Part shown: piece by piece, positions 1 through 64,000 of the stretch
Numbering within the stretch: the first letter of the stretch is position 1
How the letters are laid out: every line of letters begins with the position of its first letter
DNA from: a virus
Length of the DNA stretch: 64,000 bases
Reading direction: 5' to 3' (one strand)
IMG/VR virus record: IMGVR_UViG_3300037493_001906
Location: 32,001-96,000 of that record
The notes under the pieces: model-generated
Seen by the model: the letters and a program-made list of their open reading frames with translations, nothing else
Database searches by the model: none
What the model was told of the DNA's origin: nothing
Position numbers and translations under genes: made by a program

Positions 1-1562
1 CTCAAATGCTCTTTTAATGCCTCAACTATTTTAGCACGATCTTTTTTACCAGATGGAGAATTACTATTGAAATCCATCTTATAAGCTTTCTCATTTATAA
101 TAACAACTGGTTTATTATCTTTTTTAGAAATTTTAAGAGCAACACCATTTATATTTTCTGGAATAAACTGTTCAATATATTTTTTTCTATCCTTAACAGA
201 TAGGTCTTCTCCATTTACTTTAATAGGTTGAGTAAACAAATTAATAATAGTATCAAAAAGTTTATTATCCTTGATGGTAGGTTTTGATATAGCAACAGGT
301 TCCTCAGTATACGTAGGTTTAAAATAAAACTGATTTTCAGCTACTGTATTATATTGTTTTGCATTTTGTTTTGTAGCCTGAAATATATTACTTATAGTTT
401 CTTCATTAACTTTATCTAATGAAGTAAGACTATAATTATTTACAAGTATTCTATTTCCTGTAGCATTAACAATGTCAGCAACTACAAAAGGATTGTTTAC
501 AGATTTATTATTTACTATTTCAAATAACTTATGTAGAAAAGTATACTGAGCACTCATCTCATTTAAAACTTGTTTCTCTATCTGCTCCTTTTTTTTAGGA
601 GAATGAGAAGGAAGGGTTGAAAGTTTTTCATTAACAAGTTTAGCATGAAGTTTTATCATATCTCCATGCAATATTTTTAGATAACCTGGAGCACCTTTTA
701 TAGTAGATTTATTTGCCTCTTCTGTTGTTAATGCAATTTTACCATTGTACATTGGTGGCACATCCAAAGTTCTAAAGTATGCTATTTCACCATTTGGATC
801 TATATTACCACTCTCATTAAACTTTAAAAAATTACCATTAGCATCAGCAACAATCATATACATGTCACCTTTATAAGCATCAATACCATTATCTTTTCCA
901 AAGGTATCTATTGTACTTGCATGTTCTTTTAAATTTTGACCAGCAGCTAATACCAATGATATACCAGGTACTTTTAATCCAGGTAGTGTCATTTCTCTAC
1001 CTGATGTAATACCATTTAATTCAACTTGTTCTGCAAAAGTTCTAGTTATATTATCTAATGTAGCTTTATTGATTTGTGTTCTCTTGGGTTTTTCTTTTGC
1101 TTTTTGCTCCATCCTGCTTCTTAAAATAGGATAGGTCATATCAAATAAAGATATAGTTTCTTTAGAAGACGCTGGTGGTGGATTATCTTCTAATTCAATA
1201 GGCTCAATATCCTCTTCATCAGACTCTGTATCTAAATCAAGATCAGATATTAACTCCTTTACATTTTCATATCTTGTTTGAAGTGTTTGAAGATCACCAA
1301 TATTTAATCCTTTGTTTAGATATTGAACTATCAATTTTGGTGATGCAATAAAAATCTGAAACATTAACAATGGAACTAATTTTGTTGCATCTAAAGCAAG
1401 TTCAGAATCTATTTCACTTTCTATTTTAAAATAAAATTCTTTTATAAACTCATTTATATCAAAGCTTTCATTAGCAGCTTGTTTATTTGCAACACCTTCA
1501 AATAAAATAGCGGCTAGATATTTTCTTATAGCTATTTTATTTAGAGCAGAACATTTAATCAT
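1..1562 (-). CDS. Large virion cargo-module protein, N-terminal part (runs off the left edge; missing from the ORF track)
   Basis: ATG at 1562, 5 nt after the stop of the 1604-aa ORF. Reads MIKCSALNKIAIEKYLAAILFEG... and stays open as far as I translated it. In crAss-like phages the giant cargo/virion RNA polymerase genes lie here; I did not see an RNAP motif in this part. Confidence 0.7.
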   Translation of the reverse strand, partial: MIKCSALNKIAIRKYLAAILFEGVANKQAANESFDINEFIKEFYFKIESEIDSELALDATKLVPLLMFQIFIASPKLIVQYLNKGLNIGDLQTLQTRYENVKELISDLDLDTESDEEDIEPIELEDNPPPASSKETISLFDMTYPILRSRMEQKAKEKPKRTQINKATLDNITRTFAEQVELNGITSGREMTLPGLKVPGISLVLAAGQNLKEHASTIDTFGKDNGIDAYKGDMYMIVADANGNFLKFNESGNIDPNGEIAYFRTLDVPPMYNGKIALTTEEANKSTIKGAPGYLKILHGDMIKLHAKLVNEKLSTLPSHSPKKKEQIEKQVLNEMSAQYTFLHKLFEIVNNKSVNNPFVVADIVNATGNRILVNNYSLTSLDKVNEETISNIFQATKQNAKQYNTVAENQFYFKPTYTEEPVAISKPTIKDNKLFDTIINLFTQPIKVNGEDLSVKDRKKYIEQFIPENINGVALKISKKDNKPVVIINEKAYKMDFNSNSPSGKKDRAKIVEALKEHL

Positions 1563-1567
1563 TGTTA

Positions 1568-4500
1568 TTATATATTACAATTGTTTATATCATTAATCAT
1601 GTCATCAAAGAAATTTTGAGAAGTTTTACCTAACTTAGTTACATCAGTTTCTACTGAATCTACTAAATCTTTTATCTCTTCAGTATCATCTTCTTGAACA
1701 TCTTTATAACCCTCATCCATATCTTCAATATCATCTTGAGTAGGTTTAACAGCTGCTTTAGGACCAGAATTAAATCCATTAACAATGTGAGCAATTTGGT
1801 CTTTATAGTCATCAATATCAATCTCCATAGAATTTGCAAAGTTTTTTGAAGCCCACTCAAATTGAGTAACCAAAGATACAATATTATCTTCATTTGACAC
1901 AACATACATCTTCTTGCCATTCTTTAAAATTACTAATTTTCCTTTAGTTAAATCTTCCCATTTAACTGAATTGGCTAGCTCATTCATTTTAGCATTAACA
2001 AGAGTTGTTATTTTAATAGAAGCTGGGATTATGCCACTAGATTTTAAATCTAGAGCTTTATTATGCCACTCAGTTAAAGAATCTTCATCATTAATTTTTT
2101 CATACTCTTCCATTAGACTAGTATACTCATCTATAGTATTTTCTTCTTCTTCTTCTGTTTCTTCAGCATCAAACTTAAGTTGTTTTGATTTACTTAAGTT
2201 ATCAAGCATATCAAAAAACTTAGCTTTATATTTTTTATAAATCTCATCAATAAGTGTATCCTTTTGAGACTTCATATACTCTTTAACTGATGCAGGATCA
2301 ATAGAATAATTATCTACAATATCATTTAAGGACTCTTCAATATCTTTTATTTTTTCATCTAAAGTTAATTTATCAAGTGTTTTATACTTTTCAATAAAAT
2401 CTGCAATAGTATCAAGTGTATCAATTACTTTTTCATAATATTTTTTAGCTTGCTTAATCATTGCTTCAGGATTCTCTACTTCAGTATAAGGCTTAAGCAT
2501 ATAGCCTTTAGCATTTTCACCTAATAAATCAATAGTATATCTATCACCTGTTTCTTGATCTTCTAGAATAACTAGCTCTTCTTTTTTTCCAGTTTCTTCA
2601 TTAACAAATACTCCAGCTTTTGTAATGACTTCTACAGGTCTTTCATTTAAATTCATAGAACCAGCTTCAGTAGTTACAATACCACTAAAGTTATGTTTTT
2701 TACCAACAGTATAAGGTAAGTCTGATTTAAGTTTTGATTTAGGAGATATTACTTCAGGTTCTTCATCTCTATCATATTCTTGATTGTAATCATCAATAAT
2801 ATCTAAAGCAGTTCCTCCAGATTGTACATAGGATTTAAAGTCATCATCAGCAAGAATAGCCTCAGTATCTCCTTCTACAGCTTCATCTAACTCTTCTTTA
2901 AATTGTTTATATCCTTTTATTAATTTATCAATAAGATTACCTTCTAAAGATTGCATTATAGCAAATGAAGTTGTACTTCTAACAGGTTCATTAGGACCTA
3001 GTTCTTCTTCTTCTGGTTGTTCTGGTGGTTGCTGTGAGACAGGAGTTTTACCTGCTGGTTTCATCTCAGTAGGTTTACCTTCTTCTGTAGTTGAAGTTTC
3101 TGCAGTAGTAACTTTTTTACCAGCTAGTTCAGCGTACTCTGTTATTACTTTTACTGCTTCCTCATATTTAGGATTGTCCTTATTAACAATTTCTTTATTA
3201 GTTACATTATAAAAGTTTTCAGGAACATTAAAATCATTAATGCTTTCTATATCATCAGGTAAAACAAATAGTCCTAGATCATATATCTTATTAAGCATGT
3301 CATTTTTAAGACGTAGTTTATTAAAGTTTTTTAAAGCATTATCCAAGAAAAACAATCTTTGTGTTTTTATTTCACTAACAATATTAGACTGCAATTTCCT
3401 ATATTGTTCAAAGTAGTCTGGATTACTTAAAAAGTTAATTGCTTTTACGGTACTAAAAGAATCTACTTGTAAATGCAAAAAGTCTTTTATCTGCCTAAAA
3501 GCTTCATCTAGTTGGTCATCAAAAGCATAACCCTTTTTCATATCAGTAACATGGCCAAGGTATTCTTTATATGTATTGTATAGTTCACCTATGGCAAAAC
3601 TAACATCATCTCCATATACTTTATCAAATTCACCTTTTACAGTAGCAGCTTTAACTACTGAAATACTTTTTATACTTACATATTTAGTTTTACCAGAAGC
3701 AGTTTCTACAAGAACTTTATCTCCTTTTATATCTACAATTTTAAACTTCTCTGCAGTTTTATCATGAGTAGCAATGGCTCCTGGTCTTACTTTAAGTTGT
3801 TTAGCTTTTTCACTTCTTTCTTTTTTAGTCATGGGTTTTTTCTCAGCCTTAAGCTGAGTCATATAAAAGTCCCGTGTACTATCCCATTTTTTAAGTAATT
3901 CAACTTGTTTTTCTAAAGGTTTAACCTGCTTCTGTTGTTCAGGAGTACCTTTCTTCATAATACTGATTTGGTCACTCAATGTTTGAATAGTAGTAGTTCT
4001 AGCTATTCCATCAATAAGGAGACTTACATCATGTGCTGCTGCATTAGCAACAGGGGTACCATTTTGATTTACATTAACTAAGTTTTGAAACACTTCACTT
4101 TGGCCAGCAAGATTTCTAGAGATAGACTCCATCCTTTCAGATATTCTAGTAAAATCTTCCATAGAAAAAAGAAGATCAGCTACAGTATTTTCATGAGCTT
4201 CATAGTCATGATACTCTCTGTCAAATCCTTCAGGATTTTTCTTTTGAGAATATAGCCAAGGATTAAATGGATTAGGAAATTTATCTTCTACTTTCTTATA
4301 CCTTAGATCATATCTCTCTATTCTTTCTTTTAGTGTATTTAAATTTTTTCTATTACTACCTGATTCTTTAACTGTAGTATTAGTTGCATCTGCAAGATCT
4401 TGATCACTTAGTTTAAGCATGTCATCTGCCCAATCTGTAACTAATTTTTTATTACCAGTTTTAATAATATGATGAAAATACTGAGCATTACCTTGATCAG

Positions 4501-6382
4501 CCATATCAAAAGCTGTCTTTGTATCTCCTCTATCTATAGCTTTATTTCTTTCTTCAAAAGCAAGTTTAACTGCAGTGGCCATAGTATTATTATGATCACC
4601 ATATATTTGAAAATTATTCAATACATGATTAGCAGCATTTAATGTACTATTTGATTCTTGTTCTTGTCTTTCTTTTTCTAAAGCTACCTTATCTGTTTTT
4701 GTATAAGCTGTAACTGCTTTTTGTTTTACAGTTTGATATGCAGCAGTACCTCCCTGGATAATACTACCCATTAAGTAACCTGATAAAAAAGTATTTAAAC
4801 CTTCTGCGTTAAATTGATTATCTACTCCTTTGCCTAATGCATCTATTACTTTATAATATCCAACCTGTGATGGGTCTTCATATATTTTTCTATAATAATC
4901 TTTATACCCATAAGATATGGCTTCCTGCATACTTTCTTGTAAACCTTCTGCTAAGTTACCTAGTATATAGCGTTTACTCCAAGGTAGATAAGCTGATTTA
5001 GTTAAAACATCAAATGCTTTTTTTCTAGTGCTTTTAACACCAGTTTCATATGCAGCTTGTCCAATTTTCCATTCCTTTGCTGCTGTCTTCTTTAAAAATC
5101 TATTGCCAGCATGTTCTATTGATTTTGCAACTTGAGCACCTGGTTTCCATCCTTTAAATAAATTTTCAAATACTAATTTATTAGTAAAATAAATAGCACC
5201 AACATTTGCTAGTTTAACATTTGCTTTAGTATTTTGTGCAGCTTGATAAATTTCTTCAGCTACTTTTTGATCAGGCATACTACCATGATCATTAAAATAT
5301 TTATCAGTTAATTCATCTTGTAAATCTGTTGAAGCACTTTCTCCTTCAAATCTTGATTCACTATAAGCAAGGTTAAGTTCACGGGCATCTCTATAAAAGT
5401 TACCAAAAGTTTTAGTAGCTTTTGCAAGTTCCCCCATATTCTTTACACCTCTACCTCCCTGATATAAATCCTTTGCCCATTGTGTAGTATGTGATAACGG
5501 ATTTAAAAACTCAAGTGTTCCTACTGCAGCTGTCTTTGCCATATTTCCTGCATTAGAAAGTGTCCAGAAATCTTTAGCCTTATCTACTGCTGATAATTCT
5601 CTAATTAATTGACTTGATCTATCTATACCTTTTGCAAGTTTACCAAAGATCATACTATTTCTTGCAATCTGTCCAGGAACAAGAGCACTAGCTCCTCCCA
5701 TAGTAAATGCTTCTGCAGCAGTAAGTGCAAAATCTTCAAGTATAACTTCAGATATAATACCAAAAGTATATGTAGATTGTAATACTTGATTATTTATCCA
5801 AGATCCAATTCCTGGTCTAGAAGACATACCAATGTCCATTCCTCTTTGCATTGCTTCATTGGCATCTTTTTCATCTCCATAAACAGATTTAAAAGCTGAA
5901 TAAACAAGAGCAGGAATTTGAGTAGTCATTCTACTAAAGTCATCCCACCAGGAACCTTTTTCATTATACCAAGTCTCATTATCTCTGTATGGAGAAAAGC
6001 CTATCTTACCAAATAAGTTATGACCATAGTATCTTTCAAAATTACCTGACTTAGTATCATTACCAAATGAATAAGACTTTGCATACTTTAAAGGATCTTC
6101 TGCATAACTAGCACCTTGCATAAAGTTTTTTACACCTTTAACAAAGTCTTCTGTATTATCAGTTTTATTCTTAGCACCAGGCATAGGACCTGTATGATAA
6201 TTACCAACTACTTGTTCAACTGCTAAACTGACTGGAGGTACAGGATCTGGTAATACAGGTAGTATAGGTGAGTTAACTTTAAGAGCAGCTAATGGATCAT
6301 ATGCAGCTTCTGTCTCAATAGGAGACATATTGAGACTAAGATCTGGTTGATCTTGGTTTGGTAAATACATTTCTTCTCCCAT
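1568..6382 (-). CDS. Large internal virion (cargo/ejection) protein, 1604 aa
   Basis: Long ORF downstream of the muzzle gene. Has hydrophobic Gly/Ala segments, a short SH3/KOW-like beta segment (KFKIVDIKGDKVLVET...) and an acidic C-terminus. Confidence 0.7.
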   Translation of the reverse strand: MGEEMYLPNQDQPDLSLNMSPIETEAAYDPLAALKVNSPILPVLPDPVPPVSLAVEQVVGNYHTGPMPGAKNKTDNTEDFVKGVKNFMQGASYAEDPLKYAKSYSFGNDTKSGNFERYYGHNLFGKIGFSPYRDNETWYNEKGSWWDDFSRMTTQIPALVYSAFKSVYGDEKDANEAMQRGMDIGMSSRPGIGSWINNQVLQSTYTFGIISEVILEDFALTAAEAFTMGGASALVPGQIARNSMIFGKLAKGIDRSSQLIRELSAVDKAKDFWTLSNAGNMAKTAAVGTLEFLNPLSHTTQWAKDLYQGGRGVKNMGELAKATKTFGNFYRDARELNLAYSESRFEGESASTDLQDELTDKYFNDHGSMPDQKVAEEIYQAAQNTKANVKLANVGAIYFTNKLVFENLFKGWKPGAQVAKSIEHAGNRFLKKTAAKEWKIGQAAYETGVKSTRKKAFDVLTKSAYLPWSKRYILGNLAEGLQESMQEAISYGYKDYYRKIYEDPSQVGYYKVIDALGKGVDNQFNAEGLNTFLSGYLMGSIIQGGTAAYQTVKQKAVTAYTKTDKVALEKERQEQESNSTLNAANHVLNNFQIYGDHNNTMATAVKLAFEERNKAIDRGDTKTAFDMADQGNAQYFHHIIKTGNKKLVTDWADDMLKLSDQDLADATNTTVKESGSNRKNLNTLKERIERYDLRYKKVEDKFPNPFNPWLYSQKKNPEGFDREYHDYEAHENTVADLLFSMEDFTRISERMESISRNLAGQSEVFQNLVNVNQNGTPVANAAAHDVSLLIDGIARTTTIQTLSDQISIMKKGTPEQQKQVKPLEKQVELLKKWDSTRDFYMTQLKAEKKPMTKKERSEKAKQLKVRPGAIATHDKTAEKFKIVDIKGDKVLVETASGKTKYVSIKSISVVKAATVKGEFDKVYGDDVSFAIGELYNTYKEYLGHVTDMKKGYAFDDQLDEAFRQIKDFLHLQVDSFSTVKAINFLSNPDYFEQYRKLQSNIVSEIKTQRLFFLDNALKNFNKLRLKNDMLNKIYDLGLFVLPDDIESINDFNVPENFYNVTNKEIVNKDNPKYEEAVKVITEYAELAGKKVTTAETSTTEEGKPTEMKPAGKTPVSQQPPEQPEEEELGPNEPVRSTTSFAIMQSLEGNLIDKLIKGYKQFKEELDEAVEGDTEAILADDDFKSYVQSGGTALDIIDDYNQEYDRDEEPEVISPKSKLKSDLPYTVGKKHNFSGIVTTEAGSMNLNERPVEVITKAGVFVNEETGKKEELVILEDQETGDRYTIDLLGENAKGYMLKPYTEVENPEAMIKQAKKYYEKVIDTLDTIADFIEKYKTLDKLTLDEKIKDIEESLNDIVDNYSIDPASVKEYMKSQKDTLIDEIYKKYKAKFFDMLDNLSKSKQLKFDAEETEEEEENTIDEYTSLMEEYEKINDEDSLTEWHNKALDLKSSGIIPASIKITTLVNAKMNELANSVKWEDLTKGKLVILKNGKKMYVVSNEDNIVSLVTQFEWASKNFANSMEIDIDDYKDQIAHIVNGFNSGPKAAVKPTQDDIEDMDEGYKDVQEDDTEEIKDLVDSVETDVTKLGKTSQNFFDDMINDINNCNI

Positions 6383-6384
6383 AG

Positions 6385-9351
6385 TTATTGTCCTATTCCA
6401 AATGCTTTCATATTACTTTCAAACTTAGCTAATAAAGCTTCTGTTGGATCTTGTTCTGCTTCACTACCAAACACCTGTTGATATTTTAATACATCATTAG
6501 GATTCATTATATATGTTTTATTTTTAATTGCAGCAGCATTTCTTTTTGCAATTTCATTAAGATAATATTCCCAACCTTGATATAAGCTTTCACCACTTTT
6601 AGAAGCTGGATATGGAAAATTATAGATTGGATCATCTTCTACTAGTTTACCATCTACTACTTTATTTAAAACACCTGATGCATGAATAACACCATCTTCA
6701 TCCATTTTACTTAAAGTGATTCTTCCTCCTTTAGGAACTTCTACTGTTAAATCTTTATGTGCTAATAAAACATCTATAGGTCTGTGTGCTGTTGCTTTAG
6801 CAAATGTGTGATTTTTATTTTTAATATAGAAGCTGACACCATCTACAATTTGTGGAACATCTGCCCAAGTTTTAGTAGTACCCTGTCCTTTATTATCTTT
6901 TATAAAATCTTGATTAAACTTAACTGTTACACGTTGATACTCAGGATTACTAAGACCTATAGATTGATAAGATACTCTTCCCATTTTTTGTTCAAGTTCT
7001 TCATCTGTTGATGCTGTATTAATAGCATTTGTAAAAGCATTAATAGCTTGTTGAGCTAATGCACTATTATCTTTACTTAAGTCTCCTTCTTCACCAGCAA
7101 TACCAAAACCATATTTTGTAAATGGATCTTGATCAGAAGCATTTTTTGCAGAAATAAATCCTCTCATACCATCTCCAGCAACTTGCCCTGGTATAATATC
7201 ATATGTAATTTGCTTCATTGAATTTACATAACCTGCTTTTTTAGATAACCCAGGAAGGTTATATACAGATTCTGTATTCTTTGAATTGTTATAAGTTTGT
7301 CTATATAGTTTTGCTACATCATAATATACAGCCTCCGCATCTGAATTAGAAATGTCAGTACCTAAAGCTCCTTTTACTTCACCTTTATATCTATCTACAA
7401 ATTCTGATTTAGTAAGATTTGATCCATCATTTCTAAAATAAATAGACCAACCTAAATTAACTCTTGCATTAGATATACCACTTTCAAGAGCTTCTCTTTT
7501 AACTATCTTATTATTCTTTCTCCATTCTGCATTGCCTAATTCATAAAGATCATTATGAACAGCATATTCACCTAATATTTTTTGACCCTCACCTTTAACA
7601 AATTCTCCATGAGAAGGAATATTAGAATTAAGTTTAGCTTCATTTTGAGCATTAGCAAAAAACTTGGTAGTATTTGCTTCACCTTTCTCAGCATTATTTA
7701 ATAATAAAATATAGTCATCAATCTTGCGTCCCTTTTCATCAACAAAATCACCTCTTCCAATATCATAATTTTCCTTATAGATATTTTTAAGAGTTTGTTT
7801 TGCAAATGATACTTCTGCAGGATCTTTTGAGTTAGATACTATACCTATTAATTGTTGAGTATAACCTTTAATATATTCTGATTTTAATGGAGCAACTCCT
7901 GTACCCGCCTTAACAAAAGTATTTATTTCATCAAGTTTATTTACAGCACCAGAAGTTCCAATATTCTGATCTTCTATTGTTGCAGTATTGCCTCCTGAAA
8001 AAGCAGATCCTCTTGCTTTATTTTGGACCTCCATCTGTTTAATAGTAAAATCAAATATTTGTTTTTCTCTTTCATTTCTTCTAGCTAAATCAGCTGTAAG
8101 TTGAGTATTATCTAAAGTATTTCTTCTTGATAAATCAGCATCAAATTTAGCTTTAACATAAGGATCCGCTTCTATTTTAGTAACACCACCTGTTAATAAT
8201 GCTGCTCTAATTGCTGAATCTCCAATTTCTTTAACCATTAAAGAATTAGCAGTAATAGCATCTACTCTTTGACGTTTAGCATCTCTGTTATCTCCTACAA
8301 AGAATATACTATTAGCTATACCTTCTGATTTCTCAGCATGTCTTTTAGCTGCAGTAGAAAGAGCAACATCTAAACTAGCAGCAACATAATCATTTGATAA
8401 GCCATCATCTCCAGTTGTACCTTTATTCTTAATTGTCTTAGCAAGAATGTTTTGTCTATTCTTTTTATTGATCTCATCTTCTCTTGCCTTTTCTGCTTTT
8501 ATTCTTGATTCAGTTATAAAAGAATCTACAGTAGAGAAATATTCATCTTCAGCTTTGATCTCATCACCACCAAGTTCTTGTGCTCTTGTCTTTATCCAAG
8601 TTTTACGTTTTACATAAGACTGAGTTTCATACATGTCTTGAATCATTGGATCACTTGCAAATACATTAAGAAGTAAATCTTTATAAGATACTGCTATTAA
8701 AGAACCATTCTTCATAGTCATTTGATACATGCCATTACTACTCATTATAACACCAGAAAGACCAAACCCATTATCTCCACCTTTAGATAAAAGACCATTA
8801 AGATATGATACAGCTTTTTGAGGTACATTAATATAAGGTACATACTCACCTGGAGACATTTTCATTGCCTCTTCTTTACCAGCCTTCATGTATTCTTCAG
8901 CTCTAAGTTTAAGAGCATTTACTCCTGTATCCCAATATTGACCATCACATTTAGTAGGATCTCCACAATTAAGTTTAAAGGATTCAGCATTTTCTAATTG
9001 TTGATTATATTTTTTAGTATAAACAATGTCTTGTACAAGATCTTTATTTTGACTAAAAGAATCAAATACTGAATTAGCTGATTCAACATTTTGTTGCAAA
9101 GACAAATCAAGTCCTGATATTTTTTTAATATCCTGATCAATTAACTTAAAGTACTCATTTCTTTTTTGAATATTATCCTGACGCATCATAGGAGAATTAA
9201 GCAAAGTACCATAAGTTTGACTTAATGCCTTATAATTTGTATCATACTGACCTTGTTTTTTTTGTAATACATTATTAAGAAAATTGTAATCAGGTTGAAA
9301 AGGCTGAAACTCAGGAATATAATCTGTAACTTGTGGAATATAAGATGCCAT
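6385..9351 (-). CDS. Internal virion cargo protein, 988 aa
   Basis: N-terminus (PEFQPFQPDYNFLNNVLQKKQ) and position resemble crAss-like cargo proteins. Confidence 0.65.
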   Translation of the reverse strand: MASYIPQVTDYIPEFQPFQPDYNFLNNVLQKKQGQYDTNYKALSQTYGTLLNSPMMRQDNIQKRNEYFKLIDQDIKKISGLDLSLQQNVESANSVFDSFSQNKDLVQDIVYTKKYNQQLENAESFKLNCGDPTKCDGQYWDTGVNALKLRAEEYMKAGKEEAMKMSPGEYVPYINVPQKAVSYLNGLLSKGGDNGFGLSGVIMSSNGMYQMTMKNGSLIAVSYKDLLLNVFASDPMIQDMYETQSYVKRKTWIKTRAQELGGDEIKAEDEYFSTVDSFITESRIKAEKAREDEINKKNRQNILAKTIKNKGTTGDDGLSNDYVAASLDVALSTAAKRHAEKSEGIANSIFFVGDNRDAKRQRVDAITANSLMVKEIGDSAIRAALLTGGVTKIEADPYVKAKFDADLSRRNTLDNTQLTADLARRNEREKQIFDFTIKQMEVQNKARGSAFSGGNTATIEDQNIGTSGAVNKLDEINTFVKAGTGVAPLKSEYIKGYTQQLIGIVSNSKDPAEVSFAKQTLKNIYKENYDIGRGDFVDEKGRKIDDYILLLNNAEKGEANTTKFFANAQNEAKLNSNIPSHGEFVKGEGQKILGEYAVHNDLYELGNAEWRKNNKIVKREALESGISNARVNLGWSIYFRNDGSNLTKSEFVDRYKGEVKGALGTDISNSDAEAVYYDVAKLYRQTYNNSKNTESVYNLPGLSKKAGYVNSMKQITYDIIPGQVAGDGMRGFISAKNASDQDPFTKYGFGIAGEEGDLSKDNSALAQQAINAFTNAINTASTDEELEQKMGRVSYQSIGLSNPEYQRVTVKFNQDFIKDNKGQGTTKTWADVPQIVDGVSFYIKNKNHTFAKATAHRPIDVLLAHKDLTVEVPKGGRITLSKMDEDGVIHASGVLNKVVDGKLVEDDPIYNFPYPASKSGESLYQGWEYYLNEIAKRNAAAIKNKTYIMNPNDVLKYQQVFGSEAEQDPTEALLAKFESNMKAFGIGQ

Positions 9352-9405
9352 TTTTTTTATTGTAAATTTATAACAAATATTTAAAGTTTAATAAACATAT
9401 AAAGT

Positions 9406-12400
9406 TTATCCTTGCTCGTCATCAAATGTAGCTCCAGCAGTAGGATAACCTTGAACAGTTGATTTATCTTGTTTATATTGAGCATATGCATCATTTGGAA
9501 CTTTACCTGCATCAATCATCATTAAGAGTTTAACTGCATTATTAAGATCAGCAGCACTAGCTGTTGCTAATTGAGGATTACCTTGAATAGCTTCTCTAAC
9601 ATAATCTTGATAAGTTTTTCTAACTGAGTCAGATGGTTTAAAACTTCTTGGATCATGGAACACTAATGAACCACCTCTTGAAGGATCAACAGCAAATTGT
9701 GGATATAATGAATTAAGTGATGCTGTATTTGCTCTATTAGTTATAGCTTGAACATAATTATTAACTAAAGTATTTTTAGCTTGTCTTTTAGAGTTATCAA
9801 ATAATTGATTTGCTATTGTATTCTTATCATATAATCCTGTTTGTTCCTGAGCTCTGATTGCAGCAGCTTGATTCATTAAAGCTGCATTTTCTCTAGAAAA
9901 TGTATTTGCTAAATTAACATTAAGATTATTTACTCTACCTAATGTATTAGCTGCTTGTTCAGCTGCTTTTCCTTGCATTTCTCCATATCTAGAATTAAAT
10001 GCTTGAGGTCCAGTAAAAGATGATAATGCTTGAGCACCTATATTTAATTGTTCTGCATTCTCAGCTAGTTCTCTTTCAGGAGAAAAATATGTTGGTGTAG
10101 GAGTATACACAGGGGTAGTAGCTTGCCAAGGACTATATTTATTAATAGTAGCATAATCAGATGCAGCATTAGCTGTTTTTATAATATCTTGTAACCACCA
10201 AGCTGGATTAGGATTGGCTCTTTGTAATTGATTAAGATGAGAAACTTTAGTTGTATCTGGTTCACCTGTTGTAGTTGTAGTAGCAGGACCAGCTGTAGTA
10301 GTTGGTTGTTGTTCTTTTTGCTGAGCTTTTTCAATTTTTAATTTTTTGAGATCAGCTAAATATTGTTTTGTTCTACGTCCAAATAAACCTTCTGCGTTTT
10401 CTTCTAAATCATATTTTTTTAAACCTTTATTAACTCCATATGTAGTTTTTTGTGGGTCAGCTGAAATAATTTTTCTAGCTCTATTAGGAAGATACTCATG
10501 ATATTTTCTTTGAAAAAGTTGTGTCTTAGGACTATACTTATTTGAATCACCTGCTGATTCTTTTTCAGCTTCTTCATATAATTTTACAAGTTCATTGTAC
10601 TTTTCTTCAGGTAATACATTTTCTGTTTCTTCAAAATCACCTATTGAATCATCTTCATATACTGGTCTAATCTTATCTTCTGATGGACTATACTGATATT
10701 TTTTAATTTTCTTGGTACCTCCAACTTGAAAATAATCATCTATGGCACCACCATATTTTTTAATTACTTGTACGTCATCTGAACCAGATCTATCAGTAGT
10801 AATAGGAACAGCCTTTTGTTGAACTACAGGTTCATTATTTTGTGTAGTTGCCTCTGCTGTTCTTGCAGCTTCCTGACCTTGATTAGTAGCTTCTAAAGCT
10901 TGTCTAAGTGATTGTCTTTCTGCTTCAGCTTTTGCATCTGCAGCTCTTTTTATCCTTATAGCTTCTTCCTGTTCTGAAATAGTTTGTAGATTTTTATTAG
11001 CTTGTTCCCTAAGTGCATTATTTTCTTGACTATTTTGACTACCTCTTGTTTGACCAGTAAGATTAGCTGCTACATTTATGCCACCAATAGTTTTACCTAA
11101 TCCAGTACCTAATAAGTAAGATTCATTTAATACATCTTTAAGTTCTGATGCTGGTTTTACTGCTTGTCTCGCAGCACTTGAAGCTTTCATTCTAGTTACA
11201 ATAGGTGTTGCAGAAACTTTAACTGCTTGTTTTTCTGCTGTATTGATTGCAGCTTTAGCAGCTGCAACATTTGATCTTGTAGCTGGTGCACCTGTTTTAT
11301 AAAGAACTTGACCTACTTTACTTTTTTCAGTCATATTAGTTATATCTTTTGCTTCCTTAGAAAGTTTACCAGCAAGTTTAGATTTTTTAATAATAGCAGC
11401 ATGTTCCAATGCAAGCTCAGCAGCTGATTTACCAATATTAGTTGCAACATGTTTACCCGTTGTTCTAGCAGATATTTCAGCTGCTTTTTTTGCAACAGCT
11501 TTATATCCCATTGAACCAAGTTTAGCAATTGCTTCAGGACCAAGTAATGCAAGATTCACTGGGTCTAAAAGTAAATCAGTTAAAAAAGCACCTGTTCCAG
11601 ATTGTATACCCATAGCTTCACTTGGTGTTCTCCAGTTTTGATAATTACTTAAAAAGTCACCAGGATGCATAAGTTGACTTGGATTTGCAACAGCTTCTGT
11701 TATCATTCTTTGAGGTGCACTTAATGCTTTACCTGTTTGTTCTAATGCACTTCCAATCCAATCACCAAGTTGTGCTTTAGGTAATCCTCCATAAGCCATT
11801 TCATATTGGTCAAACATGCCTCCATGTTTACGTACTTGTAATTGCTGTAGGACACCGCCATAAGCAGCAGTCATATTATCACCTTCACTTGTTTCATCAT
11901 CTCCTTCACCAGGATTTATTTGAACAAATTCAGATGGATCAATTTGCATTGATTCTAAATATGGTGTTGCTATAGAAGGGATGCCTTGAGGAAAACCTTT
12001 TTTAGATTCTTGAATAAGACCTAACTTAGCAAGTTTAAGATTGTAGTTAGCAATCATTTGCTCAGCAGTACTTCTTTGAAGATCATCAGTATCTGGATCT
12101 GCAAGTACTTTTTTATATTTATTTATATTATATTTCTTAGCAATATCTGCAGGAGTATATCCACCTTTTTTTTCAGACATACCAAATTGAGCTAAGATAG
12201 CTGGATCTTTAATCCTCATCTTAGCTGTATCACTAAATATAAAAGAGTCATCAGGAAGATTTAAAGGTGTGCCTCCTTCATAATGTCTTTTGCCTCCAAT
12301 TTTAAAAGTATCAGGAATACCACCTGCTCCAGGAGTCATTGCTACTTCACCTCTTTCAGCTTCAAGATTTGCTTCATTTCTTGGTACTGGACCAATAGTT

Positions 12401-12558
12401 GAATTTACATCTACATCAGGTGCTGACATTTTACCTGCCATAATTGGCCAAGGCATAACATTGGAATTGAAACCAAGACCTGCTCTAAGACCTTGCAACT
12501 TTACTTCTGCCCCTGATTTAAGATTAGGCATTCTGGTTATTCTAACTTTTCTTTTCAT
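9406..12558 (-). CDS. Cargo protein (crAss001 C1/gp45-like), 1050 aa
   Basis: EAERGEV...GGKRHYEGGTPLNLPDDSFIFSD N-terminal motif of the type seen in crAss-like cargo protein 1; helical Ala/Gln-rich C-terminus. Confidence 0.7.
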   Translation of the reverse strand: MKRKVRITRMPNLKSGAEVKLQGLRAGLGFNSNVMPWPIMAGKMSAPDVDVNSTIGPVPRNEANLEAERGEVAMTPGAGGIPDTFKIGGKRHYEGGTPLNLPDDSFIFSDTAKMRIKDPAILAQFGMSEKKGGYTPADIAKKYNINKYKKVLADPDTDDLQRSTAEQMIANYNLKLAKLGLIQESKKGFPQGIPSIATPYLESMQIDPSEFVQINPGEGDDETSEGDNMTAAYGGVLQQLQVRKHGGMFDQYEMAYGGLPKAQLGDWIGSALEQTGKALSAPQRMITEAVANPSQLMHPGDFLSNYQNWRTPSEAMGIQSGTGAFLTDLLLDPVNLALLGPEAIAKLGSMGYKAVAKKAAEISARTTGKHVATNIGKSAAELALEHAAIIKKSKLAGKLSKEAKDITNMTEKSKVGQVLYKTGAPATRSNVAAAKAAINTAEKQAVKVSATPIVTRMKASSAARQAVKPASELKDVLNESYLLGTGLGKTIGGINVAANLTGQTRGSQNSQENNALREQANKNLQTISEQEEAIRIKRAADAKAEAERQSLRQALEATNQGQEAARTAEATTQNNEPVVQQKAVPITTDRSGSDDVQVIKKYGGAIDDYFQVGGTKKIKKYQYSPSEDKIRPVYEDDSIGDFEETENVLPEEKYNELVKLYEEAEKESAGDSNKYSPKTQLFQRKYHEYLPNRARKIISADPQKTTYGVNKGLKKYDLEENAEGLFGRRTKQYLADLKKLKIEKAQQKEQQPTTTAGPATTTTTGEPDTTKVSHLNQLQRANPNPAWWLQDIIKTANAASDYATINKYSPWQATTPVYTPTPTYFSPERELAENAEQLNIGAQALSSFTGPQAFNSRYGEMQGKAAEQAANTLGRVNNLNVNLANTFSRENAALMNQAAAIRAQEQTGLYDKNTIANQLFDNSKRQAKNTLVNNYVQAITNRANTASLNSLYPQFAVDPSRGGSLVFHDPRSFKPSDSVRKTYQDYVREAIQGNPQLATASAADLNNAVKLLMMIDAGKVPNDAYAQYKQDKSTVQGYPTAGATFDDEQG

Positions 12559-12563
12559 ATTAA

Positions 12564-15227
12564 TTAGTCTAAGTATTCTATTTGTCCTCCGTTAGCAAGT
12601 ATATTTTGTATTTCATCTTCTGATAATTCATATACATCATCTTGATCAACATCACCACCTTCAGCATATTGACCACCATACCTTGATACATATGAAGGTG
12701 TTATACCTGCCATTGTTCCTGTTGTATATGCATCAGGTGTAAGTGTTCCTGTACCCATGCCAGTAAATACATAATCACCTCTATCAGGTTGTTGCCAAGC
12801 AAGAAACTGATTATCTGCTAAAGTATTCTTTTTTATTTTTTGTTGTATATCATAATTTTCATTAGCATTTGCAAAACCTGTTAATGCATTAGTACCTGCC
12901 ATAATCCAGTTTGCTAATGGTTCACCTGTAATACCTAATTTCTTTTTACCTTTAAGGCTCCAGTCAAAATATTTAGAATCAGGAGATTTACCACTCAATG
13001 GTTCAGGATTGGTTTTAAATTGATCTCCTGTTAGTTGTCCTTGAGGAGCACCAAATGTACCAACTGCAGTAGGAGTTGGTTGATTACCACCCCATGCGTC
13101 TGCATAACCATATCCACTAATAGTATTAGGTCCATTAATAGTATTAGTATTAGTATTTGCTGGAGCTTTATAATGTGGTACTGCATTTTTTTTCCAGGTT
13201 TCAGCAGGAGATTCTGACCAATTTGCATATGGAGCACCTTCACTTTGTGTTGCATATGGTGCACCAACTTGACTATTATACATTTGTGCTTTAGGAAGAC
13301 CACCTAATTTTTTAGTTTGTAAATATGGTGGGACAAGTGTATTATAAACAGGCATACCTGCTGTTCCTGTTGGTTTAGCAATACCTGCTGGTATATTATA
13401 TGGAGTAGGATGTGCTGAAGGAATTGGAGCTGCTTGAGCTGGTTGAGTTTGATCACTCATTTTTGTTCCTTCAAATTCAATTGGATCTAAATGAGATCTA
13501 AACTTGTAAGTTACACTTTTAGGGCCTTTATTAAACAATCTGCCAAGACCAGTACTCATCTTTTCTTCTCTTGATAAGAGATGTGTATCTGATGGATTAT
13601 ACTTAGAAAGTAATTCACTCCAGTTAGCAGAAGTGCCTGTATTACCTCTTGCCTTCCATTTAATATAAGGAGAATAGTTTGTAGGAAAATATCTTAATCC
13701 TTGAGAATCATATTCTCCTTGATTAGAAGTATATTGATTATATCCTTGTTGTTGACCTTGTTGTTGATCTTGAGGTATATCTAATGTTTTCCACTCACCT
13801 GTACGTGGATCATAGAAAGTAGATTTATTTTTTTGACCATAATTAGCTTGAGCAGCTTTAGTTGCTTTATCAATATAATCTTGATATTGTTTATCATAAT
13901 CATTTTTATATTGTAATGAATAAGGACCTTTTTGACCAGTAATTAATCCTACTTGTGCATGTGGAATAAAGTTATTATAAATATCTTGAGTTGTACTACC
14001 AAAATCTTTCCAAGCATTTTTTCTTTGATCATCATATCCTTGAGCTTGATTTATTAAAGCTAATTGATTTTGTGCAGTTGCAGGATTATAATCATTGTAT
14101 GGATTCTGAGTATTATCACTTCCTACTGAAGTACCATATTGAGCATAAGCAGTTTGTTGTTCTTCTTGTTCAGTTTGATAAGTAGGATTATTAAAATATT
14201 CTGGTATTACTGATTGTATATGTTGTTGAGCTTCTTGTTGTGCTTCTTTTTGTAAATTAACTAAAGCATTATTTTGAAGATTAGATACAAAAGCATTACG
14301 GTATTGTTCAAGATAATCATCTTGACTATCTCCATCTGCTGAACCACCCTTTTGTTTTCTAGATAATTTCTTTACACCACCTTGTTTAAGATAAGTATTA
14401 CCCATTCCTACATTACCACCATATTGATTAGCTGATCCATCTGAGCTACCACCATCTTGCATATAACCACCACAGTTCATACAAGGCATGTCATTAGCTC
14501 CATCTGGTAATCCTCCACCTACATTATAACTAGGAACATATGGAGTGTGAGCATGTATCCAAGCATCTACTGGTTGCTGAGGAAAAGCAATCTCATCAGT
14601 TAATCCACCTTCTTCATAAAATCCAAAAGGAGTATTAGGTTTCCACCCACTATTATAAAAATGATTAGCAGTAGGCTGTTGAGGAAAAGCTACTTCATCT
14701 GTGTATCCACCATAAGCCATTTGAGGACCTTCCATTTGTTCTTCTTCAGGACCTTGTTGTTGCATAGGTTCTTGAGCTTCTTGCTCTGGAGATTCTTGTG
14801 GTTCACCTTGTGCTTGTTGAGGAGAAGGATGTTGTTGTAGATACTGTATTGTAGTTTGTAATATCTTAGTAGCTTGATCTTGAGGTACACCCATCTTTAC
14901 AAGTTCTTGTAGTATTTGTTGAGGCTGGGCACCTTGTTGAAGTTGTTGAGCAATTTTAGCCATCAACTGTTGCATTTGTGCATCTTGTTGATTTCCTCCA
15001 TCTTGATAAAAACCAAAGGGAACATTGGGTCTAAAACCTTCTGAGTAAAATTTATTGGCTGTCGGTTGTTGTGGAAAACCTACTTCATTAGTAAGTCCAC
15101 CCATTGCCATTTGTTTACCATATTTTGCCATAAAGACTTGTTCATCAGGATATTGACTATAAAAAGATTTTCTACCTTGTGGGGTATCAGGAAATCCTGC
15201 TGCCTTTAACATTTGTGCTGCTGTCAT
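12564..15227 (-). CDS. Gln-rich virion cargo-like protein with FPQQP repeats and xxGG motifs, 887 aa
   Basis: Long low-complexity ORF with three E(V/I)xFPQQP repeats. Confidence 0.65.
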   Translation of the reverse strand: MTAAQMLKAAGFPDTPQGRKSFYSQYPDEQVFMAKYGKQMAMGGLTNEVGFPQQPTANKFYSEGFRPNVPFGFYQDGGNQQDAQMQQLMAKIAQQLQQGAQPQQILQELVKMGVPQDQATKILQTTIQYLQQHPSPQQAQGEPQESPEQEAQEPMQQQGPEEEQMEGPQMAYGGYTDEVAFPQQPTANHFYNSGWKPNTPFGFYEEGGLTDEIAFPQQPVDAWIHAHTPYVPSYNVGGGLPDGANDMPCMNCGGYMQDGGSSDGSANQYGGNVGMGNTYLKQGGVKKLSRKQKGGSADGDSQDDYLEQYRNAFVSNLQNNALVNLQKEAQQEAQQHIQSVIPEYFNNPTYQTEQEEQQTAYAQYGTSVGSDNTQNPYNDYNPATAQNQLALINQAQGYDDQRKNAWKDFGSTTQDIYNNFIPHAQVGLITGQKGPYSLQYKNDYDKQYQDYIDKATKAAQANYGQKNKSTFYDPRTGEWKTLDIPQDQQQGQQQGYNQYTSNQGEYDSQGLRYFPTNYSPYIKWKARGNTGTSANWSELLSKYNPSDTHLLSREEKMSTGLGRLFNKGPKSVTYKFRSHLDPIEFEGTKMSDQTQPAQAAPIPSAHPTPYNIPAGIAKPTGTAGMPVYNTLVPPYLQTKKLGGLPKAQMYNSQVGAPYATQSEGAPYANWSESPAETWKKNAVPHYKAPANTNTNTINGPNTISGYGYADAWGGNQPTPTAVGTFGAPQGQLTGDQFKTNPEPLSGKSPDSKYFDWSLKGKKKLGITGEPLANWIMAGTNALTGFANANENYDIQQKIKKNTLADNQFLAWQQPDRGDYVFTGMGTGTLTPDAYTTGTMAGITPSYVSRYGGQYAEGGDVDQDDVYELSEDEIQNILANGGQIEYLD

Positions 15228-15279
15228 GTGATATATTTTATGCTACTAATTTACAAATTTATTTTTAAACATTATAAGT

Positions 15280-18200
15280 TTATTCATATTTACTAAGCCA
15301 TCCTATAGATCCACCTAATTTTTTAGTAGGTATGGCTAAACCTGCACCTGTTTTTTTATTAGTGTTAAAATCATACCAGGTCTTATTATTAAGCTTTCCA
15401 TTTTTACTTCCTGGTTTAGCAGAATAACTACCTAAATCATGATAAGTAATAATTAAATCATCAGGTTTTATTTTATAGTCTTTTATAATTTGTTCTGCTT
15501 GACTTTTAATTTGAGTTAAACTTCCTGCAAAATCAATTGCAAGATTTTTACCATCTATTAAATAAGTAACAGATCCTCCTCCAAATTTACCATAAGCATC
15601 TTTACCTAAACCTTTAGCAAATATAAAAAATGTATTCTGTTTATCTTTTGTTTGTAAAGTAGAAATGGAACTATTAAATCCTACAGGTTGAGCAGCACTA
15701 TTCCAATCAATATCAGTAAATCTATATTGTCGTAATTCATCAGCAATTTTATCTCCCTTGGTTATTTCACTTTCTTTTTTATATTTTATATTTACTTTAC
15801 CATCTGGTTTTTTTGTATATGTAGTATAATAAGGATCTTTAACAGTACTACCAGGATTGTTTGCTTTATGATTTTTTAAAGAAGAAGGAATAACACTTCC
15901 ATCTTTATTATATTTAATATTTTTATGCATAACAAATGTTGCACTATTTTTTTCATCTTCTAGTGCTTTATCTTTTGTTATATCATAATCATATAAAAAG
16001 TGTGCAATTCCAGCAACATTGTTATATTCAGATTCACTATCTAATCTTGCTGTAGGAATATAATCAAAACCTTTATCATTATCAAATACATTTATATATG
16101 AAATATATCCTTCCTTGGTTCTACTTAATTCTTTATATTGTGGAGTAACATTAATTTTATTATTTTTTGATTGTGTTGTATTTTGTGCAGTATTTTGTAC
16201 TGTTGTTACAACTTTATTTTGTACCTTCTCTGTTGCTTTATCTTTAGAAGCATCACCTGCTCCATACTTAATCCAAGCTCTATCTATAATTGCAGGAATA
16301 GATTCAATATTTTTATTTACTGTATTTAATATTTCACCTGATTCTTTTTGAGCATATTCTAATCCAGAAATAATATTGTCTAATATTGATGGTTCTGAAA
16401 CATTAATTGTTGAAGTAACCTTTTTAGGTGTAGTTTTAACAGTAGATTGAGGTTGAGATTTTACTGGTGTAGGAGCTGGTGTATTAGTTTTTGGAACAAC
16501 AACTTTTGTTTGTGTTACAGGTTTAACTACAGGCTTAGTTGATACAGGTGGTGTAGTAGGTTTTACTACAGGTTTAACAGTAGGCTTAACTACTGGTTGG
16601 GTTGGTGCAGTTACTCTTACTACTGGCTTTTCTGCAGGCTGTTCTACAACAACAGTTTTTTTCCTTAATATTGGAGCTTTCTTTCTTACTAAAGGTGTAG
16701 GTTCTATTACATCTTCTTTAATAGGTCTTGCTTCTATTCTTGGAATCAAAGTCATATCAGGATCTCTTACTACAACTGGCTCTGGTGTTTTAGCAGAATT
16801 TTTATAAGCCCATGATGTATCTAAATCTGGTGTTCTTTGATCTGAAGGTCTTCCTGCTGCTATTGGATTTTTAGAACTACCATATACAGTAGGATCAAGA
16901 TATACTTTACCATCTTGACCCATATAAGAACCTCCACCTTGATAAGTATCTAACCAACCACCTAATTTTTTGTCAGGAACAAGATAGTCAGGACCTATTT
17001 CTTCACTTCTTAAATACTCTCTTCCTTCTGGAGATTCTGCTGCTCTTGCTTCTCCTTCTGCTGTCCAAAAAGAACCATACATATCAGGATTAACTTGATA
17101 ATTATATACAGCTTCTGGATCTGCAAATTGAAAAGATGGATTGTCCATTAAAAATTGATTAGTTAATTCTTCTTGATCTACCATCCTTCTATTAAAATAA
17201 GGATAGTCAGCATCTACTTCAGTTATAGCAGGAGCTTTTCTAGCTAAACCATAAGGATCATATTCTGGTATTCTTAATCTACCTGCTAGAGCTTGTTGTC
17301 TATGATATAACTCATGTATCATATCTTTGTCACCTCTGTCTTTACTTAAGTATATAGTATCAGATTGAGGTTCATATGATGCATTACCTTCTTGGTCTCT
17401 TATTATAAAAGGACCACCACCTTGATAAATAGGACCATCTGTTTTACCACCTGGTCCAAATTTATCTATTGTACCACCATAAGCTTTTTTATTTTTAGAT
17501 TGATAATCTAGTAAGGCAGCTTTAGTTTCATTTCCATATATACCATCATATGTACCATATTTATTAGTAGATTTAGGTAATTTATATCCTCTATTACTTA
17601 ATTCTTTTTGTAATGCTTGTGTATCAAAATCTTTTTTATTAGAATCTAAAGCAGATAATTCTTTGTTTGTATAATAAACTTTATTATAGTTTGCTTTTCT
17701 TCCCAAAGAAAAAATTTCATCCTGTATTGAAGATATATCTTCATAGTTTTTTTGTGATAAGGTATTAAGTTTTTCCCAGGACATACCATTTGGTGTAGTA
17801 GTATTGTCTAAATGCTTATAATATTCTTTTTGTATTTTATTTAATTTATCAAGTTTTATTTTATTTTTTTCTAATTGATTTTTTATTTCTATATTATCAT
17901 TATAATATATTCTATCATAGACCTCATAAGGTTTTCCTATCCCCATAGAAATATCTTCTGTCTTAAAATTAAAGTTTGAATATCTTCCTTTATATGGATT
18001 TAAATCATAAGTGTCATAATAAGAAAAATATTTTCCTCGTTTATCTTCTCCTCTATTTACTGTAAATTGACCAAGAATACCTGAATCATCAGTCATTTGA
18101 AAACTACCTTTATGTTTAGATGCTTCTTTTAATAAGTTTTCAGTAAAAAAGTCATCTTGAATATTATAATATATTGGGGTATTATTAGTTTTTGTAATTG

Positions 18201-19680
18201 TTGGTTTATACTTAGATACTCCAAAAGTATTACCTTTTTGGGGTTTTCCTAAATATAAATTCAAAGCATCATCACCAGAAGGATCATAATATTTTAAACC
18301 ATTATCTTGCAAACCTTTTTCAGAATTATTATTAACAACAGCATTTAAAACTCTTTTTACAGGCTCTAAAATATTTCCATCTCCTGTTATATACTCATTC
18401 TTTATATTTTTAGAAATCCTATCTCTTACAAAATTATTTGGTAATAGTTGTTGATTAGTAATTCCTGTTTCTTTTAATTGTTGTGCAGGAGTACCAGCAT
18501 AATTAGTATTAAATCTTTGATTATTATACATAAACTCTTTTTCTCCTGCTTTTCTTGCAGCACTAAAAGCTTGCCCTTTTGTTTTATATTTAGAATAATC
18601 TTCTACTCCCCAGTTATAAGGATTTATCCAACTAGGTATAAATTCACCTAACTGAGCTTTAGGTAGAGAAATGTCACCACCATAAGCTTTATTAGAAGTA
18701 TCATAAATAAGTTCACCAATTTCTGTAGCAAGAACTCCTCTATTTGCATTTAAAGCTTTTTTTACAACAGGATTAGTTATAAACTTTGATAGTCCAAATC
18801 TTTGTGCGGTAAGAGGAAAATAAAATCCAGATTTAGATACTGCAGGACTACCAATGTTTGCTAGTGTTTGTGCAAATGTATTTGGTGTTACATTAGCAAT
18901 TGCTCTTTTATAACCTTGACTAGCTAAAGCACTTCCCAAACCAACACCAGTTAGATTGCCAACCATACTATTATAATCTTTGTCTTTATAGTTATAGTAT
19001 GCTTGATCTGCATCAACAGCAGCACCTAATGTATTTCCTAACCAACCAATTCCTTGAGCAATTGGATGTGGTATAAATTGACCAAGTTGCATTATATCTG
19101 TAGCAATATCTAATGGATATAATATATTTTTTTGTATATTTTTTGTATAAATTTCAGATTTTGCATCTTGATTTATTAAATCTTGTAATTCTTTAGTTCT
19201 ATTGTAGGGGCCAACAAAAGTTTGATTATTATGCAGACGTATATCTTTATCTCTTTGTTCTATTTGACGTACTTTATTTTCTATATTAGTATTTGTTTTA
19301 TCTTTTTTAATTATATATCCTGGTTGAGCTTTAGGTAAATTATCTAGCCATCCTCCATTTTTAGCAACAGGTGTTTCTTTAACATAGGGAGTGCCCATAT
19401 TATGCATACCTGAATAAGGAGGAAGATATTGCCCATTAGCCATTAATGGTATCCCAGTCTGAGACATATCTATCATACCTGTTGGAGTATGAATGTCAAT
19501 AGAAGATCTATCTCTGTATGGTGAGTCATCTCTATAACCCATCATACTAAGTTCATCATCAAAAGCATTTAACCAATCTTCAGTAGAAGAGTGACCAATG
19601 ACTTTCTTTTTATCTTTAGGTATACTCTTATTAGATTTTGCATTCCTAAAATCTTCTGAAAATTGATTTTTATTTCCCAT
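15280..19680 (-). CDS. Modular (polyvalent-like) virion protein with a peptidoglycan-binding-like domain and an HExxH motif, 1466 aa
   Basis: ALQKELSNRGY...DGIYGNETKAALLDYQ resembles PG_binding_1. HELYH lies at 17302-17316. Modules are separated by K-x-x-GG linkers. Confidence 0.7.
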   Translation of the reverse strand: MGNKNQFSEDFRNAKSNKSIPKDKKKVIGHSSTEDWLNAFDDELSMMGYRDDSPYRDRSSIDIHTPTGMIDMSQTGIPLMANGQYLPPYSGMHNMGTPYVKETPVAKNGGWLDNLPKAQPGYIIKKDKTNTNIENKVRQIEQRDKDIRLHNNQTFVGPYNRTKELQDLINQDAKSEIYTKNIQKNILYPLDIATDIMQLGQFIPHPIAQGIGWLGNTLGAAVDADQAYYNYKDKDYNSMVGNLTGVGLGSALASQGYKRAIANVTPNTFAQTLANIGSPAVSKSGFYFPLTAQRFGLSKFITNPVVKKALNANRGVLATEIGELIYDTSNKAYGGDISLPKAQLGEFIPSWINPYNWGVEDYSKYKTKGQAFSAARKAGEKEFMYNNQRFNTNYAGTPAQQLKETGITNQQLLPNNFVRDRISKNIKNEYITGDGNILEPVKRVLNAVVNNNSEKGLQDNGLKYYDPSGDDALNLYLGKPQKGNTFGVSKYKPTITKTNNTPIYYNIQDDFFTENLLKEASKHKGSFQMTDDSGILGQFTVNRGEDKRGKYFSYYDTYDLNPYKGRYSNFNFKTEDISMGIGKPYEVYDRIYYNDNIEIKNQLEKNKIKLDKLNKIQKEYYKHLDNTTTPNGMSWEKLNTLSQKNYEDISSIQDEIFSLGRKANYNKVYYTNKELSALDSNKKDFDTQALQKELSNRGYKLPKSTNKYGTYDGIYGNETKAALLDYQSKNKKAYGGTIDKFGPGGKTDGPIYQGGGPFIIRDQEGNASYEPQSDTIYLSKDRGDKDMIHELYHRQQALAGRLRIPEYDPYGLARKAPAITEVDADYPYFNRRMVDQEELTNQFLMDNPSFQFADPEAVYNYQVNPDMYGSFWTAEGEARAAESPEGREYLRSEEIGPDYLVPDKKLGGWLDTYQGGGSYMGQDGKVYLDPTVYGSSKNPIAAGRPSDQRTPDLDTSWAYKNSAKTPEPVVVRDPDMTLIPRIEARPIKEDVIEPTPLVRKKAPILRKKTVVVEQPAEKPVVRVTAPTQPVVKPTVKPVVKPTTPPVSTKPVVKPVTQTKVVVPKTNTPAPTPVKSQPQSTVKTTPKKVTSTINVSEPSILDNIISGLEYAQKESGEILNTVNKNIESIPAIIDRAWIKYGAGDASKDKATEKVQNKVVTTVQNTAQNTTQSKNNKINVTPQYKELSRTKEGYISYINVFDNDKGFDYIPTARLDSESEYNNVAGIAHFLYDYDITKDKALEDEKNSATFVMHKNIKYNKDGSVIPSSLKNHKANNPGSTVKDPYYTTYTKKPDGKVNIKYKKESEITKGDKIADELRQYRFTDIDWNSAAQPVGFNSSISTLQTKDKQNTFFIFAKGLGKDAYGKFGGGSVTYLIDGKNLAIDFAGSLTQIKSQAEQIIKDYKIKPDDLIITYHDLGSYSAKPGSKNGKLNNKTWYDFNTNKKTGAGLAIPTKKLGGSIGWLSKYE

Positions 19681-19681
19681 A

Positions 19682-22600
19682 TTATCTTGGCGAGTAAAGT
19701 TCTTTATTATTTGTTAGAATCACAAGCATTTTGTAAGGATTACCATTTGGATACTTTGTATTATCATTAACAGGATCTTTTCTTAACCAAACTGTATTAG
19801 TATAATGTCTGAATTTTTTTCTTTCAAAAAAGTCTTTAGCATAATTAAGATTAACTGTATTTAAAGTTCTAGCATAACCATTAGCCCCAGTATTCCAAAT
19901 CATTCTCTCTGCAAAACCAGGAATATTAGGATTAAAATATTCACCTCTGTCATCAGTAATATCCCAGAACTGATTAAACCTATACTTGTTTTCTTCTTTA
20001 GAATAGAGTATATCTATTACATTAGAACCAATAATTGGATAGGTAGTAATAAGTTGAGGATCTTTTTTAATTGCTGTAGAAAGATTTAATCTTAAGTATC
20101 CTGAAACCTGTTCAGTATTGTAAATAACAGCCTTGTCAAAATTATAATCAAGCACATGGAATCTATCAAACCCATTAGTATCATACTTGTAACATTCAAG
20201 TTGATACTCAATGCTTCTTAGAGTATTAACAGTTTGTACAGTATTAACCATATACTCTACTTCAAATGGATAGTTAATACCATAATAATTACAATAGCTT
20301 TGATAAGCTAAATTGTGTATCCATATTCCATTGTTATGAGTAGTCAAAAATGTATTCTTACCAGGGATAACCAAGTCAGGATGCCAATCATGATAACTTA
20401 TCCAAGAACCAATTTTAGGATCATAACTAATAGTCCAAGAAGCATCTTCAAAATAAAGTTGCCATACAGGAATTGGAGGTTGTCCTTGTATTGGATTTGG
20501 AACTAATTGAGTATCATCTCCAAGTTTAATAGCAAACATATAAGCATTATTCATATATATATTAAAGGTATTGTCTTTTAATATATCATCATATTGAACA
20601 GTTATAGATGCAGGTAAATCTGTTCTTAAGCTATAATCTTTCTTGGTAAAGTAAAGTAGACCATTTTGATTATCATAGATACTTTGTGTTCCTACACCAA
20701 TAACAGGATTGTTAGTTAATGCAAAATTTGGAAATTGTTGAACAAGTTTAAAGGGGAGGTAGAGAACTAACCACCACTTGATGTCATTCATTGAAAGCTC
20801 ATTAAGCGAGTTAGTATAGGAAAATATTTTCCCTTGGTTTTGGCTAATCCAATAAATACCCATTGGAGTATTAATTACACTTAATCTGTCTTGACAAGAA
20901 GCAAACTCATATGGCCTATCTGCATTAGTTATACTTTGTAAAGGTTGACTAAATAATCCACCATCACCAATAACAAGTTTAGTACCTAATCCAGTTTCTA
21001 AAGTATCTGTACCTTGGAACATAACAGGACTTTGAGATTCAAAGAATATCATAGCCCCACTTTTATTAATAGGTTTTATACAAGTTAATGTTGATTCAAA
21101 GTCTTTATAATTATTAATTAAGAATATACTCCAGTTATCTCTAAGACTTTCATACTGATTTGGTAAAGAATAAATAACTCTATTCTTACTATACACATAA
21201 CAGTCTTCTGCTAATACAGGATTATAATTATATCTTTGGGTTGCTGCCCAAGAAACATAATTTAAAAATAACTTAGAATAACTTAGACTTTGATCATACT
21301 TATAATAATTAGTAGCTTTTATAATACCTGTATTAAATAAGATATTTGTATCATCATAATAACCTGGGTCATAAAATCTTTCAGTATCTAATTCTCCCCA
21401 ATCTCTTTGAGCAAGATTGATTTCAGTTTCTACATAAAAATCTTTTACTCCAGAATTAAATAAGTAGAACCATGCATATTCCATAGAAAAGGAAAGTGAT
21501 GTAAAATTAGGTAGTACAACCCATGTTCCTGGCGTATTACTTACATCATCTAAACTATAATAACTACTAGGAGTAACAATAGCATTAGGATTAAATGTAT
21601 TAAAAAAAGTACCCATTGATGAGGTAAAATCTCCAGTTTGAAATTGATTAAAGTTTGCCCAATATCTTGGATAAGGAATCATTTCATTTTTAGTATAATC
21701 AAATTGTGTTCCATCAGGTTCACCATACATCCAATTATAAAAATAGAAGAATGTGTTTTTTTCAGTATACCTTCCTACATAAGTATCTCCACCAAATAAA
21801 GTTCCTGTAGTTGAATTAAGATTTAATACACCTGTTCTTGGATTAGGAATATATAAAGGTGTAGTACATGTTGAAACAGGAATAAGAGATATACTATTAA
21901 TTTGACCATATTGATTTATTAACCTTTGTTTTAATGAAGCATAGTGAGAAGATGCTGTTTGAGGTCTTGTTCCTTTTGGATATGTAGCTAATCTAAAGTT
22001 TACATCTGAACTATAATCTGCAGGATTCTGAGAAGAAAAAGATTGTTTAGATGGATTTTTTACCTGAAGGTTATTAAAGATTGAAGGCTCTGCTAAAGCC
22101 ACAACATCTGTAACTCTTATTCTACTAAAATCACCTGTATCAGGATTTTTTAATGTATTGCCAGTTTGAATAGCTACATAATTAGACCTATATAAATTAT
22201 TAATTCTGTAAGTAGAATTAAATGTTGCAATTTGAGGACCAATATATTGTGCATGATTAATAACCCTTCTTCTATCACCAGTTGTAGGTATTGCATAATC
22301 TGTATATAAACAATGTGAATGATACCTTAATGCATAATCTTTATAACTAATAACAGCTTTAAAAAAGTTTAATGCAGTGTCTGTACCTTGAGTAAAGTAA
22401 TTAAAAAATAAAGGAATATTAGCCGTTAAAGCACTCACACTTGCCATGGGCATGTTTTGATATGCCCCATCTGCTTGTTCAATGTTTACTGAACCAGTGT
22501 TTAATCCATTATGTGTTGCTGTTTCTACATTATAGGCTTTATTTAAACCATTATATATAAAAGTATCATCAGATTTTCCTAATAAATTATTTGACCATGA

Positions 22601-25132
22601 GGTAAGTAAACCACCTTTTAGATTATTATAGTTTTTAAAATAGTTTAATAATGTAGTACCTATTGCTGTACCACTTCCTGTATTATTAAAGTATGCAATA
22701 TCTGCTTGAGTAGGAGATGTTACAATTAAATCATTTTGATTAATTGTTGTATCTCCTGTTGTATCATCATTGCCTGATGCATAAGTATTAGTATTTATGT
22801 TTGCAAACAAAGGAAATACTGTTCCTGGACCAAGAGTACCACTAGTATTACGTGTAGCAATATCTGTACTTAAATTATAATTTACTTTATGAGGTAAGTT
22901 TTCTTCAGAAAAACCCTGCATATATGGAGATACATAATTTACTTTTCTTTGACCATTCATTGCAATAGCAGCAATACCAAGACCAGCTAAAGCAGATATT
23001 ACAAAACAAAAATCTTTAATTAATTTTTCTCTTGGATGCTTATCTGATAATTCAAATTTACCTGTTATATTACCATGAAATTCACCATGAATTTTTATTT
23101 CTTTAGCAGAGAGGAATGGATTAACAAAAGTTGTATCAGGACTATGAAAACTAAATATATTATTATTAATGGATGCTTGAGGATTATATCCAACTTGGTC
23201 AATCATACCTCCACCATATGGATATTTTTGACCAGTTGTAGGGGTAGTAGATAAGAATGGATCAGCACCAAGATCATTATAGGGATAGTTAGCATATAAA
23301 CCTTTTTTACCTGAATTATCAGGTAGAGTATATTCTCTCATATTATTTATGAGACCTTTAGCTAAAATGGTTTTATTACCATTTCTTGTTCCTCTAAAGA
23401 TTTCATAACCCACAATACCTACAACAGGAGTACCATCATTTTTAATTGGTGCCTTAATCTTATCAAATACTACACCAAGTATTCTTATATTTCCTGTTAC
23501 AGGATCTGTGTATAGACAAGTAGATCCTGGACCAGTATTTAAATCAGGAAATTTATGATGTCTAATTTGTCTACCACAAAGATCAAATTGACCTTTTATA
23601 GAAACTCCATTTCCTATTCCTGGTGTTGCAGCTTGAATATTATATGGTAATACTCCTGGAATATTAAAACCAGGATTTAAAGTATTTGTTTCTGAATTCC
23701 ATACTTCAGGATTATCATCTGGATATTGTTCTGATGATTCCCAATATCCCATAATACCTTCTCCAATAACAACACCACCATCTGATAATATAGTATTAGG
23801 AGCATTAGTAAAAACAGATGTATTACCTACAAACCATTCTTCATTTGTAAGATCACCAGTTATACTATCTAGAGCATTAGGTATTCCATCTATTCCAGGT
23901 GCATTAAATTTTGGTCTACCAGGAATATGATATGCAGAAGATTTATCTCCTGTATCATATACCCATCTTATAAAAAAAGAATAAACTTCATCTCTTAAGT
24001 AATTAGTTTTATTTCCACCTTTAATATAATAATCTGCAGGATATTCTATAGATTGCCATTTTGTAATAATTTGGTTAGCTAAAGGTTGGTAATTAAAATC
24101 TTCTTTTGAAGTAGGTCCTGTTCTAATTAAATATGAACCAACAGAATATGTAGCATCTGTTTTATCTATAATAGGTGTCATGATTGGAATCTGTTCAATA
24201 GGAAAAGTTGGCCAAGTATTATCTATTGTATCAAAACTAAGTCTTTGTTGATGTGTACTATATACACCTGCTAATTTTGCTACTGTTTGTTGATTTACTA
24301 CAGATATAATTACTATTTGAAATTCTGTAAATCTAGTATCTAAACTAGTTAATATAACATCTAATGAACAGGAAGAGTTATTATGATTAAATAATGATTG
24401 CACATTTGATATATACCAATCACTTATTTTTTGGCCATCTACAGTATATGCAATAGCAACCATGTATGAACCATTGAGTAGTGTTCCTGAACCAAAACCA
24501 TTTTGTACTTCTACACAAGGCGTATCAATAAAGGTAGCTAATCTTAATTTATTACAATCAAGATTCTTTGAATTTATTGTATTATTACAAGTAGCAGAGT
24601 TATTAGGATCTGGAACTTGAATCCAAGGAATAGGACTATTAGGATTTAAATAACTATTATCAGATACTGGGTCAATAGTAAAAGTAAGATTTCTTGTTGG
24701 ATTTAATCCATCATCCCAGTATGCCCTATATGTACAACTAACTACAGGTCTTGTTACACCCTTAATTAAATTGGTTGCAGAAAAATTAAGACAAGGATCA
24801 TTTACAACAGTTTCATATGTACATAATGATTCAGTAAAAATACCTATCTCATGACAAGGACCATTAGTAGTATAAATTAACCATTTATCTGCAGTGATAT
24901 GTATTGTTCCAATGATTTTAGGAATTGAAGTACCACAACCAGTATAGGTTATATTAATACAATTTATATTTGAAGGTTCATTACCTAACTTTCCTAAGTC
25001 ACCAGTTTTAGAATTGTTTATAGCATTTCTAGCCTGGGTCCAGGAATCATCAGGTAAGTGAAAATCATTTACATCTTCACTTAACTCTTTGTCAAATCTA
25101 CGTGTATTAATCTGATTAGTATCTTTTGCCAT
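19682..25132 (-). CDS. Tail muzzle/stabilisation protein (crAss Tstab-like), 1816 aa
   Basis: Size, beta-rich composition, EDVNDFHLPDDSWTQARNAIN N-terminus, and position after the ring genes. Confidence 0.75.
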   Translation of the reverse strand: MAKDTNQINTRRFDKELSEDVNDFHLPDDSWTQARNAINNSKTGDLGKLGNEPSNINCINITYTGCGTSIPKIIGTIHITADKWLIYTTNGPCHEIGIFTESLCTYETVVNDPCLNFSATNLIKGVTRPVVSCTYRAYWDDGLNPTRNLTFTIDPVSDNSYLNPNSPIPWIQVPDPNNSATCNNTINSKNLDCNKLRLATFIDTPCVEVQNGFGSGTLLNGSYMVAIAYTVDGQKISDWYISNVQSLFNHNNSSCSLDVILTSLDTRFTEFQIVIISVVNQQTVAKLAGVYSTHQQRLSFDTIDNTWPTFPIEQIPIMTPIIDKTDATYSVGSYLIRTGPTSKEDFNYQPLANQIITKWQSIEYPADYYIKGGNKTNYLRDEVYSFFIRWVYDTGDKSSAYHIPGRPKFNAPGIDGIPNALDSITGDLTNEEWFVGNTSVFTNAPNTILSDGGVVIGEGIMGYWESSEQYPDDNPEVWNSETNTLNPGFNIPGVLPYNIQAATPGIGNGVSIKGQFDLCGRQIRHHKFPDLNTGPGSTCLYTDPVTGNIRILGVVFDKIKAPIKNDGTPVVGIVGYEIFRGTRNGNKTILAKGLINNMREYTLPDNSGKKGLYANYPYNDLGADPFLSTTPTTGQKYPYGGGMIDQVGYNPQASINNNIFSFHSPDTTFVNPFLSAKEIKIHGEFHGNITGKFELSDKHPREKLIKDFCFVISALAGLGIAAIAMNGQRKVNYVSPYMQGFSEENLPHKVNYNLSTDIATRNTSGTLGPGTVFPLFANINTNTYASGNDDTTGDTTINQNDLIVTSPTQADIAYFNNTGSGTAIGTTLLNYFKNYNNLKGGLLTSWSNNLLGKSDDTFIYNGLNKAYNVETATHNGLNTGSVNIEQADGAYQNMPMASVSALTANIPLFFNYFTQGTDTALNFFKAVISYKDYALRYHSHCLYTDYAIPTTGDRRRVINHAQYIGPQIATFNSTYRINNLYRSNYVAIQTGNTLKNPDTGDFSRIRVTDVVALAEPSIFNNLQVKNPSKQSFSSQNPADYSSDVNFRLATYPKGTRPQTASSHYASLKQRLINQYGQINSISLIPVSTCTTPLYIPNPRTGVLNLNSTTGTLFGGDTYVGRYTEKNTFFYFYNWMYGEPDGTQFDYTKNEMIPYPRYWANFNQFQTGDFTSSMGTFFNTFNPNAIVTPSSYYSLDDVSNTPGTWVVLPNFTSLSFSMEYAWFYLFNSGVKDFYVETEINLAQRDWGELDTERFYDPGYYDDTNILFNTGIIKATNYYKYDQSLSYSKLFLNYVSWAATQRYNYNPVLAEDCYVYSKNRVIYSLPNQYESLRDNWSIFLINNYKDFESTLTCIKPINKSGAMIFFESQSPVMFQGTDTLETGLGTKLVIGDGGLFSQPLQSITNADRPYEFASCQDRLSVINTPMGIYWISQNQGKIFSYTNSLNELSMNDIKWWLVLYLPFKLVQQFPNFALTNNPVIGVGTQSIYDNQNGLLYFTKKDYSLRTDLPASITVQYDDILKDNTFNIYMNNAYMFAIKLGDDTQLVPNPIQGQPPIPVWQLYFEDASWTISYDPKIGSWISYHDWHPDLVIPGKNTFLTTHNNGIWIHNLAYQSYCNYYGINYPFEVEYMVNTVQTVNTLRSIEYQLECYKYDTNGFDRFHVLDYNFDKAVIYNTEQVSGYLRLNLSTAIKKDPQLITTYPIIGSNVIDILYSKEENKYRFNQFWDITDDRGEYFNPNIPGFAERMIWNTGANGYARTLNTVNLNYAKDFFERKKFRHYTNTVWLRKDPVNDNTKYPNGNPYKMLVILTNNKELYSPR

Positions 25133-25203
25133 TATCTAACTATTTTATCACCGTAGAGATCATTAGGATTTTTGTCCCACTGATACCAAGGATAACTCTT
25201 AAA
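25132..25203 (-). pseudogene. Displaced old 3' end of the ring-protein gene (FKSYPWYQWDKNPNDLYGDKIVR*)
   Basis: Collinear with the C-terminus of 25677..26714 (FKSYSWFQYDRNPNNYMGERVIR*). No start codon; its TAA overlaps the muzzle ATG. Confidence 0.8.
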
Positions 25204-25212
25204 CTTACTTTA

Positions 25213-25680
25213 TTATTTATGTTTTACAATATATTCAATTGCTTTAAGCATAATATTTATATTATCTTTAAATTTTCCAATACCTGTATTACAATTATCA
25301 CATAAAAAACCTCTAATTTTTTTAGTATTGTGACAATGATCTAATGAAAGATCTTTTTTTTGTGATGAGTTATGTTCACCACAAATGGCACAATAGCCGT
25401 TGTAAAAATCATAAAGTTTTTTATATTCTTGTTTAGTAATTTTTATACCCTGTTTTTTATAAGAAGACATTTTAACCCCTAATTTAAATTTTTCAGGATT
25501 TTGTTTTCTATAAATACTTGACTTTATTTTATTTTTTTCTAAATTTTTTGGAAGTTTAGCTCTTTTTTTTGCATCTTCATTTTTACAAAATTTGCAATGA
25601 GACGCATATCCAGACTTGTTTCTAGGTTCAACTCCAAATAAAGAAACCTCTTTATTTATTTTACATTTTGTACAAATCAT
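25213..25680 (-). mobile_element. Free-standing homing endonuclease, endonuclease VII family, 155 aa
   Basis: CAICG...LSLDHCHNTKKIRGFLCDNCNTGIGKFKD motif plus N-terminal CxxC motifs; inserted in the structural operon. Confidence 0.85.
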
Positions 25681-26714
25681 CTAATTACCCTTTCTCCCAT
25701 ATAATTGTTTGGATTACGATCATATTGAAACCAGCTATAACTTTTAAACATATCATAATATTTTGCATACTGAGCTCTACGATTAGTAGTCCATACTCTT
25801 TTCATTTCTGAGAAGTTAGGAGTATTAACAATAGTAAGAGCATAATTTCTTGCTGCTCTATATCCCTCTTGAATAAGTTGAATCTTAGCAGGACTAATAT
25901 TCTCATCATTCATGATAAGATTTTCTAGTATTCTTTTTTTAATAGCATACTCATAGTACTCATTTATCATATCATGATCTGGAACCATAAGATTACCTTC
26001 ATCATCTTCTAGATCACCTTGATAATTAACATATACTTTACCTGTTGTGAAACTGGTATAGAGATAGCCATTTTTTATCCAAGCAGAATTAACTGAATTA
26101 AGATACAAATTAGGACATCCACAATCTATTGATTCAGGATTCTCTAAAATTCTAATTGGCATTAATCTCTTATATGTATTAGTAGTTGTATTGATTCTCT
26201 GTACTAACTCATAGCAATCATTTTTACAATTCATAAATACCCTAGGCTTCCTACAGTAGTCACCAAATGGTTCTAAAGGATTGTAGTCTTGTGTAGAGCA
26301 TGCAGTAGAAGCAGCAATACAATTGCATGGTTCAAAATTGCATCTATTACAATTGACTGTAGGAGCTGCACAGACATCTATTGTTCCTGGAGTTTCTTGG
26401 TAAGGAGCTATTAGCTTTTCTTCAATCCAAGTACCTTGTGGCATAGCTTGTTGTACAGTAACTTCATCACAAATAAGTGCAAAGTTAAGAGTAAAGAAAT
26501 CATCAGGTAGTTTTACTCTTCCTTTTTCAACATCAAGTAATGCTTCTTTAGTCATCATAATCCTAAGACCAAGATCATAGTTAACTCTCTTAGCAACTTT
26601 AATAAGTTGTTGAGGTTCTATTTGATTTTGTAAAGCAGCATTTTGAAAATCAACCAGAGCTTCACTTAGAAGTTGATCAAATGTTCTATATTTAAGTGTA
26701 TAATTATACGACAT
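25677..26714 (-). CDS. Tail ring/tubular protein (crAss Ttub-like) with a Cys-rich insertion, 345 aa
   Basis: GRVKLPDDFFTLNFA and VYVNYQG...GNLMVPDH motifs; synteny upstream of the muzzle. Confidence 0.65.
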   Translation of the reverse strand: MSYNYTLKYRTFDQLLSEALVDFQNAALQNQIEPQQLIKVAKRVNYDLGLRIMMTKEALLDVEKGRVKLPDDFFTLNFALICDEVTVQQAMPQGTWIEEKLIAPYQETPGTIDVCAAPTVNCNRCNFEPCNCIAASTACSTQDYNPLEPFGDYCRKPRVFMNCKNDCYELVQRINTTTNTYKRLMPIRILENPESIDCGCPNLYLNSVNSAWIKNGYLYTSFTTGKVYVNYQGDLEDDEGNLMVPDHDMINEYYEYAIKKRILENLIMNDENISPAKIQLIQEGYRAARNYALTIVNTPNFSEMKRVWTTNRRAQYAKYYDMFKSYSWFQYDRNPNNYMGERVIR

Positions 26715-26718
26715 TGTT

Positions 26719-27393
26719 TTATGTTCTTAGTTGACTTTGTTTATCATCTTGCCCTTCTGCATGCATTTGAACCATCAGACTTAATTCTTTTATTGCATTT
26801 TGCTCTACTTCAGCAAATAGGTATTCAGGATACTGTAGTTTATTATCTTGGATAGGAGCACATTCATCACCATCACAAAGTAAATATTCAATACTTTCTT
26901 CCCATAATCCTTCTACTCTTACTGCTTCCCAAGTTACATTAGGTAAATAAAGATAACCATTTAAATACCAATAATACTTAACATTGTTATATTTAAAGTT
27001 AGTGCTCTTTGTCATGGCTACATATGTAGCTGGCTGAGTTCTATAACAAAGTTGAGAGCCATCAATAGAACTTACTGTTCTAAAGATAGCTCCATAGTCA
27101 CCTTCTAATACTGTAGGTAGTTTATCTTTTGTACGCATAATTGTACAATTAGATTTTATATCATTACAACAAGCTTCTACTCTATCTACCTCAATTAGAT
27201 CTACACAAGGTAGTGGAACAAATAAACTTTGAAAGCTTAAGATCTTATTTAATACTTGTTGTTTTCTAATAGATAGTTTAGCATATTTTGTTACTATGCT
27301 ATATATAAGGCGATCTGTTAAAAAGGCATCTTCATTGACACCTTTCATAACATTTCTTATTCTTGATATTGATTCTCCTATAGTTAGTCCCAT
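26719..27393 (-). CDS. Tail ring protein, 224 aa
   Basis: KYYWYLNGYLYLP...VRVEGLWE motif and helical termini typical of crAss ring proteins. Confidence 0.6.
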   Translation of the reverse strand: MGLTIGESISRIRNVMKGVNEDAFLTDRLIYSIVTKYAKLSIRKQQVLNKILSFQSLFVPLPCVDLIEVDRVEACCNDIKSNCTIMRTKDKLPTVLEGDYGAIFRTVSSIDGSQLCYRTQPATYVAMTKSTNFKYNNVKYYWYLNGYLYLPNVTWEAVRVEGLWEESIEYLLCDGDECAPIQDNKLQYPEYLFAEVEQNAIKELSLMVQMHAEGQDDKQSQLRT

Positions 27394-27394
27394 G

Positions 27395-27982
27395 TTAATC
27401 TAGTTCAAATTCATTATAATCTTTTGTATGAAATTCAGTATTTGCTAACATCTGATGCTTATACTTTTTATTTTTAAATAAAACATTAATAGCTGTGAAG
27501 TTTTCTACCTGAACATATTTTTTCCAATTCTCAGGATAATGCTTTGCTACTGCTCTTGTAAATTCTCTTTCTCCTTTAAATTGCCAAAGCTCCCTATCTT
27601 GTAATCTATACTTACTAATAAAGTTAGTATAAAATATTTTAGCTATAAAATTGTCAGATTCAAAATTCCTATGCTTAACATTTTGATTTAACTCTTTAGA
27701 TTTTATATAATCAACATTATATTTTTTAGGAGGCATACATGTTCCTATAAATATATAACCTAACTCTTCTGGTAGTTCTGTGCCATCTCTATTTCCAATA
27801 GCATTTTCCCATATCCTTTTATTAAAAGTAACTATGATAGATTTAAGTGTACTATTTGATATATCTTTATATTGAGGATACTTCTCTTTAAACTTTAGAT
27901 ATAAGCTTTCATTAAGAATACTTGTTCTTTTTGCTCTAAATCTTGGAGCATTTAAGTCTGGCTTTTTGAAATAGTTTGTCAT
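27395..27982 (-). CDS. IHF/HU-like fold protein of the crAss structural module, 195 aa
   Basis: LKSIIVTFNKRIWENAI...GTELPEELGYIFIG pattern; synteny. Confidence 0.5.
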   Translation of the reverse strand: MTNYFKKPDLNAPRFRAKRTSILNESLYLKFKEKYPQYKDISNSTLKSIIVTFNKRIWENAIGNRDGTELPEELGYIFIGTCMPPKKYNVDYIKSKELNQNVKHRNFESDNFIAKIFYTNFISKYRLQDRELWQFKGEREFTRAVAKHYPENWKKYVQVENFTAINVLFKNKKYKHQMLANTEFHTKDYNEFELD

Positions 27983-28047
27983 AATAATACACCTTACTAT
28001 AATATACGTAATTTTTTTAAAGTTTAAAAATAAACTTTTAATCTGAC

Positions 28048-28080
28048 AAAAGCAAAAAGCCCAGATTTCTCTGAGCTTTT
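28048..28080 (-). terminator. Rho-independent terminator
   Basis: Minus strand AAAAGCTCAGA-gaaa-TCTGGGCTTTTTGCTTTT. Confidence 0.7.
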
Positions 28081-28125
28081 CACCTGTCAGTCACTGTTAT
28101 ACCAACAAACCGTGACATTTTTTTG

Positions 28126-28191
28126 TTAGGCTAGTGTAGTTGCTTTAACTATTACTGAACCACAGATTGTTTGAGGAATTGCAAAGGCCAT
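28126..28191 (-). CDS. 21-aa mini-ORF MAFAIPQTICGSVIVKATTLA
   Basis: ATG preceded by an A-rich leader; TAA followed by a terminator. Looks like the last strand of an FN3 domain. Confidence 0.45.
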   Translation of the reverse strand: MAFAIPQTICGSVIVKATTLA

Positions 28192-28210
28192 TTTATTTTA
28201 TATTTAAAGG

Positions 28211-28687
28211 TTAAACTGTTTCACAACTAGATTCAATAAAAAATTCATATTCTGTATTTGCAAGGAGTCCTGTTACAGTTACTGTACCAATTGCACCAGC
28301 AAGTGGTGAGCCAAAATAAAGCCAAGTTGTTGTTCCAAATTTTCTATAACGTACTCTATAACTTGTAGCAGTACTAGGAATCCAAGATAATACAACTGAA
28401 GTTGCTGTATTTGCAATTGCACTAAATCCAGTTATAGGACTATAACATACATCTGGTGTATAACATGCATCAGGACCTACACCACCTTGTGTAGCTAAGA
28501 CTTGAATTATATCACATAACCTATCTCCTGTTTTAACAAGACCTACATCTGGACCAGTATAGATGATACAACATGCATCAAATGTTTCTGAGCATGGGTT
28601 TGGTGTAGGGCAAAGGAATTCATTACAGGGGGCTGGTGTTGTTAGCCCCACATCATGACATCCACAATCTTTATTTCCGCAAGCCAT
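28211..28687 (-). CDS. Cys-rich virion protein with a C-terminal FN3-like domain (appears truncated), 158 aa
   Basis: SVVLSW...SYRVRYRK...TVTGLLANTEYEFFIES FN3 pattern; N-terminal ACCIIYTGPD motif. Confidence 0.7.
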   Translation of the reverse strand: MACGNKDCGCHDVGLTTPAPCNEFLCPTPNPCSETFDACCIIYTGPDVGLVKTGDRLCDIIQVLATQGGVGPDACYTPDVCYSPITGFSAIANTATSVVLSWIPSTATSYRVRYRKFGTTTWLYFGSPLAGAIGTVTVTGLLANTEYEFFIESSCETV

Positions 28688-28701
28688 TTTATTTTATTTT
28701 A

Positions 28702-30171
28702 TTAAGGTAAAGGACTAGTTGTTATTGAATTAAATCCACATACTGTAGGAGGACACTCAAGACATGCTGTAGGTACAATGGTTAATCTTACATTATATAC
28801 AGTAGATGATGTTAATGGAGTAAATGTTCCTGTTACAGGTACTGCAGATCCTGCAGCTTGAGATTGTGAACTTAAAAGTGTTCCATAAGTTGAATCATAA
28901 AGTTCTGCAGTATATGTATAATTACCAGAAAGACTAGTAAAATCATAACTTACACTTTCAGTATCAGCAGTTAAAGTAACCTCTGGACAATTTGCTGTAT
29001 TAACTATAGTATATGATAAACATGAATTACATGTTGCATTTGTAGCTGGATTAGTTAAACAAGGTAATATATCTACTGTAATATCTAAAGCTGTATTAAT
29101 TGGTGTACCTGAAAGATCAATAGTATATCCAGTAATGTTATTAAGATATGAAATAATATCAAAATTAACTAGAATTATACTACCTGCTGAATCTGTTACT
29201 TTAATTTGAGTAGTTCCACTGCATTGAATAAATCCAGTTGGAATAGTACCACTAATAAATATTGTTAATCCTGATTCAACTAATGTAGAAGTAAGACTTA
29301 GATCAATACCATCACATCCTGAAGGACAACAATTAACTTGAATATTTCTTACTGCTGTTCTAATATCACATACAGTAACCCACATATTTCCAAATGCTTG
29401 AGCTAAATTTGATACTGTATTAGTCCATCCAGGTAAAGATGACATTGTTGTTGTATTACTTGTAAGAGATATATCAGTATTTAAACCTGCACATTGCTTT
29501 ACAATATTAGTATAAATATCTACTGTACCTCCTGTTGCTGATCTAAGTTCACAAAATTGTGCTTCTAATGCTGCAAGTACTATATCCATTTCTTCTGGAA
29601 CACTTGGCAAAACACATACAGGAGTAACTGTTGGTGGTATGTATATAGGAGGAGTAGCATTTTCAAGAACAATAATTCTTGCTGTGTTGTCAGCTACTGC
29701 AGCTTGTAATGTAGTTATATCAATAACAATAGAGCATACTCTATTTGCTATAGAAGTAACATAGTCTGTTATTTGAGCTTGAGTAACTGTATCTCCAAAA
29801 CCATTAACATAATAAAAACAAGGTGCTAAGTCTATAACACAGTCTGGACATCCTGCAGATGTTGTTGTACCTAGTCTTCCTATTATTATTCCATTTTTAG
29901 TATTAAGATCACATATCTGAGTTATCAAAAACTGAATAAGTTCAGAATAGCTTTGAGGTGGACCTGAAGGAAAGCTAAAACAAGATAGATCATAGGTACT
30001 AACCTTTAATTCATCAAGGACTGCACAAAGTTCTGTAGCTAGTTTGTATATTACATCACTAATTGTATCTCCTTTACAAAGATTAATACATGGAATATCT
30101 GGCCCTTGCCAGAGTACACAATTGGATGAGATACTATTACATCCTTTTTCATCATAATTTAGTGGTTTCAT
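28702..30171 (-). CDS. Cys-rich tail/fibre-associated protein with coiled coil and Ig/FN3-like C-terminus, 489 aa
   Basis: SSNCVLWQGPDIPCINLCKGDTISDVIYKLA motif, related to the preceding gene's N-terminus; heptad segment ITTLQAAVADNTARIIVLE. Confidence 0.6.
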   Translation of the reverse strand: MKPLNYDEKGCNSISSNCVLWQGPDIPCINLCKGDTISDVIYKLATELCAVLDELKVSTYDLSCFSFPSGPPQSYSELIQFLITQICDLNTKNGIIIGRLGTTTSAGCPDCVIDLAPCFYYVNGFGDTVTQAQITDYVTSIANRVCSIVIDITTLQAAVADNTARIIVLENATPPIYIPPTVTPVCVLPSVPEEMDIVLAALEAQFCELRSATGGTVDIYTNIVKQCAGLNTDISLTSNTTTMSSLPGWTNTVSNLAQAFGNMWVTVCDIRTAVRNIQVNCCPSGCDGIDLSLTSTLVESGLTIFISGTIPTGFIQCSGTTQIKVTDSAGSIILVNFDIISYLNNITGYTIDLSGTPINTALDITVDILPCLTNPATNATCNSCLSYTIVNTANCPEVTLTADTESVSYDFTSLSGNYTYTAELYDSTYGTLLSSQSQAAGSAVPVTGTFTPLTSSTVYNVRLTIVPTACLECPPTVCGFNSITTSPLP

Positions 30172-30209
30172 ATTACTATAATATATTAAATATTCCTCTA
30201 ATTAACAAA

Positions 30210-31247
30210 TTAATTTATTGAACAACTTTTATTTTGACATCCACAGGCATTATCTCCACATGTAGAGCATGATCCTGCAGTTTCACAACACTCAATATAG
30301 GTATTTTTTATGTTAGTTAAATCAACTAATTCTTTCTTAATATCCCATTTTTGAGAGTCTTCATCACAACAAGTTTCAAGACCATATCTTTTACTTATCA
30401 TTTGAGCATATACAGCATCTCCATATCTACAGTTTACATTTTCTGTATATAAAGTATCACAATCTCCACAATCTCTTGACTTACATTGAATACAATTAGA
30501 TACTGTGGACAGTGTATCAATAGTTATTTCAATATCATAATAAAGAGCACCTTCTGAGTAGGTTGTTTCTACTAACTTTAAACATCCTTTAGCTACTTCA
30601 AATCCTGCATTATTATAAGCATTAGTAATTACTATTGATTGTAACCAATCAATTCCACCATTTGCAGTGACTGTGGTAGAAAGAGCACCATCATAAACAA
30701 GTTGTAACACATTGCCTACAGAATTAATGTATTCTTTTCCAGAAGCACAATCTACTAGTACATAGAATTTATGAAAACAATCTGATGCACAATCTGAACA
30801 ACTTGAATATTGATTTAGTGGAGTTATTGTTTCTTGTGATGTTAATGGAGCTTCAGTTGGATTTAGTCTATAACAAGTAGATTCATATGGTCCTGTTGCT
30901 ACACATACAAAAGCTACATCATTTAAAAGTGTTCCACTAAAATTACCAAATGGTATAACAAAGGTATTTGAAGTATTGGAGCATTCTGTAACAATTAAGT
31001 TATTAGTTGTAATACCACAATTAATAATACAATCTTCACAGTTATTATAAATACCATCAACTGAATAATTAACTATACTAGTTATAGGATCTTCTGTAAA
31101 TGTTACTGTATAACAATTAGATCTAGTTAATTCACTATAAATACATATTATTTGTCCTAGTTCTATTTGAACTGATAACTGACTTTGATCAATTACTATT
31201 ATTGGTTGGTCAATATCACAAGGAGTAAGTAAATAATTTAAAGCCAT
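30210..31247 (-). CDS. Cys-rich repeat structural protein, 345 aa
   Basis: Repeated CY...CxDC modules; C-terminal KRYGLETCC motif. Confidence 0.55.
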   Translation of the reverse strand: MALNYLLTPCDIDQPIIVIDQSQLSVQIELGQIICIYSELTRSNCYTVTFTEDPITSIVNYSVDGIYNNCEDCIINCGITTNNLIVTECSNTSNTFVIPFGNFSGTLLNDVAFVCVATGPYESTCYRLNPTEAPLTSQETITPLNQYSSCSDCASDCFHKFYVLVDCASGKEYINSVGNVLQLVYDGALSTTVTANGGIDWLQSIVITNAYNNAGFEVAKGCLKLVETTYSEGALYYDIEITIDTLSTVSNCIQCKSRDCGDCDTLYTENVNCRYGDAVYAQMISKRYGLETCCDEDSQKWDIKKELVDLTNIKNTYIECCETAGSCSTCGDNACGCQNKSCSIN

Positions 31248-31250
31248 TTC

Positions 31251-32645
31251 TTAACAGTTATTACAAGAATTACAATCTGAACAACCTGACTCACAATTAT
31301 TAGGACAAACAGGTTTAATATAACCAGGTCTTACTGGTCTTTCATTAGTTAACTTTGGTGGTTTAGGTGTAGGAATACATTGCTCACATCCTGTTTGCGT
31401 TGAAGTATCTGTAAAAGATACAGCTACATCAAGTGTTGCAGGTTCACCCTCACAAAATGGATCATATAATACCTTATAGCATTTAGTACCAAATTTTAAT
31501 ATTACTGTAGTATTAGCATATTGAGTTAAATTTGGATCTATTACATAGTCAAAGTCTGTTGCATCTTCACAATTAACTAATAGAAAACATCCTCTACATT
31601 TACTACAATCACTTAAAGTGTTTACTACAATAACATTTGTTTTTGTACCAGTACAAGTTTCAGGAATAGATACTCTCCAACATACTGTACTTCCTTGTAT
31701 TGTTATAACCTTATTTATATAAGTAGATAAATTAACAAGTGTTAATAATGTATTTGAAGAATTTGAACAATCAGTTAGTTTATATGCACCAGTACATTCA
31801 CAGCATTCAACATATGATCTAAGTACTGCTACTTCTGTTGTTAATCCTGTACATGATTCTGCAAGTTGAACATGCCAACAATTAGGTGTATCTGGAGGAA
31901 AAAGAGGACCTACTATAACTATTACTTCATTTAAGTAAAGTGATAAATCAGTAATAACATCAAGAGTATACATTGGAAATTGACAATTTACTAATGTATA
32001 ACATGGTTGACAATTTCTTGTACAAATTTCACAATTATCATTAAAAGTAGCATCAAAAAAAGCAGTCTCCCAATCAAGATATACAATATCTGGATCATAT
32101 GTTACCTCATTAAGAACAAGGCATCCTGATGCTATTAGTTGTTCAGTATTATCATATACATTGGTAATTGCAACAGGAGAAACAAAAGTTGCAGGAGTTG
32201 GTCTAGTAGGATTACTAACTACACCATTATATTCAAAATAAAGTATATTGCCATCTTCATTTTTATATGGCTCATCTGTACAGCAATCTAAAAGATTAAA
32301 ATAGGCATGTATACAACTTCTACAATCTGGACAAGGTGGATACACAGGAAGTGGTGGTACTGGTTCTGGTAATGTATTAAGAGGAGGACCAGCTGCCATA
32401 CATAGACTACATAATCTATATTCAGCAAGTGCTGTATAAGAAACACTAGTAGTAATAGGTAATTCTGTAAGTTCAATTGTCCAACACTTTACATATGGAT
32501 CAATTCCATATATACAATATACATGTGGCCAAGGACCTGCAGGTAAATCAATAATTTGAATATAGGTAACAACAATAGGTGTTCCTCCTAAATCACACGC
32601 ACAGGGTGTTAATAATATTCTTGTACTTGGATCTGTTTCAGCCAT
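31251..32645 (-). CDS. Cys-rich repeat structural protein, 464 aa
   Basis: About 39 Cys by manual count; repeats of Y(T/K)LxxC...L(S/T)xYxNxV...C(W/Y)xV. Confidence 0.6.
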   Translation of the reverse strand: MAETDPSTRILLTPCACDLGGTPIVVTYIQIIDLPAGPWPHVYCIYGIDPYVKCWTIELTELPITTSVSYTALAEYRLCSLCMAAGPPLNTLPEPVPPLPVYPPCPDCRSCIHAYFNLLDCCTDEPYKNEDGNILYFEYNGVVSNPTRPTPATFVSPVAITNVYDNTEQLIASGCLVLNEVTYDPDIVYLDWETAFFDATFNDNCEICTRNCQPCYTLVNCQFPMYTLDVITDLSLYLNEVIVIVGPLFPPDTPNCWHVQLAESCTGLTTEVAVLRSYVECCECTGAYKLTDCSNSSNTLLTLVNLSTYINKVITIQGSTVCWRVSIPETCTGTKTNVIVVNTLSDCSKCRGCFLLVNCEDATDFDYVIDPNLTQYANTTVILKFGTKCYKVLYDPFCEGEPATLDVAVSFTDTSTQTGCEQCIPTPKPPKLTNERPVRPGYIKPVCPNNCESGCSDCNSCNNC

Positions 32646-32820
32646 CTATAGTTGGGTTTTGTTTTGTATACATAATTGTTGTTACTGGCTGTGGTTCTGC
32701 AGGTTTAAGTTTAGTTTCATATTGTCCTACACAATTAGCACATACAGGAGCACCATCACTGGCAGTTCTTTTTTGACATCCACAACTTAGTGAAGCTTTA
32801 CAGTTTTGACAAGTTGACAT
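32638..32820 (-). CDS. Small Zn-finger-like protein, 60 aa
   Basis: CQNCKASLSCGCQKR...CANC. Confidence 0.6.
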   Translation of the reverse strand: MSTCQNCKASLSCGCQKRTASDGAPVCANCVGQYETKLKPAEPQPVTTIMYTKQNPTIDG

Positions 32821-32842
32821 TTTATGTTGGTTTTGTTGGTTA

Positions 32843-33403
32843 CTAACAGGTTGTACAACTTGAGCAATTCATTTTATCAATAAGCTTTAAGGCATATCTG
32901 TAAAGATCCATACCCTTTGCTGGTTGATGACAGAATTCAACATAAGCTTTAGCAGCTTTTAGGTATTGTTGAATAAGTCTTACTTGTTCAAGTTTTGCTT
33001 TTATTTTTTCTGGTGGATCACATGCACCAAGATCTAATTCACAATAGATACCTTGTATCTTATTAAGAGCACAAGTTATTCTTAAGTGATTGTATTCTAC
33101 ATATACTATGTCATTAGGAGATACACTGTATTTAATAATGTATATCCCATCAGGCAACTTAGAGTTTTTAGATCCACAGTTTGTAGATTGTAGTCCTAAA
33201 TCACATGCATTAAAAGGTTGATAAAACCCAGGTGAAATATCTGGAGTAGTTATTTGCACAGGATAATTAAATCCAGGTACTGTAATTTCAAGTAAAGGAC
33301 AGTCTATTGTATTACTAGTACTATATATACTTGTATCTAATATAGGAAGGATACAAAGGTTAAGAGTATCTGGAAGTTCAAGACTTAATATATGATTAGC
33401 CAT
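32843..33403 (-). CDS. Putative tail hub/structural protein, 186 aa
   Basis: LPDGIYIIKYSVSP motif; position after the auxiliary capsid-like gene. Confidence 0.5.
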   Translation of the reverse strand: MANHILSLELPDTLNLCILPILDTSIYSTSNTIDCPLLEITVPGFNYPVQITTPDISPGFYQPFNACDLGLQSTNCGSKNSKLPDGIYIIKYSVSPNDIVYVEYNHLRITCALNKIQGIYCELDLGACDPPEKIKAKLEQVRLIQQYLKAAKAYVEFCHQPAKGMDLYRYALKLIDKMNCSSCTTC

Positions 33404-33431
33404 TTTGCAAATATAATGAAATTATTAAATG

Positions 33432-33477
33432 AAAAAAGGGAGAGGAGAGACTTTTGACTCTCACTCTCCCACTTTTT
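33432..33477 (-). terminator. Rho-independent terminator
   Basis: Minus strand GGGAGAGTGAGAG-loop-CTCTCCTCTCCC followed by TTTTTT. Confidence 0.8.
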
Positions 33478-33496
33478 CAAATTGAATTTGTAATTA

Positions 33497-35200
33497 TTAC
33501 AATGGTGTTACAAGACCATTTCCATCTACGTTAACTGAACAACGTGTACAGTCTCTAGATACTAGAGTAGTACAGTCTACACAAGCAGCTAACCAAGCAT
33601 TCAAGAAAGTATCAAGAGCTGCGTTACCTACTGGAATCAAAGGATTAGCTTCATTAACAATAATCTCCAACATATATCTATCATTGTCAAATGTACCAGT
33701 TGGGTTGTTAAAACGTGGAACAGAATGCAATAAGAAATAACGTGTATAAAGAGCGTTTCTATTAACAGCTCCAAGGATTTGATCACCTTGAGTGATTTCC
33801 CTTACCCTGATGTCAGTGTGGAAGAAGTTTTGTAAGTAAGATTCTGCAAGGATAAGATCCCTTACAACTTGCTCACCAAAGCCCATTCCTTGTACACCAA
33901 GACAGTCATTGTAAACACAAAGATTTTCAAATACACAAGGATCACCATTGTAATCTACTAATGAACCATAGATACGTACAGGCTCTTTTTCAAAGAAGTC
34001 TGTGATTTGGAAAGAGCAGTTACCAAATTTGGTTTCTACAAATGCACCAAATAAACGTATACCACCAGTTGTACCAGCAACATAACCAGGAGATGTATAA
34101 TAATCCCAAGTCTGAGGTTTACCTGCATTAATACCTGCAGTCAAAATTGGAACAGGAAGACCTGTTGAAGGATCAACTGTAGTTCCTGGAGCATACCAAG
34201 GATTACCAGCTTGATCAAAAACAACTGGAAGAATAAAATCTTTCAAGTAGTTATTGATTACAATAGCTTTTGCCCACTCAATCATAACATTAGTTGAATC
34301 AACAGCTGTAGGAACAGTTCCAGAGCAGCAACCTGTGTAAGCAGATACAGTTTGGTAAGCATTGTGATTCAAAGCTCTAAGAGCTGGAGAACCTTTAACA
34401 TCTATACGTAAGTAGTAAGTCTCACCACAAAGAAATTGTTTAGAACAATCTAAATAAGTTGTACCACCTTGGAAATCAGAATCTAAAGGAAATGTAACTG
34501 TAGAAACTACAATAGTAGTTGCAGTTGCACCACCAGTTTTAGTAAGATAACCAGGAATAACAAGTGGAGATACTGTAAAGGCTACAGTTAAAACATCAGC
34601 AGCAGTATAACCATTACCTGGTGAAGTAAGTGTTACAGATGTAATAAGACCAGCAGCACTTACAACAACAGTTGCAGCAGCATTGTTACCTGTACCTCCT
34701 GAAAGAAGGATATTTGTATAAGTCAATGGAGCACCCGTTGTATTTACATAAGTGTTGTTACCTATTGTTGGAGCAGCAGTTGTAGCAATATTTTTACCAG
34801 CTGATTTACCAGCAGTACCAATAGTGATAACTGATTGTTGAGGAACACAAGTTGTAACCTTATATACTTGTTGTATATATTTTGGGTTAATAAGTTTAGA
34901 CTTGTTAGTTTCTTTGTATCCACCATGGAAAGGTCCAATTTTATCATTGGTCAACAATGAAGAAGATGCAAGAATTAATGGACAACAAGCTGTTCCTAAA
35001 GTTCCTGTTGTTACTGATAAATAAGTATCAGCAGTAAAGAAACCAAAGTAACCTGGAGCCAATGTAGATAAAGTTGCTGTAGTTACACTAGCAGTTGTGA
35101 TAAATCCACCTGTAGAGGAAGGACTTAGTGCAGTACCACCTGTCAGGGTAGTACCTGTACCAAGAAACATCTTGGTAAATGCATGATTGAAATAAGCCAT
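33497..35200 (-). CDS. Abundant virion protein, probable auxiliary capsid protein with a Thr/Gly-rich insertion, 567 aa
   Basis: Codon usage like the MCP, strong terminator downstream, crAss synteny, and FLCGETYYLRIDVKG motif. Confidence 0.5.
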   Translation of the reverse strand: MAYFNHAFTKMFLGTGTTLTGGTALSPSSTGGFITTASVTTATLSTLAPGYFGFFTADTYLSVTTGTLGTACCPLILASSSLLTNDKIGPFHGGYKETNKSKLINPKYIQQVYKVTTCVPQQSVITIGTAGKSAGKNIATTAAPTIGNNTYVNTTGAPLTYTNILLSGGTGNNAAATVVVSAAGLITSVTLTSPGNGYTAADVLTVAFTVSPLVIPGYLTKTGGATATTIVVSTVTFPLDSDFQGGTTYLDCSKQFLCGETYYLRIDVKGSPALRALNHNAYQTVSAYTGCCSGTVPTAVDSTNVMIEWAKAIVINNYLKDFILPVVFDQAGNPWYAPGTTVDPSTGLPVPILTAGINAGKPQTWDYYTSPGYVAGTTGGIRLFGAFVETKFGNCSFQITDFFEKEPVRIYGSLVDYNGDPCVFENLCVYNDCLGVQGMGFGEQVVRDLILAESYLQNFFHTDIRVREITQGDQILGAVNRNALYTRYFLLHSVPRFNNPTGTFDNDRYMLEIIVNEANPLIPVGNAALDTFLNAWLAACVDCTTLVSRDCTRCSVNVDGNGLVTPL

Positions 35201-35260
35201 TTTTTTTTTTTAAATTAAGTTAAACAATAAACAAATATATATAGGTATTAATATAATAAA

Positions 35261-35701
35261 TTATTTTAAGAATAGCAACTTATATTTTGTAGAATTTATT
35301 AAAGATTTTATTTCATCTATAGTATTTTGAATTTCTGAGTGACTACATGCTTCATGTACCATCTCAGCTAAGTCATATAATCCTCTTAAATACTTAATAC
35401 AATCCTCTGCAGTTTTCATTGTAGGTAGGTTTACTGAAGTAGGAAATGTAAGTAGCTTCTCAGTTACTCCTTGATACTGTTCTATTAAGTCATCAGCTAG
35501 GTCTCCAGCAGCATCATAAAATCCTCCCATTGCTGTGTGTGCAGCATATGATCCTACACCAGTAACAAGCAAATGATTAAGATGCACTTTAGTTACTCCA
35601 TTAAGTAATTCAAAACCTAATGTTGCAATATGTTTTGAGTGATCACCTTTTGAACTTGTTTCTACCCCAGATTTAAGAGGTCTTTGAACGTATTCTGCCA
35701 T
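35261..35701 (-). CDS. Ferritin/Dps-like four-helix protein (DUF5856-like), 146 aa
   Basis: HLNH...YAAHTAMGGFYD...DDLIEQYQG...SEIQNTIDEIKSLINSTKYKL pattern. Confidence 0.7.
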   Translation of the reverse strand: MAEYVQRPLKSGVETSSKGDHSKHIATLGFELLNGVTKVHLNHLLVTGVGSYAAHTAMGGFYDAAGDLADDLIEQYQGVTEKLLTFPTSVNLPTMKTAEDCIKYLRGLYDLAEMVHEACSHSEIQNTIDEIKSLINSTKYKLLFLK

Positions 35702-35706
35702 TTTAT

Positions 35707-36414
35707 TTAGTTATTAGATTCTACTGATTTTTCTTGTATTTGTTGTTGAATTATAGATTCAATATCACCTGCTAAAATTTTAGAACATTCATCAACTAAA
35801 AGTTCTACTATATCATCTTTAAATTCACAGACTATATCTACTAAAGGTATAAGACCTGTATATGGATCTTTTACATTTGTTATTTCAATTTTAATAGGTT
35901 GTCTATAATAAGTAAGAGTAGTATTTTTTAATATAAACTCATTATTTGTATAAACTTGAAACGTATTGTCCTTTAATGTGGCAAAAGTTTCACCCCACTC
36001 ATAACTAGGTTTTTTATTATAATCCTTAAGTAATATGTCTATATTTTGATTCTCTGTTAAATAAACAATCATTTTTTTTGCAGGACAACATCCATCAACT
36101 TTTTCTGCCTCAGTAGATATTCTTTTAAACTGCAAATAATTTATAGGCAAAGTTGTACTTTCAAAGTATTGTTGTTTATTAGTCATTACTATAGAAAGTG
36201 TTGTAAGTAATATTTGAAGATCATCAATCCTTCTTTTGGATTGCTCATCTCCTTCTTTTACTATATTTAATCCATGCAAATTCCTTCTAACCCAATCTGA
36301 TTGGCCTTTATTAAAAGCTTCAATAATCTGCCAGTCCTGAATATTGTCATAGTCATTACTAGCTAATTTATTTAGCCTTTGTTTTACCTTTATGAGTATA
36401 GTTGAATTTAACAT
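35707..36414 (-). CDS. Head-tail ring/adaptor protein (crAss gene-74-like), 235 aa
   Basis: RLNKLASNDYDN...IIEAFNKGQ...EQSKRRIDDLQILL pattern and YYRQP motif. Confidence 0.7.
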   Translation of the reverse strand: MLNSTILIKVKQRLNKLASNDYDNIQDWQIIEAFNKGQSDWVRRNLHGLNIVKEGDEQSKRRIDDLQILLTTLSIVMTNKQQYFESTTLPINYLQFKRISTEAEKVDGCCPAKKMIVYLTENQNIDILLKDYNKKPSYEWGETFATLKDNTFQVYTNNEFILKNTTLTYYRQPIKIEITNVKDPYTGLIPLVDIVCEFKDDIVELLVDECSKILAGDIESIIQQQIQEKSVESNN

Positions 36415-36418
36415 TTAA

Positions 36419-36664
36419 TTAGCATTTCCATTTTTTTCTTGCAAGCCTTAATCTACTATTAGGATCTTTAGCTGCCTTGGGGAACATTTTCATTTGACCT
36501 GCAGATCTAGCACAAAAAGATTTTTTTCTAGAACCACCTTCAGGCTGTGGAGCTTTAAGGTGTGATCCAGGATTAGCATTATTATAAGATGCTCTGCCTT
36601 TTGCATTAAGTCCACCAGAAGGAGACTTACCCTCTTTTCTTTGCCAAGCAGCAGTCTTTGCCAT
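36419..36664 (-). CDS. Small basic protein, 81 aa
   Basis: AWQRKEGKSPSGGLNAKGRASY...RKKSFCARS; a type I recall from environmental phages (unverified). Confidence 0.75.
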   Translation of the reverse strand: MAKTAAWQRKEGKSPSGGLNAKGRASYNNANPGSHLKAPQPEGGSRKKSFCARSAGQMKMFPKAAKDPNSRLRLARKKWKC

Positions 36665-36786
36665 TACTTTTTCTTTTTAGAATTAGACTTCTTCATGTTA
36701 CGTCCTATATTCATACCTACTTGAAAAGATTTTTTAACCTTTTCTCCACATGCTGACTTCTTTGTATTTTTACTAGATGTTGCCAT
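36664..36786 (-). CDS. Lys-rich micro-protein, 40 aa (MATSSKNTKKSACGEKVKKSFQVG...)
   Basis: Translated by hand; TAATG overlap with the next gene. Confidence 0.65.
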   Translation of the reverse strand: MATSSKNTKKSACGEKVKKSFQVGMNIGRNMKKSNSKKKK

Positions 36787-36808
36787 ATTATTTTTTTTAG
36801 CTTTCACA

Positions 36809-37417
36809 TTAACCATTAGTCTCAGTTGTATCTGTTGTAGTAGTATCTGTAGTTCCTGACTCTGTAGTAGTATCAGTTGTTGTATCTGTAGAAGTAGTTG
36901 TAGCTTCTTCAGTAGTTACTTCAGCAGCAGGTTCAGTTGTAGTCTCTGCAGTTGTAGTAGTTTCTTCTACAACAGCAGTTTCTTCAATTGTAGCAGTTGG
37001 TTCAACTACAGTCTCTTCTACTACAGCAGTAGCTTCTTCTGTAGAAATTGAATCTCCAAATGAATCAATAGGAATTGAGGTTGTTGATTCCTCTGTAACT
37101 ACAGGAGTTTCTTCAACTATAGGTGTTTCAACAACTGATGCTTCTTCTACAACTTGTATTACTTCTTCAACACCAACTACAGGAAGACCTGAAGTTGCTT
37201 GATTACTCATAACATTTACATTGAATAAAAGATCACTAATAATAGCAATACTCAAGTTAGGTTCTTCAATACTCTGATGAATTGACAATTGTTTAGTTTT
37301 AGTTAAAACTTCAATTGATGATTCTTCCTTAATATCATAAGAAATAGTATAGAGAATGTTTTCACCAGATGTTACTCTATCTGCAGACTCTGTATAGTTT
37401 ATAAGTTTATATGCCAT
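36809..37417 (-). CDS. Acidic Thr/Glu-rich low-complexity protein (likely start MAYKL, 202 aa)
   Basis: C-terminal half almost entirely E/T/V/A; the ORF-track start at 37450 overlaps the upstream gene. Confidence 0.7.
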   Translation of the reverse strand: MAYKLINYTESADRVTSGENILYTISYDIKEESSIEVLTKTKQLSIHQSIEEPNLSIAIISDLLFNVNVMSNQATSGLPVVGVEEVIQVVEEASVVETPIVEETPVVTEESTTSIPIDSFGDSISTEEATAVVEETVVEPTATIEETAVVEETTTTAETTTEPAAEVTTEEATTTSTDTTTDTTTESGTTDTTTTDTTETNG

Positions 37418-37418
37418 T

Positions 37419-37637
37419 TTAACAAGATTTTTTTGATTTAACCATTCCACCTTTTTTCATTGCAGGTGAAACTAATTTTGCAGGTTTAGGAGCAGCTCCA
37501 GGATATTTTGAATAATCCTTTACATCTATATCCTTATAAGGTTTACCAGAAAATGAACTTCCTCCAAATTGTTTTTTCTTAAGATCATTAAGATCATTAA
37601 AATGCTTAAGAGGATTTGTTGTAGTTTTTAATTTCAT
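37419..37637 (-). CDS. Small basic protein with QFGG and MKKGG motifs, 72 aa
   Basis: From the ORF track; tightly packed with its neighbours. Confidence 0.7.
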   Translation of the reverse strand: MKLKTTTNPLKHFNDLNDLKKKQFGGSSFSGKPYKDIDVKDYSKYPGAAPKPAKLVSPAMKKGGMVKSKKSC

Positions 37638-37639
37638 TG

Positions 37640-37786
37640 TTATTTAGATTTAGCCATTTTTTTAAATGTCCTGGCAAGAGCTTTTCTTTTAGGAGTACAA
37701 GTTTTTTTGGTTTCTGGAGTACAAAAACCTTTATGTTTAGGATTTACTGCTTTTTGTATCCACTTTTTGTCTGACTTAGCTGCCAT
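37640..37786 (-). CDS. Lys-rich micro-protein, 48 aa (MAAKSDKKWIQKAVNPKHKGFCTP...)
   Basis: Translated by hand; fills the gap exactly, with a TAATG junction. Confidence 0.75.
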   Translation of the reverse strand: MAAKSDKKWIQKAVNPKHKGFCTPETKKTCTPKRKALARTFKKMAKSK

Positions 37787-38100
37787 TATTTTTTAGATTT
37801 AGACTTAATTTTAGACTTAACTGCTCCACCTGTTTTACGTAAAGGTTTACCTTCATATATTTTACCAGTACTTCTTTCTGCAGCTCTAACTCCCCATTCC
37901 ATTGGTTTTGCTATACCAGCCCACATAGCTGCTCTAACAGGAGCCTTCAGTACTCTATCAAACATATTTTCAGACTTTGGACCTAAAATATCTTTAGCAT
38001 CCATAACATTATATGTTCCTGGTTTTCTAGTTGCTTTAACTGCAGGAGTAGATTTTACAACTTTTCCTGTTTGAGCTTTTTTTAATATTTTCTTTGCCAT
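37786..38100 (-). CDS. Small basic protein with KKAQTG and RKTGG motifs, 104 aa
   Basis: From the ORF track. Confidence 0.7.
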   Translation of the reverse strand: MAKKILKKAQTGKVVKSTPAVKATRKPGTYNVMDAKDILGPKSENMFDRVLKAPVRAAMWAGIAKPMEWGVRAAERSTGKIYEGKPLRKTGGAVKSKIKSKSKK

Positions 38101-38102
38101 TA

Positions 38103-38279
38103 TTATTTCTTTTTTGTAGGTTTTACAATAGTACTAAGACTATTAAGAGATTTAGTTATACCTCCCATTAAAAATTTATCTTTCTTAATTTCTTCAGCAC
38201 GCTGCAAAGTTCTCATTGCATCACTGATTTCCCAAGACCTATCAATTTTAGGAGAAGCTATTTTTACTTTCTTTGCCAT
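38103..38279 (-). CDS. Basic micro-protein, 58 aa (MAKKVKIASPKIDRSWEISDAMRTLQRAEEIKKD...)
   Basis: Translated by hand; preceded by TATATTATAGT. Confidence 0.7.
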   Translation of the reverse strand: MAKKVKIASPKIDRSWEISDAMRTLQRAEEIKKDKFLMGGITKSLNSLSTIVKPTKKK

Positions 38280-38303
38280 ACTATAATATAGTTAAAATAA
38301 ATG

Positions 38304-38346
38304 ATTCTGCCAAAACTACAAAATAATTTAATAGTCTTGGCAGAAT
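38304..38346 (-). terminator. Terminator-like hairpin inside the micro-protein cluster
   Basis: 15-bp arms ATTCTGCCAA(A/G)ACTA / TAGT(C/T)TTGGCAGAAT with T-rich flanks on both strands. Confidence 0.7.
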
Positions 38347-38353
38347 TTTAATT

Positions 38354-38521
38354 TTATTTTCCCTTAACTTTTTTAAGTCTTGGGTTTTTAGCTTTTGCAG
38401 CAGAAGAAGCTTTACGTGAACTAGAAGCTAAGATTGCCCCTGCGGCCTCTTTGCTAATACCCTGTTTGCTTGCAATGCTGGCCTGGACGGCCTTAAAGCC
38501 TGGGTGTTTTTTACTTGCCAC
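38354..38521 (-). CDS. Basic micro-protein, 55 aa, GTG start (MASKKHPGFKAVQASIASKQGISKEAAGAILASSSRK...)
   Basis: Translated by hand; locally higher GC than its neighbours. Confidence 0.75.
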   Translation of the reverse strand: MASKKHPGFKAVQASIASKQGISKEAAGAILASSSRKASSAAKAKNPRLKKVKGK

Positions 38522-38552
38522 TTTGGTTTTAATTTTTTATTACAATTACACA

Positions 38553-38681
38553 TTATCTTCCTTGTCTATTGTATTTCTTATAACCTAATTTTTCTTTAGG
38601 ACCAAGTTTTTTCTTAGCCTTCCCAGTTTTACGTACACCAAAAGAACTCTTTTTAGTTGAACCTTTATCTACTCTAGCCAT
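38553..38681 (-). CDS. Basic micro-protein, 42 aa (MARVDKGSTKKSSFGVRKTGKAKKKLGPKEK...)
   Basis: Translated by hand. Confidence 0.7.
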   Translation of the reverse strand: MARVDKGSTKKSSFGVRKTGKAKKKLGPKEKLGYKKYNRQGR

Positions 38682-38683
38682 GG

Positions 38684-38986
38684 TTATTTCTTTTTAGCTT
38701 TAATTGTACCACCTTTTTTAAAGGTAGGAGTTTCTCTTTTTACTCTAGATTTTACATTAGGACTAGAAATTTTTGGTCCTTCTGGAGCAACAGCAGTAAC
38801 ATAGCCTTTTTGTATTTTTGATACTCTAGGACTGCCAGTAATAAAACCTTTAAGTGTTCTTTTTACTTTACTTTCATAATCACCTTCACTATTCTGTTTT
38901 GTAACAGTTTTATATTTACCATCTGCTGATTTAACAGAAGTAGAAGATGTGCCACCTATTTGTTTCTTTAATAACTTTTTAGCCAT
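38684..38986 (-). CDS. Small basic protein with KKQIGG and FKKGG motifs, 100 aa
   Basis: From the ORF track. Confidence 0.7.
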   Translation of the reverse strand: MAKKLLKKQIGGTSSTSVKSADGKYKTVTKQNSEGDYESKVKRTLKGFITGSPRVSKIQKGYVTAVAPEGPKISSPNVKSRVKRETPTFKKGGTIKAKKK

Positions 38987-39156
38987 TATTTTTTCAATTT
39001 ACCAGTTGGCACATCACAAGCAGCTTTATTAAGACCACCTGTATAACGTGTAGGATTAGTTACTACTGTAGGATAAGTGTTTTTACCACCAGTATATTTA
39101 GTAGGATTAGTTACCACTTCAGGGAACTTGTTTGAATTTTTTAGTGTACCAGCCAT
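38986..39156 (-). CDS. Micro-protein with a duplicated VVTNPT(K/R)YTGG repeat, 56 aa
   Basis: Translated by hand; TAATG junction. Confidence 0.7.
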   Translation of the reverse strand: MAGTLKNSNKFPEVVTNPTKYTGGKNTYPTVVTNPTRYTGGLNKAACDVPTGKLKK

Positions 39157-39172
39157 TTTATTTAGTTTTTAG

Positions 39173-40186
39173 TTATTGCCATAATTTTTCTACCTTCTTC
39201 ATGAGGTCAACTAAGACATGCTCATTAAGAGGATTCTTTAAAAACTCAACACACTCAGAAGGATTACGTCCCATTTGTGTAGATGAGTCAGTATGATATA
39301 TAAAACCATCTCCTTTAAATGAAATCATTTTATAAAATGTTCCATCTTTAACAATTGATTTTAATTTTAAAGTTTCCATATCTAGCTCTGCAGCATCTAG
39401 GAAAGATTGAGCAGCTCTTCTTAAATTTGACTCAACACCATCACCATTGATAAATGTATCCATGTTGTCATAGTAAACATCATTAGGTGTGTTCTTTTTA
39501 TATTGAGGACTATTTGCATCAACTACTTTACATACATAAAATAATTTGTTAATGTTTTTATTAAATAGTTTATCCAATTCAGAAAGGGCCCTATTTTTAA
39601 TCTTCTTAAGTTCTGTTTTAGTAGAGACAGTATCCACAAATTTATCTAAGTAAAACTTAGGTGGAACAGCTGAACTTCTTGCTAATTCATAACTTGGACA
39701 AATCATTGCAAATCCACCAGCTTCAATAGCATATAACTTAATAAGGTCATATGGATCTTTAGCAGGATCAAGAATAACTGGATCATTACCACATCTCATT
39801 GTGATCCTATTCCAGAACTCATCATTATCATGTCTGAGCAATTTAAGTTTATTCCAAAAATCAGGATCATTGGCATCTACTATATTTGCTGCAAGTTCTT
39901 TTTCAAGTTGTGATACTACAGTTCTTATTTCTTTAATCTTTGCTTCTCTTGTTTCAGTATCCTGAATAAGTTTAACTTCAGGTGAAAATTCATTAAGACC
40001 TGTTAGGTAACGCTTAATACCATTTCTCTCTATACATGCAAGTTGTTCTTCATGGAACACACCATCATATAAAGACATTCCATATTTTTCAAGGCCAAGA
40101 TTACTCATATCAGCATCAAAATATGGTTTAACAGAAATAGTCCCTGATTTTACGTCATAAGGGGATGACACAATAGTAATACTCAT
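39173..40186 (-). CDS. Conserved crAss-like protein downstream of the MCP (gene-75-like), 337 aa
   Basis: Synteny directly after the MCP; LDPAKDPYDLIKLYAIEAGG motif. Confidence 0.6.
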   Translation of the reverse strand: MSITIVSSPYDVKSGTISVKPYFDADMSNLGLEKYGMSLYDGVFHEEQLACIERNGIKRYLTGLNEFSPEVKLIQDTETREAKIKEIRTVVSQLEKELAANIVDANDPDFWNKLKLLRHDNDEFWNRITMRCGNDPVILDPAKDPYDLIKLYAIEAGGFAMICPSYELARSSAVPPKFYLDKFVDTVSTKTELKKIKNRALSELDKLFNKNINKLFYVCKVVDANSPQYKKNTPNDVYYDNMDTFINGDGVESNLRRAAQSFLDAAELDMETLKLKSIVKDGTFYKMISFKGDGFIYHTDSSTQMGRNPSECVEFLKNPLNEHVLVDLMKKVEKLWQ

Positions 40187-40199
40187 TTTAGTTTAGATT

Positions 40200-40222
40200 T
40201 GGTTGGTTATTAGACTGACATA
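40200..40222 (-). promoter_or_regulatory. Leader motif TATGTCAGTC-TAAT-AACCAACCA, copy 1
   Basis: Near-identical to 43407-43430; lies just upstream of the ATG at 40186. Confidence 0.55.
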
Positions 40223-40228
40223 TTTAGT

Positions 40229-40259
40229 GAAAATTGGGGAGAGCTTTCACCCCCTCCCC
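40229..40259 (-). terminator. Terminator after the major capsid gene
   Basis: Minus strand GGGGAG(GG)-gtgaaag-(CT)CTCCCC followed by AATTTT. Confidence 0.65.
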
Positions 40260-40294
40260 TATTCCACTTGCCCTACACGATGCAGGGACTTTGA

Positions 40295-41923
40295 TTAGAA
40301 TGATCCACCAGTGATTGGGTTTCTCATAACAATTTTCAATACCTTAGTAGGATCTTTCACCCAAATTGCAGGCATTGTTTGAGTCATCATGACACGGTAT
40401 CCATTGAACTGACCAGAGCTTTGGAAGCCTTGTGTACGTCCCATGTAATCCATTGTACCATTTTGATACCACCATTTTAGTTGATTATCCCAAGATAATT
40501 TTAGCATGAAGATATTATCATTACCAGTGTCAGTGATGTCAAAGATAATGAAGCTATAAGATGACAAAGGATTACCATCAATGATTGGGTTTTCAATGTC
40601 ATTTGTATGCAAGTTATCAAAAGCTGGGTTAAGAACAAACTTAACATTAGCTAAGAAAGGAATAACATAACTTGTGAACGCAAATCCAAAGTTAAGATCC
40701 ATTGCACTTGTACCATTGATAGCACCAATACCAGCGTTGCTAGCAGCTTGAATAACAAGACCTGAGTTAGCAGCTTCACGTTTGATAGCCTCATTTACAA
40801 GACGCATACCACCCATACCTGTTTGTACAATCAATTGACGTTTTGGATCTGGTCCTTGAAATTCAACCCTACCTGCGTAGAAGTTATAAATTTCAGAGCG
40901 GAACAATTCCAAGTTGAAGTTAGATTTGTTGTATACTCTTTTGAAAGAGTTATCCAACTGTTTCCAAAGACCCACAGATAAACGCATATCATCTGGACCA
41001 TCTTGCTTAATACGTCCACCATGTCCCCACATCAAGTAGGTTTCAATGTCAGTAGCAATTTTAGTCAAGTGAGCAGCTTCCATAGAAGTAAGGAAAGTTC
41101 TGGTTAAAGTACCATTACCTACTGCACGCTTCAAATAGTCTTTACCCATTTTAGAAGCAATGTCTTCAATTTTAGTGATTGAAGGATCTAGAGTTTTATC
41201 AAAGTTTCTCCAGATTTCAGTTACAGGAACTGTACCATCTGCATTCATACCACCTTTGATCATCATGTCAGCTTTAGAGCTGATAGAATAATGTACGTGA
41301 GCTTCAGCACCACCTACAAAGTTGTAGAATTCACGGAATCCAGCTCTTGTCTGAATATCAGAAAATCTTTCACCATATTCACCTCTTGCAGAACCTTTTC
41401 TGAAAAGTTTGGTTTGTGGTTTAATGTATTTGTTATCAAGAAACTTGTAGTTATCATTGTTAACCAACTGTACTGTGTAGATGAAACCATCTCCCATAGG
41501 AAGAATATCATCAGCAGTAATGTACATCTCCACACCATTGTATTTGTCATAAGTGATAATATCACCATGTCCAAATTCACGTTTGTTGATTTTGATCTTG
41601 AAGGTTGTACCATCAATACCTTTTTGTTGATTAGTTGATTCAATGTCTTCAAGGATATAAGGAAGATCCTGGCTAACAGGGGTCTGCCATTTATACTCAC
41701 CACGGGCATTGTCTACCATGATAATGTTTTTGCCACCAAAGGATGACAATTGATACAAAGGCATTTCTACCTTTTGTGTCATAGCCCAAATATCTACTGG
41801 ACCCAAATCCATGGGTTCAGAGTCTTTAAGCATGTTTACTAAGTGGTAAGAATCCACGTGTGAACTAGCATTGTAGTTCGTATCACGAAGGAGTATACCA
41901 TTGTTTAAAACTGGAGTGCTCAT
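40295..41923 (-). CDS. Major capsid protein (crAss-like), 542 aa
   Basis: Follows portal and scaffold, strongly optimised codons, terminator downstream; LFRKGSARGEYGERFSDI and TQTMPAIWVKDPTK motifs. Confidence 0.85.
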   Translation of the reverse strand: MSTPVLNNGILLRDTNYNASSHVDSYHLVNMLKDSEPMDLGPVDIWAMTQKVEMPLYQLSSFGGKNIIMVDNARGEYKWQTPVSQDLPYILEDIESTNQQKGIDGTTFKIKINKREFGHGDIITYDKYNGVEMYITADDILPMGDGFIYTVQLVNNDNYKFLDNKYIKPQTKLFRKGSARGEYGERFSDIQTRAGFREFYNFVGGAEAHVHYSISSKADMMIKGGMNADGTVPVTEIWRNFDKTLDPSITKIEDIASKMGKDYLKRAVGNGTLTRTFLTSMEAAHLTKIATDIETYLMWGHGGRIKQDGPDDMRLSVGLWKQLDNSFKRVYNKSNFNLELFRSEIYNFYAGRVEFQGPDPKRQLIVQTGMGGMRLVNEAIKREAANSGLVIQAASNAGIGAINGTSAMDLNFGFAFTSYVIPFLANVKFVLNPAFDNLHTNDIENPIIDGNPLSSYSFIIFDITDTGNDNIFMLKLSWDNQLKWWYQNGTMDYMGRTQGFQSSGQFNGYRVMMTQTMPAIWVKDPTKVLKIVMRNPITGGSF

Positions 41924-41963
41924 TCTTTTTTAAAATTTAGTTATTAATTAATTGATTAGTTAT

Positions 41964-42116
41964 TTATTTTTTTACTGCTCCACCTTTTTTCATAGGAGGT
42001 TTAGCTGTTTTACTTTTTTTTGTAGCAGTTTTAGATGTTTCTTCTTTTTTTGCCCATGGTGGTACCCATTTACCACCTTTTGCTGCAGCAGCAGCTTTCT
42101 TTTTTGGAGTTGCCAT
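41964..42116 (-). CDS. Lys/Ala-rich micro-protein, 50 aa (MATPKKKAAAAAKGGKWVPPW...PMKKGGAVKK)
   Basis: Translated by hand; lies between scaffold and MCP. The + strand ORF 41952..42158 is its antisense shadow. Confidence 0.75.
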   Translation of the reverse strand: MATPKKKAAAAAKGGKWVPPWAKKEETSKTATKKSKTAKPPMKKGGAVKK

Positions 42117-42134
42117 TATATATTAAAGTTTAAA

Positions 42135-43391
42135 TTATCTTTTAAAGAAATTTTGTGAAGGTCTAGAAATACCTGATTTTTTAGGTCCACTAGATGGTTT
42201 ATCTTCTTGTTCATTGTAAGAAGCATTTTTTCTACCTTCTTCAGATTTAAGTTGTCTAACTGTATTAGCTACAACTTCTTTTTTACCACCTTCTTTTACT
42301 TTAGATTTATATCCATCTGGATCAGCAAGTAACCAAAGAGCTTCAGCAAGTAGACCATGATTTGGTTCTACATATTGATACTTCTCTAGAAGATGACCTA
42401 GTAGATTAGTTTGTTTACCAGATACTGAAGGATAGTTTGGTTGAACCAAGCCAGAGAACAATAAGTTTTGAGTTTTTCTGTCAAGCTTAATCCCATTTAA
42501 ATCTCCTGGCTCAAGTGTTTTATAAACACTGTCCATATAATGTTGAGATTGTTCAGCTTGTTGTGCACGTAATTGTTCTTGTTGTTGTAGTTGATATTGG
42601 ATATGTCTCTCAGATAAAGCATCTAATTTTGGTTTAAATTTATTTGCTTTATTTTCTAATTCACCTCTATCTTCCCAACCATCTATTTCTTCCTCAATCT
42701 CATCAGGAGTACCAAAATTTGTAGCTTGGAGATAACTACGAACAATGCTTTTTTGATCATTTTCATCTGTTGTGTCTAAGGATTTAACTTCTTCTACTGC
42801 AGCAAGAGCTCTAAAGAAACCTTTAAGATCTTCTCCACCATCAGCTACATATTTTGCTGCGGCTTGAAGTTCACCAGGTAATGATTCAAAGAATTCTGCA
42901 GGAACTTGTTGACGCATCTTTTTTTCCTTTTCTTGAAAATTAGCTTCTAATAATTCTTCAAAATCTTGAAGAGTATATTTATCTAAAGGCTTATCATCAT
43001 CAAAAGGAACAAGAAGATTTTTTTCAATAAGTTTATTTGTAAGTTCTACAAGACCTGCTTTATCTATTTTAGGTCTTCCTGTAGTTTTACCTACTTCATT
43101 ATCATCATCATCTTCATCTATATTAAGCATACTATCTATTTCAGATTTTGAAACTGGAGCTTTAAACTCTTGTTTCTCATCTTCTTTAGAATCAGATGTA
43201 TTACTTATATCTTCTTTTTCAATTGGTTTATCTAAAAAGGATACATCAACAGTACTTCTACTGAAGAGATTATTTTTTGATTCTTCTTTTTTGTCACCAG
43301 AAGGAAGCATGACACTATCCCCAATATTGAGGATATCATCTAGATTCATATCTACTGTTTCTACTGAAGTTGTTTCTCTATTTTCACTCAT
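42135..43391 (-). CDS. Putative capsid scaffolding protein, 418 aa
   Basis: Acidic and helical; located between portal and MCP. Confidence 0.7.
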   Translation of the reverse strand: MSENRETTSVETVDMNLDDILNIGDSVMLPSGDKKEESKNNLFSRSTVDVSFLDKPIEKEDISNTSDSKEDEKQEFKAPVSKSEIDSMLNIDEDDDDNEVGKTTGRPKIDKAGLVELTNKLIEKNLLVPFDDDKPLDKYTLQDFEELLEANFQEKEKKMRQQVPAEFFESLPGELQAAAKYVADGGEDLKGFFRALAAVEEVKSLDTTDENDQKSIVRSYLQATNFGTPDEIEEEIDGWEDRGELENKANKFKPKLDALSERHIQYQLQQQEQLRAQQAEQSQHYMDSVYKTLEPGDLNGIKLDRKTQNLLFSGLVQPNYPSVSGKQTNLLGHLLEKYQYVEPNHGLLAEALWLLADPDGYKSKVKEGGKKEVVANTVRQLKSEEGRKNASYNEQEDKPSSGPKKSGISRPSQNFFKR

Positions 43392-43406
43392 AGTATTTTG
43401 GTTTAT

Positions 43407-43430
43407 TGGTTGGTTAATTTGACTGACATA
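43407..43430 (-). promoter_or_regulatory. Leader motif TATGTCAGTC-AAATT-AACCAACCA, copy 2
   Basis: Upstream of the scaffold ATG and just downstream of a TAAATTTG box. Confidence 0.55.
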
Positions 43431-43440
43431 ATTAATATAG

Positions 43441-43448
43441 CAAATTTA
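43441..43448 (-). promoter_or_regulatory. Bacteroidota-type -7 promoter box TAnnTTTG (also 15254-15261, 33408-33415, 35232-35239, 52809-52816)
   Basis: Matches the established Bacteroidetes primary-sigma consensus and sits in intergenic gaps upstream of late genes. Confidence 0.5.
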
Positions 43449-43518
43449 TACAAATAAACTTTATAAATTTGAATACTATACATATTTAAAATAAAATTTT
43501 GTGCACTACATAGCTAAG

Positions 43519-46290
43519 TTATTTTTTCTTTTTGCTGTTATCTTTAGCTTTCACATCAAATCTATTTTTATTTTCTTTGGCAATGTTAAGTTCCATTTGT
43601 TTCATTGCTAATTGAGCTTGAATTTTTTCTTCAGCAATCATATGTTTCTTATCACTCATCATGCTCTTATTGTTTTCTTTTTGTTGACCTAGTGCCATAG
43701 TTTGTTGAAACTCATCTGATTGTTGAATCATACCTAATGCATCCATATAATCAGATTGCTGATTAGTATTAACATCTTGCATAGCACCATAACCAGCTGA
43801 CTTAATCTCAGCAACAAGTAAATCTCTTCTTCTATCTTTTTCTTTCTCAAGACTAGATCTATCAAGCTCCATTTGTTTATCTTGAGTTCTTTGCTGCATC
43901 TCCATCTCCTTCATTTGCTGTTCATGTTGCATTTGTTCTTGACGTTGAGTAGTAGATTTTTTCTCTGTTGCTTTAAGAACATGATTAAGTTCTGACATGC
44001 TTTCTGCTTGCATAACATTACCAAGATCGTAAATAGTAGCACCTGTAGTATTATTAGTAACAACCAATTGTTTGAATTGCTCTAGCATGGATCTGTGGTT
44101 TGCCTTTGTAGTTGCAAAAATATTAAGATCTCTAGCTAATAAATCTGTACCATTAATTTCAAAATTAACTTTTTCATCATTAGAAGTCATGTATTGTAAT
44201 CTAACACTTGGCTTTCTTGAATGATAATACTGAGCTAAGTCTGTTCTCATTTGATGAATCCTAGGCATTAGATAATCACAATGCTGCATAAAGTAAACTT
44301 CTGTTTGAGCAAAAGAACCTGTTACAGCTTGTTCAATACCTTTAGCAGTATCTGTTTGACCTATTTGCTGTCCCAGCCTTTGTGGTGTAATACCAATAAC
44401 TTCAAAAGCCTGATTTTTAAAGTAACTAGCTAATTGAACCCTAGATAACATTCTTTGAGTTTGTTCTAAATTCAAAGTTTGGAAGTGCTGAAAAGCTAAA
44501 GGATTTTCTGTATTAGTAATAGTTGTATCTAAGGGCAACATTTGGAAATTCTTCATTGCCACATATGCTTTGGCCAAATTGTTCTTTCCCCAGTCTTCAT
44601 TCATTGAGTGTCTAGGTAAAGCATTTTGATCAAGCAAGATTACTGTACCAAGTTCATCTACTAGAATATCTGCAATCTGATTATTTACAATATTGTATCC
44701 AATTTGGAAAGGCTTCATAAGATCAACCATAGCTGTAGATCTAGTATTTCTATCTGAGAATACAGCTCCCTCTACAGGTAGTTTACAACCATAAAGACTA
44801 TTATCACCTTTAAATTGGAATCTTAATGGACCTGATTTGTTTTTATCAATACCAAGATACATAGGATTAATACCTCCAGGATTATTCATACCCCAGAAAC
44901 TAGGATGATTAGGTCCAATCTTAACTCCACCCCAAACTTCATTGATCCAAATCCAATCTATGTGTTCTCCAAAGATTAAATTATCTTTAGATTTGTTTTT
45001 AATTAATCTAGTATTATAAACTGGTTTATCAATTACATCATAATCCTCATCTATAATATCAGTTATTACTTCACCTGACTCAGATACTTTTGTAAGATGA
45101 CCAACTTTTCTTTGGCTTTTCCAGTAGGACGTAGTGACTCTAAGTAAAAAACTAGACCCCATAGGAGCATAATCTTCACCTTCTGCCATAATCCAATTAA
45201 TAATATCACCACCAGGAGCAATACTATTGTCCCACATAGAAGTATACTGCCTATAAGCAAGGCCTGGCATAGCAGTATTCCAATCATGACCTTTTGTAGC
45301 ATCGTAGTATGAACCATCATTTTGATAACCTTGTAGTGGATAACCTGCAGACCTTACAGGATAAATTGCTTCAATTGACTCTAATTGTTCTTGAGTCATA
45401 ATATAACCATACTTATCTATAACATCAGCTATAGTCATCATATCTATTCTACCTGCCCAGTTACCCTGAGAGATGTATCTATTGTCTGGTGATTTGTGGT
45501 AGAAAGATAATACAGGATTCCAAAGCTCTACTTCATAATCATCCTCACCCATTCTAAAGTGCCAGAATTCTCTATCTGTAATAAGCATATCTCTAAAAGC
45601 TCTTTCCTCAAGCTCATCCATTCTGAATCTTTCTTCATCAACTTTCATCTGATGAGATGCCCATTGTTCTACCATGGACCTATAATCTTTATCAAAAAAT
45701 CCTTGAATCTCAGGAAGAGTTTTAAGATTTTCTGGATCCATTTGTTGTTGGATTTGTTGCTGTACTTCAGGATCATTTGGATCCATGCCTTGTTGAAGCA
45801 TAGCTTGTAACAACTTTGATTCAGCTTGAGAGTATAATACTTTCTCTACTTGTTGTCTTTTTGATTCAAGTTGTTCATTATAAGAAAACTCATCTACAGT
45901 TCTAAAAGTAACTTTAGTATTTCTTTTTGCAAACTCAGAAACTAATACATTAACTACATTAGGAATAATAGGATAAAATTTAAGTTCTAAAGCACTTGCA
46001 TCTTCTCTTGTTAGAGTTTCTACAAGATCTCTCATCTCATTATCTTCTTCTACAATGTAATCATCTCTATCTATTACCCCTTTAGCTAACTTGTAGTTTT
46101 TCATAAGCCTGCGTGCATTCCTACGTATTTGCTTAAGACCATTCCACTCTAGCCAATCTAGATTCCAAGCTGTCCACTCAGGATCTTTTTCTTTTCTTGG
46201 TATAAACTGTATTGGTTGGGTTATAGAACCCATACGGTTATACTCTGATTTAGCTCCAGCTTTTAACTGCATTGCATTTAGAACACGCAT
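43519..46290 (-). CDS. Portal protein (crAss-like), 923 aa
   Basis: Between TerL and scaffold; LKFYPIIPNVVNVLVSEF, WIWINEVWGGVKIG and MVDLMKPFQIGYN motifs. Confidence 0.9.
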   Translation of the reverse strand: MRVLNAMQLKAGAKSEYNRMGSITQPIQFIPRKEKDPEWTAWNLDWLEWNGLKQIRRNARRLMKNYKLAKGVIDRDDYIVEEDNEMRDLVETLTREDASALELKFYPIIPNVVNVLVSEFAKRNTKVTFRTVDEFSYNEQLESKRQQVEKVLYSQAESKLLQAMLQQGMDPNDPEVQQQIQQQMDPENLKTLPEIQGFFDKDYRSMVEQWASHQMKVDEERFRMDELEERAFRDMLITDREFWHFRMGEDDYEVELWNPVLSFYHKSPDNRYISQGNWAGRIDMMTIADVIDKYGYIMTQEQLESIEAIYPVRSAGYPLQGYQNDGSYYDATKGHDWNTAMPGLAYRQYTSMWDNSIAPGGDIINWIMAEGEDYAPMGSSFLLRVTTSYWKSQRKVGHLTKVSESGEVITDIIDEDYDVIDKPVYNTRLIKNKSKDNLIFGEHIDWIWINEVWGGVKIGPNHPSFWGMNNPGGINPMYLGIDKNKSGPLRFQFKGDNSLYGCKLPVEGAVFSDRNTRSTAMVDLMKPFQIGYNIVNNQIADILVDELGTVILLDQNALPRHSMNEDWGKNNLAKAYVAMKNFQMLPLDTTITNTENPLAFQHFQTLNLEQTQRMLSRVQLASYFKNQAFEVIGITPQRLGQQIGQTDTAKGIEQAVTGSFAQTEVYFMQHCDYLMPRIHQMRTDLAQYYHSRKPSVRLQYMTSNDEKVNFEINGTDLLARDLNIFATTKANHRSMLEQFKQLVVTNNTTGATIYDLGNVMQAESMSELNHVLKATEKKSTTQRQEQMQHEQQMKEMEMQQRTQDKQMELDRSSLEKEKDRRRDLLVAEIKSAGYGAMQDVNTNQQSDYMDALGMIQQSDEFQQTMALGQQKENNKSMMSDKKHMIAEEKIQAQLAMKQMELNIAKENKNRFDVKAKDNSKKKK

Positions 46291-46291
46291 T

Positions 46292-46978
46292 TTATATAAA
46301 TTTTAAATTAAACACTCCTTTTTTAATCAATCTTGTCATATGACAAGCTGATTTATGATAATATAATGCACAATCTGTTATAGATTGAAAAATTATACCT
46401 GTATCAAAATTTTTAACTTTTTTCTTTAATTTTGAAACTCTTTTATTTATTGTTTCTTGACTATGCTTTCTTCCAAGTTGAGCTTGTCTATTTATTTCTT
46501 TTTGATAATCTGGTAATTTTTTACCAAAATTAGGATTACCTAAACCTTTTAAATGACCTGTTCTTTTAGCAATTAACTCTGAAGATTGTTTTTTACCATA
46601 CATTGGGTTTTTCTTTCCAAGTCTACTATCTGAAATCTTCTTTCTACTTTCTTGTGAGAGTTCTGTGACACCTTCACCACCATTTGTCATATTACATAAT
46701 TTTCCAAGACCTAAATCTGATCTTCCATAAGTCATAATAAATAACTTTTCTTTTGTTTCAGCTTCAGTCTGTGTAAGATTATCAAGTAAAATATTTACAA
46801 TAAAATGACCTTCACATTTATCTACTATTCGTTGCCAATAAATGTTTCTATTTTTTGTAGTATGGGCTCTTTGATATTTCCATTTTTTCTGGTATCTGCC
46901 AAGTCCAATATAAAACACATCTCCTGTATCAGGTCTTATATGTCTGTATATATAGAATATTGCATTTAGAACCTTCAT
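46292..46978 (-). mobile_element. Free-standing GIY-YIG-family homing endonuclease with NUMOD3-like repeats, 228 aa
   Basis: FYIYRHIRPDTGDVFYIG; LCNMTNGGEG; SRKKISDSRLGKKNPMYGKK repeats. Confidence 0.85.
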
Positions 46979-46979
46979 A

Positions 46980-49184
46980 TTATCTTATATTTTTAAATGG
47001 GCTTCTTGAATGTCTCATTGATTCATTATGACTTCTTGATCTTCCAAGATGCTTAAAAGGGTTTGTATTTAATTTAAACAAATTTGCTGACTTTTCCAAG
47101 TGTTTTTTATCTAACACCTCTACTCTCTTTCTATAACCACGATTAGCTTGCTGCACTTTAGCAAAGGAAATAAGAGCTGCTAAAGCAACTAACCTATCCA
47201 CGTTGATGGTATCATTATAAGATTCCATCTCTTTCATAGCCATTATATCTGGTATTCTTTCTATACCATATGATGTTTTAACAATGGTGCCATCTTCTTT
47301 AGTTTCTGTATCTATTTCTTCTCTGAGAAATTCAATAAGATAACTAAGAAGGTGAGCTTTAAAGATTGTACTAACATTTTTCCATCCATATTCTTGGAAC
47401 ACATTCCTATTAGCACCTAGATCTTTAAGAAATAGTATCTGGTCTTTAGGAACAAGGTATTTTTGTTTTCTTTTAGAAATCATGTATTGGATAAACAAGG
47501 ACACGTTATTCTCTATAATTGTCCATGCATTATACCACTCTATAATTAACTCTAGTCTTTGATGAGTTTTTGTAATGTCATCAAATCTACCACACCAGGC
47601 AGCTACAATCTTATCCTTTTCTATAAAGGATTCTACAGTATCTGTATCTATTCTTGTTACTTCAACTGGATTCTTATATACATATATAGAACAAAGTGAA
47701 TCACTTGTTGTAGTTTTTCCTTCTGAAACTGGATCCACAGAAGCATAGTAAGTTCCCCACTCAGATTTAGGATCTGGTTTTTCCCATACTACAATAGTTC
47801 CTGTTTTATCCTCAGTCTTTTTAGAGATTGGAAAATCAGAGATAGGTAACTTATTAGTTAACTTATGCTCTACTTTACCGTCTGTAGTTCTAAATAGTTC
47901 TACAAATTCATAAGCATAATCTTTTTCTTCAATTCTTCTTTTCTGAGCTGCTACTAAGTGTTGAGGAAAAACAGAAAGTTTTCTATAAGCAAATGCTTCA
48001 GCAATATTTCTTGGATGCTGAGAAATCCTAAGTTGGTATTTTTCAGGACTAAGATCTTTCTTCCATTTTTCAAACTTAATGTTAAGAGCCTCTAAAGCTT
48101 GTTCAACTAATGAGTTTCCAAACTCATCAATGTAAGGAGGCATAGACCATTGTTCTGGAATAAAGAGACCTGACACACCTATAGTACCTTTATCATCTAA
48201 TAGATTTGTCTCTACTGCATAGATACTGTGTGGTTCAGGATTAAGCATCATTTCCTTAAGAGGTTCACATTGGTCAAGATCACCCACGGATCCTGCAGCT
48301 ATAAAAGTTCCTGTTGTTATATCTCCAGACTGTAAAGCAGGAAATAAATACTCTACTGTTTTGTCCATGTTAGGAGCAATCCCAGCTTCTTCATAAAAGA
48401 AGTACCTGATTGCACCACCCACTCCAGCTGTATCACTTTGTTCAAAACTAGTTCCTTGGATAGTTCCTTTAAGACCTTTGTAAGTTGACCTACCATTGTA
48501 ATCTGTATCTTCAATTTGTTGTTGCCACATTAATACTTTATTAGGAGACATTGGCCTATACCAAGCTGTCTTGTCATCTAAGAAAGATTTGTATTCTGTT
48601 AGAAACTTCCATGAACCCTTATCATTTATATAATCCTTTAGACTTGCACCCATCTTTAATATAGGTGTTTCTTCAAACCAAATTTGATTAATGAATTTAG
48701 CCATATGGAAATATGATGACCCAAATTGACGTTTCTTTAGGACAGCAGCATGGGTATAGTGTAGCTCTGCTAATAGTTCATAAAGAGCCATATGATATTG
48801 CCCATCCCAAACTTCTGGAAAGTCAAACTTCTTTTTTACTTTATCATTAATAGGTAAAAAGTTAATCCACATATAGTATTCTCTAGTGAGATACCATGTA
48901 TCAGTTTTACCTTTAAAGATTACTCCAAACCTATTTTTAAGTTTTTGATCATTCCAGTATTCTCTAAAGTCTCTTGATCCTTCAGTATATGCACAAAAGT
49001 AATTTTGATGTTGAAACTTTCTAGCTTGAGCATTAAACTCAAAGGCTGTTTCATCAAAGTTATACTGTCCTGGTTCTTTAAATAAAGACTTTATAAAATC
49101 CCTAAATTCAATCATACTACTAAAAGATGTAGTTGACCATTGACCATTTTCCCAAGTAGGTATTTCTGAATAAAAATTACTCAT
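46980..49184 (-). CDS. terL: Terminase large subunit, 734 aa
   Basis: VLKKRQFGSS (Walker A-like), FFYEEAG (Walker B), nuclease motif YYASVDPVSEG...SDS, and C-terminal DRLVA. Confidence 0.92.
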   Translation of the reverse strand: MSNFYSEIPTWENGQWSTTSFSSMIEFRDFIKSLFKEPGQYNFDETAFEFNAQARKFQHQNYFCAYTEGSRDFREYWNDQKLKNRFGVIFKGKTDTWYLTREYYMWINFLPINDKVKKKFDFPEVWDGQYHMALYELLAELHYTHAAVLKKRQFGSSYFHMAKFINQIWFEETPILKMGASLKDYINDKGSWKFLTEYKSFLDDKTAWYRPMSPNKVLMWQQQIEDTDYNGRSTYKGLKGTIQGTSFEQSDTAGVGGAIRYFFYEEAGIAPNMDKTVEYLFPALQSGDITTGTFIAAGSVGDLDQCEPLKEMMLNPEPHSIYAVETNLLDDKGTIGVSGLFIPEQWSMPPYIDEFGNSLVEQALEALNIKFEKWKKDLSPEKYQLRISQHPRNIAEAFAYRKLSVFPQHLVAAQKRRIEEKDYAYEFVELFRTTDGKVEHKLTNKLPISDFPISKKTEDKTGTIVVWEKPDPKSEWGTYYASVDPVSEGKTTTSDSLCSIYVYKNPVEVTRIDTDTVESFIEKDKIVAAWCGRFDDITKTHQRLELIIEWYNAWTIIENNVSLFIQYMISKRKQKYLVPKDQILFLKDLGANRNVFQEYGWKNVSTIFKAHLLSYLIEFLREEIDTETKEDGTIVKTSYGIERIPDIMAMKEMESYNDTINVDRLVALAALISFAKVQQANRGYRKRVEVLDKKHLEKSANLFKLNTNPFKHLGRSRSHNESMRHSRSPFKNIR

Positions 49185-49389
49185 TCAATAGTGCTTTAAC
49201 TTTATCTGGATCTCCTTGAGTATTTATGACTATTTCTATTAAGGTATCTACCTTAGAAGAAATTAACACATTTTTTAATTTTCCATTAAAATAATTACCC
49301 ATGTCTTCTTTTTTAAAGACTGCCCAGTGTTTCATATAAGGATTATAATGAAACAACCATCCATATAAATCTTCCATATTATTGGTCAT
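49177..49389 (-). CDS. Hypothetical protein, 70 aa
   Basis: Coupled ORF upstream of terL. Confidence 0.6.
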   Translation of the reverse strand: MTNNMEDLYGWLFHYNPYMKHWAVFKKEDMGNYFNGKLKNVLISSKVDTLIEIVINTQGDPDKVKALLNE

Positions 49390-49891
49390 ATGCTAATTTT
49401 TTACCACCCCTTGTCCTACCCCGTGTTTCCTCTAATTCAGCTAAAACTACTTTTTCTAGTTGTTTAAACTCCATTATAGTTTTACCTACTGATTTAATTT
49501 GTGCACTTAAAGCTGTTATATTACCATCTCTTCCTGCAGTAATACTTGTTGTCCTAGCAAATTTACCAAGTTTTTCAAGTAAGATTTTATTATCTAGATA
49601 GTATCTATAAGTAGGTGTAGTGTATAAAGTTTCAAGTTTATTAATTGCTGCTCTAATCTCATCATCCTCTAGTGTATAGTCACCAGGGAAATCATTATAT
49701 ATAATGTCATCTTTGTCTTCATCTGCAATATTTGCATATGGACTTTCTACATCAAATCTATAATAGAGAAAATTAAAAACAGGAATAGGATCCTTATAAA
49801 AATCATGAATTGCTTTAAGTTCAGGTATAGTTAGGCAATGATGATTAATCACTACAGTACCATTTACTATATCAAATATTTTTAATATCAT
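49379..49891 (-). CDS. Conserved helical protein upstream of TerL (terminase-small-like candidate), 170 aa
   Basis: Position and helical C-terminus; function inferred only. Confidence 0.45.
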   Translation of the reverse strand: MILKIFDIVNGTVVINHHCLTIPELKAIHDFYKDPIPVFNFLYYRFDVESPYANIADEDKDDIIYNDFPGDYTLEDDEIRAAINKLETLYTTPTYRYYLDNKILLEKLGKFARTTSITAGRDGNITALSAQIKSVGKTIMEFKQLEKVVLAELEETRGRTRGGKKLAYDQ

Positions 49892-50028
49892 CTTTTATTC
49901 CAATTAATATGTATTGCAAAACATAGTATGCAAATAGTTATACTTACGTATTCTGTCATAGGAAAGCCTATACCAAACATTACTCCATCAAAGTAACTAA
50001 AATCTACTTTTAATTTATATCTAGACAT
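49888..50028 (-). CDS. Small hydrophobic protein, 46 aa (MSRYKLKVDFSYFDGVMFGIGFP...)
   Basis: Translated by hand; TAATG and ATGA overlaps on either side. Confidence 0.6.
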   Translation of the reverse strand: MSRYKLKVDFSYFDGVMFGIGFPMTEYVSITICILCFAIHINWNKR

Positions 50029-50345
50029 TATATTTTCCAATTATTTATTCTATCAAGCTTTGCCCTTTGTTCTAAAGTTAAGTTATCTCTTAAAACTCTT
50101 TCCATAATAGCTTCATTAGAGCACATAATTTCATCACAGTCTGTTATTTTATGTACTTCCTTTATTGTATAAGTCTGGAACATAAAGATTCTACCAAATA
50201 GTTTAAAACTAAATTCTTTTAAATTAGATTTAGCAGATGCTTGTAAATCAAATAACATAGGGTCATCTAATACAGAGTTAGATTGAGCTTTATGTTTCTC
50301 TATTTGCTTTTTAATAAAGTCAGGGTCTGTTGTTTTATTTATCAT
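50028..50345 (-). CDS. Hypothetical protein, 105 aa
   Basis: Coupled ORF. Confidence 0.55.
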   Translation of the reverse strand: MINKTTDPDFIKKQIEKHKAQSNSVLDDPMLFDLQASAKSNLKEFSFKLFGRIFMFQTYTIKEVHKITDCDEIMCSNEAIMERVLRDNLTLEQRAKLDRINNWKI

Positions 50346-51178
50346 TTTGTTTTAGTTATTGTGTCAGGATTATCCTGTATGTACTGAATCATGTTTATTA
50401 CTTCAGATTTAAGATAAGGCACTTCATAAGGAATTACAGTTTTTACAATAGGCTTATCATTAGCATCTTTACACAAGATAGGGTTTCCAAACTTATCTTC
50501 ACCATCTTTTTCAAAGATTACATGATGTAAAGCCATTTTACCTGCTTTGTATCTAGGGTTATGTTTAAGGATCATGTACATGTAGGTAGACAACTGCAGT
50601 GCATAATGATTAAAATTGCAATCATCTAGATGTGTTATTGGACCACCCATCTTTTGACTTACTCCATCCCAATTCTTAAAGCTTTCTTTTTTGATTTCCT
50701 TATTAGTCTTATAGTCTATTATATCTACAGTATCTTTAATAACTTCTACTCTATCTGATTGACCACAAATGCCAGCAGATTTAAGATAAATAAAGTGCTC
50801 AGGATATATCCCTTCAGTAAGTCTCTGAATAGGAGAATGCTTTATACCATCTAAATAGATAGGTTTAATAATAGGAATAGGTCTTCCAGATCTGTCTATT
50901 GTATCTACTTCAATAAGATCAGATTCTCTTTGGTCATGATAAAAAGTACCAGCAGTTACAGCTCTATCTGTTTCATGGGCCCAATGTCCTTGAATTTCTT
51001 CAGGGGTAAATCCATACCACTTAGACTTCTTATTCTTAGAACACTTTATAGATACAGCAATTGGATCAAATTTTTGTTTAAATAATCCTACAAACTTAGT
51101 TACACTAAGCCAATTAATTCTTTCATCAGGATCTAGACTCTGGTAAAGATGATTCTCTGGTTTGAATATCACTGTCAT
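50342..51178 (-). CDS. PD-(D/E)XK (Cas4-like) nuclease, 278 aa
   Basis: GICGQSD...DIIDYKT...YALQLSTY motifs. Confidence 0.85.
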   Translation of the reverse strand: MTVIFKPENHLYQSLDPDERINWLSVTKFVGLFKQKFDPIAVSIKCSKNKKSKWYGFTPEEIQGHWAHETDRAVTAGTFYHDQRESDLIEVDTIDRSGRPIPIIKPIYLDGIKHSPIQRLTEGIYPEHFIYLKSAGICGQSDRVEVIKDTVDIIDYKTNKEIKKESFKNWDGVSQKMGGPITHLDDCNFNHYALQLSTYMYMILKHNPRYKAGKMALHHVIFEKDGEDKFGNPILCKDANDKPIVKTVIPYEVPYLKSEVINMIQYIQDNPDTITKTK

Positions 51179-51335
51179 TTTGAGTAATGTTTTGAGTTGA
51201 TGTTGAGATATAAGTTTCAGGTGGTAAGCCTGTTAATTCACTGATTAATTGTTTACCAAGACATACAGTACAAGTAGTATTACAAAAACCAATAGTACCA
51301 GAACCATTACAAATAGGACATTTTACATAGTTCAT
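51126..51335 (-). CDS. DnaJ-type Zn-finger micro-protein, 69 aa
   Basis: CPICNGSG...CTVCLGK. Confidence 0.6.
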   Translation of the reverse strand: MNYVKCPICNGSGTIGFCNTTCTVCLGKQLISELTGLPPETYISTSTQNITQNDSDIQTRESSLPESRS

Positions 51336-51667
51336 GACTTATCAGGATTATAGTTAATGTCTTTATAAAGTTTATCTTCTTCTTCTTGAGATACAATAGC
51401 TGGCCAACGTGATCCATCAGGATGAGCACATTCAGATCCTAATGATCTTGTTTTCCAAGCAAGTTTACAACCACATTCTCCACAACATGGCTGGGTTCCA
51501 GGTGCAAAACACTTACTGCCTTCCCTGTCAATTAAAGGACATGCTTCACATATTCTAAGTCTTGAAGCAGCTATTTTTTCAATCTCATCTTTAATAAAGA
51601 TTGAGTTTAATACTCCTTCAAAAATAAGGTCTTTACTTTTCCAAATCTTTTTTAATTTATTTAGCAT
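51332..51667 (-). CDS. Cys-rich Zn-binding protein, 111 aa
   Basis: RLRICEAC...CCGECGC...C pattern. Confidence 0.65.
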   Translation of the reverse strand: MLNKLKKIWKSKDLIFEGVLNSIFIKDEIEKIAASRLRICEACPLIDREGSKCFAPGTQPCCGECGCKLAWKTRSLGSECAHPDGSRWPAIVSQEEEDKLYKDINYNPDKS

Positions 51668-52043
51668 TTCTTTTTTCCTTTATTTTTGATTTTTTTTGTT
51701 GGTCTTCTTGTAACATACTCTGTAAATCTTGAAGTTGTTTAAGTCTATTTTCATTATCTTTTAAAATAGCAAACTTTTGAAAAGAGATTCTATCTCCACT
51801 ATCTATTATTTTTTTATATTTTTTAATAGTGTTTTCATATTCAAGCATTACTTCTGGTACCTTCCAAGGCTTTACTCTAAATGTACCAAGTCCATGAACT
51901 ATAATATTAGGACCTTCTGCATTACTTAATTTTTTTCTTATTTCTTTCCAGTAAAATGTGACAAACTCTTTAACTAGATTTGCACTTACCTCATTTTCAT
52001 CTGCTATTTCTGGAAATAAAAAACTATGCTTCGTGGGTATCAA
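51657..52043 (-). CDS. HU/IHF-like DNA-binding protein, 128 aa
   Basis: LVKEFVTFYWKEIRKKL...IIVHGLGTFRVK. Confidence 0.6.
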   Translation of the reverse strand: MIPTKHSFLFPEIADENEVSANLVKEFVTFYWKEIRKKLSNAEGPNIIVHGLGTFRVKPWKVPEVMLEYENTIKKYKKIIDSGDRISFQKFAILKDNENRLKQLQDLQSMLQEDQQKKSKIKEKRNAK

Positions 52044-52452
52044 GATGAATTATTTTAAAATTAAGTAAAATATTACCATTAGTTTGAATTTTTAAATCTG
52101 GATTAAGACTAATCTTTTTACGAGACTTACCACTCTTAACTAATAGCTTTTCTTTTTCTACTTTAATAAGTACATTTCTTATTGTTTGTGGAGATGACTC
52201 TGGCCTTTTAGGCTGAGGCATTCCAGGTTCAGGTTTCCAGGTTTTAAGTTTTTCTTCTAATCTTTTATCTGCCATATCATGGCAAAAATCAGTTAGTTCA
52301 TATTCTCCTGATTTACCTAAATGAGTTAAACAATCTAGATCCAACTCACTTAAAGTTATATTGTTTATATAACAATAACTAATGAGTTGGAATCTAATAA
52401 TATCATCTAAATCCATTTGAACCTGTTTATTTACAAGGTTTACTTTAGCCAT
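52024..52452 (-). CDS. Hypothetical protein, possible winged helix, 142 aa
   Basis: SPQTIRNVLIKVEKEKLLVK pattern. Confidence 0.55.
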   Translation of the reverse strand: MAKVNLVNKQVQMDLDDIIRFQLISYCYINNITLSELDLDCLTHLGKSGEYELTDFCHDMADKRLEEKLKTWKPEPGMPQPKRPESSPQTIRNVLIKVEKEKLLVKSGKSRKKISLNPDLKIQTNGNILLNFKIIHLDTHEA

Positions 52453-52474
52453 GTTGATATTGCTGACAGGTTAA

Positions 52475-52834
52475 TTATTCTGTTTTAAGTTTTCTAGGAG
52501 GATTGGATTTTTCTGGCTGAGGATTATGTACTGGTTCCTCTTCAGATTCTTCCTCCTCTTCTCTAGGACCTGCCATCATTTGGGCTATCCTAATTGTATT
52601 CATTATCCTCTTAGCCCTTGCTTCTTCAATATCTGCTAATAGTTTTTCATACTCAGATTGTAGTTTTAAAGTACTAATCTGTTCTTTGTAATAAGCTACT
52701 ATATTCTTACGCATAGCTTCAATTTGTTCAGGAGTAAGCTGTTGTTGCTCCTGATTTTCTGTGTTGGTTGTGTCTGACATTTTATAAACTTTTAAAGTTA
52801 AACTACCACAAATATATAATAAAAGTTTAAACAA
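52475..52834 (-). CDS. Hypothetical coiled-coil protein (true start probably MSDTT at 52780)
   Basis: ORF track; the annotated N-terminal extension overlaps a promoter-like sequence. Confidence 0.6.
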   Translation of the reverse strand: MFKLLLYICGSLTLKVYKMSDTTNTENQEQQQLTPEQIEAMRKNIVAYYKEQISTLKLQSEYEKLLADIEEARAKRIMNTIRIAQMMAGPREEEEESEEEPVHNPQPEKSNPPRKLKTE

Positions 52835-52858
52835 AAAAAATTTACCTAAATAAATTAC

Positions 52859-52893
52859 AAAAAAAAGACTTTAGGAATTAGCTAAAGTCTTTT
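52859..52893 (-). terminator. Rho-independent terminator
   Basis: AAAGACTTTAG / CTAAAGTCTTT inverted repeat followed on the minus strand by a T-run. Confidence 0.75.
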
Positions 52894-52913
52894 AGGGAGA
52901 AAAATATAATGGG

Positions 52914-53609
52914 TTATTTTAATAAATCCCATCCAGTAAATGGAGAAGCCCATCTTGATTTACCTGTATATCTATAGTAACCACTTACTCCAGCTATAAG
53001 CAATCCAGGATATACTGGAGCAATATAGTCAGTTTGATAACCAAGAGCTGCATCAGCAGGTACTTTAACTGAATTCCAAGCATCTGCATAAGTTGTTCCA
53101 GCAGCATATACACCTAGTAAACCACCTACAGCATTAAATAAATTTTGATTAGAAGAAAATACACCTATTCTTATTAAGCTTTCTGTTTGCTCATTTGTTG
53201 TATATGGAGGATTTCTTAAAAAAGCAACACCTACTGTAGCTGTAATATTATAAGCTCTACTTATTCCAGTTTGTAATTCATTCCACTCTTCTATTGTAGT
53301 AGCAGCAAATCCAGGAAGTACTTCATCATGTATACCTCTATCAGTTGCATATGCAGATAATTGCTGATTTGAAACATATACAGGAGGTGTATTTGCCATA
53401 TCACCATTCCATATATGATTGTTATTAGCAATAGCTAATTGTTTAGCATGTATGCTAGACAAAAAATCATGTGCATCTACAAGTGGATTTTTATATAATG
53501 TTGCTTTTTTAGCAGGTAATCTAAATGTACTTTTTGTTGACCAGGATGTACCTGCCCAATTATTTGCAATTACACCAGCTGCTGGTACGAGTTTATCTTG
53601 AGCTCCCAT
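52914..53609 (-). CDS. Hypothetical (probably virion) protein, 231 aa
   Basis: ORF track. Confidence 0.6.
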   Translation of the reverse strand: MGAQDKLVPAAGVIANNWAGTSWSTKSTFRLPAKKATLYKNPLVDAHDFLSSIHAKQLAIANNNHIWNGDMANTPPVYVSNQQLSAYATDRGIHDEVLPGFAATTIEEWNELQTGISRAYNITATVGVAFLRNPPYTTNEQTESLIRIGVFSSNQNLFNAVGGLLGVYAAGTTYADAWNSVKVPADAALGYQTDYIAPVYPGLLIAGVSGYYRYTGKSRWASPFTGWDLLK

Positions 53610-53615
53610 AATTAT

Positions 53616-53957
53616 TTAATTTTTTTTATTATTAATTGCTTCCATAACACCTGTTATTTTAGCTAAACATACTTTCATTTCTATTTGAGCATCTGCAATT
53701 ATATCTAATTTAGCCCATAGCTTTTCATTAGAGTCATGCTGCTCTTTTTTAATTTCATTTATTCTATTATAGATATTAGTCTCTTTTTTATCAACTTGTA
53801 ATTTAAAGTCTTCAAGTTCTTCTTTATATTGTTTTGATATCATGATTGTTCTATCTACAGTTCTTTTAAGTGCATACCACATGAATAATGCTGAGCCAAT
53901 AATTGTAATTATTGAAATCATATTTCCAAAGGTAAATGTTAAGTGTTGTGCATCCAT
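53616..53957 (-). CDS. Holin-like membrane protein (N-terminal TM helix plus coiled coil), 113 aa
   Basis: FGNMISIITIIGSALFMWYAL hydrophobic helix. Confidence 0.5.
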   Translation of the reverse strand: MDAQHLTFTFGNMISIITIIGSALFMWYALKRTVDRTIMISKQYKEELEDFKLQVDKKETNIYNRINEIKKEQHDSNEKLWAKLDIIADAQIEMKVCLAKITGVMEAINNKKN

Positions 53958-53989
53958 ACTCTATTTATACTCTTATACTTTTTTATAAA

Positions 53990-54076
53990 TTAAAAAATTT
54001 CTCTCCATTGCATTGAAGCTCCTACAGTTGTTGTAGTAGTTCCTGCAAAAAATACTCTTTTATATACGTTACTCAT
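53990..54076 (-). pseudogene. 28-aa mini-ORF MSNVYKRVFFAGTTTTTVGASMQWREIF, probable displaced C-terminus of the upstream gene
   Basis: Ungapped but weak alignment to the last ~28 aa of 54081..55397. Confidence 0.45.
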
Positions 54077-54080
54077 AATA

Positions 54081-55397
54081 TTATTGTGTTAAATCGTAAA
54101 ATGTTAATAATGCAATTCCACCACCTGTTGCAGTAATAGTTCTAGCACATAAACTATAAACATCACTAATCCCTGTAAGTGAAGCACCTATTTGTAAATC
54201 CCAGTTAAAAGCCATACCAGCACCAGATAAAGCACTTCTTCCTGATTTAGAAGTTATAAGTTCACTATATACAACAGTACCACTAGAAATAGAAGTAGAA
54301 CTAATATCAAATTCAACATTAGTATCTGATGATACTGCTGAATAAGAAGCACCTGTTAAAGTACCATTTTTAATTAAAGCTATTTGATAGTTGTCAGTGG
54401 TTGTTGGTAAGAAGTTTACGTTGTAAGGAAGAACAACCGCTCCTAATGAAGTTGATGCAAGTCTAATAGAAACTAATGGTTTATATGTAGTTGTAATAAA
54501 AGTACCTGATGTAGAAGTAGTCATAGTTGCAACGTGTTCTATAGAAGTCTGTTCTAGTCCTCCTTCAGACATTACCGAGGAACAAATTTGTTTTAGATTA
54601 GAAGTACCTGAAGTTGTTCCTGTATTAGTTATCTCATATCTAATAGGTAAAATTGCTGTTGTCATATAAACAGAATTTCCATATACGTTTGCTGTATTAT
54701 AAGTATGACAAACTATGTATTGTCCATTAATAATAAATCCACATCTAACAGATCCAACACCTAACCATTCAAAATCCATCCATAGAATTTGAGGATGAGT
54801 TAAATCTAATGTAAGTCCACTAGCACCAGTTCCATCTAATTTATCCCCGTTCCACGATGATTGATCAACTTTTCTTGTTGTATCATCAACAGAACCACCA
54901 ATATAAGTTCTTAATACAAATGAATTAGTAGTATTATTTACTTGAAAATAAATTCCATTTTGAGTGCTAAAATAACCTATACGTTGTCTTAAATTTGTTT
55001 TTGCAGTTGCAGCTTGAAATGTAGCAAGAACTAATAAACTTTTACCAGGTTGATAAGTCATTGATCTAAAAGATTGTCTAACTACTTCAGCACCTGATGT
55101 TGTATTAACAGTCATTTGAACTGTAGCTTCATTAGCTAAATAACTAGTAGATCCACCTGATACAATTGAAGTATCAAATTGATTATCAGCTGCGTATCTA
55201 TTTTGAGAATCAAATAATGTATAAGGTTGAGATACTCTTAATCTTCCAAATGCATCTGCTGCCATAGGTCCTACAGGTTGCATTGCAGCACCTGTAGCCA
55301 GGGTAGCATCAATGCTACCAAGAAGCTGCAATGATGCAAGTTGGTAAGGAAAATTATTTCCTTTATTACCCTGATCTCTAAGATTACCTATACTCAT
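54081..55397 (-). CDS. Virion spike/fibre protein with a lectin-like beta-sandwich domain, 438 aa
   Basis: DAFGRLRVSQPYTLFDS, YQPGKSLLV and QILWMDFEWLGVGSVRCGF motifs of a common phage structural family. Confidence 0.65.
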   Translation of the reverse strand: MSIGNLRDQGNKGNNFPYQLASLQLLGSIDATLATGAAMQPVGPMAADAFGRLRVSQPYTLFDSQNRYAADNQFDTSIVSGGSTSYLANEATVQMTVNTTSGAEVVRQSFRSMTYQPGKSLLVLATFQAATAKTNLRQRIGYFSTQNGIYFQVNNTTNSFVLRTYIGGSVDDTTRKVDQSSWNGDKLDGTGASGLTLDLTHPQILWMDFEWLGVGSVRCGFIINGQYIVCHTYNTANVYGNSVYMTTAILPIRYEITNTGTTSGTSNLKQICSSVMSEGGLEQTSIEHVATMTTSTSGTFITTTYKPLVSIRLASTSLGAVVLPYNVNFLPTTTDNYQIALIKNGTLTGASYSAVSSDTNVEFDISSTSISSGTVVYSELITSKSGRSALSGAGMAFNWDLQIGASLTGISDVYSLCARTITATGGGIALLTFYDLTQ

Positions 55398-55462
55398 TGG
55401 ATGTAAGATTTTAACCTATATTGTATAATATAAGAATTTTTTTTACAATAACAAAAACTTTT

Positions 55463-55726
55463 TTAACTTACTGTAGCTAAAGTTAAGAATGCACTGTAGT
55501 TATTTGCTGTACTATTATATACTATGCTTTTTGATACAAGAAACAAAGAAGGATAGGCTGTATATACAGCATTAATAGATGTTAATAATGCAGCTGTTGT
55601 AGCTTGAGTTACAACAATTTCTTGTAGATTAGATCCAAGTTCTTTACCTGCTAATTTTAATGCTTTAAGTTGAAAAGGAAAGTTATTTCCTTTGTTTCCT
55701 TGGTCTTTTAAATTGCCTACTGACAT
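55463..55726 (-). CDS. Small virion protein sharing its N-terminal peptide with 54081..55397, 87 aa
   Basis: MSVGNLKDQGNKGNNFPFQL versus MSIGNLRDQGNKGNNFPYQL. Confidence 0.7.
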   Translation of the reverse strand: MSVGNLKDQGNKGNNFPFQLKALKLAGKELGSNLQEIVVTQATTAALLTSINAVYTAYPSLFLVSKSIVYNSTANNYSAFLTLATVS

Positions 55727-55734
55727 AATTTTAA

Positions 55735-56031
55735 TTATTTAGATTCGTTGTATTTATAATTTATTTGAGCTCTTAGATCTTCTATAAATCTATCTCTTTG
55801 TTCTAATAAGTATTTTTCTCTAGATAAAAGTCTTTCTCTTTCGCCATCTGTAAGGTTAAGAATAAGGTCTTCTTTTTGCTTTATCATAGACTTATATTCT
55901 TCCATCTGATTGGTAAACAGCACATTCTGGTAGTACATTATACCTACTAGAATTATAATGGTAAAAGATTGTTCTTTTAATTTAGATAAAAATGTATCTG
56001 CATAGCCAGATTTAGTTTCTTCTTGTTCCAT
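55735..56031 (-). CDS. Holin candidate (one TM helix plus coiled coil), 98 aa
   Basis: FTIIILVGIMYY; directly downstream of the endolysin. Confidence 0.55.
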   Translation of the reverse strand: MEQEETKSGYADTFLSKLKEQSFTIIILVGIMYYQNVLFTNQMEEYKSMIKQKEDLILNLTDGERERLLSREKYLLEQRDRFIEDLRAQINYKYNESK

Positions 56032-56648
56032 TAAACAGGCTTTATATAAGAGTAATATTTCTTAGTTTTTTCTATTCTGTCTTCTAGACCATGTGTACCA
56101 CCATTTACTCTTTTAGTTAGTTCTGTTATAGCAGCATCATTAACTCCTTTATCACAAATAGCCCATAGTTTGTTGCTATCAAAGAAAAACATTGCTGATT
56201 CAAATGCATATAGATCTGCTACTAAGTCTGGAGTAACTAGGATTTCTGGCTTACTTAGATGTTTTGATAGAGCAGTGTAGTTGTCTTTACCTGTGGTTTG
56301 AAGAGCACCTCTACCTTTAAACTTCCATCCATCTCCTGATGCTTCATTGCCATTCCCCATTCTACTAGCATAAACTCTATTAGCAATTTTTTCAGGATTT
56401 TTAGCATATAAGTCTGCCATATTACCTGGAAAGTATTTAGGAAATATCTTCTTTAAACCATCAGCAGAGTAGTTTAAGTTTTCTGTAAAGATTTTAAAGC
56501 CTCCTGTTTCATGGGAGGTTTGTCCAAAGAAGTGAGCTGCTCTTTCTGGTGTAAGTTTAAAGAATGCCATAGCAGCCTTAAAAGTTCCAGGACCAAAGGC
56601 TCCGTCAGCAGTAACTCCTATTTTAGCTTGTAGACTTTTAAGACTCAT
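56031..56648 (-). CDS. Endolysin, glycoside hydrolase family 19, with N-terminal PG-binding-like segment, 205 aa
   Basis: AHFFGQTSHETGG, ENLNYSA, KGRGALQTTGKDNY and RVNGGTHGLEDR motifs. Confidence 0.9.
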   Translation of the reverse strand: MSLKSLQAKIGVTADGAFGPGTFKAAMAFFKLTPERAAHFFGQTSHETGGFKIFTENLNYSADGLKKIFPKYFPGNMADLYAKNPEKIANRVYASRMGNGNEASGDGWKFKGRGALQTTGKDNYTALSKHLSKPEILVTPDLVADLYAFESAMFFFDSNKLWAICDKGVNDAAITELTKRVNGGTHGLEDRIEKTKKYYSYIKPV

Positions 56649-56757
56649 TTTCTTTTAATTTTTTTAAAACAGCATTGTTACTTTCTATTAACCTTTGAGT
56701 TTTAAGAATATTTTTCCTACTACTTTTATATTGAGATTGTGTTTTTTTATGGCCCAT
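56638..56757 (-). CDS. Basic micro-protein, 39 aa (MGHKKTQSQYKSSRKNILKTQ...)
   Basis: Translated by hand; overlaps the endolysin start. Confidence 0.55.
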   Translation of the reverse strand: MGHKKTQSQYKSSRKNILKTQRLIESNNAVLKKLKENES

Positions 56758-56803
56758 GATAAGTTTTATTATAATATACAATAAAATCTTACATATGTTA
56801 CAA

Positions 56804-57022
56804 CTAATCTTTATTTTCTACCATTGTTAATTTAGCTAACTTATCAGCTTTTACAAATGCCTGAACCTCAGATAAATGTACATAGCATTCTTTACACAAA
56901 GAACACTTTTGTTGTCTTAAGAATTTTTCCTTAACAACAGCAGGAGTTATTTCCCAAATGTTTAAAAGATGTTTATAAAAAGATTCATTTGATTTATCAT
57001 CTAGATTAAAAGAAGTTTCCAT
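56804..57022 (-). CDS. Hypothetical protein, 72 aa
   Basis: ORF track. Confidence 0.5.
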   Translation of the reverse strand: METSFNLDDKSNESFYKHLLNIWEITPAVVKEKFLRQQKCSLCKECYVHLSEVQAFVKADKLAKLTMVENKD

Positions 57023-57046
57023 AGAGAGTATATTAGACTACAAATA

Positions 57047-57080
57047 AACAAAAATCCCCAGGGATTTCCTAGGGACTTTT
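57047..57080 (-). terminator. Rho-independent terminator after the tail-fibre genes
   Basis: Minus strand AAAAGTCCCTAGG-loop-CCTGGGGATTTTT. Confidence 0.65.
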
Positions 57081-57119
57081 GTAAAAACAACAGATAACAA
57101 AATGAATAATACAAATATA

Positions 57120-57323
57120 CTATGCATTATTTAATTCTGCAATAATTTCATCAGCTGTCAGCAATAATTTTCCATTGATTACTGTATGGTTTCCTACAAG
57201 TGCAATTACTTGTCCACCCATAAATACATGCACACACATATCATCTATCTTTTCCACCTGTTCATATGGATAATTAATACCATTAAAGGTGATTATAGAG
57301 TTGTTATAAATTAAGTTATCCAT
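57120..57323 (-). CDS. Small protein after the tail fibre (chaperone candidate), 67 aa
   Basis: TAATG coupling to the fibre gene. Confidence 0.55.
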   Translation of the reverse strand: MDNLIYNNSIITFNGINYPYEQVEKIDDMCVHVFMGGQVIALVGNHTVINGKLLLTADEIIAELNNA

Positions 57324-59188
57324 TATTCTATAAATCTTATATCATACATTGAAGCTGTTGTAGTATCTCCTATATTTGCATTTTGAATAGCAAAAACAAA
57401 ATATTTGTCTGTTGTCCAATCAATGTTTAATGCAGAAGCAGCAACTACTCCATTAAGCATATCACTTGCAGCTGATGTTGAAGCAGGATACATTTCAGTA
57501 TTTGTGACAGTTTTAATAATTATCTCACGTGTCATCTGAGCAACTAGCGTACCTGCTGCTGTTGAGTTTGTAGCAATCAAAGTTGCTCCTGCTATAGCAG
57601 CAGAAGTATTTACATATATCCTCAAAGTTGTTATGCCAGCAGTTCCAACTTTCCTTGCTTTATATATTATTGAAACAATGTCACCAACAGCAAATGTTCC
57701 ACCAGTAATTAGTCTTGAATAAACTAATGTATTTGCTGTGCTTCCTGTTATAGCTGTAGCATTGTTTACTTCTCTATAAACCTTACCTGCTATCTTAGCA
57801 TTCCAAGTAGCAGCAGATGCTATTCTAGAATCAGCAAGAGTTCCTGTCCATCCTAATGTTAAGCTTACTGCTTGTAACAAAGATGTATTAGGAGTTCCAC
57901 CAAGAGTCAAAGTTACGTTTGTATCATTTGTTTTTGTTAAAGCAGAAGGACTAATACTAGGAAATATAGGAAAGGCTTGCCAAGTTTTATCACCCCTATA
58001 ATAATCAGTAATAGTTCCAGGTGCTACTGCTGGTTCTTTACTATTAAAGTTAGTCCAATCAGCAGATGATAATGCACCTCTATTAGTAGCAGATGCAGTA
58101 GGTATATTAAAGGTATGGGTACTAGTAGCTGAACTAATATTAAAATCAGTTCCAGAAGTTCCAGTAGCAAGTGTTTGAGTAACTGCAGTAAGTGCATTGA
58201 GTGAAGTAATACCTGATCCACCTATTTCTACCCAGGTTAAATTAGTAATACCTATAGTAATAGGAACTGTAGCAGGAGTTAAATGCCAAATAGAATTAGC
58301 AAGGGTACTTCCATAGATAATAGAAAGGGTAGCTTCAAGTAATAAACTAGGCGTGTTAGCATCTACAGTCCTTGTCAATATATAAGGAGTAAATGCATCT
58401 CCTACTTGAGTCAACTTATATATACCATTATTGGGAAGGTTGACACCAATCTCATCCTTAACAAGTACTCTTTCATTTAGTAATGCAGTATGGTTGTCTG
58501 TAGTAGCAGATGGTATAGCACCATTCACAGAACCAGTAAGAATCTGTCCACTTCCTGTAACTCCATAAGCTGGGAGTGCAGTAACAGTACCAACATGTGC
58601 TGCCTCTTTCCAATCTATACCATTAATAAGATTATCAATATACTGTTTAGTTGCAGCTTGTAGATTAGTTGTGGGATCTGCATTCAATATAAGATCCCCA
58701 GTCATAGTTCCTCCTGATAACTCAAGGTATCTTGCATCAAAAGTAGGATAACCATTAGCCCAAACAACAGAAGGATTAGGATATGTCCCTGATAAATCTC
58801 CCCCTGCTGGCCCAGCTGCACCACTAAATGTTCCTACAAAAGTCTCTGGCTCCCAACTTAATTCTGTAGTAGAAGTAGCTGATCCTAAAACCTGTATAAC
58901 AAAAGTACCTACAGGAACTATATCAGTAATACCTGCAGGGTTGGTAGGATCAGCATAATATTTATTACCTATTGTTAACCCACTAAGTTGATCATTAACA
59001 GCATCAAAATATACAGTGGCTGGAGCACCTGCTAAATAACTAAGCTTAACAAACCCCCCATAACAAGCATATGGATTAATTATCCCCTTAGTAAATACTA
59101 ACTCATTATAATTTGAGGGGTTCCTAATTAAAGTAACAAAATCTCCTGCTGTGAGATTAACATATGCATTAAATACCTGAGTAACCAT
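57323..59188 (-). CDS. Tail fibre/spike protein (likely start MVTQVF at 59188)
   Basis: ADPTTNLQAATKQYIDN and WKEAA...ERVLVKDE...NNGIY fibre motifs. The first 37 aa of the ORF-track call look like leader sequence. Confidence 0.75.
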   Translation of the reverse strand: MVTQVFNAYVNLTAGDFVTLIRNPSNYNELVFTKGIINPYACYGGFVKLSYLAGAPATVYFDAVNDQLSGLTIGNKYYADPTNPAGITDIVPVGTFVIQVLGSATSTTELSWEPETFVGTFSGAAGPAGGDLSGTYPNPSVVWANGYPTFDARYLELSGGTMTGDLILNADPTTNLQAATKQYIDNLINGIDWKEAAHVGTVTALPAYGVTGSGQILTGSVNGAIPSATTDNHTALLNERVLVKDEIGVNLPNNGIYKLTQVGDAFTPYILTRTVDANTPSLLLEATLSIIYGSTLANSIWHLTPATVPITIGITNLTWVEIGGSGITSLNALTAVTQTLATGTSGTDFNISSATSTHTFNIPTASATNRGALSSADWTNFNSKEPAVAPGTITDYYRGDKTWQAFPIFPSISPSALTKTNDTNVTLTLGGTPNTSLLQAVSLTLGWTGTLADSRIASAATWNAKIAGKVYREVNNATAITGSTANTLVYSRLITGGTFAVGDIVSIIYKARKVGTAGITTLRIYVNTSAAIAGATLIATNSTAAGTLVAQMTREIIIKTVTNTEMYPASTSAASDMLNGVVAASALNIDWTTDKYFVFAIQNANIGDTTTASMYDIRFIE

Positions 59189-59302
59189 ATCTCTAATATA
59201 CAAATTTCTACAACAATAACAAAGCTTGGGACACACTTTTAACCAGCATGGTATACTGGTACTTTTTATATAAGAGATAGAGTTAGGTGCTACTACCACA
59301 GA

Positions 59303-59337
59303 CCCCCCTCCCCTCTTTGGAAAACCCCCCTACCCCC
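59303..59337 (-). other. Four G-tracts (G5, G6, G4, G6 on the minus strand) at the late/early divergence point
   Basis: C-runs at 59303-08, 59310-13, 59325-30 and 59333-37 in otherwise AT-rich DNA. Confidence 0.6.
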
Positions 59338-59539
59338 TACCTTTAGCCACACCTGAAGTCAAATTAGCTAGGGCTAGACAAAAAGCATTCTTTCTAGAGA
59401 AACATCATAGTCATGATGACAAGACAGGAAGACAACAAGAAAAAACACTTCAACATCTAAACTTTTTAAAAAACACTTCTTCCATACACTAACTTATTTT
59501 GTATTATAATTTAGTAATACATTTAAAAACCTTATCATT

Positions 59540-59986
59540 ATGGCAACTAAATTCACAGCCAAAACCAAGTCCACAGCACGTGGCACGAAGTCTGTTAAAG
59601 AAACAGCTTCCAAATCTGTTAAGCCAACAGGTAATTATTTTATTGACGTAGAATACGTAAAGACCACCTATTATAAGGGGGGTTCTTTATTGCACTATGC
59701 TGTCACATCAAAACTTTTAGAAGAACAAATTACCCTGATTAAGAAACAAAGAGGGGAACATTATGCTGAAACAGCAAAAAAACAACCAATCATTACTTCA
59801 CCTATGAATGGGGGTTTAATCACACAGTTTGAATTTGATGCCAAGGACAAAAAGTTTTATGTCCGTGAAAATGCAAATGTCAAAATGTTTAACACCATCA
59901 ACAAGAAAGTCATTGAAGGTACTATGGCACCAACCATTGCTTCAATGATAATGCAACCATTGCTTGCTGATGCTATGTTGGGTTAA
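59540..59986 (+). CDS. First early-region protein, 148 aa, basic N-terminus
   Basis: ORF track; followed by a terminator. Confidence 0.7.
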   Translation: MATKFTAKTKSTARGTKSVKETASKSVKPTGNYFIDVEYVKTTYYKGGSLLHYAVTSKLLEEQITLIKKQRGEHYAETAKKQPIITSPMNGGLITQFEFDAKDKKFYVRENANVKMFNTINKKVIEGTMAPTIASMIMQPLLADAMLG

Positions 59987-59992
59987 CCAACC

Positions 59993-60036
59993 AAAGACAA
60001 GTCTAACCTTAACAGGTTAGGCTTGTCTTTTTTTTT
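59993..60036 (+). terminator. Rho-independent terminator
   Basis: 17-bp arms AAAGACAAGTCTAACCT / AGGTTAGGCTTGTCTTT plus a T-run. Confidence 0.85.
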
Positions 60037-60204
60037 GTTTTTTTAAAGGAACACTTCTTTCAAGCCAAGGGTACAGCACATTGTAATCAAAGACTTCTTA
60101 CTGTGTCTTGTTGCTTAATAGATAGACTCTCAAAATCCTCTCTCCTGTATTATCTTTGTGGTCTCATATATTATTATTATATTTACTCCTATATATATAG
60201 TACA

Positions 60205-60504
60205 ATGGATAAGTCTAAGAGAAACAGTTTAGCTGGAAAGAGCACAGGTAAATCTAAATCAGCTAAGTACTTTGCATCACACCCTGAAGCAAGAGCTAAG
60301 AAGAATGATTACAATAAAGTATATCATGCTAGTGATGAGCGTAAGAATTATAGAGAAGAACTTAATAAGGTTAATAGGCGGATTAAAGGCTATGGAGATA
60401 ATAAGGATTTAAGTCATACTAAGTCAGGTAAGTTGGTAGCAGAATCACGCAGCTCTAATAGAGCACGCAATGGTAGAGGCAACAATGCTAGATTAAAAAG
60501 TTAA
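60205..60504 (+). CDS. Basic protein with a degenerate HNH-like motif (likely start MDKSK, 99 aa)
   Basis: KDLSHTKSGKLVAESRSSNRARNG. Confidence 0.55.
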   Translation: MDKSKRNSLAGKSTGKSKSAKYFASHPEARAKKNDYNKVYHASDERKNYREELNKVNRRIKGYGDNKDLSHTKSGKLVAESRSSNRARNGRGNNARLKS

Positions 60505-60660
60505 CTACTTGATTATCAATACACTCTCAAATAATATATGCTCATAAATATAATAGCCTCATTATTAGATAGTTAGTATACTATTTGCATAGGCTGGATA
60601 ACACGTAACTCATTGATAATCAATAGCAGGTTTTTTATATAGGTTATAATGATGATAGTA

Positions 60661-60730
60661 ACACTCTTTTCATCCACACTTTTTTCATACACCCACTTTT
60701 AAAACACTCTTTTCATACACTCACTTTTCT
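60661..60730 (+). repeat. Degenerate tandem repeats of CACT(C/T)TTTCAT(A/C)CAC
   Basis: Three CACT...TTTCAT units interleaved with CAC(C/T)CACTTTT. Confidence 0.45.
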
Positions 60731-60806
60731 TGCACGGGTAGTTATCAGTGTCTATATGCAAAGCGTATATAGTAATTACTAATCAAATGCTAAAAACACA
60801 CAGCAA

Positions 60807-61283
60807 ATGAAAATCAAATCAACAATGGGTAATGGCGTAGGCTATACCAACAAGAATGGCAATGATGTATTTCCTTATGCCATAGTAAGTGCAACTCCTT
60901 CAGAGTTAGCGTTATACAAGAAGATTACACCAAAGGGAGTGTATAAGGAAACTGCAGAAGGACATCCCTTATTCTTTGCGTCAGAGTCTTACGGTGACAC
61001 TGCTACTTTGCAATTCAACTTTGCCAAGACTAATGTCTATTGTGTAGAGAAGGGTCAAAGAAAGGCAGTCATTAGTCAGATGAAGGCTTCAGGCATTGAT
61101 GTAAACAAGTCTGCTCAGGCAGTGTTGTCACAAATGTTTAGTGGCAAGGCATTTATGTCAGAAAGTACTGAGTCTGAGGCTACTGAAGAGTCTGAGACAA
61201 AGGTAGAGCCTAAAGCAATGGTAGTGGTTAAGAGAACTGCAACCAAAAAGGTTTCTGCCAAAGGGATTGGTAAGGTAATGTAA
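60807..61283 (+). CDS. Early hypothetical protein, 158 aa
   Basis: ORF track; followed by a hairpin. Confidence 0.7.
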   Translation: MKIKSTMGNGVGYTNKNGNDVFPYAIVSATPSELALYKKITPKGVYKETAEGHPLFFASESYGDTATLQFNFAKTNVYCVEKGQRKAVISQMKASGIDVNKSAQAVLSQMFSGKAFMSESTESEATEESETKVEPKAMVVVKRTATKKVSAKGIGKVM

Positions 61284-61295
61284 TCCCAAGCAATA

Positions 61296-61328
61296 TAACA
61301 AGGCTAATCTTCATAGGTTAGCCTTGTT
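61296..61328 (+). terminator. Terminator-like hairpin, paralogous to 59993-60036
   Basis: AACAAGGCTAATCT / AGGTTAGCCTTGTT. Confidence 0.7.
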
Positions 61329-61467
61329 TATGTTGTGACAAAAATTATTTTTACTGAAGACTTGAACTAAAAGTTTAAGTAACACGCTCTAACTAACTGA
61401 TAATGAGAGAGTTAGTTAGTGAGAAACAAACTCTCTCAAAAACAAACCAATTCAAAAAACCACTCAA

Positions 61468-61644
61468 ATGGCAGCAATAATAGATTTATTAGAAGAGTAT
61501 ATAGCTAATACTAACACAGTAATAGTTAAAACAGATATTAAAAGAGCTCATATAGATACTGAGCTTAGTCCTTATGATGTTAATGAGGACTTAGAGAAAG
61601 ACTATCCTGAACTATCTAGTAGTTTGTATTCTCTTAGTGTATAG
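61468..61644 (+). CDS. Acidic micro-protein, 58 aa (MAAIIDLLEEYIANTNT...)
   Basis: Translated by hand; ACTCAAATG start context. Confidence 0.55.
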   Translation: MAAIIDLLEEYIANTNTVIVKTDIKRAHIDTELSPYDVNEDLEKDYPELSSSLYSLSV

Positions 61645-61756
61645 AGGGTAGGAAGATAATAGTCACCAAGGCTTTGGTAAGAATAACCAAGGCCCTTATT
61701 TTAACTCTTTTATGTTCCTAACATAGAGTATAAAGAATGTTAAATACAAGGAGTGC

Positions 61757-61978
61757 ATGGTAGCTCAAACTCAAAAACTATTTATTATGCACAAATCATT
61801 TTTAATTCAAAGACTTTCTGATGGATTATTTTATAACCTTAATGGGCAATGGGATAAAAGAATTATAGGATTAACTTCTAGTTTTGTTTCTAAAGAAGAT
61901 GCATTATCCTATTTAGAAAACATTTATGAAATAAATCAAGACTATACAATAGTTGAAATTTATTATTCTTTTAAGTAA
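61757..61978 (+). CDS. Early hypothetical protein (may start at the internal MHKSF)
   Basis: ORF track. Confidence 0.55.
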   Translation: MVAQTQKLFIMHKSFLIQRLSDGLFYNLNGQWDKRIIGLTSSFVSKEDALSYLENIYEINQDYTIVEIYYSFK

Positions 61979-62310
61979 CAACTTTGAGTTCAGGGAAGAT
62001 AACTTCAAACCTGAACTTATTATCTAGAATTCTAGTTATTACTCACAGGTAAAACCTGTACAGATATACAGGCCCTATACTAGATAGGTTATACAATCTA
62101 ATATGTAACTTCAATTGACAACGGCCTCAGTACGTGGAGTTCCTTAAGTCCAGCCAAGGTGTAATCAGGAATGATTGCTAGGGTCAGACTCCACCAGTTA
62201 TTCTCAAACACTGCCACAAACTTAAACTTTATCATTACCTAATAAGAGAATAGGGATAAAGTTATTATATTTATAGAGTCTTGGGTTTCTTGATAGGGTT
62301 CCCAAGGCTC

Positions 62311-62493
62311 TATTCTCTTTGCACACTCATTAGTGAGCAGTTGTAATATGGGTAGTAGCAATGTGTCTACGTAATAGAACCTGTAACTTGCATAATAGCT
62401 CTACACTTCACTTTAGAGATTTAGGTAATCCATTAATTGGAATCCTGAAGTGTGTATCTATCAAGTAGTATTACAATTGAGTGCAGAGGGGTA
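62311..62493 (+). ncRNA. Putative structured RNA motif, copy 1
   Basis: ATTCTC..GTGAGCAGTTGTAATA (62333-48) pairs with TATTACAATTG, followed by AGTGCAGAGGG (62469-90). Confidence 0.55.
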
Positions 62494-62742
62494 GTCCAAA
62501 TTTAACTGATTATTAGACTTTAAATATTAGAATCAGTCCTTGAGAGTGGTGGTTTGTAGAAATACAATAAACTCTTATTTAATGCACCACAACTCACGTG
62601 GATATAAAGACTTCTTATAAAATATCGTACAGTTTGAATCTGTAGATTGGGCCCAACGCAGGGATTTAAGATGTGAAACCACAATGATTAAGAAACAGAA
62701 ACAATACAAGTAATTCTTGTTGGACACACAGAAACATTTAAT

Positions 62743-62857
62743 CATTCTCCCAAGGGTGAGCAGTTGTAATAACTACAGAGCCACTGTATCATGAAAACCT
62801 TTTATTTAGGGATACAACCTACTGACAATAGATTATTACAACTGAGTGCAGAGGGTA
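62743..62857 (+). ncRNA. Putative structured RNA motif, copy 2
   Basis: ATTCTC..GTGAGCAGTTGTAATA (62756-71) pairs with TATTACAACTG, followed by AGTGCAGAGGG (62834-55). Confidence 0.55.
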
Positions 62858-62927
62858 TTTAATTATTAAGCTCATAAAGATTGTATTTAAACTTATAATA
62901 AATTAAACAATTTAAAACCAACTCAAA

Positions 62928-63059
62928 ATGGAAACACTCACTGTATTATTAGTAGCCACACTATGTACCATTGGTATGTTTGCTCTGGCAATAGGACTTG
63001 TAACATTAGCAATCAAGTTAGACACTTTTATTTATAACTACTTAAACAACTCAAAATGA
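62928..63059 (+). CDS. Single-TM micro-protein, 43 aa (METLTVLLVATLCTIGMFALAIGLV...)
   Basis: Translated by hand; ATGA overlap with the next gene. Confidence 0.65.
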   Translation: METLTVLLVATLCTIGMFALAIGLVTLAIKLDTFIYNYLNNSK

Positions 63060-63280
63060 AATCAACTCTTATTATGCTATCCTTTATTGGTAGTTTCCTA
63101 GCAACTTGGTTGATACTAGGATTTATAGTTTATATGGTATCATATATAGACTATGTAGAATGTCTACGTCATACAGGTGTATTACTAGCAATGTTCTTTG
63201 TTGGTTGGGTACCTGCCATATTTGTAGCATATGATGTAGAAGAACTATTGAAGAATAAACAATCTCAATCTAATGGGTAA
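63056..63280 (+). CDS. Two-TM membrane protein, 74 aa
   Basis: Two hydrophobic helices. Confidence 0.7.
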   Translation: MKSTLIMLSFIGSFLATWLILGFIVYMVSYIDYVECLRHTGVLLAMFFVGWVPAIFVAYDVEELLKNKQSQSNG

Positions 63281-63392
63281 GTATAGCAAACAAGATGTAA
63301 AGAACTTTGGTAAATCCAAGGTTCTTTATACACCCAAGAAAGAGTATAATTATTCAGAGATGCCCTCTATTAGAAAGGCACTAAGTAAATAA
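63273..63392 (+). CDS. Basic micro-protein, 39 aa (MGKYSKQDVKNFGKSK...)
   Basis: Translated by hand; overlaps the previous stop. Confidence 0.55.
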   Translation: MGKYSKQDVKNFGKSKVLYTPKKEYNYSEMPSIRKALSK

Positions 63393-63562
63393 ATTAAGGA
63401 CATAATCAGAAATGATTGTGTCCTTTAATAATATTTTATTTTAATCCATCAAATAAATTAAGCACACGCTCTCTAAATTCTCTCATTCTTTAAAGTTTAT
63501 TACTCTTTAAAGTTTACTATCATCATAATCCTTAAATCAATTAATCCTAAAAACACACACAA

Positions 63563-63832
63563 ATGCAAATCTTTATTCTTATTGCTATGTCTGCTTATAT
63601 AAGTATGACAACCACTCTTATTGTCAAAGACATGGAGAAACCTATGACCAAAACAGTTTACCTTAAAGGTACAATTAAATCTGATGAAGAGTTTATGGAT
63701 GTACAAGAGTACCATGAATCAGATGACCTAGTTAAATCTACAAAAGATAGCCTTATTTATGTTAATAAGACCTCTCCTGATGCAGATACCCTTTACTTAT
63801 ACTCAATTTCTAACTTAAAAAACATTAAATAA
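63563..63832 (+). CDS. Protein with an N-terminal hydrophobic anchor, 89 aa
   Basis: MQIFILIAMSAYISMTTTLIV. Confidence 0.6.
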   Translation: MQIFILIAMSAYISMTTTLIVKDMEKPMTKTVYLKGTIKSDEEFMDVQEYHESDDLVKSTKDSLIYVNKTSPDADTLYLYSISNLKNIK

Positions 63833-63833
63833 A

Positions 63834-64000
63834 ATGAAAAAACTACTATTAATTAGTGTTATTGCTATAGCGGCAATGCAAGTAAATGCTCAAGATTCCA
63901 CCAAAGTTGTCATTAACAAAGATTCAGTTTATGTTATACAAAACATAGATGAATTAGCCAATAAGACTATGTATTGGGCGAATAAATTACTTGTCATAAC
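63834..64000 (+). CDS. Secreted protein (partial) with a Sec signal peptide
   Basis: MKKLLLISVIAIAAMQVNA-QDST; runs off the right edge. Confidence 0.65.
   Translation, partial: MKKLLLISVIAIAAMQVNAQDSTKVVINKDSVYVIQNIDELANKTMYWANKLLVI

Follow-up and report, generated by a model that had tools for sequence, protein, structure and literature searches.

A conserved glycine-hinged motif at module boundaries of post-muzzle cargo proteins and in capsid-proximal micro-proteins of a crassvirus-like phage

Genes and features at the locus

The window, by which we mean the whole 64,000-nucleotide stretch of DNA that was analysed, derives from a crassvirus-like (crass-like) phage. The phage is uncultured and belongs to a lineage of high abundance, with an MCP at 84-94% identity on at least 596 contigs of IMG/VR. 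Its portal (43519-46290), MCP (40295-41923) and TerL match PHROGs families, its ring proteins match PF24228 and PF25702, and a 1816-aa protein matches PF25731 crAss_MUZ at 79.9 bits (cutoff 27). Because this last gene encodes the muzzle, the genes downstream of it are considered the cargo block, and three motif-bearing giant proteins (3,403 aa in total) are encoded directly after it, in the position of cargo genes. Additional carriers of the motif lie near the capsid gene. The main genes are as follows.

19682..25132 (-), muzzle protein gene, 1816 aa; PF25731 crAss_MUZ and phrog_37948 virion structural protein
15280..19680 (-), cargo protein 1, 1466 aa; five modules in a mosaic, with the motif between them
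12564..15227 (-), cargo protein 2, 887 aa; rich in Q, G and Y, with 16 GG sites
9406..12558 (-), cargo protein 3, 1050 aa; an N-terminal folded domain at residues 50-214
36419..39156 (-), cassette of ten basic micro-proteins of 42-104 aa
41964..42116 (-), 50-aa basic micro-protein with AAAKGG and PMKKGG-AVKK, flanked by the MCP gene and the gene for the 418-aa scaffold-position protein (42135-43391)

Every motif instance that an earlier sequence-only reading had quoted from the three giant proteins was located in the gene to which it had been assigned. Those of cargo protein 1 form four linkers and a C-terminal tail.

19318..19365 (-), linker 1, AKNGG-WLDN-LPKAQPG, residues 106-121
18646..18693 (-), linker 2, NKAYGG-DIS-LPKAQLG, residues 330-345
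17413..17490 (-), linker 3, KKAYGG..FGPGG..YQGGG, residues 731-756, immediately after the PG-binding domain
16930..16974 (-), linker 4, DKKLGG-WLDT-YQGGG, residues 903-917
15283..15327 (-), C-terminal tail TKKLGG-SIGWLSKYE, residues 1452-1466

Each linker coincides with a break in homology. The similarity to P0003 and L006 ends at residues 113-121 (linker 1), many HSPs start at residues 338-352 (linker 2), and HSPs end at residues 733-755 (linker 3), where pLDDT falls from ~87 to ~30, and at residues 913-917 (linker 4), whose sequence is similar to FGGWLNTQGG of crAss001 gp45. Between linkers 3 and 4 is a HELYH module (about residues 760-900), for which AF2 confidence was too low for fold classification, and a PG_binding_1 domain occupies residues 687-730. 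Most homologues of cargo protein 1 end in GG..WL[DS]x[YL].

Cargo proteins 2 and 3 carry the following sites.

13278-13316 (-), cargo protein 2, TKKLGG-LPKAQMY
14604-15116 (-), cargo protein 2, repeated units MA[MY]GG..FY[QE][DE]GG
12567-12599 (-), cargo protein 2, C-terminal LANGGQIEYLD
11764-11871 (-), cargo protein 3, disordered motif cluster TAAYGG / VRKHGG / EMAYGG-LPKAQLG, after the N-terminal domain
10717-10764 (-), cargo protein 3, second site IKKYGG..YFQVGG, a gene-split position in relatives

The internal repeat of cargo protein 2, MA[MY]GG..FPQQP..FY[QE][DE]GG, is present in two copies. The second site of cargo protein 3 corresponds to position 10718, at which the sequence-only reading had set the start of its feature. 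An AF2 model of residues 1-300 of this protein gave a pLDDT of 75-91 for domain 50-214, and Foldseek and VIA-align searches with the model returned no specific PDB match, crAss001 gp45 included, which does not count against a portal-binding fold like that of gp45 425-552.

Form and restriction of the motif

In its full form, this conserved short linear motif with a glycine hinge reads Φ-GG-(x0-8)-WLDxΦ-[LIV]PKAQxG. Its peptide forms are GGWLDNLPKAQPG, C-terminal GG..WLDxY tails, and KKGG followed by a basic tail. An unbiased k-mer count of the 64-protein window proteome ranked LPKAQ first among 5-mers (4 copies in 3 proteins), and the same count gave 3 copies of KKLGG and 5 of AYGG.

Given that the 887-aa protein is rich in G, Q and Y and has internal repeats, and that the micro-proteins are rich in K, the recurrence could be a low-complexity coincidence, or a relic of internal duplication and recent paralogy. 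The evidence largely refutes this explanation, which we regard as very improbable. In the three cargo proteins, [KRMA][KAQM][YLFMI]GG occurs 10 times versus 0.24 in within-protein shuffles, [YF][QEAK][DEQVGN]GG 6 times versus 0.22, PKA[QL] 4 times versus 0.14, and GG itself 39 times versus 23.4, with none of 200 shuffles as high for any of them, although these counts are partly circular in that the expressions were drawn up after the instances were known. Composition-preserving shuffles never attained the observed values. The k-mer ranking, the zero count elsewhere in the genome and the conservation in relatives, where orthologous positions are retained across large distances, are not subject to this circularity. 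Moreover, the four LPKAQ copies differ in their synonymous codons, which rules out a DNA-level repeat and indicates that the repeat is kept at the protein level.

The sequence-only reading had not noticed the motif in MCP, portal, TerL or the tail proteins, and the present counts agree: the three specific patterns have 0, 0 and 0 matches in the other 128 proteins of the genome (33,124 aa; MCP, portal, TerL, rings and muzzle included). An IMG/VR scan with the exact pattern GG-WLD-xx-PKAQ found one further contig only, and the motif is therefore too degenerate for exact scanning. Literature searches with the strings LPKAQ, GGWLD and YGGLPKA produced unrelated matches only. RTX GGxGxD and retropepsin D[TS]G signatures were also considered as candidates and rejected, their sequence patterns being absent or not matched.

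Micro-proteins beside the capsid gene

Three members of the cassette display the motif at both ends.

37419-37637 (-), micro-protein with KKKQFGG and AMKKGG-MVKSKKSC
37786-38100 (-), micro-protein with MAKKILKKAQTG and LRKTGG-AVKSK..
38684-38986 (-), micro-protein with MAKKLLKKQIGG and TFKKGG-TIKAKKK

In the 11 micro-proteins of the window, [KR][KTNH]GG was counted 4 times versus 0.39 in shuffles, and GG 12 times versus 4.5. Across 80 related loci these proteins are hypervariable inside while their termini are kept, namely KAQxG or GG at the N-terminus and GG with a basic tail at the C-terminus. Those of relatives start with MKKPVKKLPKAQDG or MAKKLAKAQFG and finish with KKxGG and a basic tail. 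Of 235 micro-protein clusters, 70 have a GG within their final 16 aa, against 17.5 in shuffles, and the frequency is highest 4-7 residues before the end; KA[QE]xG occurs 9 times in the clusters versus 1.05 in shuffles. In P0012 and P0099, a DUF6321 micro-protein is fused to cargo-type proteins. The sharing of a motif between giant proteins and micro-proteins, as claimed in the sequence-only reading, is hence borne out and extends to relatives.

The micro-proteins share the N-terminal half of the cargo motif and end in [KM]xGG plus a basic tail. Cargo-type tails are acidic and hydrophobic, unlike the basic tails of the micro-proteins. Because the tails differ in character, they may represent two signals rather than one.

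The motif marks boundaries of shuffling modules

The most informative property of the motif, which the sequence-only reading had missed, is its position: it marks the boundaries of shuffling modules and the points of gene fusion and fission. The motif is kept in relatives whose cargo proteins are just 34-72% identical, and flanking sequences diverge around conserved islands such as the invariant RYGG and xKAQxG after the N-terminal domain. Endpoints of mosaic homology fall at motifs in 51 of 94 cases, versus 13% expected, and motifs coincide with gene fusion and split points among relatives; in L005, for example, cargo 2 is fused to cargo 1 in a 2362-aa protein. AF2 places the motifs in low-pLDDT linkers, predicted to be disordered, at the edges of folded domains. 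A GG is present in the last 12 aa of 12 of 30 cargo-block proteins versus 0 of 38 other proteins. The motif is thus a boundary marker of independently shuffling modules in the post-muzzle cargo (ejection) proteins.

Where modules exist as separate genes, both halves of the motif are retained. GG and a tail of 5-9 residues (WLDxY or xIEYLD) close the upstream protein, and the downstream protein or micro-protein opens with a basic stretch and then a word resembling [LIV]-x-K-A-Q-x-G, which is MAKKLxKAQxG in micro-proteins and a weaker xPxAxSG in cargo 3. In other phage types, module 346-735 of cargo protein 1 has free-standing homologues without the motif. The motif is therefore dispensable for that module's own function, and the idea that modules always carry motif caps can be ruled out.

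Modules exchanged between the linkers include the PG-acting types YkuD, SLT, LysM, lysozyme and PG_binding. This mosaic architecture, in which many different modules pass between the same linkers, would suit a purely structural role without signalling. The motif would then be a favoured flexible joint, a short amphipathic turn between GG hinges, allowing each module to fold on its own, to remain partly unfolded inside the head and to pass through the tail from N to C, and it would spread as recombination between linkers shuffles modules. The predicted disorder of the linkers and the looser related ΦGG motifs found across Crassvirales C1 proteins fit such a passive hinge. However, it leaves unexplained the conservation of W-L-D and L-P-K-A-Q at 34-72% identity despite synonymous codon turnover, the presence of the motif at protein C-termini, and the occurrence of the same words at the termini of unrelated single-module micro-proteins. 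We consider this explanation unlikely.

Possible processing or docking

The motif is probably a conserved signal for virion loading or processing. The sequence-only reading had proposed a capsid-targeting tag or a protease cleavage site; that the motif is real, restricted and shared has been confirmed, and targeting and cleavage are putative roles. No canonical prohead protease or GG-specific protease was found among the Pfam-scanned proteins.

In a processing scheme, a phage or host protease would cut at or beside the GG/KAQxG linkers of a polyprotein, releasing the modules and trimming the N-terminal leaders and C-terminal tails of the micro-proteins, much as T4 gp21 processes CTS leaders, or as the viral proteases adenain and ASFV pS273R cut specifically at GG. 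The motifs do coincide exactly with module boundaries and with the points where genes fuse or split, they offer small residues (GG, xG) in disordered linkers, and the basic leaders of the micro-proteins (8-15 residues ending in GG), together with their C-terminal GG plus 4-7 residues, resemble propeptides. HExxH modules are found inside cargo-1 proteins (HELYH in the window; L007, L011 and L008), and a DUF2201_N metallopeptidase-like/VWA protein is encoded at genome positions 3012-4220. Yet HExxH modules are not universal in relatives, and AF2 gave no confident fold for that of the window. A Pfam scan of 99 proteins (38 from the structural block and 61 others, with the giant proteins and very short ORFs not all among them) revealed no peptidase families besides DUF2201_N/PhageMetallopep, and thus no S77, S78, S49, ClpP, C5, C48 or C39-type family and no gp21/S77-like prohead protease, although a novel or host protease may have escaped the scan. 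Tandem sites 6-12 residues apart would also yield tiny peptides, and a long conserved tail after GG is unexpected of a leaving group.

Crassvirus crAss001 gp45 bears on the same question. In this protein A[YF]GG occurs 4 times (residues 210, 333, 428 and 563) versus 0.10 in shuffles, and both segments resolved by cryo-EM, 214-245 (tail) and 425-552 (portal), begin at or within four residues after A[YF]GG, as cleavage might produce. But peptides were detected across gp45, it was modelled as one continuous chain, and the portal-bound domain 425-552 starts at an ordered N-terminal edge formed by FGGWLNTQGG (425-435) (PMC10172136). The text of the 2018 crAss001 gel and MALDI supplement gives no band assignment for gp45, and literature searches on crassvirus cargo processing found nothing beyond the structural atlas and a review. 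On balance, we view protease sites as a possible but doubtful explanation.

We tentatively favour a shared, putative docking or loading signal over protease sites, while recognizing that this preference falls short of confidence. Under the docking hypothesis, the motif would be a recognition peptide common to cargo units, through which a shared partner inside the virion (portal wing, scaffold or the inner face of the capsid) would capture every unit during procapsid assembly. Multiple copies would make up a multivalent code for loading, comparable with the capsid-targeting sequence of T4 or the cargo-loading peptides of encapsulins. Thanks to the glycines on either side, each module would be free to fold, and to unfold on ejection, and cleavage may or may not follow docking.

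Docking is favoured because the motif is limited to the cargo block and micro-proteins, with 0 matches in 33 kaa elsewhere; because it is conserved at 34-72% identity while its flanks diverge; and because breakpoints sit at motifs that AF2 puts in low-pLDDT linkers. The micro-proteins, with kept termini, hypervariable interiors and DUF6321 fusions to cargo-type proteins, argue in the same direction, as do the enrichment of gp45 in A[YF]GG and the ordered FGGWLNTQGG at the edge of its portal-bound domain. Most cargo-1 homologues end in a conserved GG..WLDxY/L peptide, and a tail kept for 5-9 residues past GG is more readily explained as a binding peptide than as a P' side that is lost on cleavage. 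The hypothesis is weakened in that one tag per protein suffices and tags at every boundary are not required, and in that free-standing 346-735 homologues have no motif and the cargo and micro-protein tails differ.

A more ambitious proposal, about which we are sceptical, is that a transplantable bipartite code sorts every injected protein into the cargo zone of the head or that of the tail, and may also guide cleavage by a protease of non-canonical type. One part would be ΦGG..WLDxΦ / LPKAQxG, within the giant ejection proteins and at their ends; the other would be [KM]xGG with a basic tail, carried by hypervariable protamine-like micro-proteins. If true, this would be a system resembling the T4 CTS that is new for Crassvirales, and it might serve to bring foreign proteins into the virions of crassviruses. 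The micro-proteins are predicted to be injected internal proteins, possibly with anti-defence or DNA-condensing roles like those of T4 IPs.

How ~5 MDa of cargo is selected for capsid and tail, and in which order it is ejected, is a question raised by the crAss001 atlas (PMC10172136). A motif at every cargo module boundary and on the micro-proteins offers a concrete, mutable handle on cargo selection, and our findings suggest that gp45 be re-examined at its A[YF]GG sites in existing crAss001 maps and MS data. Even if it is merely a linker, the motif delimits modules in giant proteins that are otherwise unannotatable.

Comparison with known systems

As in the T4 system, a short conserved terminal peptide is found on small, basic, hypervariable proteins and on larger injected proteins, and in both cases the proteins are encoded in a plastic cassette. 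The T4 CTS is an N-terminal sequence of ~10 residues on IPI, IPII, IPIII, Alt and others; it works through the scaffolding core, and the prohead protease gp21 cleaves it off at L/I-x-E. The analogy drawn in the sequence-only reading holds for the signal common to hypervariable small basic proteins (80 loci), here predicted to be internal, but not for its placement, which is strictly N-terminal in T4 and bipartite, internal, C-terminal and N-terminal here. The peptide itself is based on GG/KAQxG, and no gp21-like protease was detected in the Pfam-scanned proteins.

GG-directed processing is known from the adenovirus protease, which cuts the basic core proteins pVII and pX at (M/I/L)XGG|X, from ASFV pS273R, and from double-glycine leaders cut by C39 peptidases. 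The likeness lies in cleavage-like GG words, which stand within large structural precursors and terminally on small basic proteins that associate with DNA. However, the hydrophobic P4 of the adenain-type (M/I/L)-X-G-G consensus is not matched: a logo of 290 GG sites has Y/M/F at -3 and Y at -1, so that hydrophobic residues stand at -1/-3. There is also no clan CE/CA peptidase family in the Pfam-scanned proteins of the genome. The sortase signal LPXTG was rejected as a candidate, given that L-P-K-A-Q-x-G has no Thr and is followed by no TM segment.

Encapsulin cargo-loading peptides are short, Gly-containing and usually C-terminal; they dock cargo inside an HK97-fold shell and can be transplanted between unrelated cargos. 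Their sequence differs and the context here is a tailed phage, in which docking of the motif to the MCP is putative.

A further comparison is with the Crassvirales cargo proteins of the C1/C2 class (crAss001 gp45/gp46), above all C1. When the 1466-aa and 1050-aa proteins were compared with gp45 by BLASTP, the only matches were of motif length (E ≥ 0.48), and gp45 was not among the phmmer matches to PDB chains. Among the Crassvirales proteins examined, of which crAss001 gp45 was checked directly, none showed the LPKAQxG half, and the window, in contrast to C1, spreads the functions over three genes (3,403 aa). Related A[YF]GG and GGWL motifs are present in authentic C1 proteins, crAss001 gp45 among them, as are a C-terminal [KC]xGG with a basic tail and mosaic HSP ends at GG sites. 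Both gp45 and the cargo of the window are encoded directly after the muzzle gene, and both have Gly-zipper or TM-like segments.

A crassvirus-like virion module

The window, positions 32001-96000 of a genome of 118,098 bp, holds a crassvirus-like phage's virion module, which is encoded on the minus strand and has the following features in gene order.

Features of the virion module (window coordinates)
46980-49184 (-): TerL
46292-46978: homing endonuclease, between the portal and TerL genes
43519-46290 (-): portal
next after the portal: 418-aa protein in the scaffold position
41964-42116: 50-aa basic ORF, between the 418-aa and MCP genes
40295-41923 (-): MCP
between the MCP and the micro-ORF cassette: 337-aa protein
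36419-39156: cassette of ten basic ORFs of 42-104 aa
36419-36664: 81-aa basic protein, the best-conserved micro-protein (33 of 80 loci)
after the cassette: ring proteins (PF24228, PF25702)
25213-25680: HNH/endonuclease VII-like gene, between the ring and muzzle genes
19682-25132: muzzle protein (PF25731, 79.9 bits; cutoff 27)
15280-19680 (-): 1466-aa protein (cargo 1)
12564-15227 (-): 887-aa protein (cargo 2)
9406-12558 (-): 1050-aa protein (cargo 3)
after these: giant proteins of 988, 1604 and 3947 aa

In crAss001, the muzzle gene (gp44) is followed by genes for cargo proteins C1 (gp45) and C2 (gp46) and then by those for RNA-polymerase-associated giants (PMC10172136). Since the genes in question also follow that for the muzzle protein, the word 'cargo', which the sequence-only reading applied to the giant proteins, fits by position, although direct sequence comparison detected no homology between them and crAss001 gp45.

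The virion operon contains two mobile endonucleases (25213-25680 and 46292-46978), a situation also seen in crAss001. The structural block also encodes a Dps/starvation-inducible-regulator-like protein (phrog_858; 35261-35701), which is probably the source of the DUF5856 match in a batch scan, and the Pfam batch scan gave a Bac_DNA_binding (HU/IHF) match among its proteins.

At least 596 IMG/VR contigs encode an MCP 84-94% identical to that of the window, which thus represents a lineage very abundant in the environment; among cultured phages, Leptolyngbya phage Lbo-JY46 has the nearest portal protein (34%). The contrast in rate is sharp, in that the cargo proteins (9406-19680) are merely 34-72% identical to those of IMG/VR relatives (loci L001 and L005-L013) and the micro-proteins are mostly unalignable.

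A peptide motif specific to cargo proteins and micro-proteins

All instances quoted in the sequence-only reading, which had linked the giant proteins and the micro-proteins through GG words and LPKAQxG, are present in the sequence. Counted with no pattern given beforehand, LPKAQ is the commonest 5-mer of the window proteome (four copies in three proteins), and KKLGG (three copies) and AYGG (five) rank near the top. Although the patterns were drawn from the same data in which they were counted, [KM]x[YL]GG-type words occur 10 times in the three cargo proteins against 0.24 in composition-preserving shuffles, [YF]xxGG words six times against 0.22, and PKA[QL] four times against 0.14. The 11 window micro-proteins hold four [KR][KTNH]GG words (0.39 in shuffles) and 12 GG (4.5), and the three specific patterns have no match in the genome's other 128 proteins (33,124 aa). 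The LPKAQ copies vary at synonymous sites, so selection acts on the peptide. Chance or simple paralogy as the origin of the motif is essentially excluded. The MCP itself ends in NPITGGSF, with GG two residues from the end and outside the motif context.

In L001 and L005-L013, the two to four corresponding proteins carry the motif; their genes lie between that for the muzzle protein and that for a conserved protein of ~930-1100 aa, and no other protein of these loci was found to have it. In its longer form the consensus reads Φ-GG-(x0-8)-W-L-D-x-Φ-[LIV]-P-K-A-Q-x-G, and YGG-LPKAQxG and GG-x(4-7)-[YF]xxGG are among its shorter forms. Per 1000 residues, GG occurs 10.4 times in cargo-block proteins and 4.3 times in the proteins around them.

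The motif marks module boundaries

Cargo-1 homologues are mosaics carrying YkuD, SLT, LysM, lysozyme, Gly-zipper, PG_binding or DUF6321 domains, and their BLAST alignments to cargo 1 begin and end at motifs. Among internal alignment endpoints, which like the loci are phylogenetically non-independent, 51 of 94 fall within 12 residues of a motif (13% expected). In AF2 models, the PG_binding domain of cargo 1 (residues 667-731) has pLDDT 77-88, falling to ~30 exactly at KKAYGG, and the N-terminal domain of cargo 3 (50-214) has 75-91, with the motif cluster after it below 45. Aligned cargo-3 N-termini run from a well-conserved domain through an acidic stretch to an invariant RYGG and xKAQxG, beyond which they are unalignable.

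Gene architecture also differs at motif points. Cargo 1 and cargo 2 are fused in L005 (2362 aa), and cargo 3 is split in L007, L008 and L011 at the site equivalent to IKKYGG..YFQVGG of the window. Cargo-1 proteins end in GG-x(0-8)-WL[DS]x[YL]x and cargo-2 proteins in GGx[IV]EYLD, and at split junctions the next protein starts with a basic stretch and an [LIV]PxAxSG or KAQxG-like word; judged by sequence, both motif halves persist there. GG falls among the final 12 residues in 12 of 30 cargo-block proteins and in none of 38 others. As a negative control, cargo 1 module 346-735 has free-standing homologues in unrelated phage types; these stop at the PG-binding domain and lack the motif, as do the neighbouring proteins. 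The motif is thus tied to the crass-like cargo context rather than to the modules as such.

A passive hinge would account for the disorder and shuffling, but we consider it improbable, because W-L-D and L-P-K-A-Q are left unexplained, including on single-module micro-proteins.

Residues 50-190 of cargo 3 (12000-12420) form a strongly conserved domain with GGKRHxxGGTPLNLPxxSFIFSD, recognisable also in L001, L002 and Lbo-JY46; its short resemblances to the portal-bound gp45 domain of crAss001 (NEGGSHEENP..YDDYVFSD) are not significant by BLAST or fold search. Cys4 zinc-ribbon-like words (CPSCGWSWK..CHKCGG) lie between GG linkers in cargo proteins of L005 (2905-9993) and L007 (1885-7152), and cargo 2 of the window retains MPCMNCGGYMQDGG (14448-14477). 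A HELYH (HExxH) module at residues ~760-900 of cargo 1 (17000-17400), for which AF2 gave no confident fold, lies between two GG linkers, and other, different HExxH modules occur in cargo-1 proteins of L007, L011 and L008.

Micro-proteins share the termini

The micro-ORFs are putative genes, judged by their strand, their packing and the presence of similar ORFs in related loci. Their cassette is hypervariable, motif-bearing window members having homologues in just 0-8 of 80 loci, yet unrelated micro-proteins in these loci start with MAKKLxKAQxG, MKKLAKKQxGG or MKKPVKKLPKAQDG, and end in [KM]xGG plus 4-7 mostly basic residues. Of 235 sequence clusters, 70 have GG among the final 16 residues (shuffles: 17.5 ± 3.7), with a pronounced peak at 4-7 residues before the C-terminus, and 26 have N-terminal motifs (5.2 in shuffles); KA[QE]xG occurs nine times against 1.05. 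The batch scan gave a single DUF6321 match (PF19846, E = 9e-19), likely from the 81-aa protein, and elsewhere cargo-type proteins (homologues P0012 and P0099) carry this domain as a C-terminal fusion. Given these shared termini and fusions, the proposed link between giant cargo and micro-proteins is real rather than an impression.

Processing or docking

The suggestion that the motif marks processing sites agrees with the boundary positions, the GG chemistry and the leader- or tail-like extensions. We nevertheless regard it as somewhat less probable than docking, since Pfam scans of 99 proteins revealed no canonical prohead or GG-specific protease, tandem sites would give very small peptides, and conservation on the leaving-group side is unexpected. 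Peptidase-like finds in those scans were limited to a DUF2201_N/VWA protein of the early region and the HExxH modules of some cargo-1 proteins. The former, of 402 aa (genome positions 3012-4220, plus strand, outside the window), combines a DUF2201_N putative metallopeptidase domain, a VWA-like DUF2201 domain and a weak PhageMetallopep match, and is the sole peptidase-like gene found in the genome besides the HELYH module.

True Crassvirales carry related words. In crAss001 gp45, A[YF]GG occurs four times against 0.10 expected (reached in 0 of 2000 shuffles), together with two GGWL words and a C-terminal end of KAKGGKVRTKKKK. The C-termini of p-crAssphage gp47 and gp48 and crAss002 gp30 are [LC]GG plus a basic tail, C1 proteins of DAC17 and IAS virus contain ΦGG[YFIL]L..GGG words, and GG sites are also where alignments of gp45 homologues by tblastn tend to stop. 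The LPKAQxG half appears specific to the lineage of the window. The crAss001 cryo-EM atlas shows two ordered pieces of gp45, residues 214-245 in the tail barrel and 425-552 at the portal wing; its authors model gp45 as a single continuous chain passing through the portal and report peptides from the region in between (PMC10172136). The first piece starts four residues past AYGG (207-210), and the second at AFGG (425-428).

The motif is real, conserved and specific, delimiting cargo modules and capping micro-proteins, and the description that suits it best is a virion cargo signal in a new, crassvirus-type form. As to function, we tentatively prefer a docking or loading signal. A recognition peptide would fit the conserved peptide 5-9 residues past GG at C-termini, the multivalency, the FGGWL that is ordered where gp45 has its portal-bound domain, and the conserved termini of hypervariable small proteins. 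The likeness that we propose to the T4 capsid-targeting sequence and to encapsulin loading peptides is that each motif copy would be recognised by a common binding partner.

What the first reader, a model, noticed from the sequence alone, without database searches (positions are those of the whole stretch)
36419..39156. Cassette of ten basic micro-proteins inserted in the capsid operon
Seen: between the gene-75-like and ring genes lie ten 40-104 aa, mostly Lys-rich ORFs, six missed by the ORF track (38986-39156, 38553-38681, 38354-38521, 38103-38279, 37640-37786, 36664-36786). Many are coupled by TAATG junctions, and the block has its own internal hairpin and a TATATTATAGT box. Inference: co-expression with the MCP and the net positive charge suggest protamine/histone-like DNA-condensing core proteins, or effectors injected with the DNA. 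The GC shift in the 55-aa gene suggests cassettes gathered from other phages.
Basis: partly seen in the sequence, partly recalled or inferred. Interest (0 to 1): 0.75.

Follow-up and report, generated by a model that had tools for sequence, protein, structure and literature searches.

The report
Variable cassette of tiny polybasic phage proteins
A marine crAss-like phage carries, between its capsid and tail genes, a fast-changing cassette of ten tiny, very positively charged proteins built from modules shared with ocean cyanophages; they are probably optional cargo packed in the virion with the DNA, not an essential DNA-condensing core.

Summary
On the minus strand of 36419-39156 lie ten small ORFs (40-104 aa, pI 9.9-11.4, net +7 to +20) and one acidic 202-aa ORF. 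They sit between a post-MCP gene and a virion gene of a 118-kb, 98%-complete crAss-like phage.

Five ORFs (56, 55, 58, 48 and 81 aa) are conserved under purifying selection. The 104-, 100-, 72- and 40/50-aa ORFs are near-orphans.

In 65 related IMG/VR loci the same slot holds 0-13 genes (16 bp to 5.1 kb, net charge 0 to +293). Of its ORFs of 110 aa or less, 268 of 274 have net charge of +5 or more. The proteins are shuffled, split or fused (up to 642 aa) from a common pool of modules.

A short motif, [M/Y/F]-K-K-G-G-x-[V/I]-K, occurs 151 times in slot proteins and never in 180,000 aa of backbone proteins. It sits exactly at module boundaries.

The 81-aa protein is DUF6321. Its cyanophage homologue (T4-GC119, S-SM1 gene 115) was detected in purified virions (Sullivan 2010).

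A complete relative of the same genome size carries only three slot genes and no DUF6321. That argues against an essential protamine-like core and for accessory virion cargo, analogous to the hypervariable T4 internal-protein locus.

The function is inferred, not shown. First-stage notes from this scan flag similar clusters on other genomes.

The parts
38986..39156 (-). 56-aa basic protein with two NPTxYTGG repeats
   Evidence: ORF. Homologues in 16 related loci at up to 87.5% identity. pN 0.08-0.14 against pS 0.41-0.84. The exact sequence occurs on 34 contigs.
38684..38986 (-). 100-aa basic protein, N-terminus MAKKLLKK..GG, C-terminal FKKGGTIKAKKK motif
   Evidence: Only weak hits in 3 loci, and the exact sequence occurs only on its own contig. 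Coding status is inferred from operon context and the motif.
38553..38681 (-). 42-aa basic protein (GPKEK...QGR)
   Evidence: 50%-identical homologue in the same slot of L001, and by eye in L002. The exact sequence occurs on 8 contigs, and the cluster representative on 30.
38354..38521 (-). 55-aa GTG-start protein (HPGFK module), elevated GC
   Evidence: 83% identical module in 14 loci, where it is the C-terminal part of 94-205-aa proteins. pN 0.15 against pS 0.84. More than 1500 clusters of free-standing ~55-aa homologues, with no Pfam family. The exact sequence occurs on 28 contigs. GC3 is 0.32.
38304..38346 (-). Long hairpin followed by a U-rich tract: terminator-like element splitting the block
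   Evidence: dG -26 kcal/mol, z -6.43, and 0 of 200 shuffles fold as well.
38280..38290 (-). TATATTATAGT box immediately before the ATG of the 58-aa gene
   Evidence: The exact 11-mer occurs three times on the minus strand, each upstream of a gene start (38279, 30171, 27982). Its role as a promoter or leader is inferred.
38103..38279 (-). 58-aa basic protein (W-E-I/V-S-D/S-A module)
   Evidence: Homologues in 31 loci. pN 0.25 against pS 0.70.
37786..38100 (-). 104-aa basic protein, N-terminus MAKKILKKAQTG, C-terminal KTGGAVKSK
   Evidence: Orphan: only one cluster (97% identical, 104 aa) among 1.84 billion representatives, and no relative in IMG/VR beyond a 40-aa N-terminal hit.
37640..37786 (-). 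48-aa basic protein (CTP...CTP module)
   Evidence: Homologues in 36 loci at up to 85% identity. dN/dS 0.06-0.07.
37419..37637 (-). 72-aa basic protein, C-terminal MKKGGMVKSKKSC
   Evidence: phmmer hits in 7 loci. The exact sequence occurs only on its own contig.
36809..37417 (-). Acidic 202-aa protein (net -36) with a V/E/T-rich run, embedded among the basic genes
   Evidence: No homologue found. Similar acidic V/E-rich runs occur in slot proteins of L021, L022 and L042.
36664..36816 (-). 40- or 50-aa basic ORF (ATG at 36786 or 36816)
   Evidence: No homologue in related loci. Both start versions were called by public gene callers, and the 40-aa form occurs on 3 contigs. This is the weakest member.
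36419..36664 (-). 81-aa DUF6321 protein ending ...KWKC
   Evidence: Pfam PF19846, E 9e-19, 68.3 bits against a cut-off of 28.5. Homologues in 62 loci. AF2 pLDDT 85.7, a small helical fold. 570 phage records carry it.
41964..42116 (-). Outlying 50-aa basic protein with KGG and MKKGGAVKK, between the scaffold-like gene and the MCP
   Evidence: An analogous 51-aa gene sits at the same place in L001.
39173..40186 (-). Upstream flank: conserved 337-aa post-MCP gene of unknown role
   Evidence: 46-81% identical in 61 loci. No PDB sequence or fold match, including crAss001 gp36.
35707..36414 (-). Downstream flank: 235-aa virion structural protein
   Evidence: PHROG 29507 'virion structural protein', E 1e-10. 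54-67% identical in 80 loci.
40295..41923 (-). Crassvirus-type major capsid protein
   Evidence: Pfam PF23898 Crass_capsid, E 4.5e-30.

Best explanation
The block is one instance of a hypervariable accessory locus. In this clade of ~110-122-kb marine/aquatic crAss-like phages, the locus always sits between the post-MCP gene and the first downstream virion gene.

It encodes small polycationic proteins assembled from two ingredients. One is a shared pool of short folded modules: DUF6321, the HPGFK module, the CTP-CTP module, the WEISDA module, NPTxYTGG repeats and, in relatives, DUF5872 and others. The other is Lys-rich linkers and tails carrying a clade-specific short linear motif, [M/Y/F]-[K/Q/R]-[K/T/A/M]-G-G-[S/T]-[V/T/I]-K.

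Most likely (inferred) the proteins are made with the capsid proteins and loaded into the head. There they would lie among the DNA by charge and leave with it at infection, like the T4 internal proteins and the crAss001 cargo proteins. Each module would then serve an optional, host- or defence-specific purpose.

They are not a stoichiometric DNA-condensing core. The G-G motif marks module boundaries. It is the best candidate for a loading tag, a hinge or a processing site.

Shown: the genes, their conservation, the slot's variability, the motif and its exclusivity, and virion presence of a cyanophage homologue. Inferred: packaging in this phage, ejection, and any role of the motif.
For: Structural context:
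- TerL, portal, an acidic scaffold-like gene, the Crass_capsid MCP and virion proteins flank the block on the same strand.

Real genes:
- pN is far below pS for five ORFs, as strongly as for the flanking virion genes.
- Their exact sequences recur on up to 34 contigs.

A dedicated polybasic slot:
- In 65 distinct loci the gap is 16-5119 bp and holds 0-13 ORFs.
- 268 of 274 ORFs of 110 aa or less have net charge of +5 or more.
- Modules are shuffled, free-standing or fused into proteins of up to 642 aa (+99).

The motif:
- 215 observed against 25.5 +/- 5.4 in shuffles.
- 3.42 per 1000 aa in slot proteins against 0 in 179,806 aa of backbone proteins.
- In fused proteins GG lies exactly 3 residues before the DUF6321 core in 86 of 128 cases. 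That is the position where free-standing genes begin with 'MA'.

Virion link:
- The DUF6321 proteins of P-SSM4, P-HM2, Syn9 and S-SM1 are annotated as, or match the listed gene size of, T4-GC119.
- T4-GC119 is listed as 'Structural protein, Y, 13 peptides' in purified S-SM1 virions (Sullivan 2010, PMC3037559, Suppl. Table 8).
- DUF6321 is also fused to cytidylyltransferase/zeta-toxin-type kinase domains, and a cyanophage cytidylyltransferase is a virion protein in the same study.

Dispensability:
- A 100%-complete 119-kb relative has three slot genes (+38) and no DUF6321.
- This matches accessory cargo.

Precedent:
- T4 packs about 1370 internal protein subunits through a ~10-aa targeting sequence (PMC7697877).
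- crAss001 has about 5.5 MDa of cargo space (PMC10172136).
Against: - There is no direct evidence that any protein of this clade is in virions.
- The crAss001 virion mass spectrometry reports only large cargo proteins, with no small basic ones.
- Syn9 gp114, of the same T4-GC119, was not detected in Syn9 virions.
- In a T7-like cyanophage the DUF6321 gene sits in the scaffold-MCP slot that also holds hli and psbA, so a late or structural position does not prove packaging.
- No T4-type capsid-targeting N-terminus is present.
- No prohead or Gly-Gly-type protease was recognised in the genome.
- Four of the ten ORFs are near-orphans.
- The DUF6321 fold gave no functional match.
Confidence: 0.45

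Rival explanations
1. Late-expressed accessory proteins that are not packaged. They would act in the infected cell by binding nucleic acids or ribosomes, for host takeover, anti-defence, or helping DNA handling before packaging. The slot would then be a highly expressed 'moron' hotspot like the scaffold-MCP slot of T7-like cyanophages.
For: - The slot is an insertion hotspot that also holds homing endonucleases (EndoVII, GIY-YIG) in several loci.
- DUF6321 in S-TIP37 lies among hli and psbA.
- The cassette is dispensable.
- The HPGFK and DUF6321 modules are highly conserved and, for DUF6321, folded, which suggests specific partners rather than bulk charge.
Against: - The S-SM1 homologue is in virions.
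- The near-total restriction of the slot to polybasic proteins, and the slot-exclusive motif, point to a shared physical fate rather than unrelated morons.
Confidence: 0.3
2. Essential protamine/histone-like core proteins that condense and neutralise the packaged genome.
For: - Extreme basicity and low complexity.
- Co-location with the MCP.
- One copy of each of the ten proteins sums to about +141 net charge.
Against: - Net slot charge varies from 0 to +293 among relatives.
- Four loci have no cassette.
- A complete 119-kb genome has +38 in the slot, few other basic small ORFs and no DUF6321.
- No HU/IHF/histone family match at E <= 1.
- Individual genes are not conserved across close relatives.
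Confidence: 0.1
3. The G-G motif is a proteolytic processing site, compatible with either reading above. Long fused forms would be polyproteins cut after Gly-Gly into the same micro-proteins that this phage encodes separately.
For: - Module boundaries coincide to the residue. Fused forms read GG + 3 residues + core (86/128), and free-standing forms read MA + 3 residues + core (15/16).
- The same modules occur free or fused.
- An earlier first-stage note on another genome raised the same idea (e1-5900259).
Against: - No C48, C5, S78 or S77 protease is recognisable in the genome, and none among the 30 window proteins scanned against PHROGs (20 also against Pfam).
- The motif often lies only 7-10 residues from the C-terminus, where cleavage would release just a Lys tail.
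- The hydrophobic residue is at P5, not P4 as in adenovirus protease sites. This comparison is from my own knowledge, not tested.
Confidence: 0.15
4. Part of the block is not coding. The orphan ORFs (104, 100, 72 and 40/50 aa) would be chance open frames in A-rich DNA.
For: - No homologues.
- AT-rich, A-skewed DNA readily gives Lys-rich frames.
Against: - The ORFs tile the strand with 1-4 nt gaps or TAATG overlaps and share the ATGGC(A/T) start context.
- GC3 is very low, like neighbouring genes.
- Three carry the slot-specific motif at the typical distance from the C-terminus.
- Rapid turnover of slot genes is the rule in relatives.
Confidence: 0.08

Closest known systems
T4 internal proteins (IPI, IPII, IPIII, Alt) and their variable locus
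   Same: Small, dispensable proteins packed with the DNA in about 1370 copies through a short shared targeting peptide and ejected at infection (PMC7697877). That the T4 locus is hypervariable among relatives and that the proteins are basic is from my own knowledge. The cassette here is likewise small, basic, dispensable and hypervariable, and its members share a short motif.
   Different: No MKTYQEFIAE-type N-terminus and no gp21-type protease were found. The motif here is internal or C-terminal and centred on Gly-Gly. The phage is crAss-like, and packaging is not shown.
Cyanophage T4-GC119 structural protein (S-SM1 gene 115, Syn9 gp114, P-SSM4 160, P-HM2 112)
   Same: It carries the same modules: a C-terminal DUF6321, a DUF5872-like module and a GYHxMPDG module. 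It is polybasic, has an MKKKGG linker in Syn9, and lies in a variable region of the late genes. It was detected in purified virions.
   Different: It is a single 300-700-aa fusion protein in T4-like myoviruses, encoded between the terminase subunit genes. It is not a cassette of separate micro-proteins next to a crAss-type MCP.
crAss001 cargo proteins (gp45, gp46, RNAP subunits)
   Same: Crassvirus virions have dedicated storage for several MDa of cargo protein that is ejected before or with the DNA (PMC10172136).
   Different: The known cargo proteins are 60-277 kDa and helical, with no sequence relation to the slot proteins. No small polybasic proteins were reported in that virion.
Adenovirus core proteins VII, V and Mu
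   Same: These are polybasic proteins packed with viral DNA, and their precursors are cut at (M/I/L)-x-G-G sites. This is from my own knowledge and serves only as a lead.
   Different: There is no homology. The hydrophobic residue is one position further from Gly-Gly here. No adenain-like protease was found. The cassette is dispensable.
Pfam DUF6321 (PF19846) and DUF5872 (PF19197)
   Same: The 81-aa protein is a clear DUF6321 member. Relatives' slots also hold DUF5872.
   Different: Both are families of unknown function. No paper in the searched library mentions DUF6321. Most other slot modules have no Pfam or PHROG family.

Membership tests
Pfam DUF6321 (PF19846) | Match to the family HMM above the gathering score | tested here: met
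   81-aa ORF: 68.3 bits against a 28.5 cut-off, E 9e-19, covering 1-72 of 72 profile positions. Confirmed in the whole-genome search.
Pfam DUF6321 (PF19846) | Conserved core residues, including two Cys with one as the last residue; domain at the extreme C-terminus | tested here: met
   Invariant G17 G18 L19 K22 G23 R46 S49 C51 R53 G56 K63 R71 W79 C81 in 62 sequences. C-terminal position in 8 PHROG families. P-SSM4 is an exception, with 77 extra residues.
T4-type internal proteins | N-terminal ~10-aa capsid targeting sequence of the MKTYQEFIAE type | tested here: not met
   Of the ten ORFs, seven begin MAK/MAA/MAS/MAR, the 56-aa ORF begins MAG, the 72-aa ORF MKL, and the 40/50-aa ORF MAT or MVN. 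None has a T-Y-x-E-F-type leader.
T4-type internal proteins | Prohead protease (gp21, Peptidase_S77) that removes the leader | tested here: inconclusive
   No PF03420 or PF04586 match in the 118-kb genome, but the S77 control rang nowhere.
T4-type internal proteins | Physically present inside the head and ejected with the DNA | not testable with these tools
   There is only indirect support: the cyanophage homologue T4-GC119 was found in S-SM1 virions.
Histone-like / protamine-like DNA-condensing proteins (HU/IHF, H1-type) | Recognisable HU/IHF or histone fold, or family match | tested here: not met
   Pfam at E <= 1 gave no such family for any of the ten ORFs. The DUF6321 model matches no DNA-binding fold above Z 4.5.
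Histone-like / protamine-like DNA-condensing proteins (HU/IHF, H1-type) | Conserved, stoichiometric presence in all related virions | tested here: not met
   0-13 genes and 0 to +293 net charge per slot. Complete relatives have almost none.
Crassvirales-type structural module | Crass-type MCP with portal and terminase on the same strand | tested here: met
   PF23898, E 4.5e-30. Portal PHROG 6547, E 6e-85. TerL PHROG 6681, E 9e-58. The MCP is only 23-27% identical to cultured relatives.
Gly-Gly processed viral polyproteins (adenain/ULP-type) | A clan CE or similar protease encoded by the virus | tested here: inconclusive
   No PF02902 or PF00770 match in the genome at E <= 0.1. Divergent or host enzymes are not excluded.

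The most novel reading that the evidence does not exclude
A previously undescribed cargo-loading system of marine phages. A short Gly-Gly-centred peptide ([M/Y/F]-K-K-G-G-x-V-K) would tag and join interchangeable mini-modules (DUF6321, DUF5872, HPGFK, CTP-CTP and others). A rapidly evolving arsenal of tiny effectors would then be loaded into the capsid, possibly after cleavage at Gly-Gly, and injected with the DNA. The module pool would be shared across crAss-like phages, cyanomyoviruses, cyanopodoviruses and pelagiphages, giving functions to several widespread domains of unknown function.
Probability: 0.25. Interest if true: 0.8.

Novelty: new variant of a known kind. Interest (0 to 1): 0.62.

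Why it matters
Small basic phage ORFs are routinely dropped by gene callers and missed by tryptic proteomics. Here they form a dedicated, fast-evolving locus in a whole clade of abundant aquatic crAss-like phages, and they share modules with the major ocean phage groups.

If these are packaged and injected proteins, three things follow:
- The locus would be the crAss-like counterpart of the T4 internal-protein locus, and a place to look for new anti-defence or takeover factors.
- The Gly-Gly motif would be a simple, testable tag for loading proteins into capsids.
- DUF6321, found in 570 sequenced phages, would gain a first functional context.

The comparative data also give a clear negative result: the cassette is not an indispensable DNA-condensing core.

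Tried and rejected
- **PDB sequence searches.** Searches with the 81-, 48- and 55-aa proteins, and with single sequences and profiles of both flanking genes, found nothing useful.
- **DUF6321 fold.** The AF2 model (pLDDT 85.7) gave only generic helical-hairpin matches (Z <= 4.5) by Foldseek and VIA-align.
- **337-aa flank.** The AF2 model was mediocre (pLDDT 67.6) and did not match crAss001 gp36, so 'gene-75-like / auxiliary capsid protein' could not be tested.
- **Pfam and PHROGs on 149 slot proteins.** Only DUF6321, DUF5872 and homing endonucleases were recognised.
- **Orphan ORFs.** The 104-aa ORF has no family in 1.84 billion representatives. The acidic 202-aa protein has no relative in IMG/VR.
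- **tblastn against sequenced phages.** Nothing for the 48- and 58-aa proteins.
- **ESM Atlas.** The 58-aa protein returned only unnamed viral clusters at scores below 0.9.
- **Rfam and tRNA scans.** Nothing.
- **Sigma-70 promoter and terminator consensus scans.** No excess over shuffles.
- **Capsid-targeting idea.** The motif is absent from other large virion proteins of the window apart from two weak sites in one 887-aa protein, so it is not a general tag of all virion proteins.
- **T4-style leader.** I looked for one in the cyanophage T4-GC119 proteins. Syn9 gp114 has an internal MPPTYNEIFNE that resembles it, but the annotated starts differ and the others lack it, so I do not rely on it.
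- **Programmed frameshift.** A shift joining the 41-aa ATG ORF to the 55-aa frame was considered and dropped, because there is no proper slippery heptamer and gene callers and 28 contigs support the GTG start.
- **Literature.** Searches for DUF6321 and for 'Crassvirales' plus 'lysine-rich' found no paper.

Full report
**What is in the window**

The window lies in a 118,098-bp virus record rated 98% complete. The region is a late structural array on the minus strand. In order it holds:
- the terminase large subunit;
- a homing endonuclease;
- the portal;
- an acidic 418-aa scaffold-like protein;
- a 50-aa basic ORF;
- a Crassvirus-type major capsid protein (PF23898, E 4.5e-30);
- a conserved 337-aa gene;
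- the block in question;
- a 235-aa 'virion structural protein';
- a Dps-like DUF5856 protein;
- further virion proteins.

The MCP is only 23-27% identical to any sequenced phage. The DUF6321 gene has 70-83% nucleotide matches to pelagiphages and cyanophages, which suggests a marine origin.

**Checking the observation**

All ten ORFs are present as described.
- Charge: pI 9.9-11.4, net charge +7 to +20, and 14-30% Lys against 7.2% in the large proteins.
- Operon structure: the ORFs tile the strand with TAATG overlaps or 1-4 nt spacers, and most start ATGGC(A/T).
- Split into two units: a 74-nt spacer holds a strong hairpin (dG -26 kcal/mol, z -6.4) with a U-rich tail. The 11-mer TATATTATAGT follows, abutting the next ATG.
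- The 11-mer recurs exactly twice more on the same strand, each time just upstream (3 and 13 nt) of the start of another virion gene. It is probably a phage promoter or leader element.
- Genome-wide, 11 of the 15 strongly basic small ORFs lie in this 2.7-kb block, and a twelfth (the 50-aa ORF) lies next to the MCP.

**Are they genes?**

Four close relatives (73-81% identity on the 337-aa gene) and 80 further IMG/VR loci carrying the 235-aa gene were retrieved.
- tblastn finds same-strand, same-slot homologues of the 56-aa ORF in 16 loci, the 55-aa in 14, the 58-aa in 31, the 48-aa in 36 and the 81-aa in 62.
- For these five, pN (0.08-0.25) is far below pS (0.41-0.87). That constraint is as strong as, or stronger than, on the flanking virion genes.
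- This also settles the frame of the 55-aa gene: the GTG-start frame is the conserved one, and its exact sequence is on 28 contigs.
- The 42-aa ORF has homologues in L001 and L002.
- The 100-, 104-, 72- and 40/50-aa ORFs are near-orphans. The 104-aa protein has a single 97%-identical cluster among 1.84 billion representatives. Their coding status rests on operon structure, codon composition and the shared motif.

**The slot across the clade**

In 65 distinct loci the distance between the two flanking genes ranges from 16 bp to 5119 bp.
- The slot holds 0-13 ORFs (median 7), 0-1656 aa and a net charge of 0 to +293 (median +144).
- Of 274 slot ORFs of 110 aa or less, 268 have net charge of +5 or more.
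- The same modules appear in different orders, free-standing or fused: DUF6321 in 45 loci, CTP-CTP in 25, a CxxCGG N-terminus in 26, DUF5872-like in 21, WEVESA in 17, a GLWxNI module in 17, and HPGFK in 12.
- Fused polybasic proteins reach 642 aa (+99).
- Homing endonucleases occupy the slot in some loci.
- About 7% of slot proteins in relatives carry a Gly/Ala-rich hydrophobic segment. None does in the window.

**A slot-specific short motif**

Around Gly-Gly there is a strong pattern: M/Y/F at -3, K/Q/R at -2, K/T at -1, S/T at +2, V/T/I at +3 and K at +4.
- It occurs 215 times against 25.5 +/- 5.4 in composition-preserving shuffles.
- A stricter form occurs 151 times in 44,105 aa of slot proteins and not once in 179,806 aa of backbone proteins of the same loci.
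- It clusters 7-10 residues from C-termini and 6-10 from N-termini.
- In the window it is on the 100-, 72- and 50-aa proteins, with a variant on the 104-aa protein.
- It marks module boundaries precisely. In fused proteins GG lies exactly three residues before the DUF6321 core in 86 of 128 cases. Free-standing genes begin 'MA' at that very position in 15 of 16 cases. Similar registers hold for the HPGFK and WIQKA modules.
- The same arrangement is seen outside the clade (MARIKKAQxG... R-x-G-G-K-T-A-A-W).

**Link to virions**

DUF6321 occurs in 570 sequenced phages, mostly cyanomyoviruses, cyanopodoviruses and pelagiphages.
- It is nearly always the extreme C-terminal domain of variable proteins.
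- In metagenomes it is fused to zeta-toxin-type kinase and cytidylyltransferase domains, or to DUF192.
- The P-SSM4 and P-HM2 hits lie in genes annotated T4-GC119.
- S-SM1 gene 115 (T4-GC119) is a 495-aa polybasic protein with a DUF5872-like module and a C-terminal DUF6321.
- Syn9 gp114 has the same architecture, with a GMKKKGGK linker.
- Supplementary Table 8 of Sullivan et al. 2010 lists T4-GC119 as a structural protein detected in purified S-SM1 virions with 13 peptide counts, and as not detected in Syn9.
- This is the only experimental evidence bearing on the family, and it favours virion association.

**Against a DNA-condensing core**

- Four loci have no cassette within the 8-13 kb retrieved around the slot.
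- A 100%-complete, terminally repeated 119,466-bp relative has three slot genes (+38 in all), one other polybasic mini-ORF and no DUF6321 anywhere.
- A 92%-complete 110-kb relative likewise lacks DUF6321.
- Even a very close 119,946-bp relative shares the exact 56-, 42- and 55-aa proteins but not the 100-, 104- or 72-aa ones.

**Interpretation**

The best reading (confidence about 0.45) is a hypervariable locus of accessory virion cargo. It would be analogous to the T4 internal-protein locus (PMC7697877) and would fit the large cargo capacity of crassvirus virions (PMC10172136). The Gly-Gly motif would serve as loading tag, hinge or processing site.

The main rival (0.3) is non-packaged late accessory proteins in a highly expressed insertion hotspot, as in T7-like cyanophages, where DUF6321 sits beside hli and psbA.

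Processing at Gly-Gly is attractive because of the boundary register. However, no protease of families C48, C5, S78 or S77 was found.

The DUF6321 model is a confident small helical fold (pLDDT 85.7) without informative structural neighbours. The HPGFK protein belongs to a family of more than 1500 clusters with no Pfam entry.

**Novelty**

I found no paper mentioning DUF6321, and none linking Crassvirales with lysine-rich proteins. The crAss001 atlas reports no such proteins. First-stage notes of this scan describe similar clusters and the di-glycine motif on other genomes; these are unverified and not independent evidence.

I class the finding as a new variant of a known kind: phage internal or cargo proteins.

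Noticed in passing
window 38280-38290, 30175-30185, 27996-28006 (minus strand): The exact 11-mer TATATTATAGT occurs three times, each 0-13 nt upstream of a virion gene start and preceded by an AT-rich tract. It is a candidate phage late promoter or leader element.
   Followed up: partly
window 35261-35701 (-): A Dps/ferritin-like DUF5856 protein (PHROG 858) sits inside the structural array right after the 235-aa virion gene. It is conserved at that place in many, though not all, of the relatives inspected.
   Followed up: no
window 38428-38553 (-): A 41-aa basic ATG ORF is TAATG-coupled to the 42-aa gene and overlaps the start of the conserved 55-aa GTG gene in another frame. Conservation supports the 55-aa frame. 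Whether the 41-aa frame is also translated is open.
   Followed up: partly
window 36809-37417 (-); L021:2348-2674, L022:3633-3959, L042:3040-3336: An acidic protein with a V/E/T/P-rich run is embedded among the polybasic genes in the window and in three other loci. It could be a charge-matching partner or chaperone, but it is absent from most slots.
   Followed up: partly
L031:2514-4442, L040:2751-3032, L015:4045-4326 and others: About 7% of slot proteins in 21 of 65 loci carry one Gly/Ala-rich, glycine-zipper-like hydrophobic segment flanked by Lys. This hints that some members insert into membranes, as ejection proteins do. None does in the window.
   Followed up: partly
window 46292-46978 (-) and 25213-25680 (-); L017:5502-6005, L061:4857-5273, L032:4636-5361: Homing endonucleases (GIY-YIG/phrog_314 type and endonuclease VII type) lie between terminase and portal and next to a virion gene in the window. 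They also lie inside the polybasic slot in relatives, and may drive the shuffling.
   Followed up: no
window 38354-38521 (-): The 55-aa HPGFK protein belongs to a very conserved family (75-89% identity across more than 1500 clusters). It also occurs in Bradyrhizobium and Agrobacterium phages, and it has no Pfam or PHROG family.
   Followed up: partly
window 60205-60504 (+): A separate 99-aa, +17 basic protein lies on the opposite strand in the early or other region, outside the cassette. It was not examined.
   Followed up: no
window 37419-37637, 36419-36664; L003:9937-10107, L031:2332-2502, L040:1923-2090: Several unrelated slot proteins end in a C-terminal Cys (..KKSC, ..KKC, ..KWKC), and most modules contain exactly two Cys. 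The phage's other virion proteins were flagged as Cys-rich by earlier notes, so disulfide or metal bridging in the particle is possible.
   Followed up: no
window 39173-40186 (-): The conserved 337-aa post-MCP gene has no PDB sequence or fold match, and its model does not resemble the crAss001 auxiliary capsid protein gp36. Its role is unknown.
   Followed up: partly

Follow-up and report, generated by a model that had tools for sequence, protein, structure and literature searches.

The window analysed here, a stretch of 64,000 nucleotides of viral DNA (positions 32,001 to 96,000 of IMG/VR record IMGVR_UViG_3300037493_001906), carries two copies of a structured RNA motif whose family is probably an uncatalogued, phage-specific branch of the type-P1 twister ribozymes, without P3 and with a P5 arm of any length. 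The second copy would be a twister variant whose self-cleavage cuts the rightward transcript, and the first a non-cutting derivative of it, a reading of the sequence to which a probability of about 0.7 is given. A preliminary description of this DNA had proposed a structured, ribozyme-like RNA on the plus strand with a variable inner domain, situated among small genes of early type, and to that extent the analysis bears it out.

The repetition of the motif within the window is far beyond chance. The 16-mer GTGAGCAGTTGTAATA occurs exactly twice, at 62333-62348 and 62756-62771, and the 22-mer TATTACAAYTGAGTGCAGAGGG also has two occurrences (62469-62490 and 62834-62855), a kind of match that was found 0 times in 100 shuffles; ATTCTC is present at 62312 and 62744. 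It had been claimed that two copies share conserved blocks in gene-free DNA, and the region from 61979 to 62927 is indeed without an ORF of note. The inserts enclosed by the blocks are 120 nt long in copy 1 and 62 nt in copy 2, and each folds into its own hairpins as had been described, with ACACTTCA/TGAAGTGT at 62403/62446 in copy 1 and TGTATC/GATACA at 62785/62811 in copy 2.

The search for homologues and covariation that had been recommended gave a positive answer on both counts, with more than 250 copies of the motif in environmental crAss-like phage contigs and with helices and a pseudoknot that covary. Each of the two exact words is present in at least 120 IMG/VR viral contigs, many of them 100-127 kb in length. 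The crAss-type (major) capsid is encoded by 5/5 of the large carrier contigs tested and also by this 118-kb virus, and a near-complete genome holds one or two units. From the fetched loci 154 distinct units were parsed; type 1 is the commonest form, type 2 is expanded in L4 and type 3 is free of the pseudoknot. Every unit in a given locus lies on the same strand, nearly all gene clusters that recur nearby, most of them small ORFs without annotation, share the strand of the units, and only one of the 154 units overlaps a long ORF. A covariance model, R1, built solely from 38 copies of other phages with the window left out, matched copy 2 at 62727-62867 (51.6 bits, E 1.8e-11) and copy 1 at 62307-62502 (41.9 bits, E 7.6e-9). 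The family is restricted to phages. Bacterial and archaeal genomes gave 42 pattern matches against ~69 expected by chance and the full unit was found in only two of these, each time on a MAG contig (4.6 and 86 kb) and probably in phage DNA that was misbinned, so that the data indicate no host. In GenBank phages blastn found no counterpart at a threshold as loose as E<=1, and a literature search on twisters in Crassvirales found nothing specific.

Type 1 extends the motif as it was noted earlier on the 5' side. It starts with an AU-rich P1 followed by U|AA, continues with UGCA(C), which pairs with (G)UGCA to form P2, and a junction of 4-5 nt, and is followed by P4 (CUCAC/GUGAG), which closes the loop UUCCCAAGG (L4), by P5 (CAGUUGUAAUA/UAUUACAACUG) around 19 to about 180 variable nt, and by a 3' end that reads A, then GUGCA, GA and GGG. 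The P5 stem had been correctly recognised in the preliminary description as CAGUUGUAAUA paired with UAUUACAAYUG, and it covaries across the family. GUGAG and GUGCA, which had been regarded as conserved unpaired junction bases, turned out to be helix strands, the 3' strands of P4 and P2 respectively.

Covariation supports a three-way junction with a pseudoknot in the family. Among 38 type-1 copies from other phages P4 is 100% paired, with compensatory change at 5/5 pairs, and P2 is 100% paired with compensatory change at 1/5 pairs. The pseudoknot T1, in which the CCC of L4 pairs with the 3' GGG, is 98% paired and has the variants CCA/UGG and CAC/GUG; P1 is 65% paired, with many pair types and double changes at 5/5 pairs. 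All five summary measures on these 38 copies exceeded 500/500 shuffles and every slid control. Further compensatory variants (CCU/AGG, UGUAC/GUACA and UGCAU/AUGCA) came from a parse of 85 type-1 units, of which 83 have UAA and two CAA at the place of the scissile N-A step of twister loop L1 and of the further A that precedes P2. Over these parses CCA/UGG was seen 6 times, and P2 also occurs as UGUA/UACA and CACA/UGUG. The GA 3' of P2, which in twister stands for the catalytic G and the sheared A-G pair, is nearly invariant across units, and the junction-proximal letters GAG-CAG...CUG-A-GUGCA are almost so. The loci had first been fetched with words from P5, and a second sample was drawn with a pattern that lies outside this stem. 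Among 100 unique resampled units CAGUUGUA was present in 70 and the 3' AGUGCAGAGGG in 97, and the remaining P5 stems covary, e.g. CAGAUGUA/UACAUCUG and CACUUGUA/UACAAGUG. It is thus clear from the second sample that P5 is a true helix and that its apparent invariance is partly a sampling effect.

According to reviews (PMC5408937, PMC6154101) of the twister class that Roth et al. described in 2014, the stems P1, P2 and P4 are essential and P0, P3 and P5 optional, T1 joins L4 with L1, T2 joins L4 with a conserved GC of L2, and cleavage takes place 5' of a conserved A. A short junction takes the place of P3 in about 20% of twisters and P5 occurs in 1% (PMC6154101), and P1 is dispensable for cleavage (PMC5408937). 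Both the order of elements and the conserved letters of the phage motif match the consensus line of RF03160 and these published definitions (PMC5408937, PMC6154101), which argues for a twister of type P1. The succession P1, U|AA, P2 (UGCA), L2, P4, L4 (U-CCC-AA-GG), P2', GA-GGG and P1' is common to both, with the P5 arm of the family, an optional stem in twister, inserted between L4 and P2'. As in twister, T1 lies between the CCC of L4 and the 3' GGG, here backed by covariation, L2 and L4 could form a T2 of two bases, and P3 is replaced by a short junction as it is in ~20% of twisters. The earlier proposal of an undescribed ncRNA class is contradicted by this agreement of element order, core letters, pseudoknot T1 and a possible T2 with the twister ribozyme, and also by Rfam-detectable twisters with the same P1/P2 shell, which adjoin family members in related phages.

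The departures from twister are nevertheless several. The T2 letters of L2 and L4 are CC/GG in place of the conserved GC/GC, a flip of one pair by which complementarity is kept, and L4 has one additional U on its 5' side. P5 is always present, with 19 to about 180 nt, as against 1% of known twisters (PMC6154101), one subgroup of the family has a two-arm insertion of 70-260 nt in L4, and the 'UAAA' that precedes P2' in twister is replaced by P5 plus AG. The T2 candidates, CC in L2 and GG in L4, are complementary and nearly invariant, without covariation inside the family, their G-C pair being turned to C-G in comparison with the canonical neighbours, and four type-2 units have an uncompensated GA in place of GG. 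In P2 a fifth position, C, covaries with the G that precedes UGCA (U/A in L190, L140 and L154), which suggests a P2 of 5 bp that would compete with T2.

The Rfam twister models matched no family member at E<=10, be it in the window, in 15 loci with type-1 units, in a short-P5 unit or in a 59-nt minimal unit, the search space for the minimal units being 141-151 nt. The same was true of Rfam as a whole: cmscan at E<=10, applied to window positions 59000-64000, the 15 related loci, two minimal units and the remainder of the genome, assigned the motif to no family, so the Rfam check that had been advised was negative at any threshold. The only matches of these searches were to a canonical twister nearby, to tRNAs and to one tRNA look-alike. 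The twister (L068:855-923) scored 48.5 bits (E 9.5e-8), short of the gathering score of RF03160 (67.2 bits), and sits 140 nt upstream of a type-1 unit; it has the family shell UUAAUGCA...UGCAGAUGG, and it is through the shell that model R1 matches it. Three more canonical-looking twisters are found in related contigs (L216:7393-7450, L242:13616-13667 and, on the minus strand, L161). All four are 51-61 nt long and share with the family the outer shell UUAAUGCA...UGCAGA(G/U)GG (UGCAGAKGG), the T1 variants CCA/UGG and CAC/GUG and the kind of contig in which they occur, but differ from it in their P3 hairpin, in the GC(C) of L2, in an L4 that ends in GC and in the absence of P5. Minimal variants of the family, 59-66 nt in length and with other P4 and P5 sequences, resemble ordinary small ribozymes.

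Other ribozyme classes were also compared. Twister-sister (RF02681) is like the family in its multi-stem junction, L4-like loop and phage association, but it is free of pseudoknots and its cut falls on the other strand of the P1/P2 loop (PMC5408937, PMC6154101), whereas in the family T1 covaries and YAA is on the twister side; Rfam gave no match of the motif to RF02681. Hatchet and other small ribozymes are likewise found in intergenic phage DNA, Crassvirales included (a remark in bioRxiv 10.64898/2026.03.07.710320; PMC6765202), but their folds are unrelated to that of the family and have no Rfam match in the window. HDV-like, hammerhead, pistol and hatchet topologies were dropped by eye, the helix order being unfitting and Rfam without matches.

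Copy 2 (~62575-62860) is in all likelihood a complete family member, in which every twister core position is present and L4 carries a conserved two-arm insertion. The block aligned in the preliminary description (62744-62857) is real, but it lacks the 5' strands of P2 and P4; this 5' half, ~150 nt upstream at 62580-62597 (UAAUGCACCACAACUCAC), had been missed. It comprises, on the plus strand as are all features described here, the UAA of the predicted scissile step (62580-82), which is absent from copy 1, the 5' UGCA of P2 (62583-86), the CC of L2 (62587-88), the junction ACAA and the 5' CUCAC of P4 (62593-97). There follows the conserved insertion of 150 nt, which ends just before UCCCAAGG at 62748. 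Its arm a (62598-62682) has the stem GUGG/CCAC, an internal loop AUAUAAAG/GAAA, an inner stem formed by ACUUCUUA (62610-17) and UAAGAUGU (62667-74), and a variable arm of 49 nt; arm c (62683-62746) consists of a 9-bp stem, AAUGAUUAA/UUAAUCAUU, with a variable arm of 46 nt. The L4 core UCCCAAGG at 62748-55, which holds the U-CCC-AA feature, and the 3' GUGAG of P4 together occupy 62748-62760, with CCC 62749-51 as the strand for T1 and GG 62754-55 as that for T2. P5 (62761-62844) has an 11-bp base around a 62-nt variable arm and is the third arm, after a and c, that copy 2 carries beyond the core. The 3' core (62845-62855) reads AG, the 3' UGCA of P2 (62847-50), GA (62851-52) and GGG (62853-55), the T1 partner of CCC 62749-51. 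P1 has only about 2 bp. P2, P4, arm c and P5 all appear in the MFE fold of 62574-62862, which pairs the 5' half with 62756-60 and 62846-50.

The wide separation of the two halves is characteristic of the subgroup, the 5' half lying 93-290 nt upstream in nearly all type-2 units, and the distant halves covary in relatives (CACAC/GUGUG in L003 and L138, CUCAU/AUGAG in L110 and L031). The L4 insertion has one shared architecture across 27 units, with compensatory changes. Its outer stem GUGG/CCAC varies as GUAG/CUAC and GCAG/CUGC, the internal loop AUAUAAAG/GAAA is followed by ACUUCUUA/UAAGAUGU with a variable arm, and the second stem, CUGAUUAA/UUAAUCAG, shows many compensatory variants and bears a second variable arm.

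In the proposed mechanism copy 2 would be transcribed along with the rightward small genes and would fold into a double-pseudoknot twister core, with C62749-51 paired to G62853-55 in T1 and C62587-88 to G62754-55 in T2. With all the twister core positions present the cut is predicted between U62580 and A62581. Self-cleavage at this step would leave a 2',3'-cyclic phosphate on the upstream product, and the downstream product, with a 5'-OH end, would carry the folded ribozyme as its leader, which would be followed after about 70 nt by the ORF at 62928. Copy 1 would then be a non-cutting derivative of the same RNA.

Copy 1 (62314-62491) most probably cannot cut by the twister mechanism and would be at most a stable folded RNA. 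It is enclosed by a closing helix of 11 bp, three of them G-U, between UCUCUUUGCAC at 62314-62324 and GUGCAGAGGGG at 62481-62491, and this helix is recovered in the MFE fold (z = -3.0). The P4 hairpin CUCA-UUAG-UGAG (62326-62337) has UUAG in the loop where copy 2 has U-CCC-AA, and as this loop is without CCC, T1 is impossible. P5 (62338-62479) has an 11-bp base (62338-48/62469-79) and a 120-nt variable arm. Since a continuous 11-bp helix replaces the UAA loop and the L4 pseudoknot strand, copy 1 would be unable to cut as a twister does. The P2/P4/P5 junction and the 3' letters are kept, with GAGGG locked in the closing helix. The pairing of AUUCUC with GAGGG that had been proposed for both copies is therefore real in copy 1, as part of the 11-bp helix, but does not stand for copy 2, in which GGG pairs with the CCC of UCCCAAGG in the covarying T1. 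A spacer at 62492-62579 separates the copies, and the region that includes it, 62469-62580, has 91% identity to two related contigs. For the TTTGCAC of copy 1 a Bacteroidota-type promoter was considered and rejected, as the motif is inconsistent across type-3 units and the same bases covary as a helix; a sigma-70 scan found fewer sites than in shuffles.

The persistence of the conserved core in copy 1-like units that are without the catalytic parts is the basis of the only rival explanation with real support. The family would, on this account, be mainly a non-catalytic scaffold, its P2/P4/P5 junction being bound by a protein of phage or host, or simply nuclease-resistant and displaying or protecting the variable arms, and the letters that resemble twister would be inherited or accessory. 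This is considered unlikely, though it deserves more weight than the other alternatives. Type-3 units keep the junction and the 3' letters without UAA and the CCC of L4, and their closing helix is partly compensated: 126/189 cells are paired against 115 +/- 5 in shuffles, 22/1000 of which were as high, with compensation as in CCCCAGUGCAC/GUGCAUUGGGG and UUUCUUUGCAC/GUGCAGAGAAA; covariation support for this helix is modest. The near-invariance of the letters around the junction points in the same direction. Most copies, however, keep all the twister core letters, a covarying T1 and a complementary T2, which would be needless for a mere scaffold.

The variable arms bear on the scaffold from both sides. 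P5 arms that recur with 93-100% identity are distributed over units of all three types, which speaks for it, but 112 of the 149 arms are singletons, as is expected of an unconstrained optional stem. Near-identical arms are combined with different 5' halves in L023/L031/L062, L174/L146 and L111/L115/L124; the occurrence of the same arm in units of differing 5' type indicates that the 5' half is exchanged on short evolutionary time scales, probably via recombination within the conserved blocks. T-arm-like hairpins are present in some arms, and no evidence for an independent function of the arms was found.

A possible protein partner is likewise seen in part of the family. In L205 (3212-4597) and seven other loci a 461-aa protein is encoded ~1 kb downstream of twister-type units and matches phrog_850 'RNA-binding protein' (E 1.5e-140) and Pfam DUF2828 plus DUF7788, a protein family that we take to be Ro/TROVE-like. 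Such an RNA-binding neighbour would fit a scaffold, but there is no constant protein partner among the fetched loci, the Ro-like gene being found in only eight of them, and the phrog_850/DUF2828 gene is absent from the genome of this window. A related and equally doubtful idea is that the twister-derived P2/P4/P5 junction has a second job, independent of catalysis, in presenting or stabilising variable RNA arms; it is drawn from the maintenance of pseudoknot-free copies with a compensated closing helix and from the movement of arms between cutting and non-cutting versions. If it were true the arms could partner the tRNA look-alikes and Ro-like proteins of these phages, and self-cleavage would be one route of release.

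Far less probable than a scaffold is a switch controlled by a ligand or protein (a riboswitch or allosteric ribozyme), in which the 3' GGG would alternate between the CCC of L4 in an active state and an upstream pyrimidine run in an inactive helix. GAGGG does have two mutually exclusive partners in the family, the CCC of L4 in types 1 and 2 and an upstream UCUC or CCC in type 3, and unit L201 carries both. Almost all units nevertheless hold one partner only, which ties each copy to one state instead of letting a single RNA change over, and neither a conserved pocket beyond the twister core nor metabolic gene neighbours were seen. Least probable of all is a DNA-level element, with inverted-repeat sites for recombination or protein binding (attC- or MITE-like) around exchangeable inserts: the inserts between the conserved flanks are unrelated, and the same insert with different 5' halves suggests recombination in these blocks, but the G-U pairs that occur within the helices would be A-C mismatches on the other strand, the pseudoknot covaries, the units are co-oriented with nearly all recurrent gene clusters, the inserts are too short for genes, and any recombination is more plausibly a by-product of RNA genes that are conserved. 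The G-U pairs, the single strand per locus, the agreement in strand with the genes and the 1/154 overlap with ORFs argue for RNA rather than DNA, and the inverted-repeat or MITE reading was rejected on the G-U pairs, pseudoknot and strand bias.

If the family is a branch of twister, as preferred here, a large phage-only subfamily has been missed by the standard catalogue, and annotation pipelines for phages that rely on Rfam leave such regions blank. The subfamily would show how much twister tolerates, with a flipped T2 pair, loss of P3, P5 arms of up to ~180 nt and an L4 insertion of 70-260 nt. The chemistry of twisters is well understood, their biological role still open (PMC6765202), and naturally occurring derivatives that do not cut, placed with cutting units in one intergenic region, would offer a ready comparison for the role of transcript cleavage. 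In the window itself the L4-expanded and the pseudoknot-free form are neighbours, and arms are shared across types in the family.

Several minor features were observed in the surroundings. At 61627-61650 and 61670-61694 UAUUCUCUU...AGAGGGU form a short hairpin with the letters of the copy 1 closing helix and no interior, as if a unit had collapsed, and the region's sole terminator-like hairpin comes after it. With ARAGORN neither the window nor the sequence downstream yielded a tRNA. About 490 nt past the window end a tRNA look-alike (L207:3488-3551, genome 96488-96551; Rfam tRNA 36.5 bits) has good acceptor, D and T arms and an almost deleted anticodon arm, without an ARAGORN call, and in a related phage contig an Rfam tRNA match of 40.1 bits (L071:4783-4891) has about 48 nt inserted in the anticodon-arm region. 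A GC-richer, structured-looking stretch at 62115-62261 has 91% identity over 149 nt to L112:11567-11712, the sole other contig found. A second conserved non-coding block of ~80 nt lies at 62016-62098 and has 77-84% identity with at least eight other phage loci. RNAalifold gives it three hairpins, with a few compensatory pairs in the middle one, and it has no Rfam match; in L055 its counterpart comes directly after a twister-type unit.
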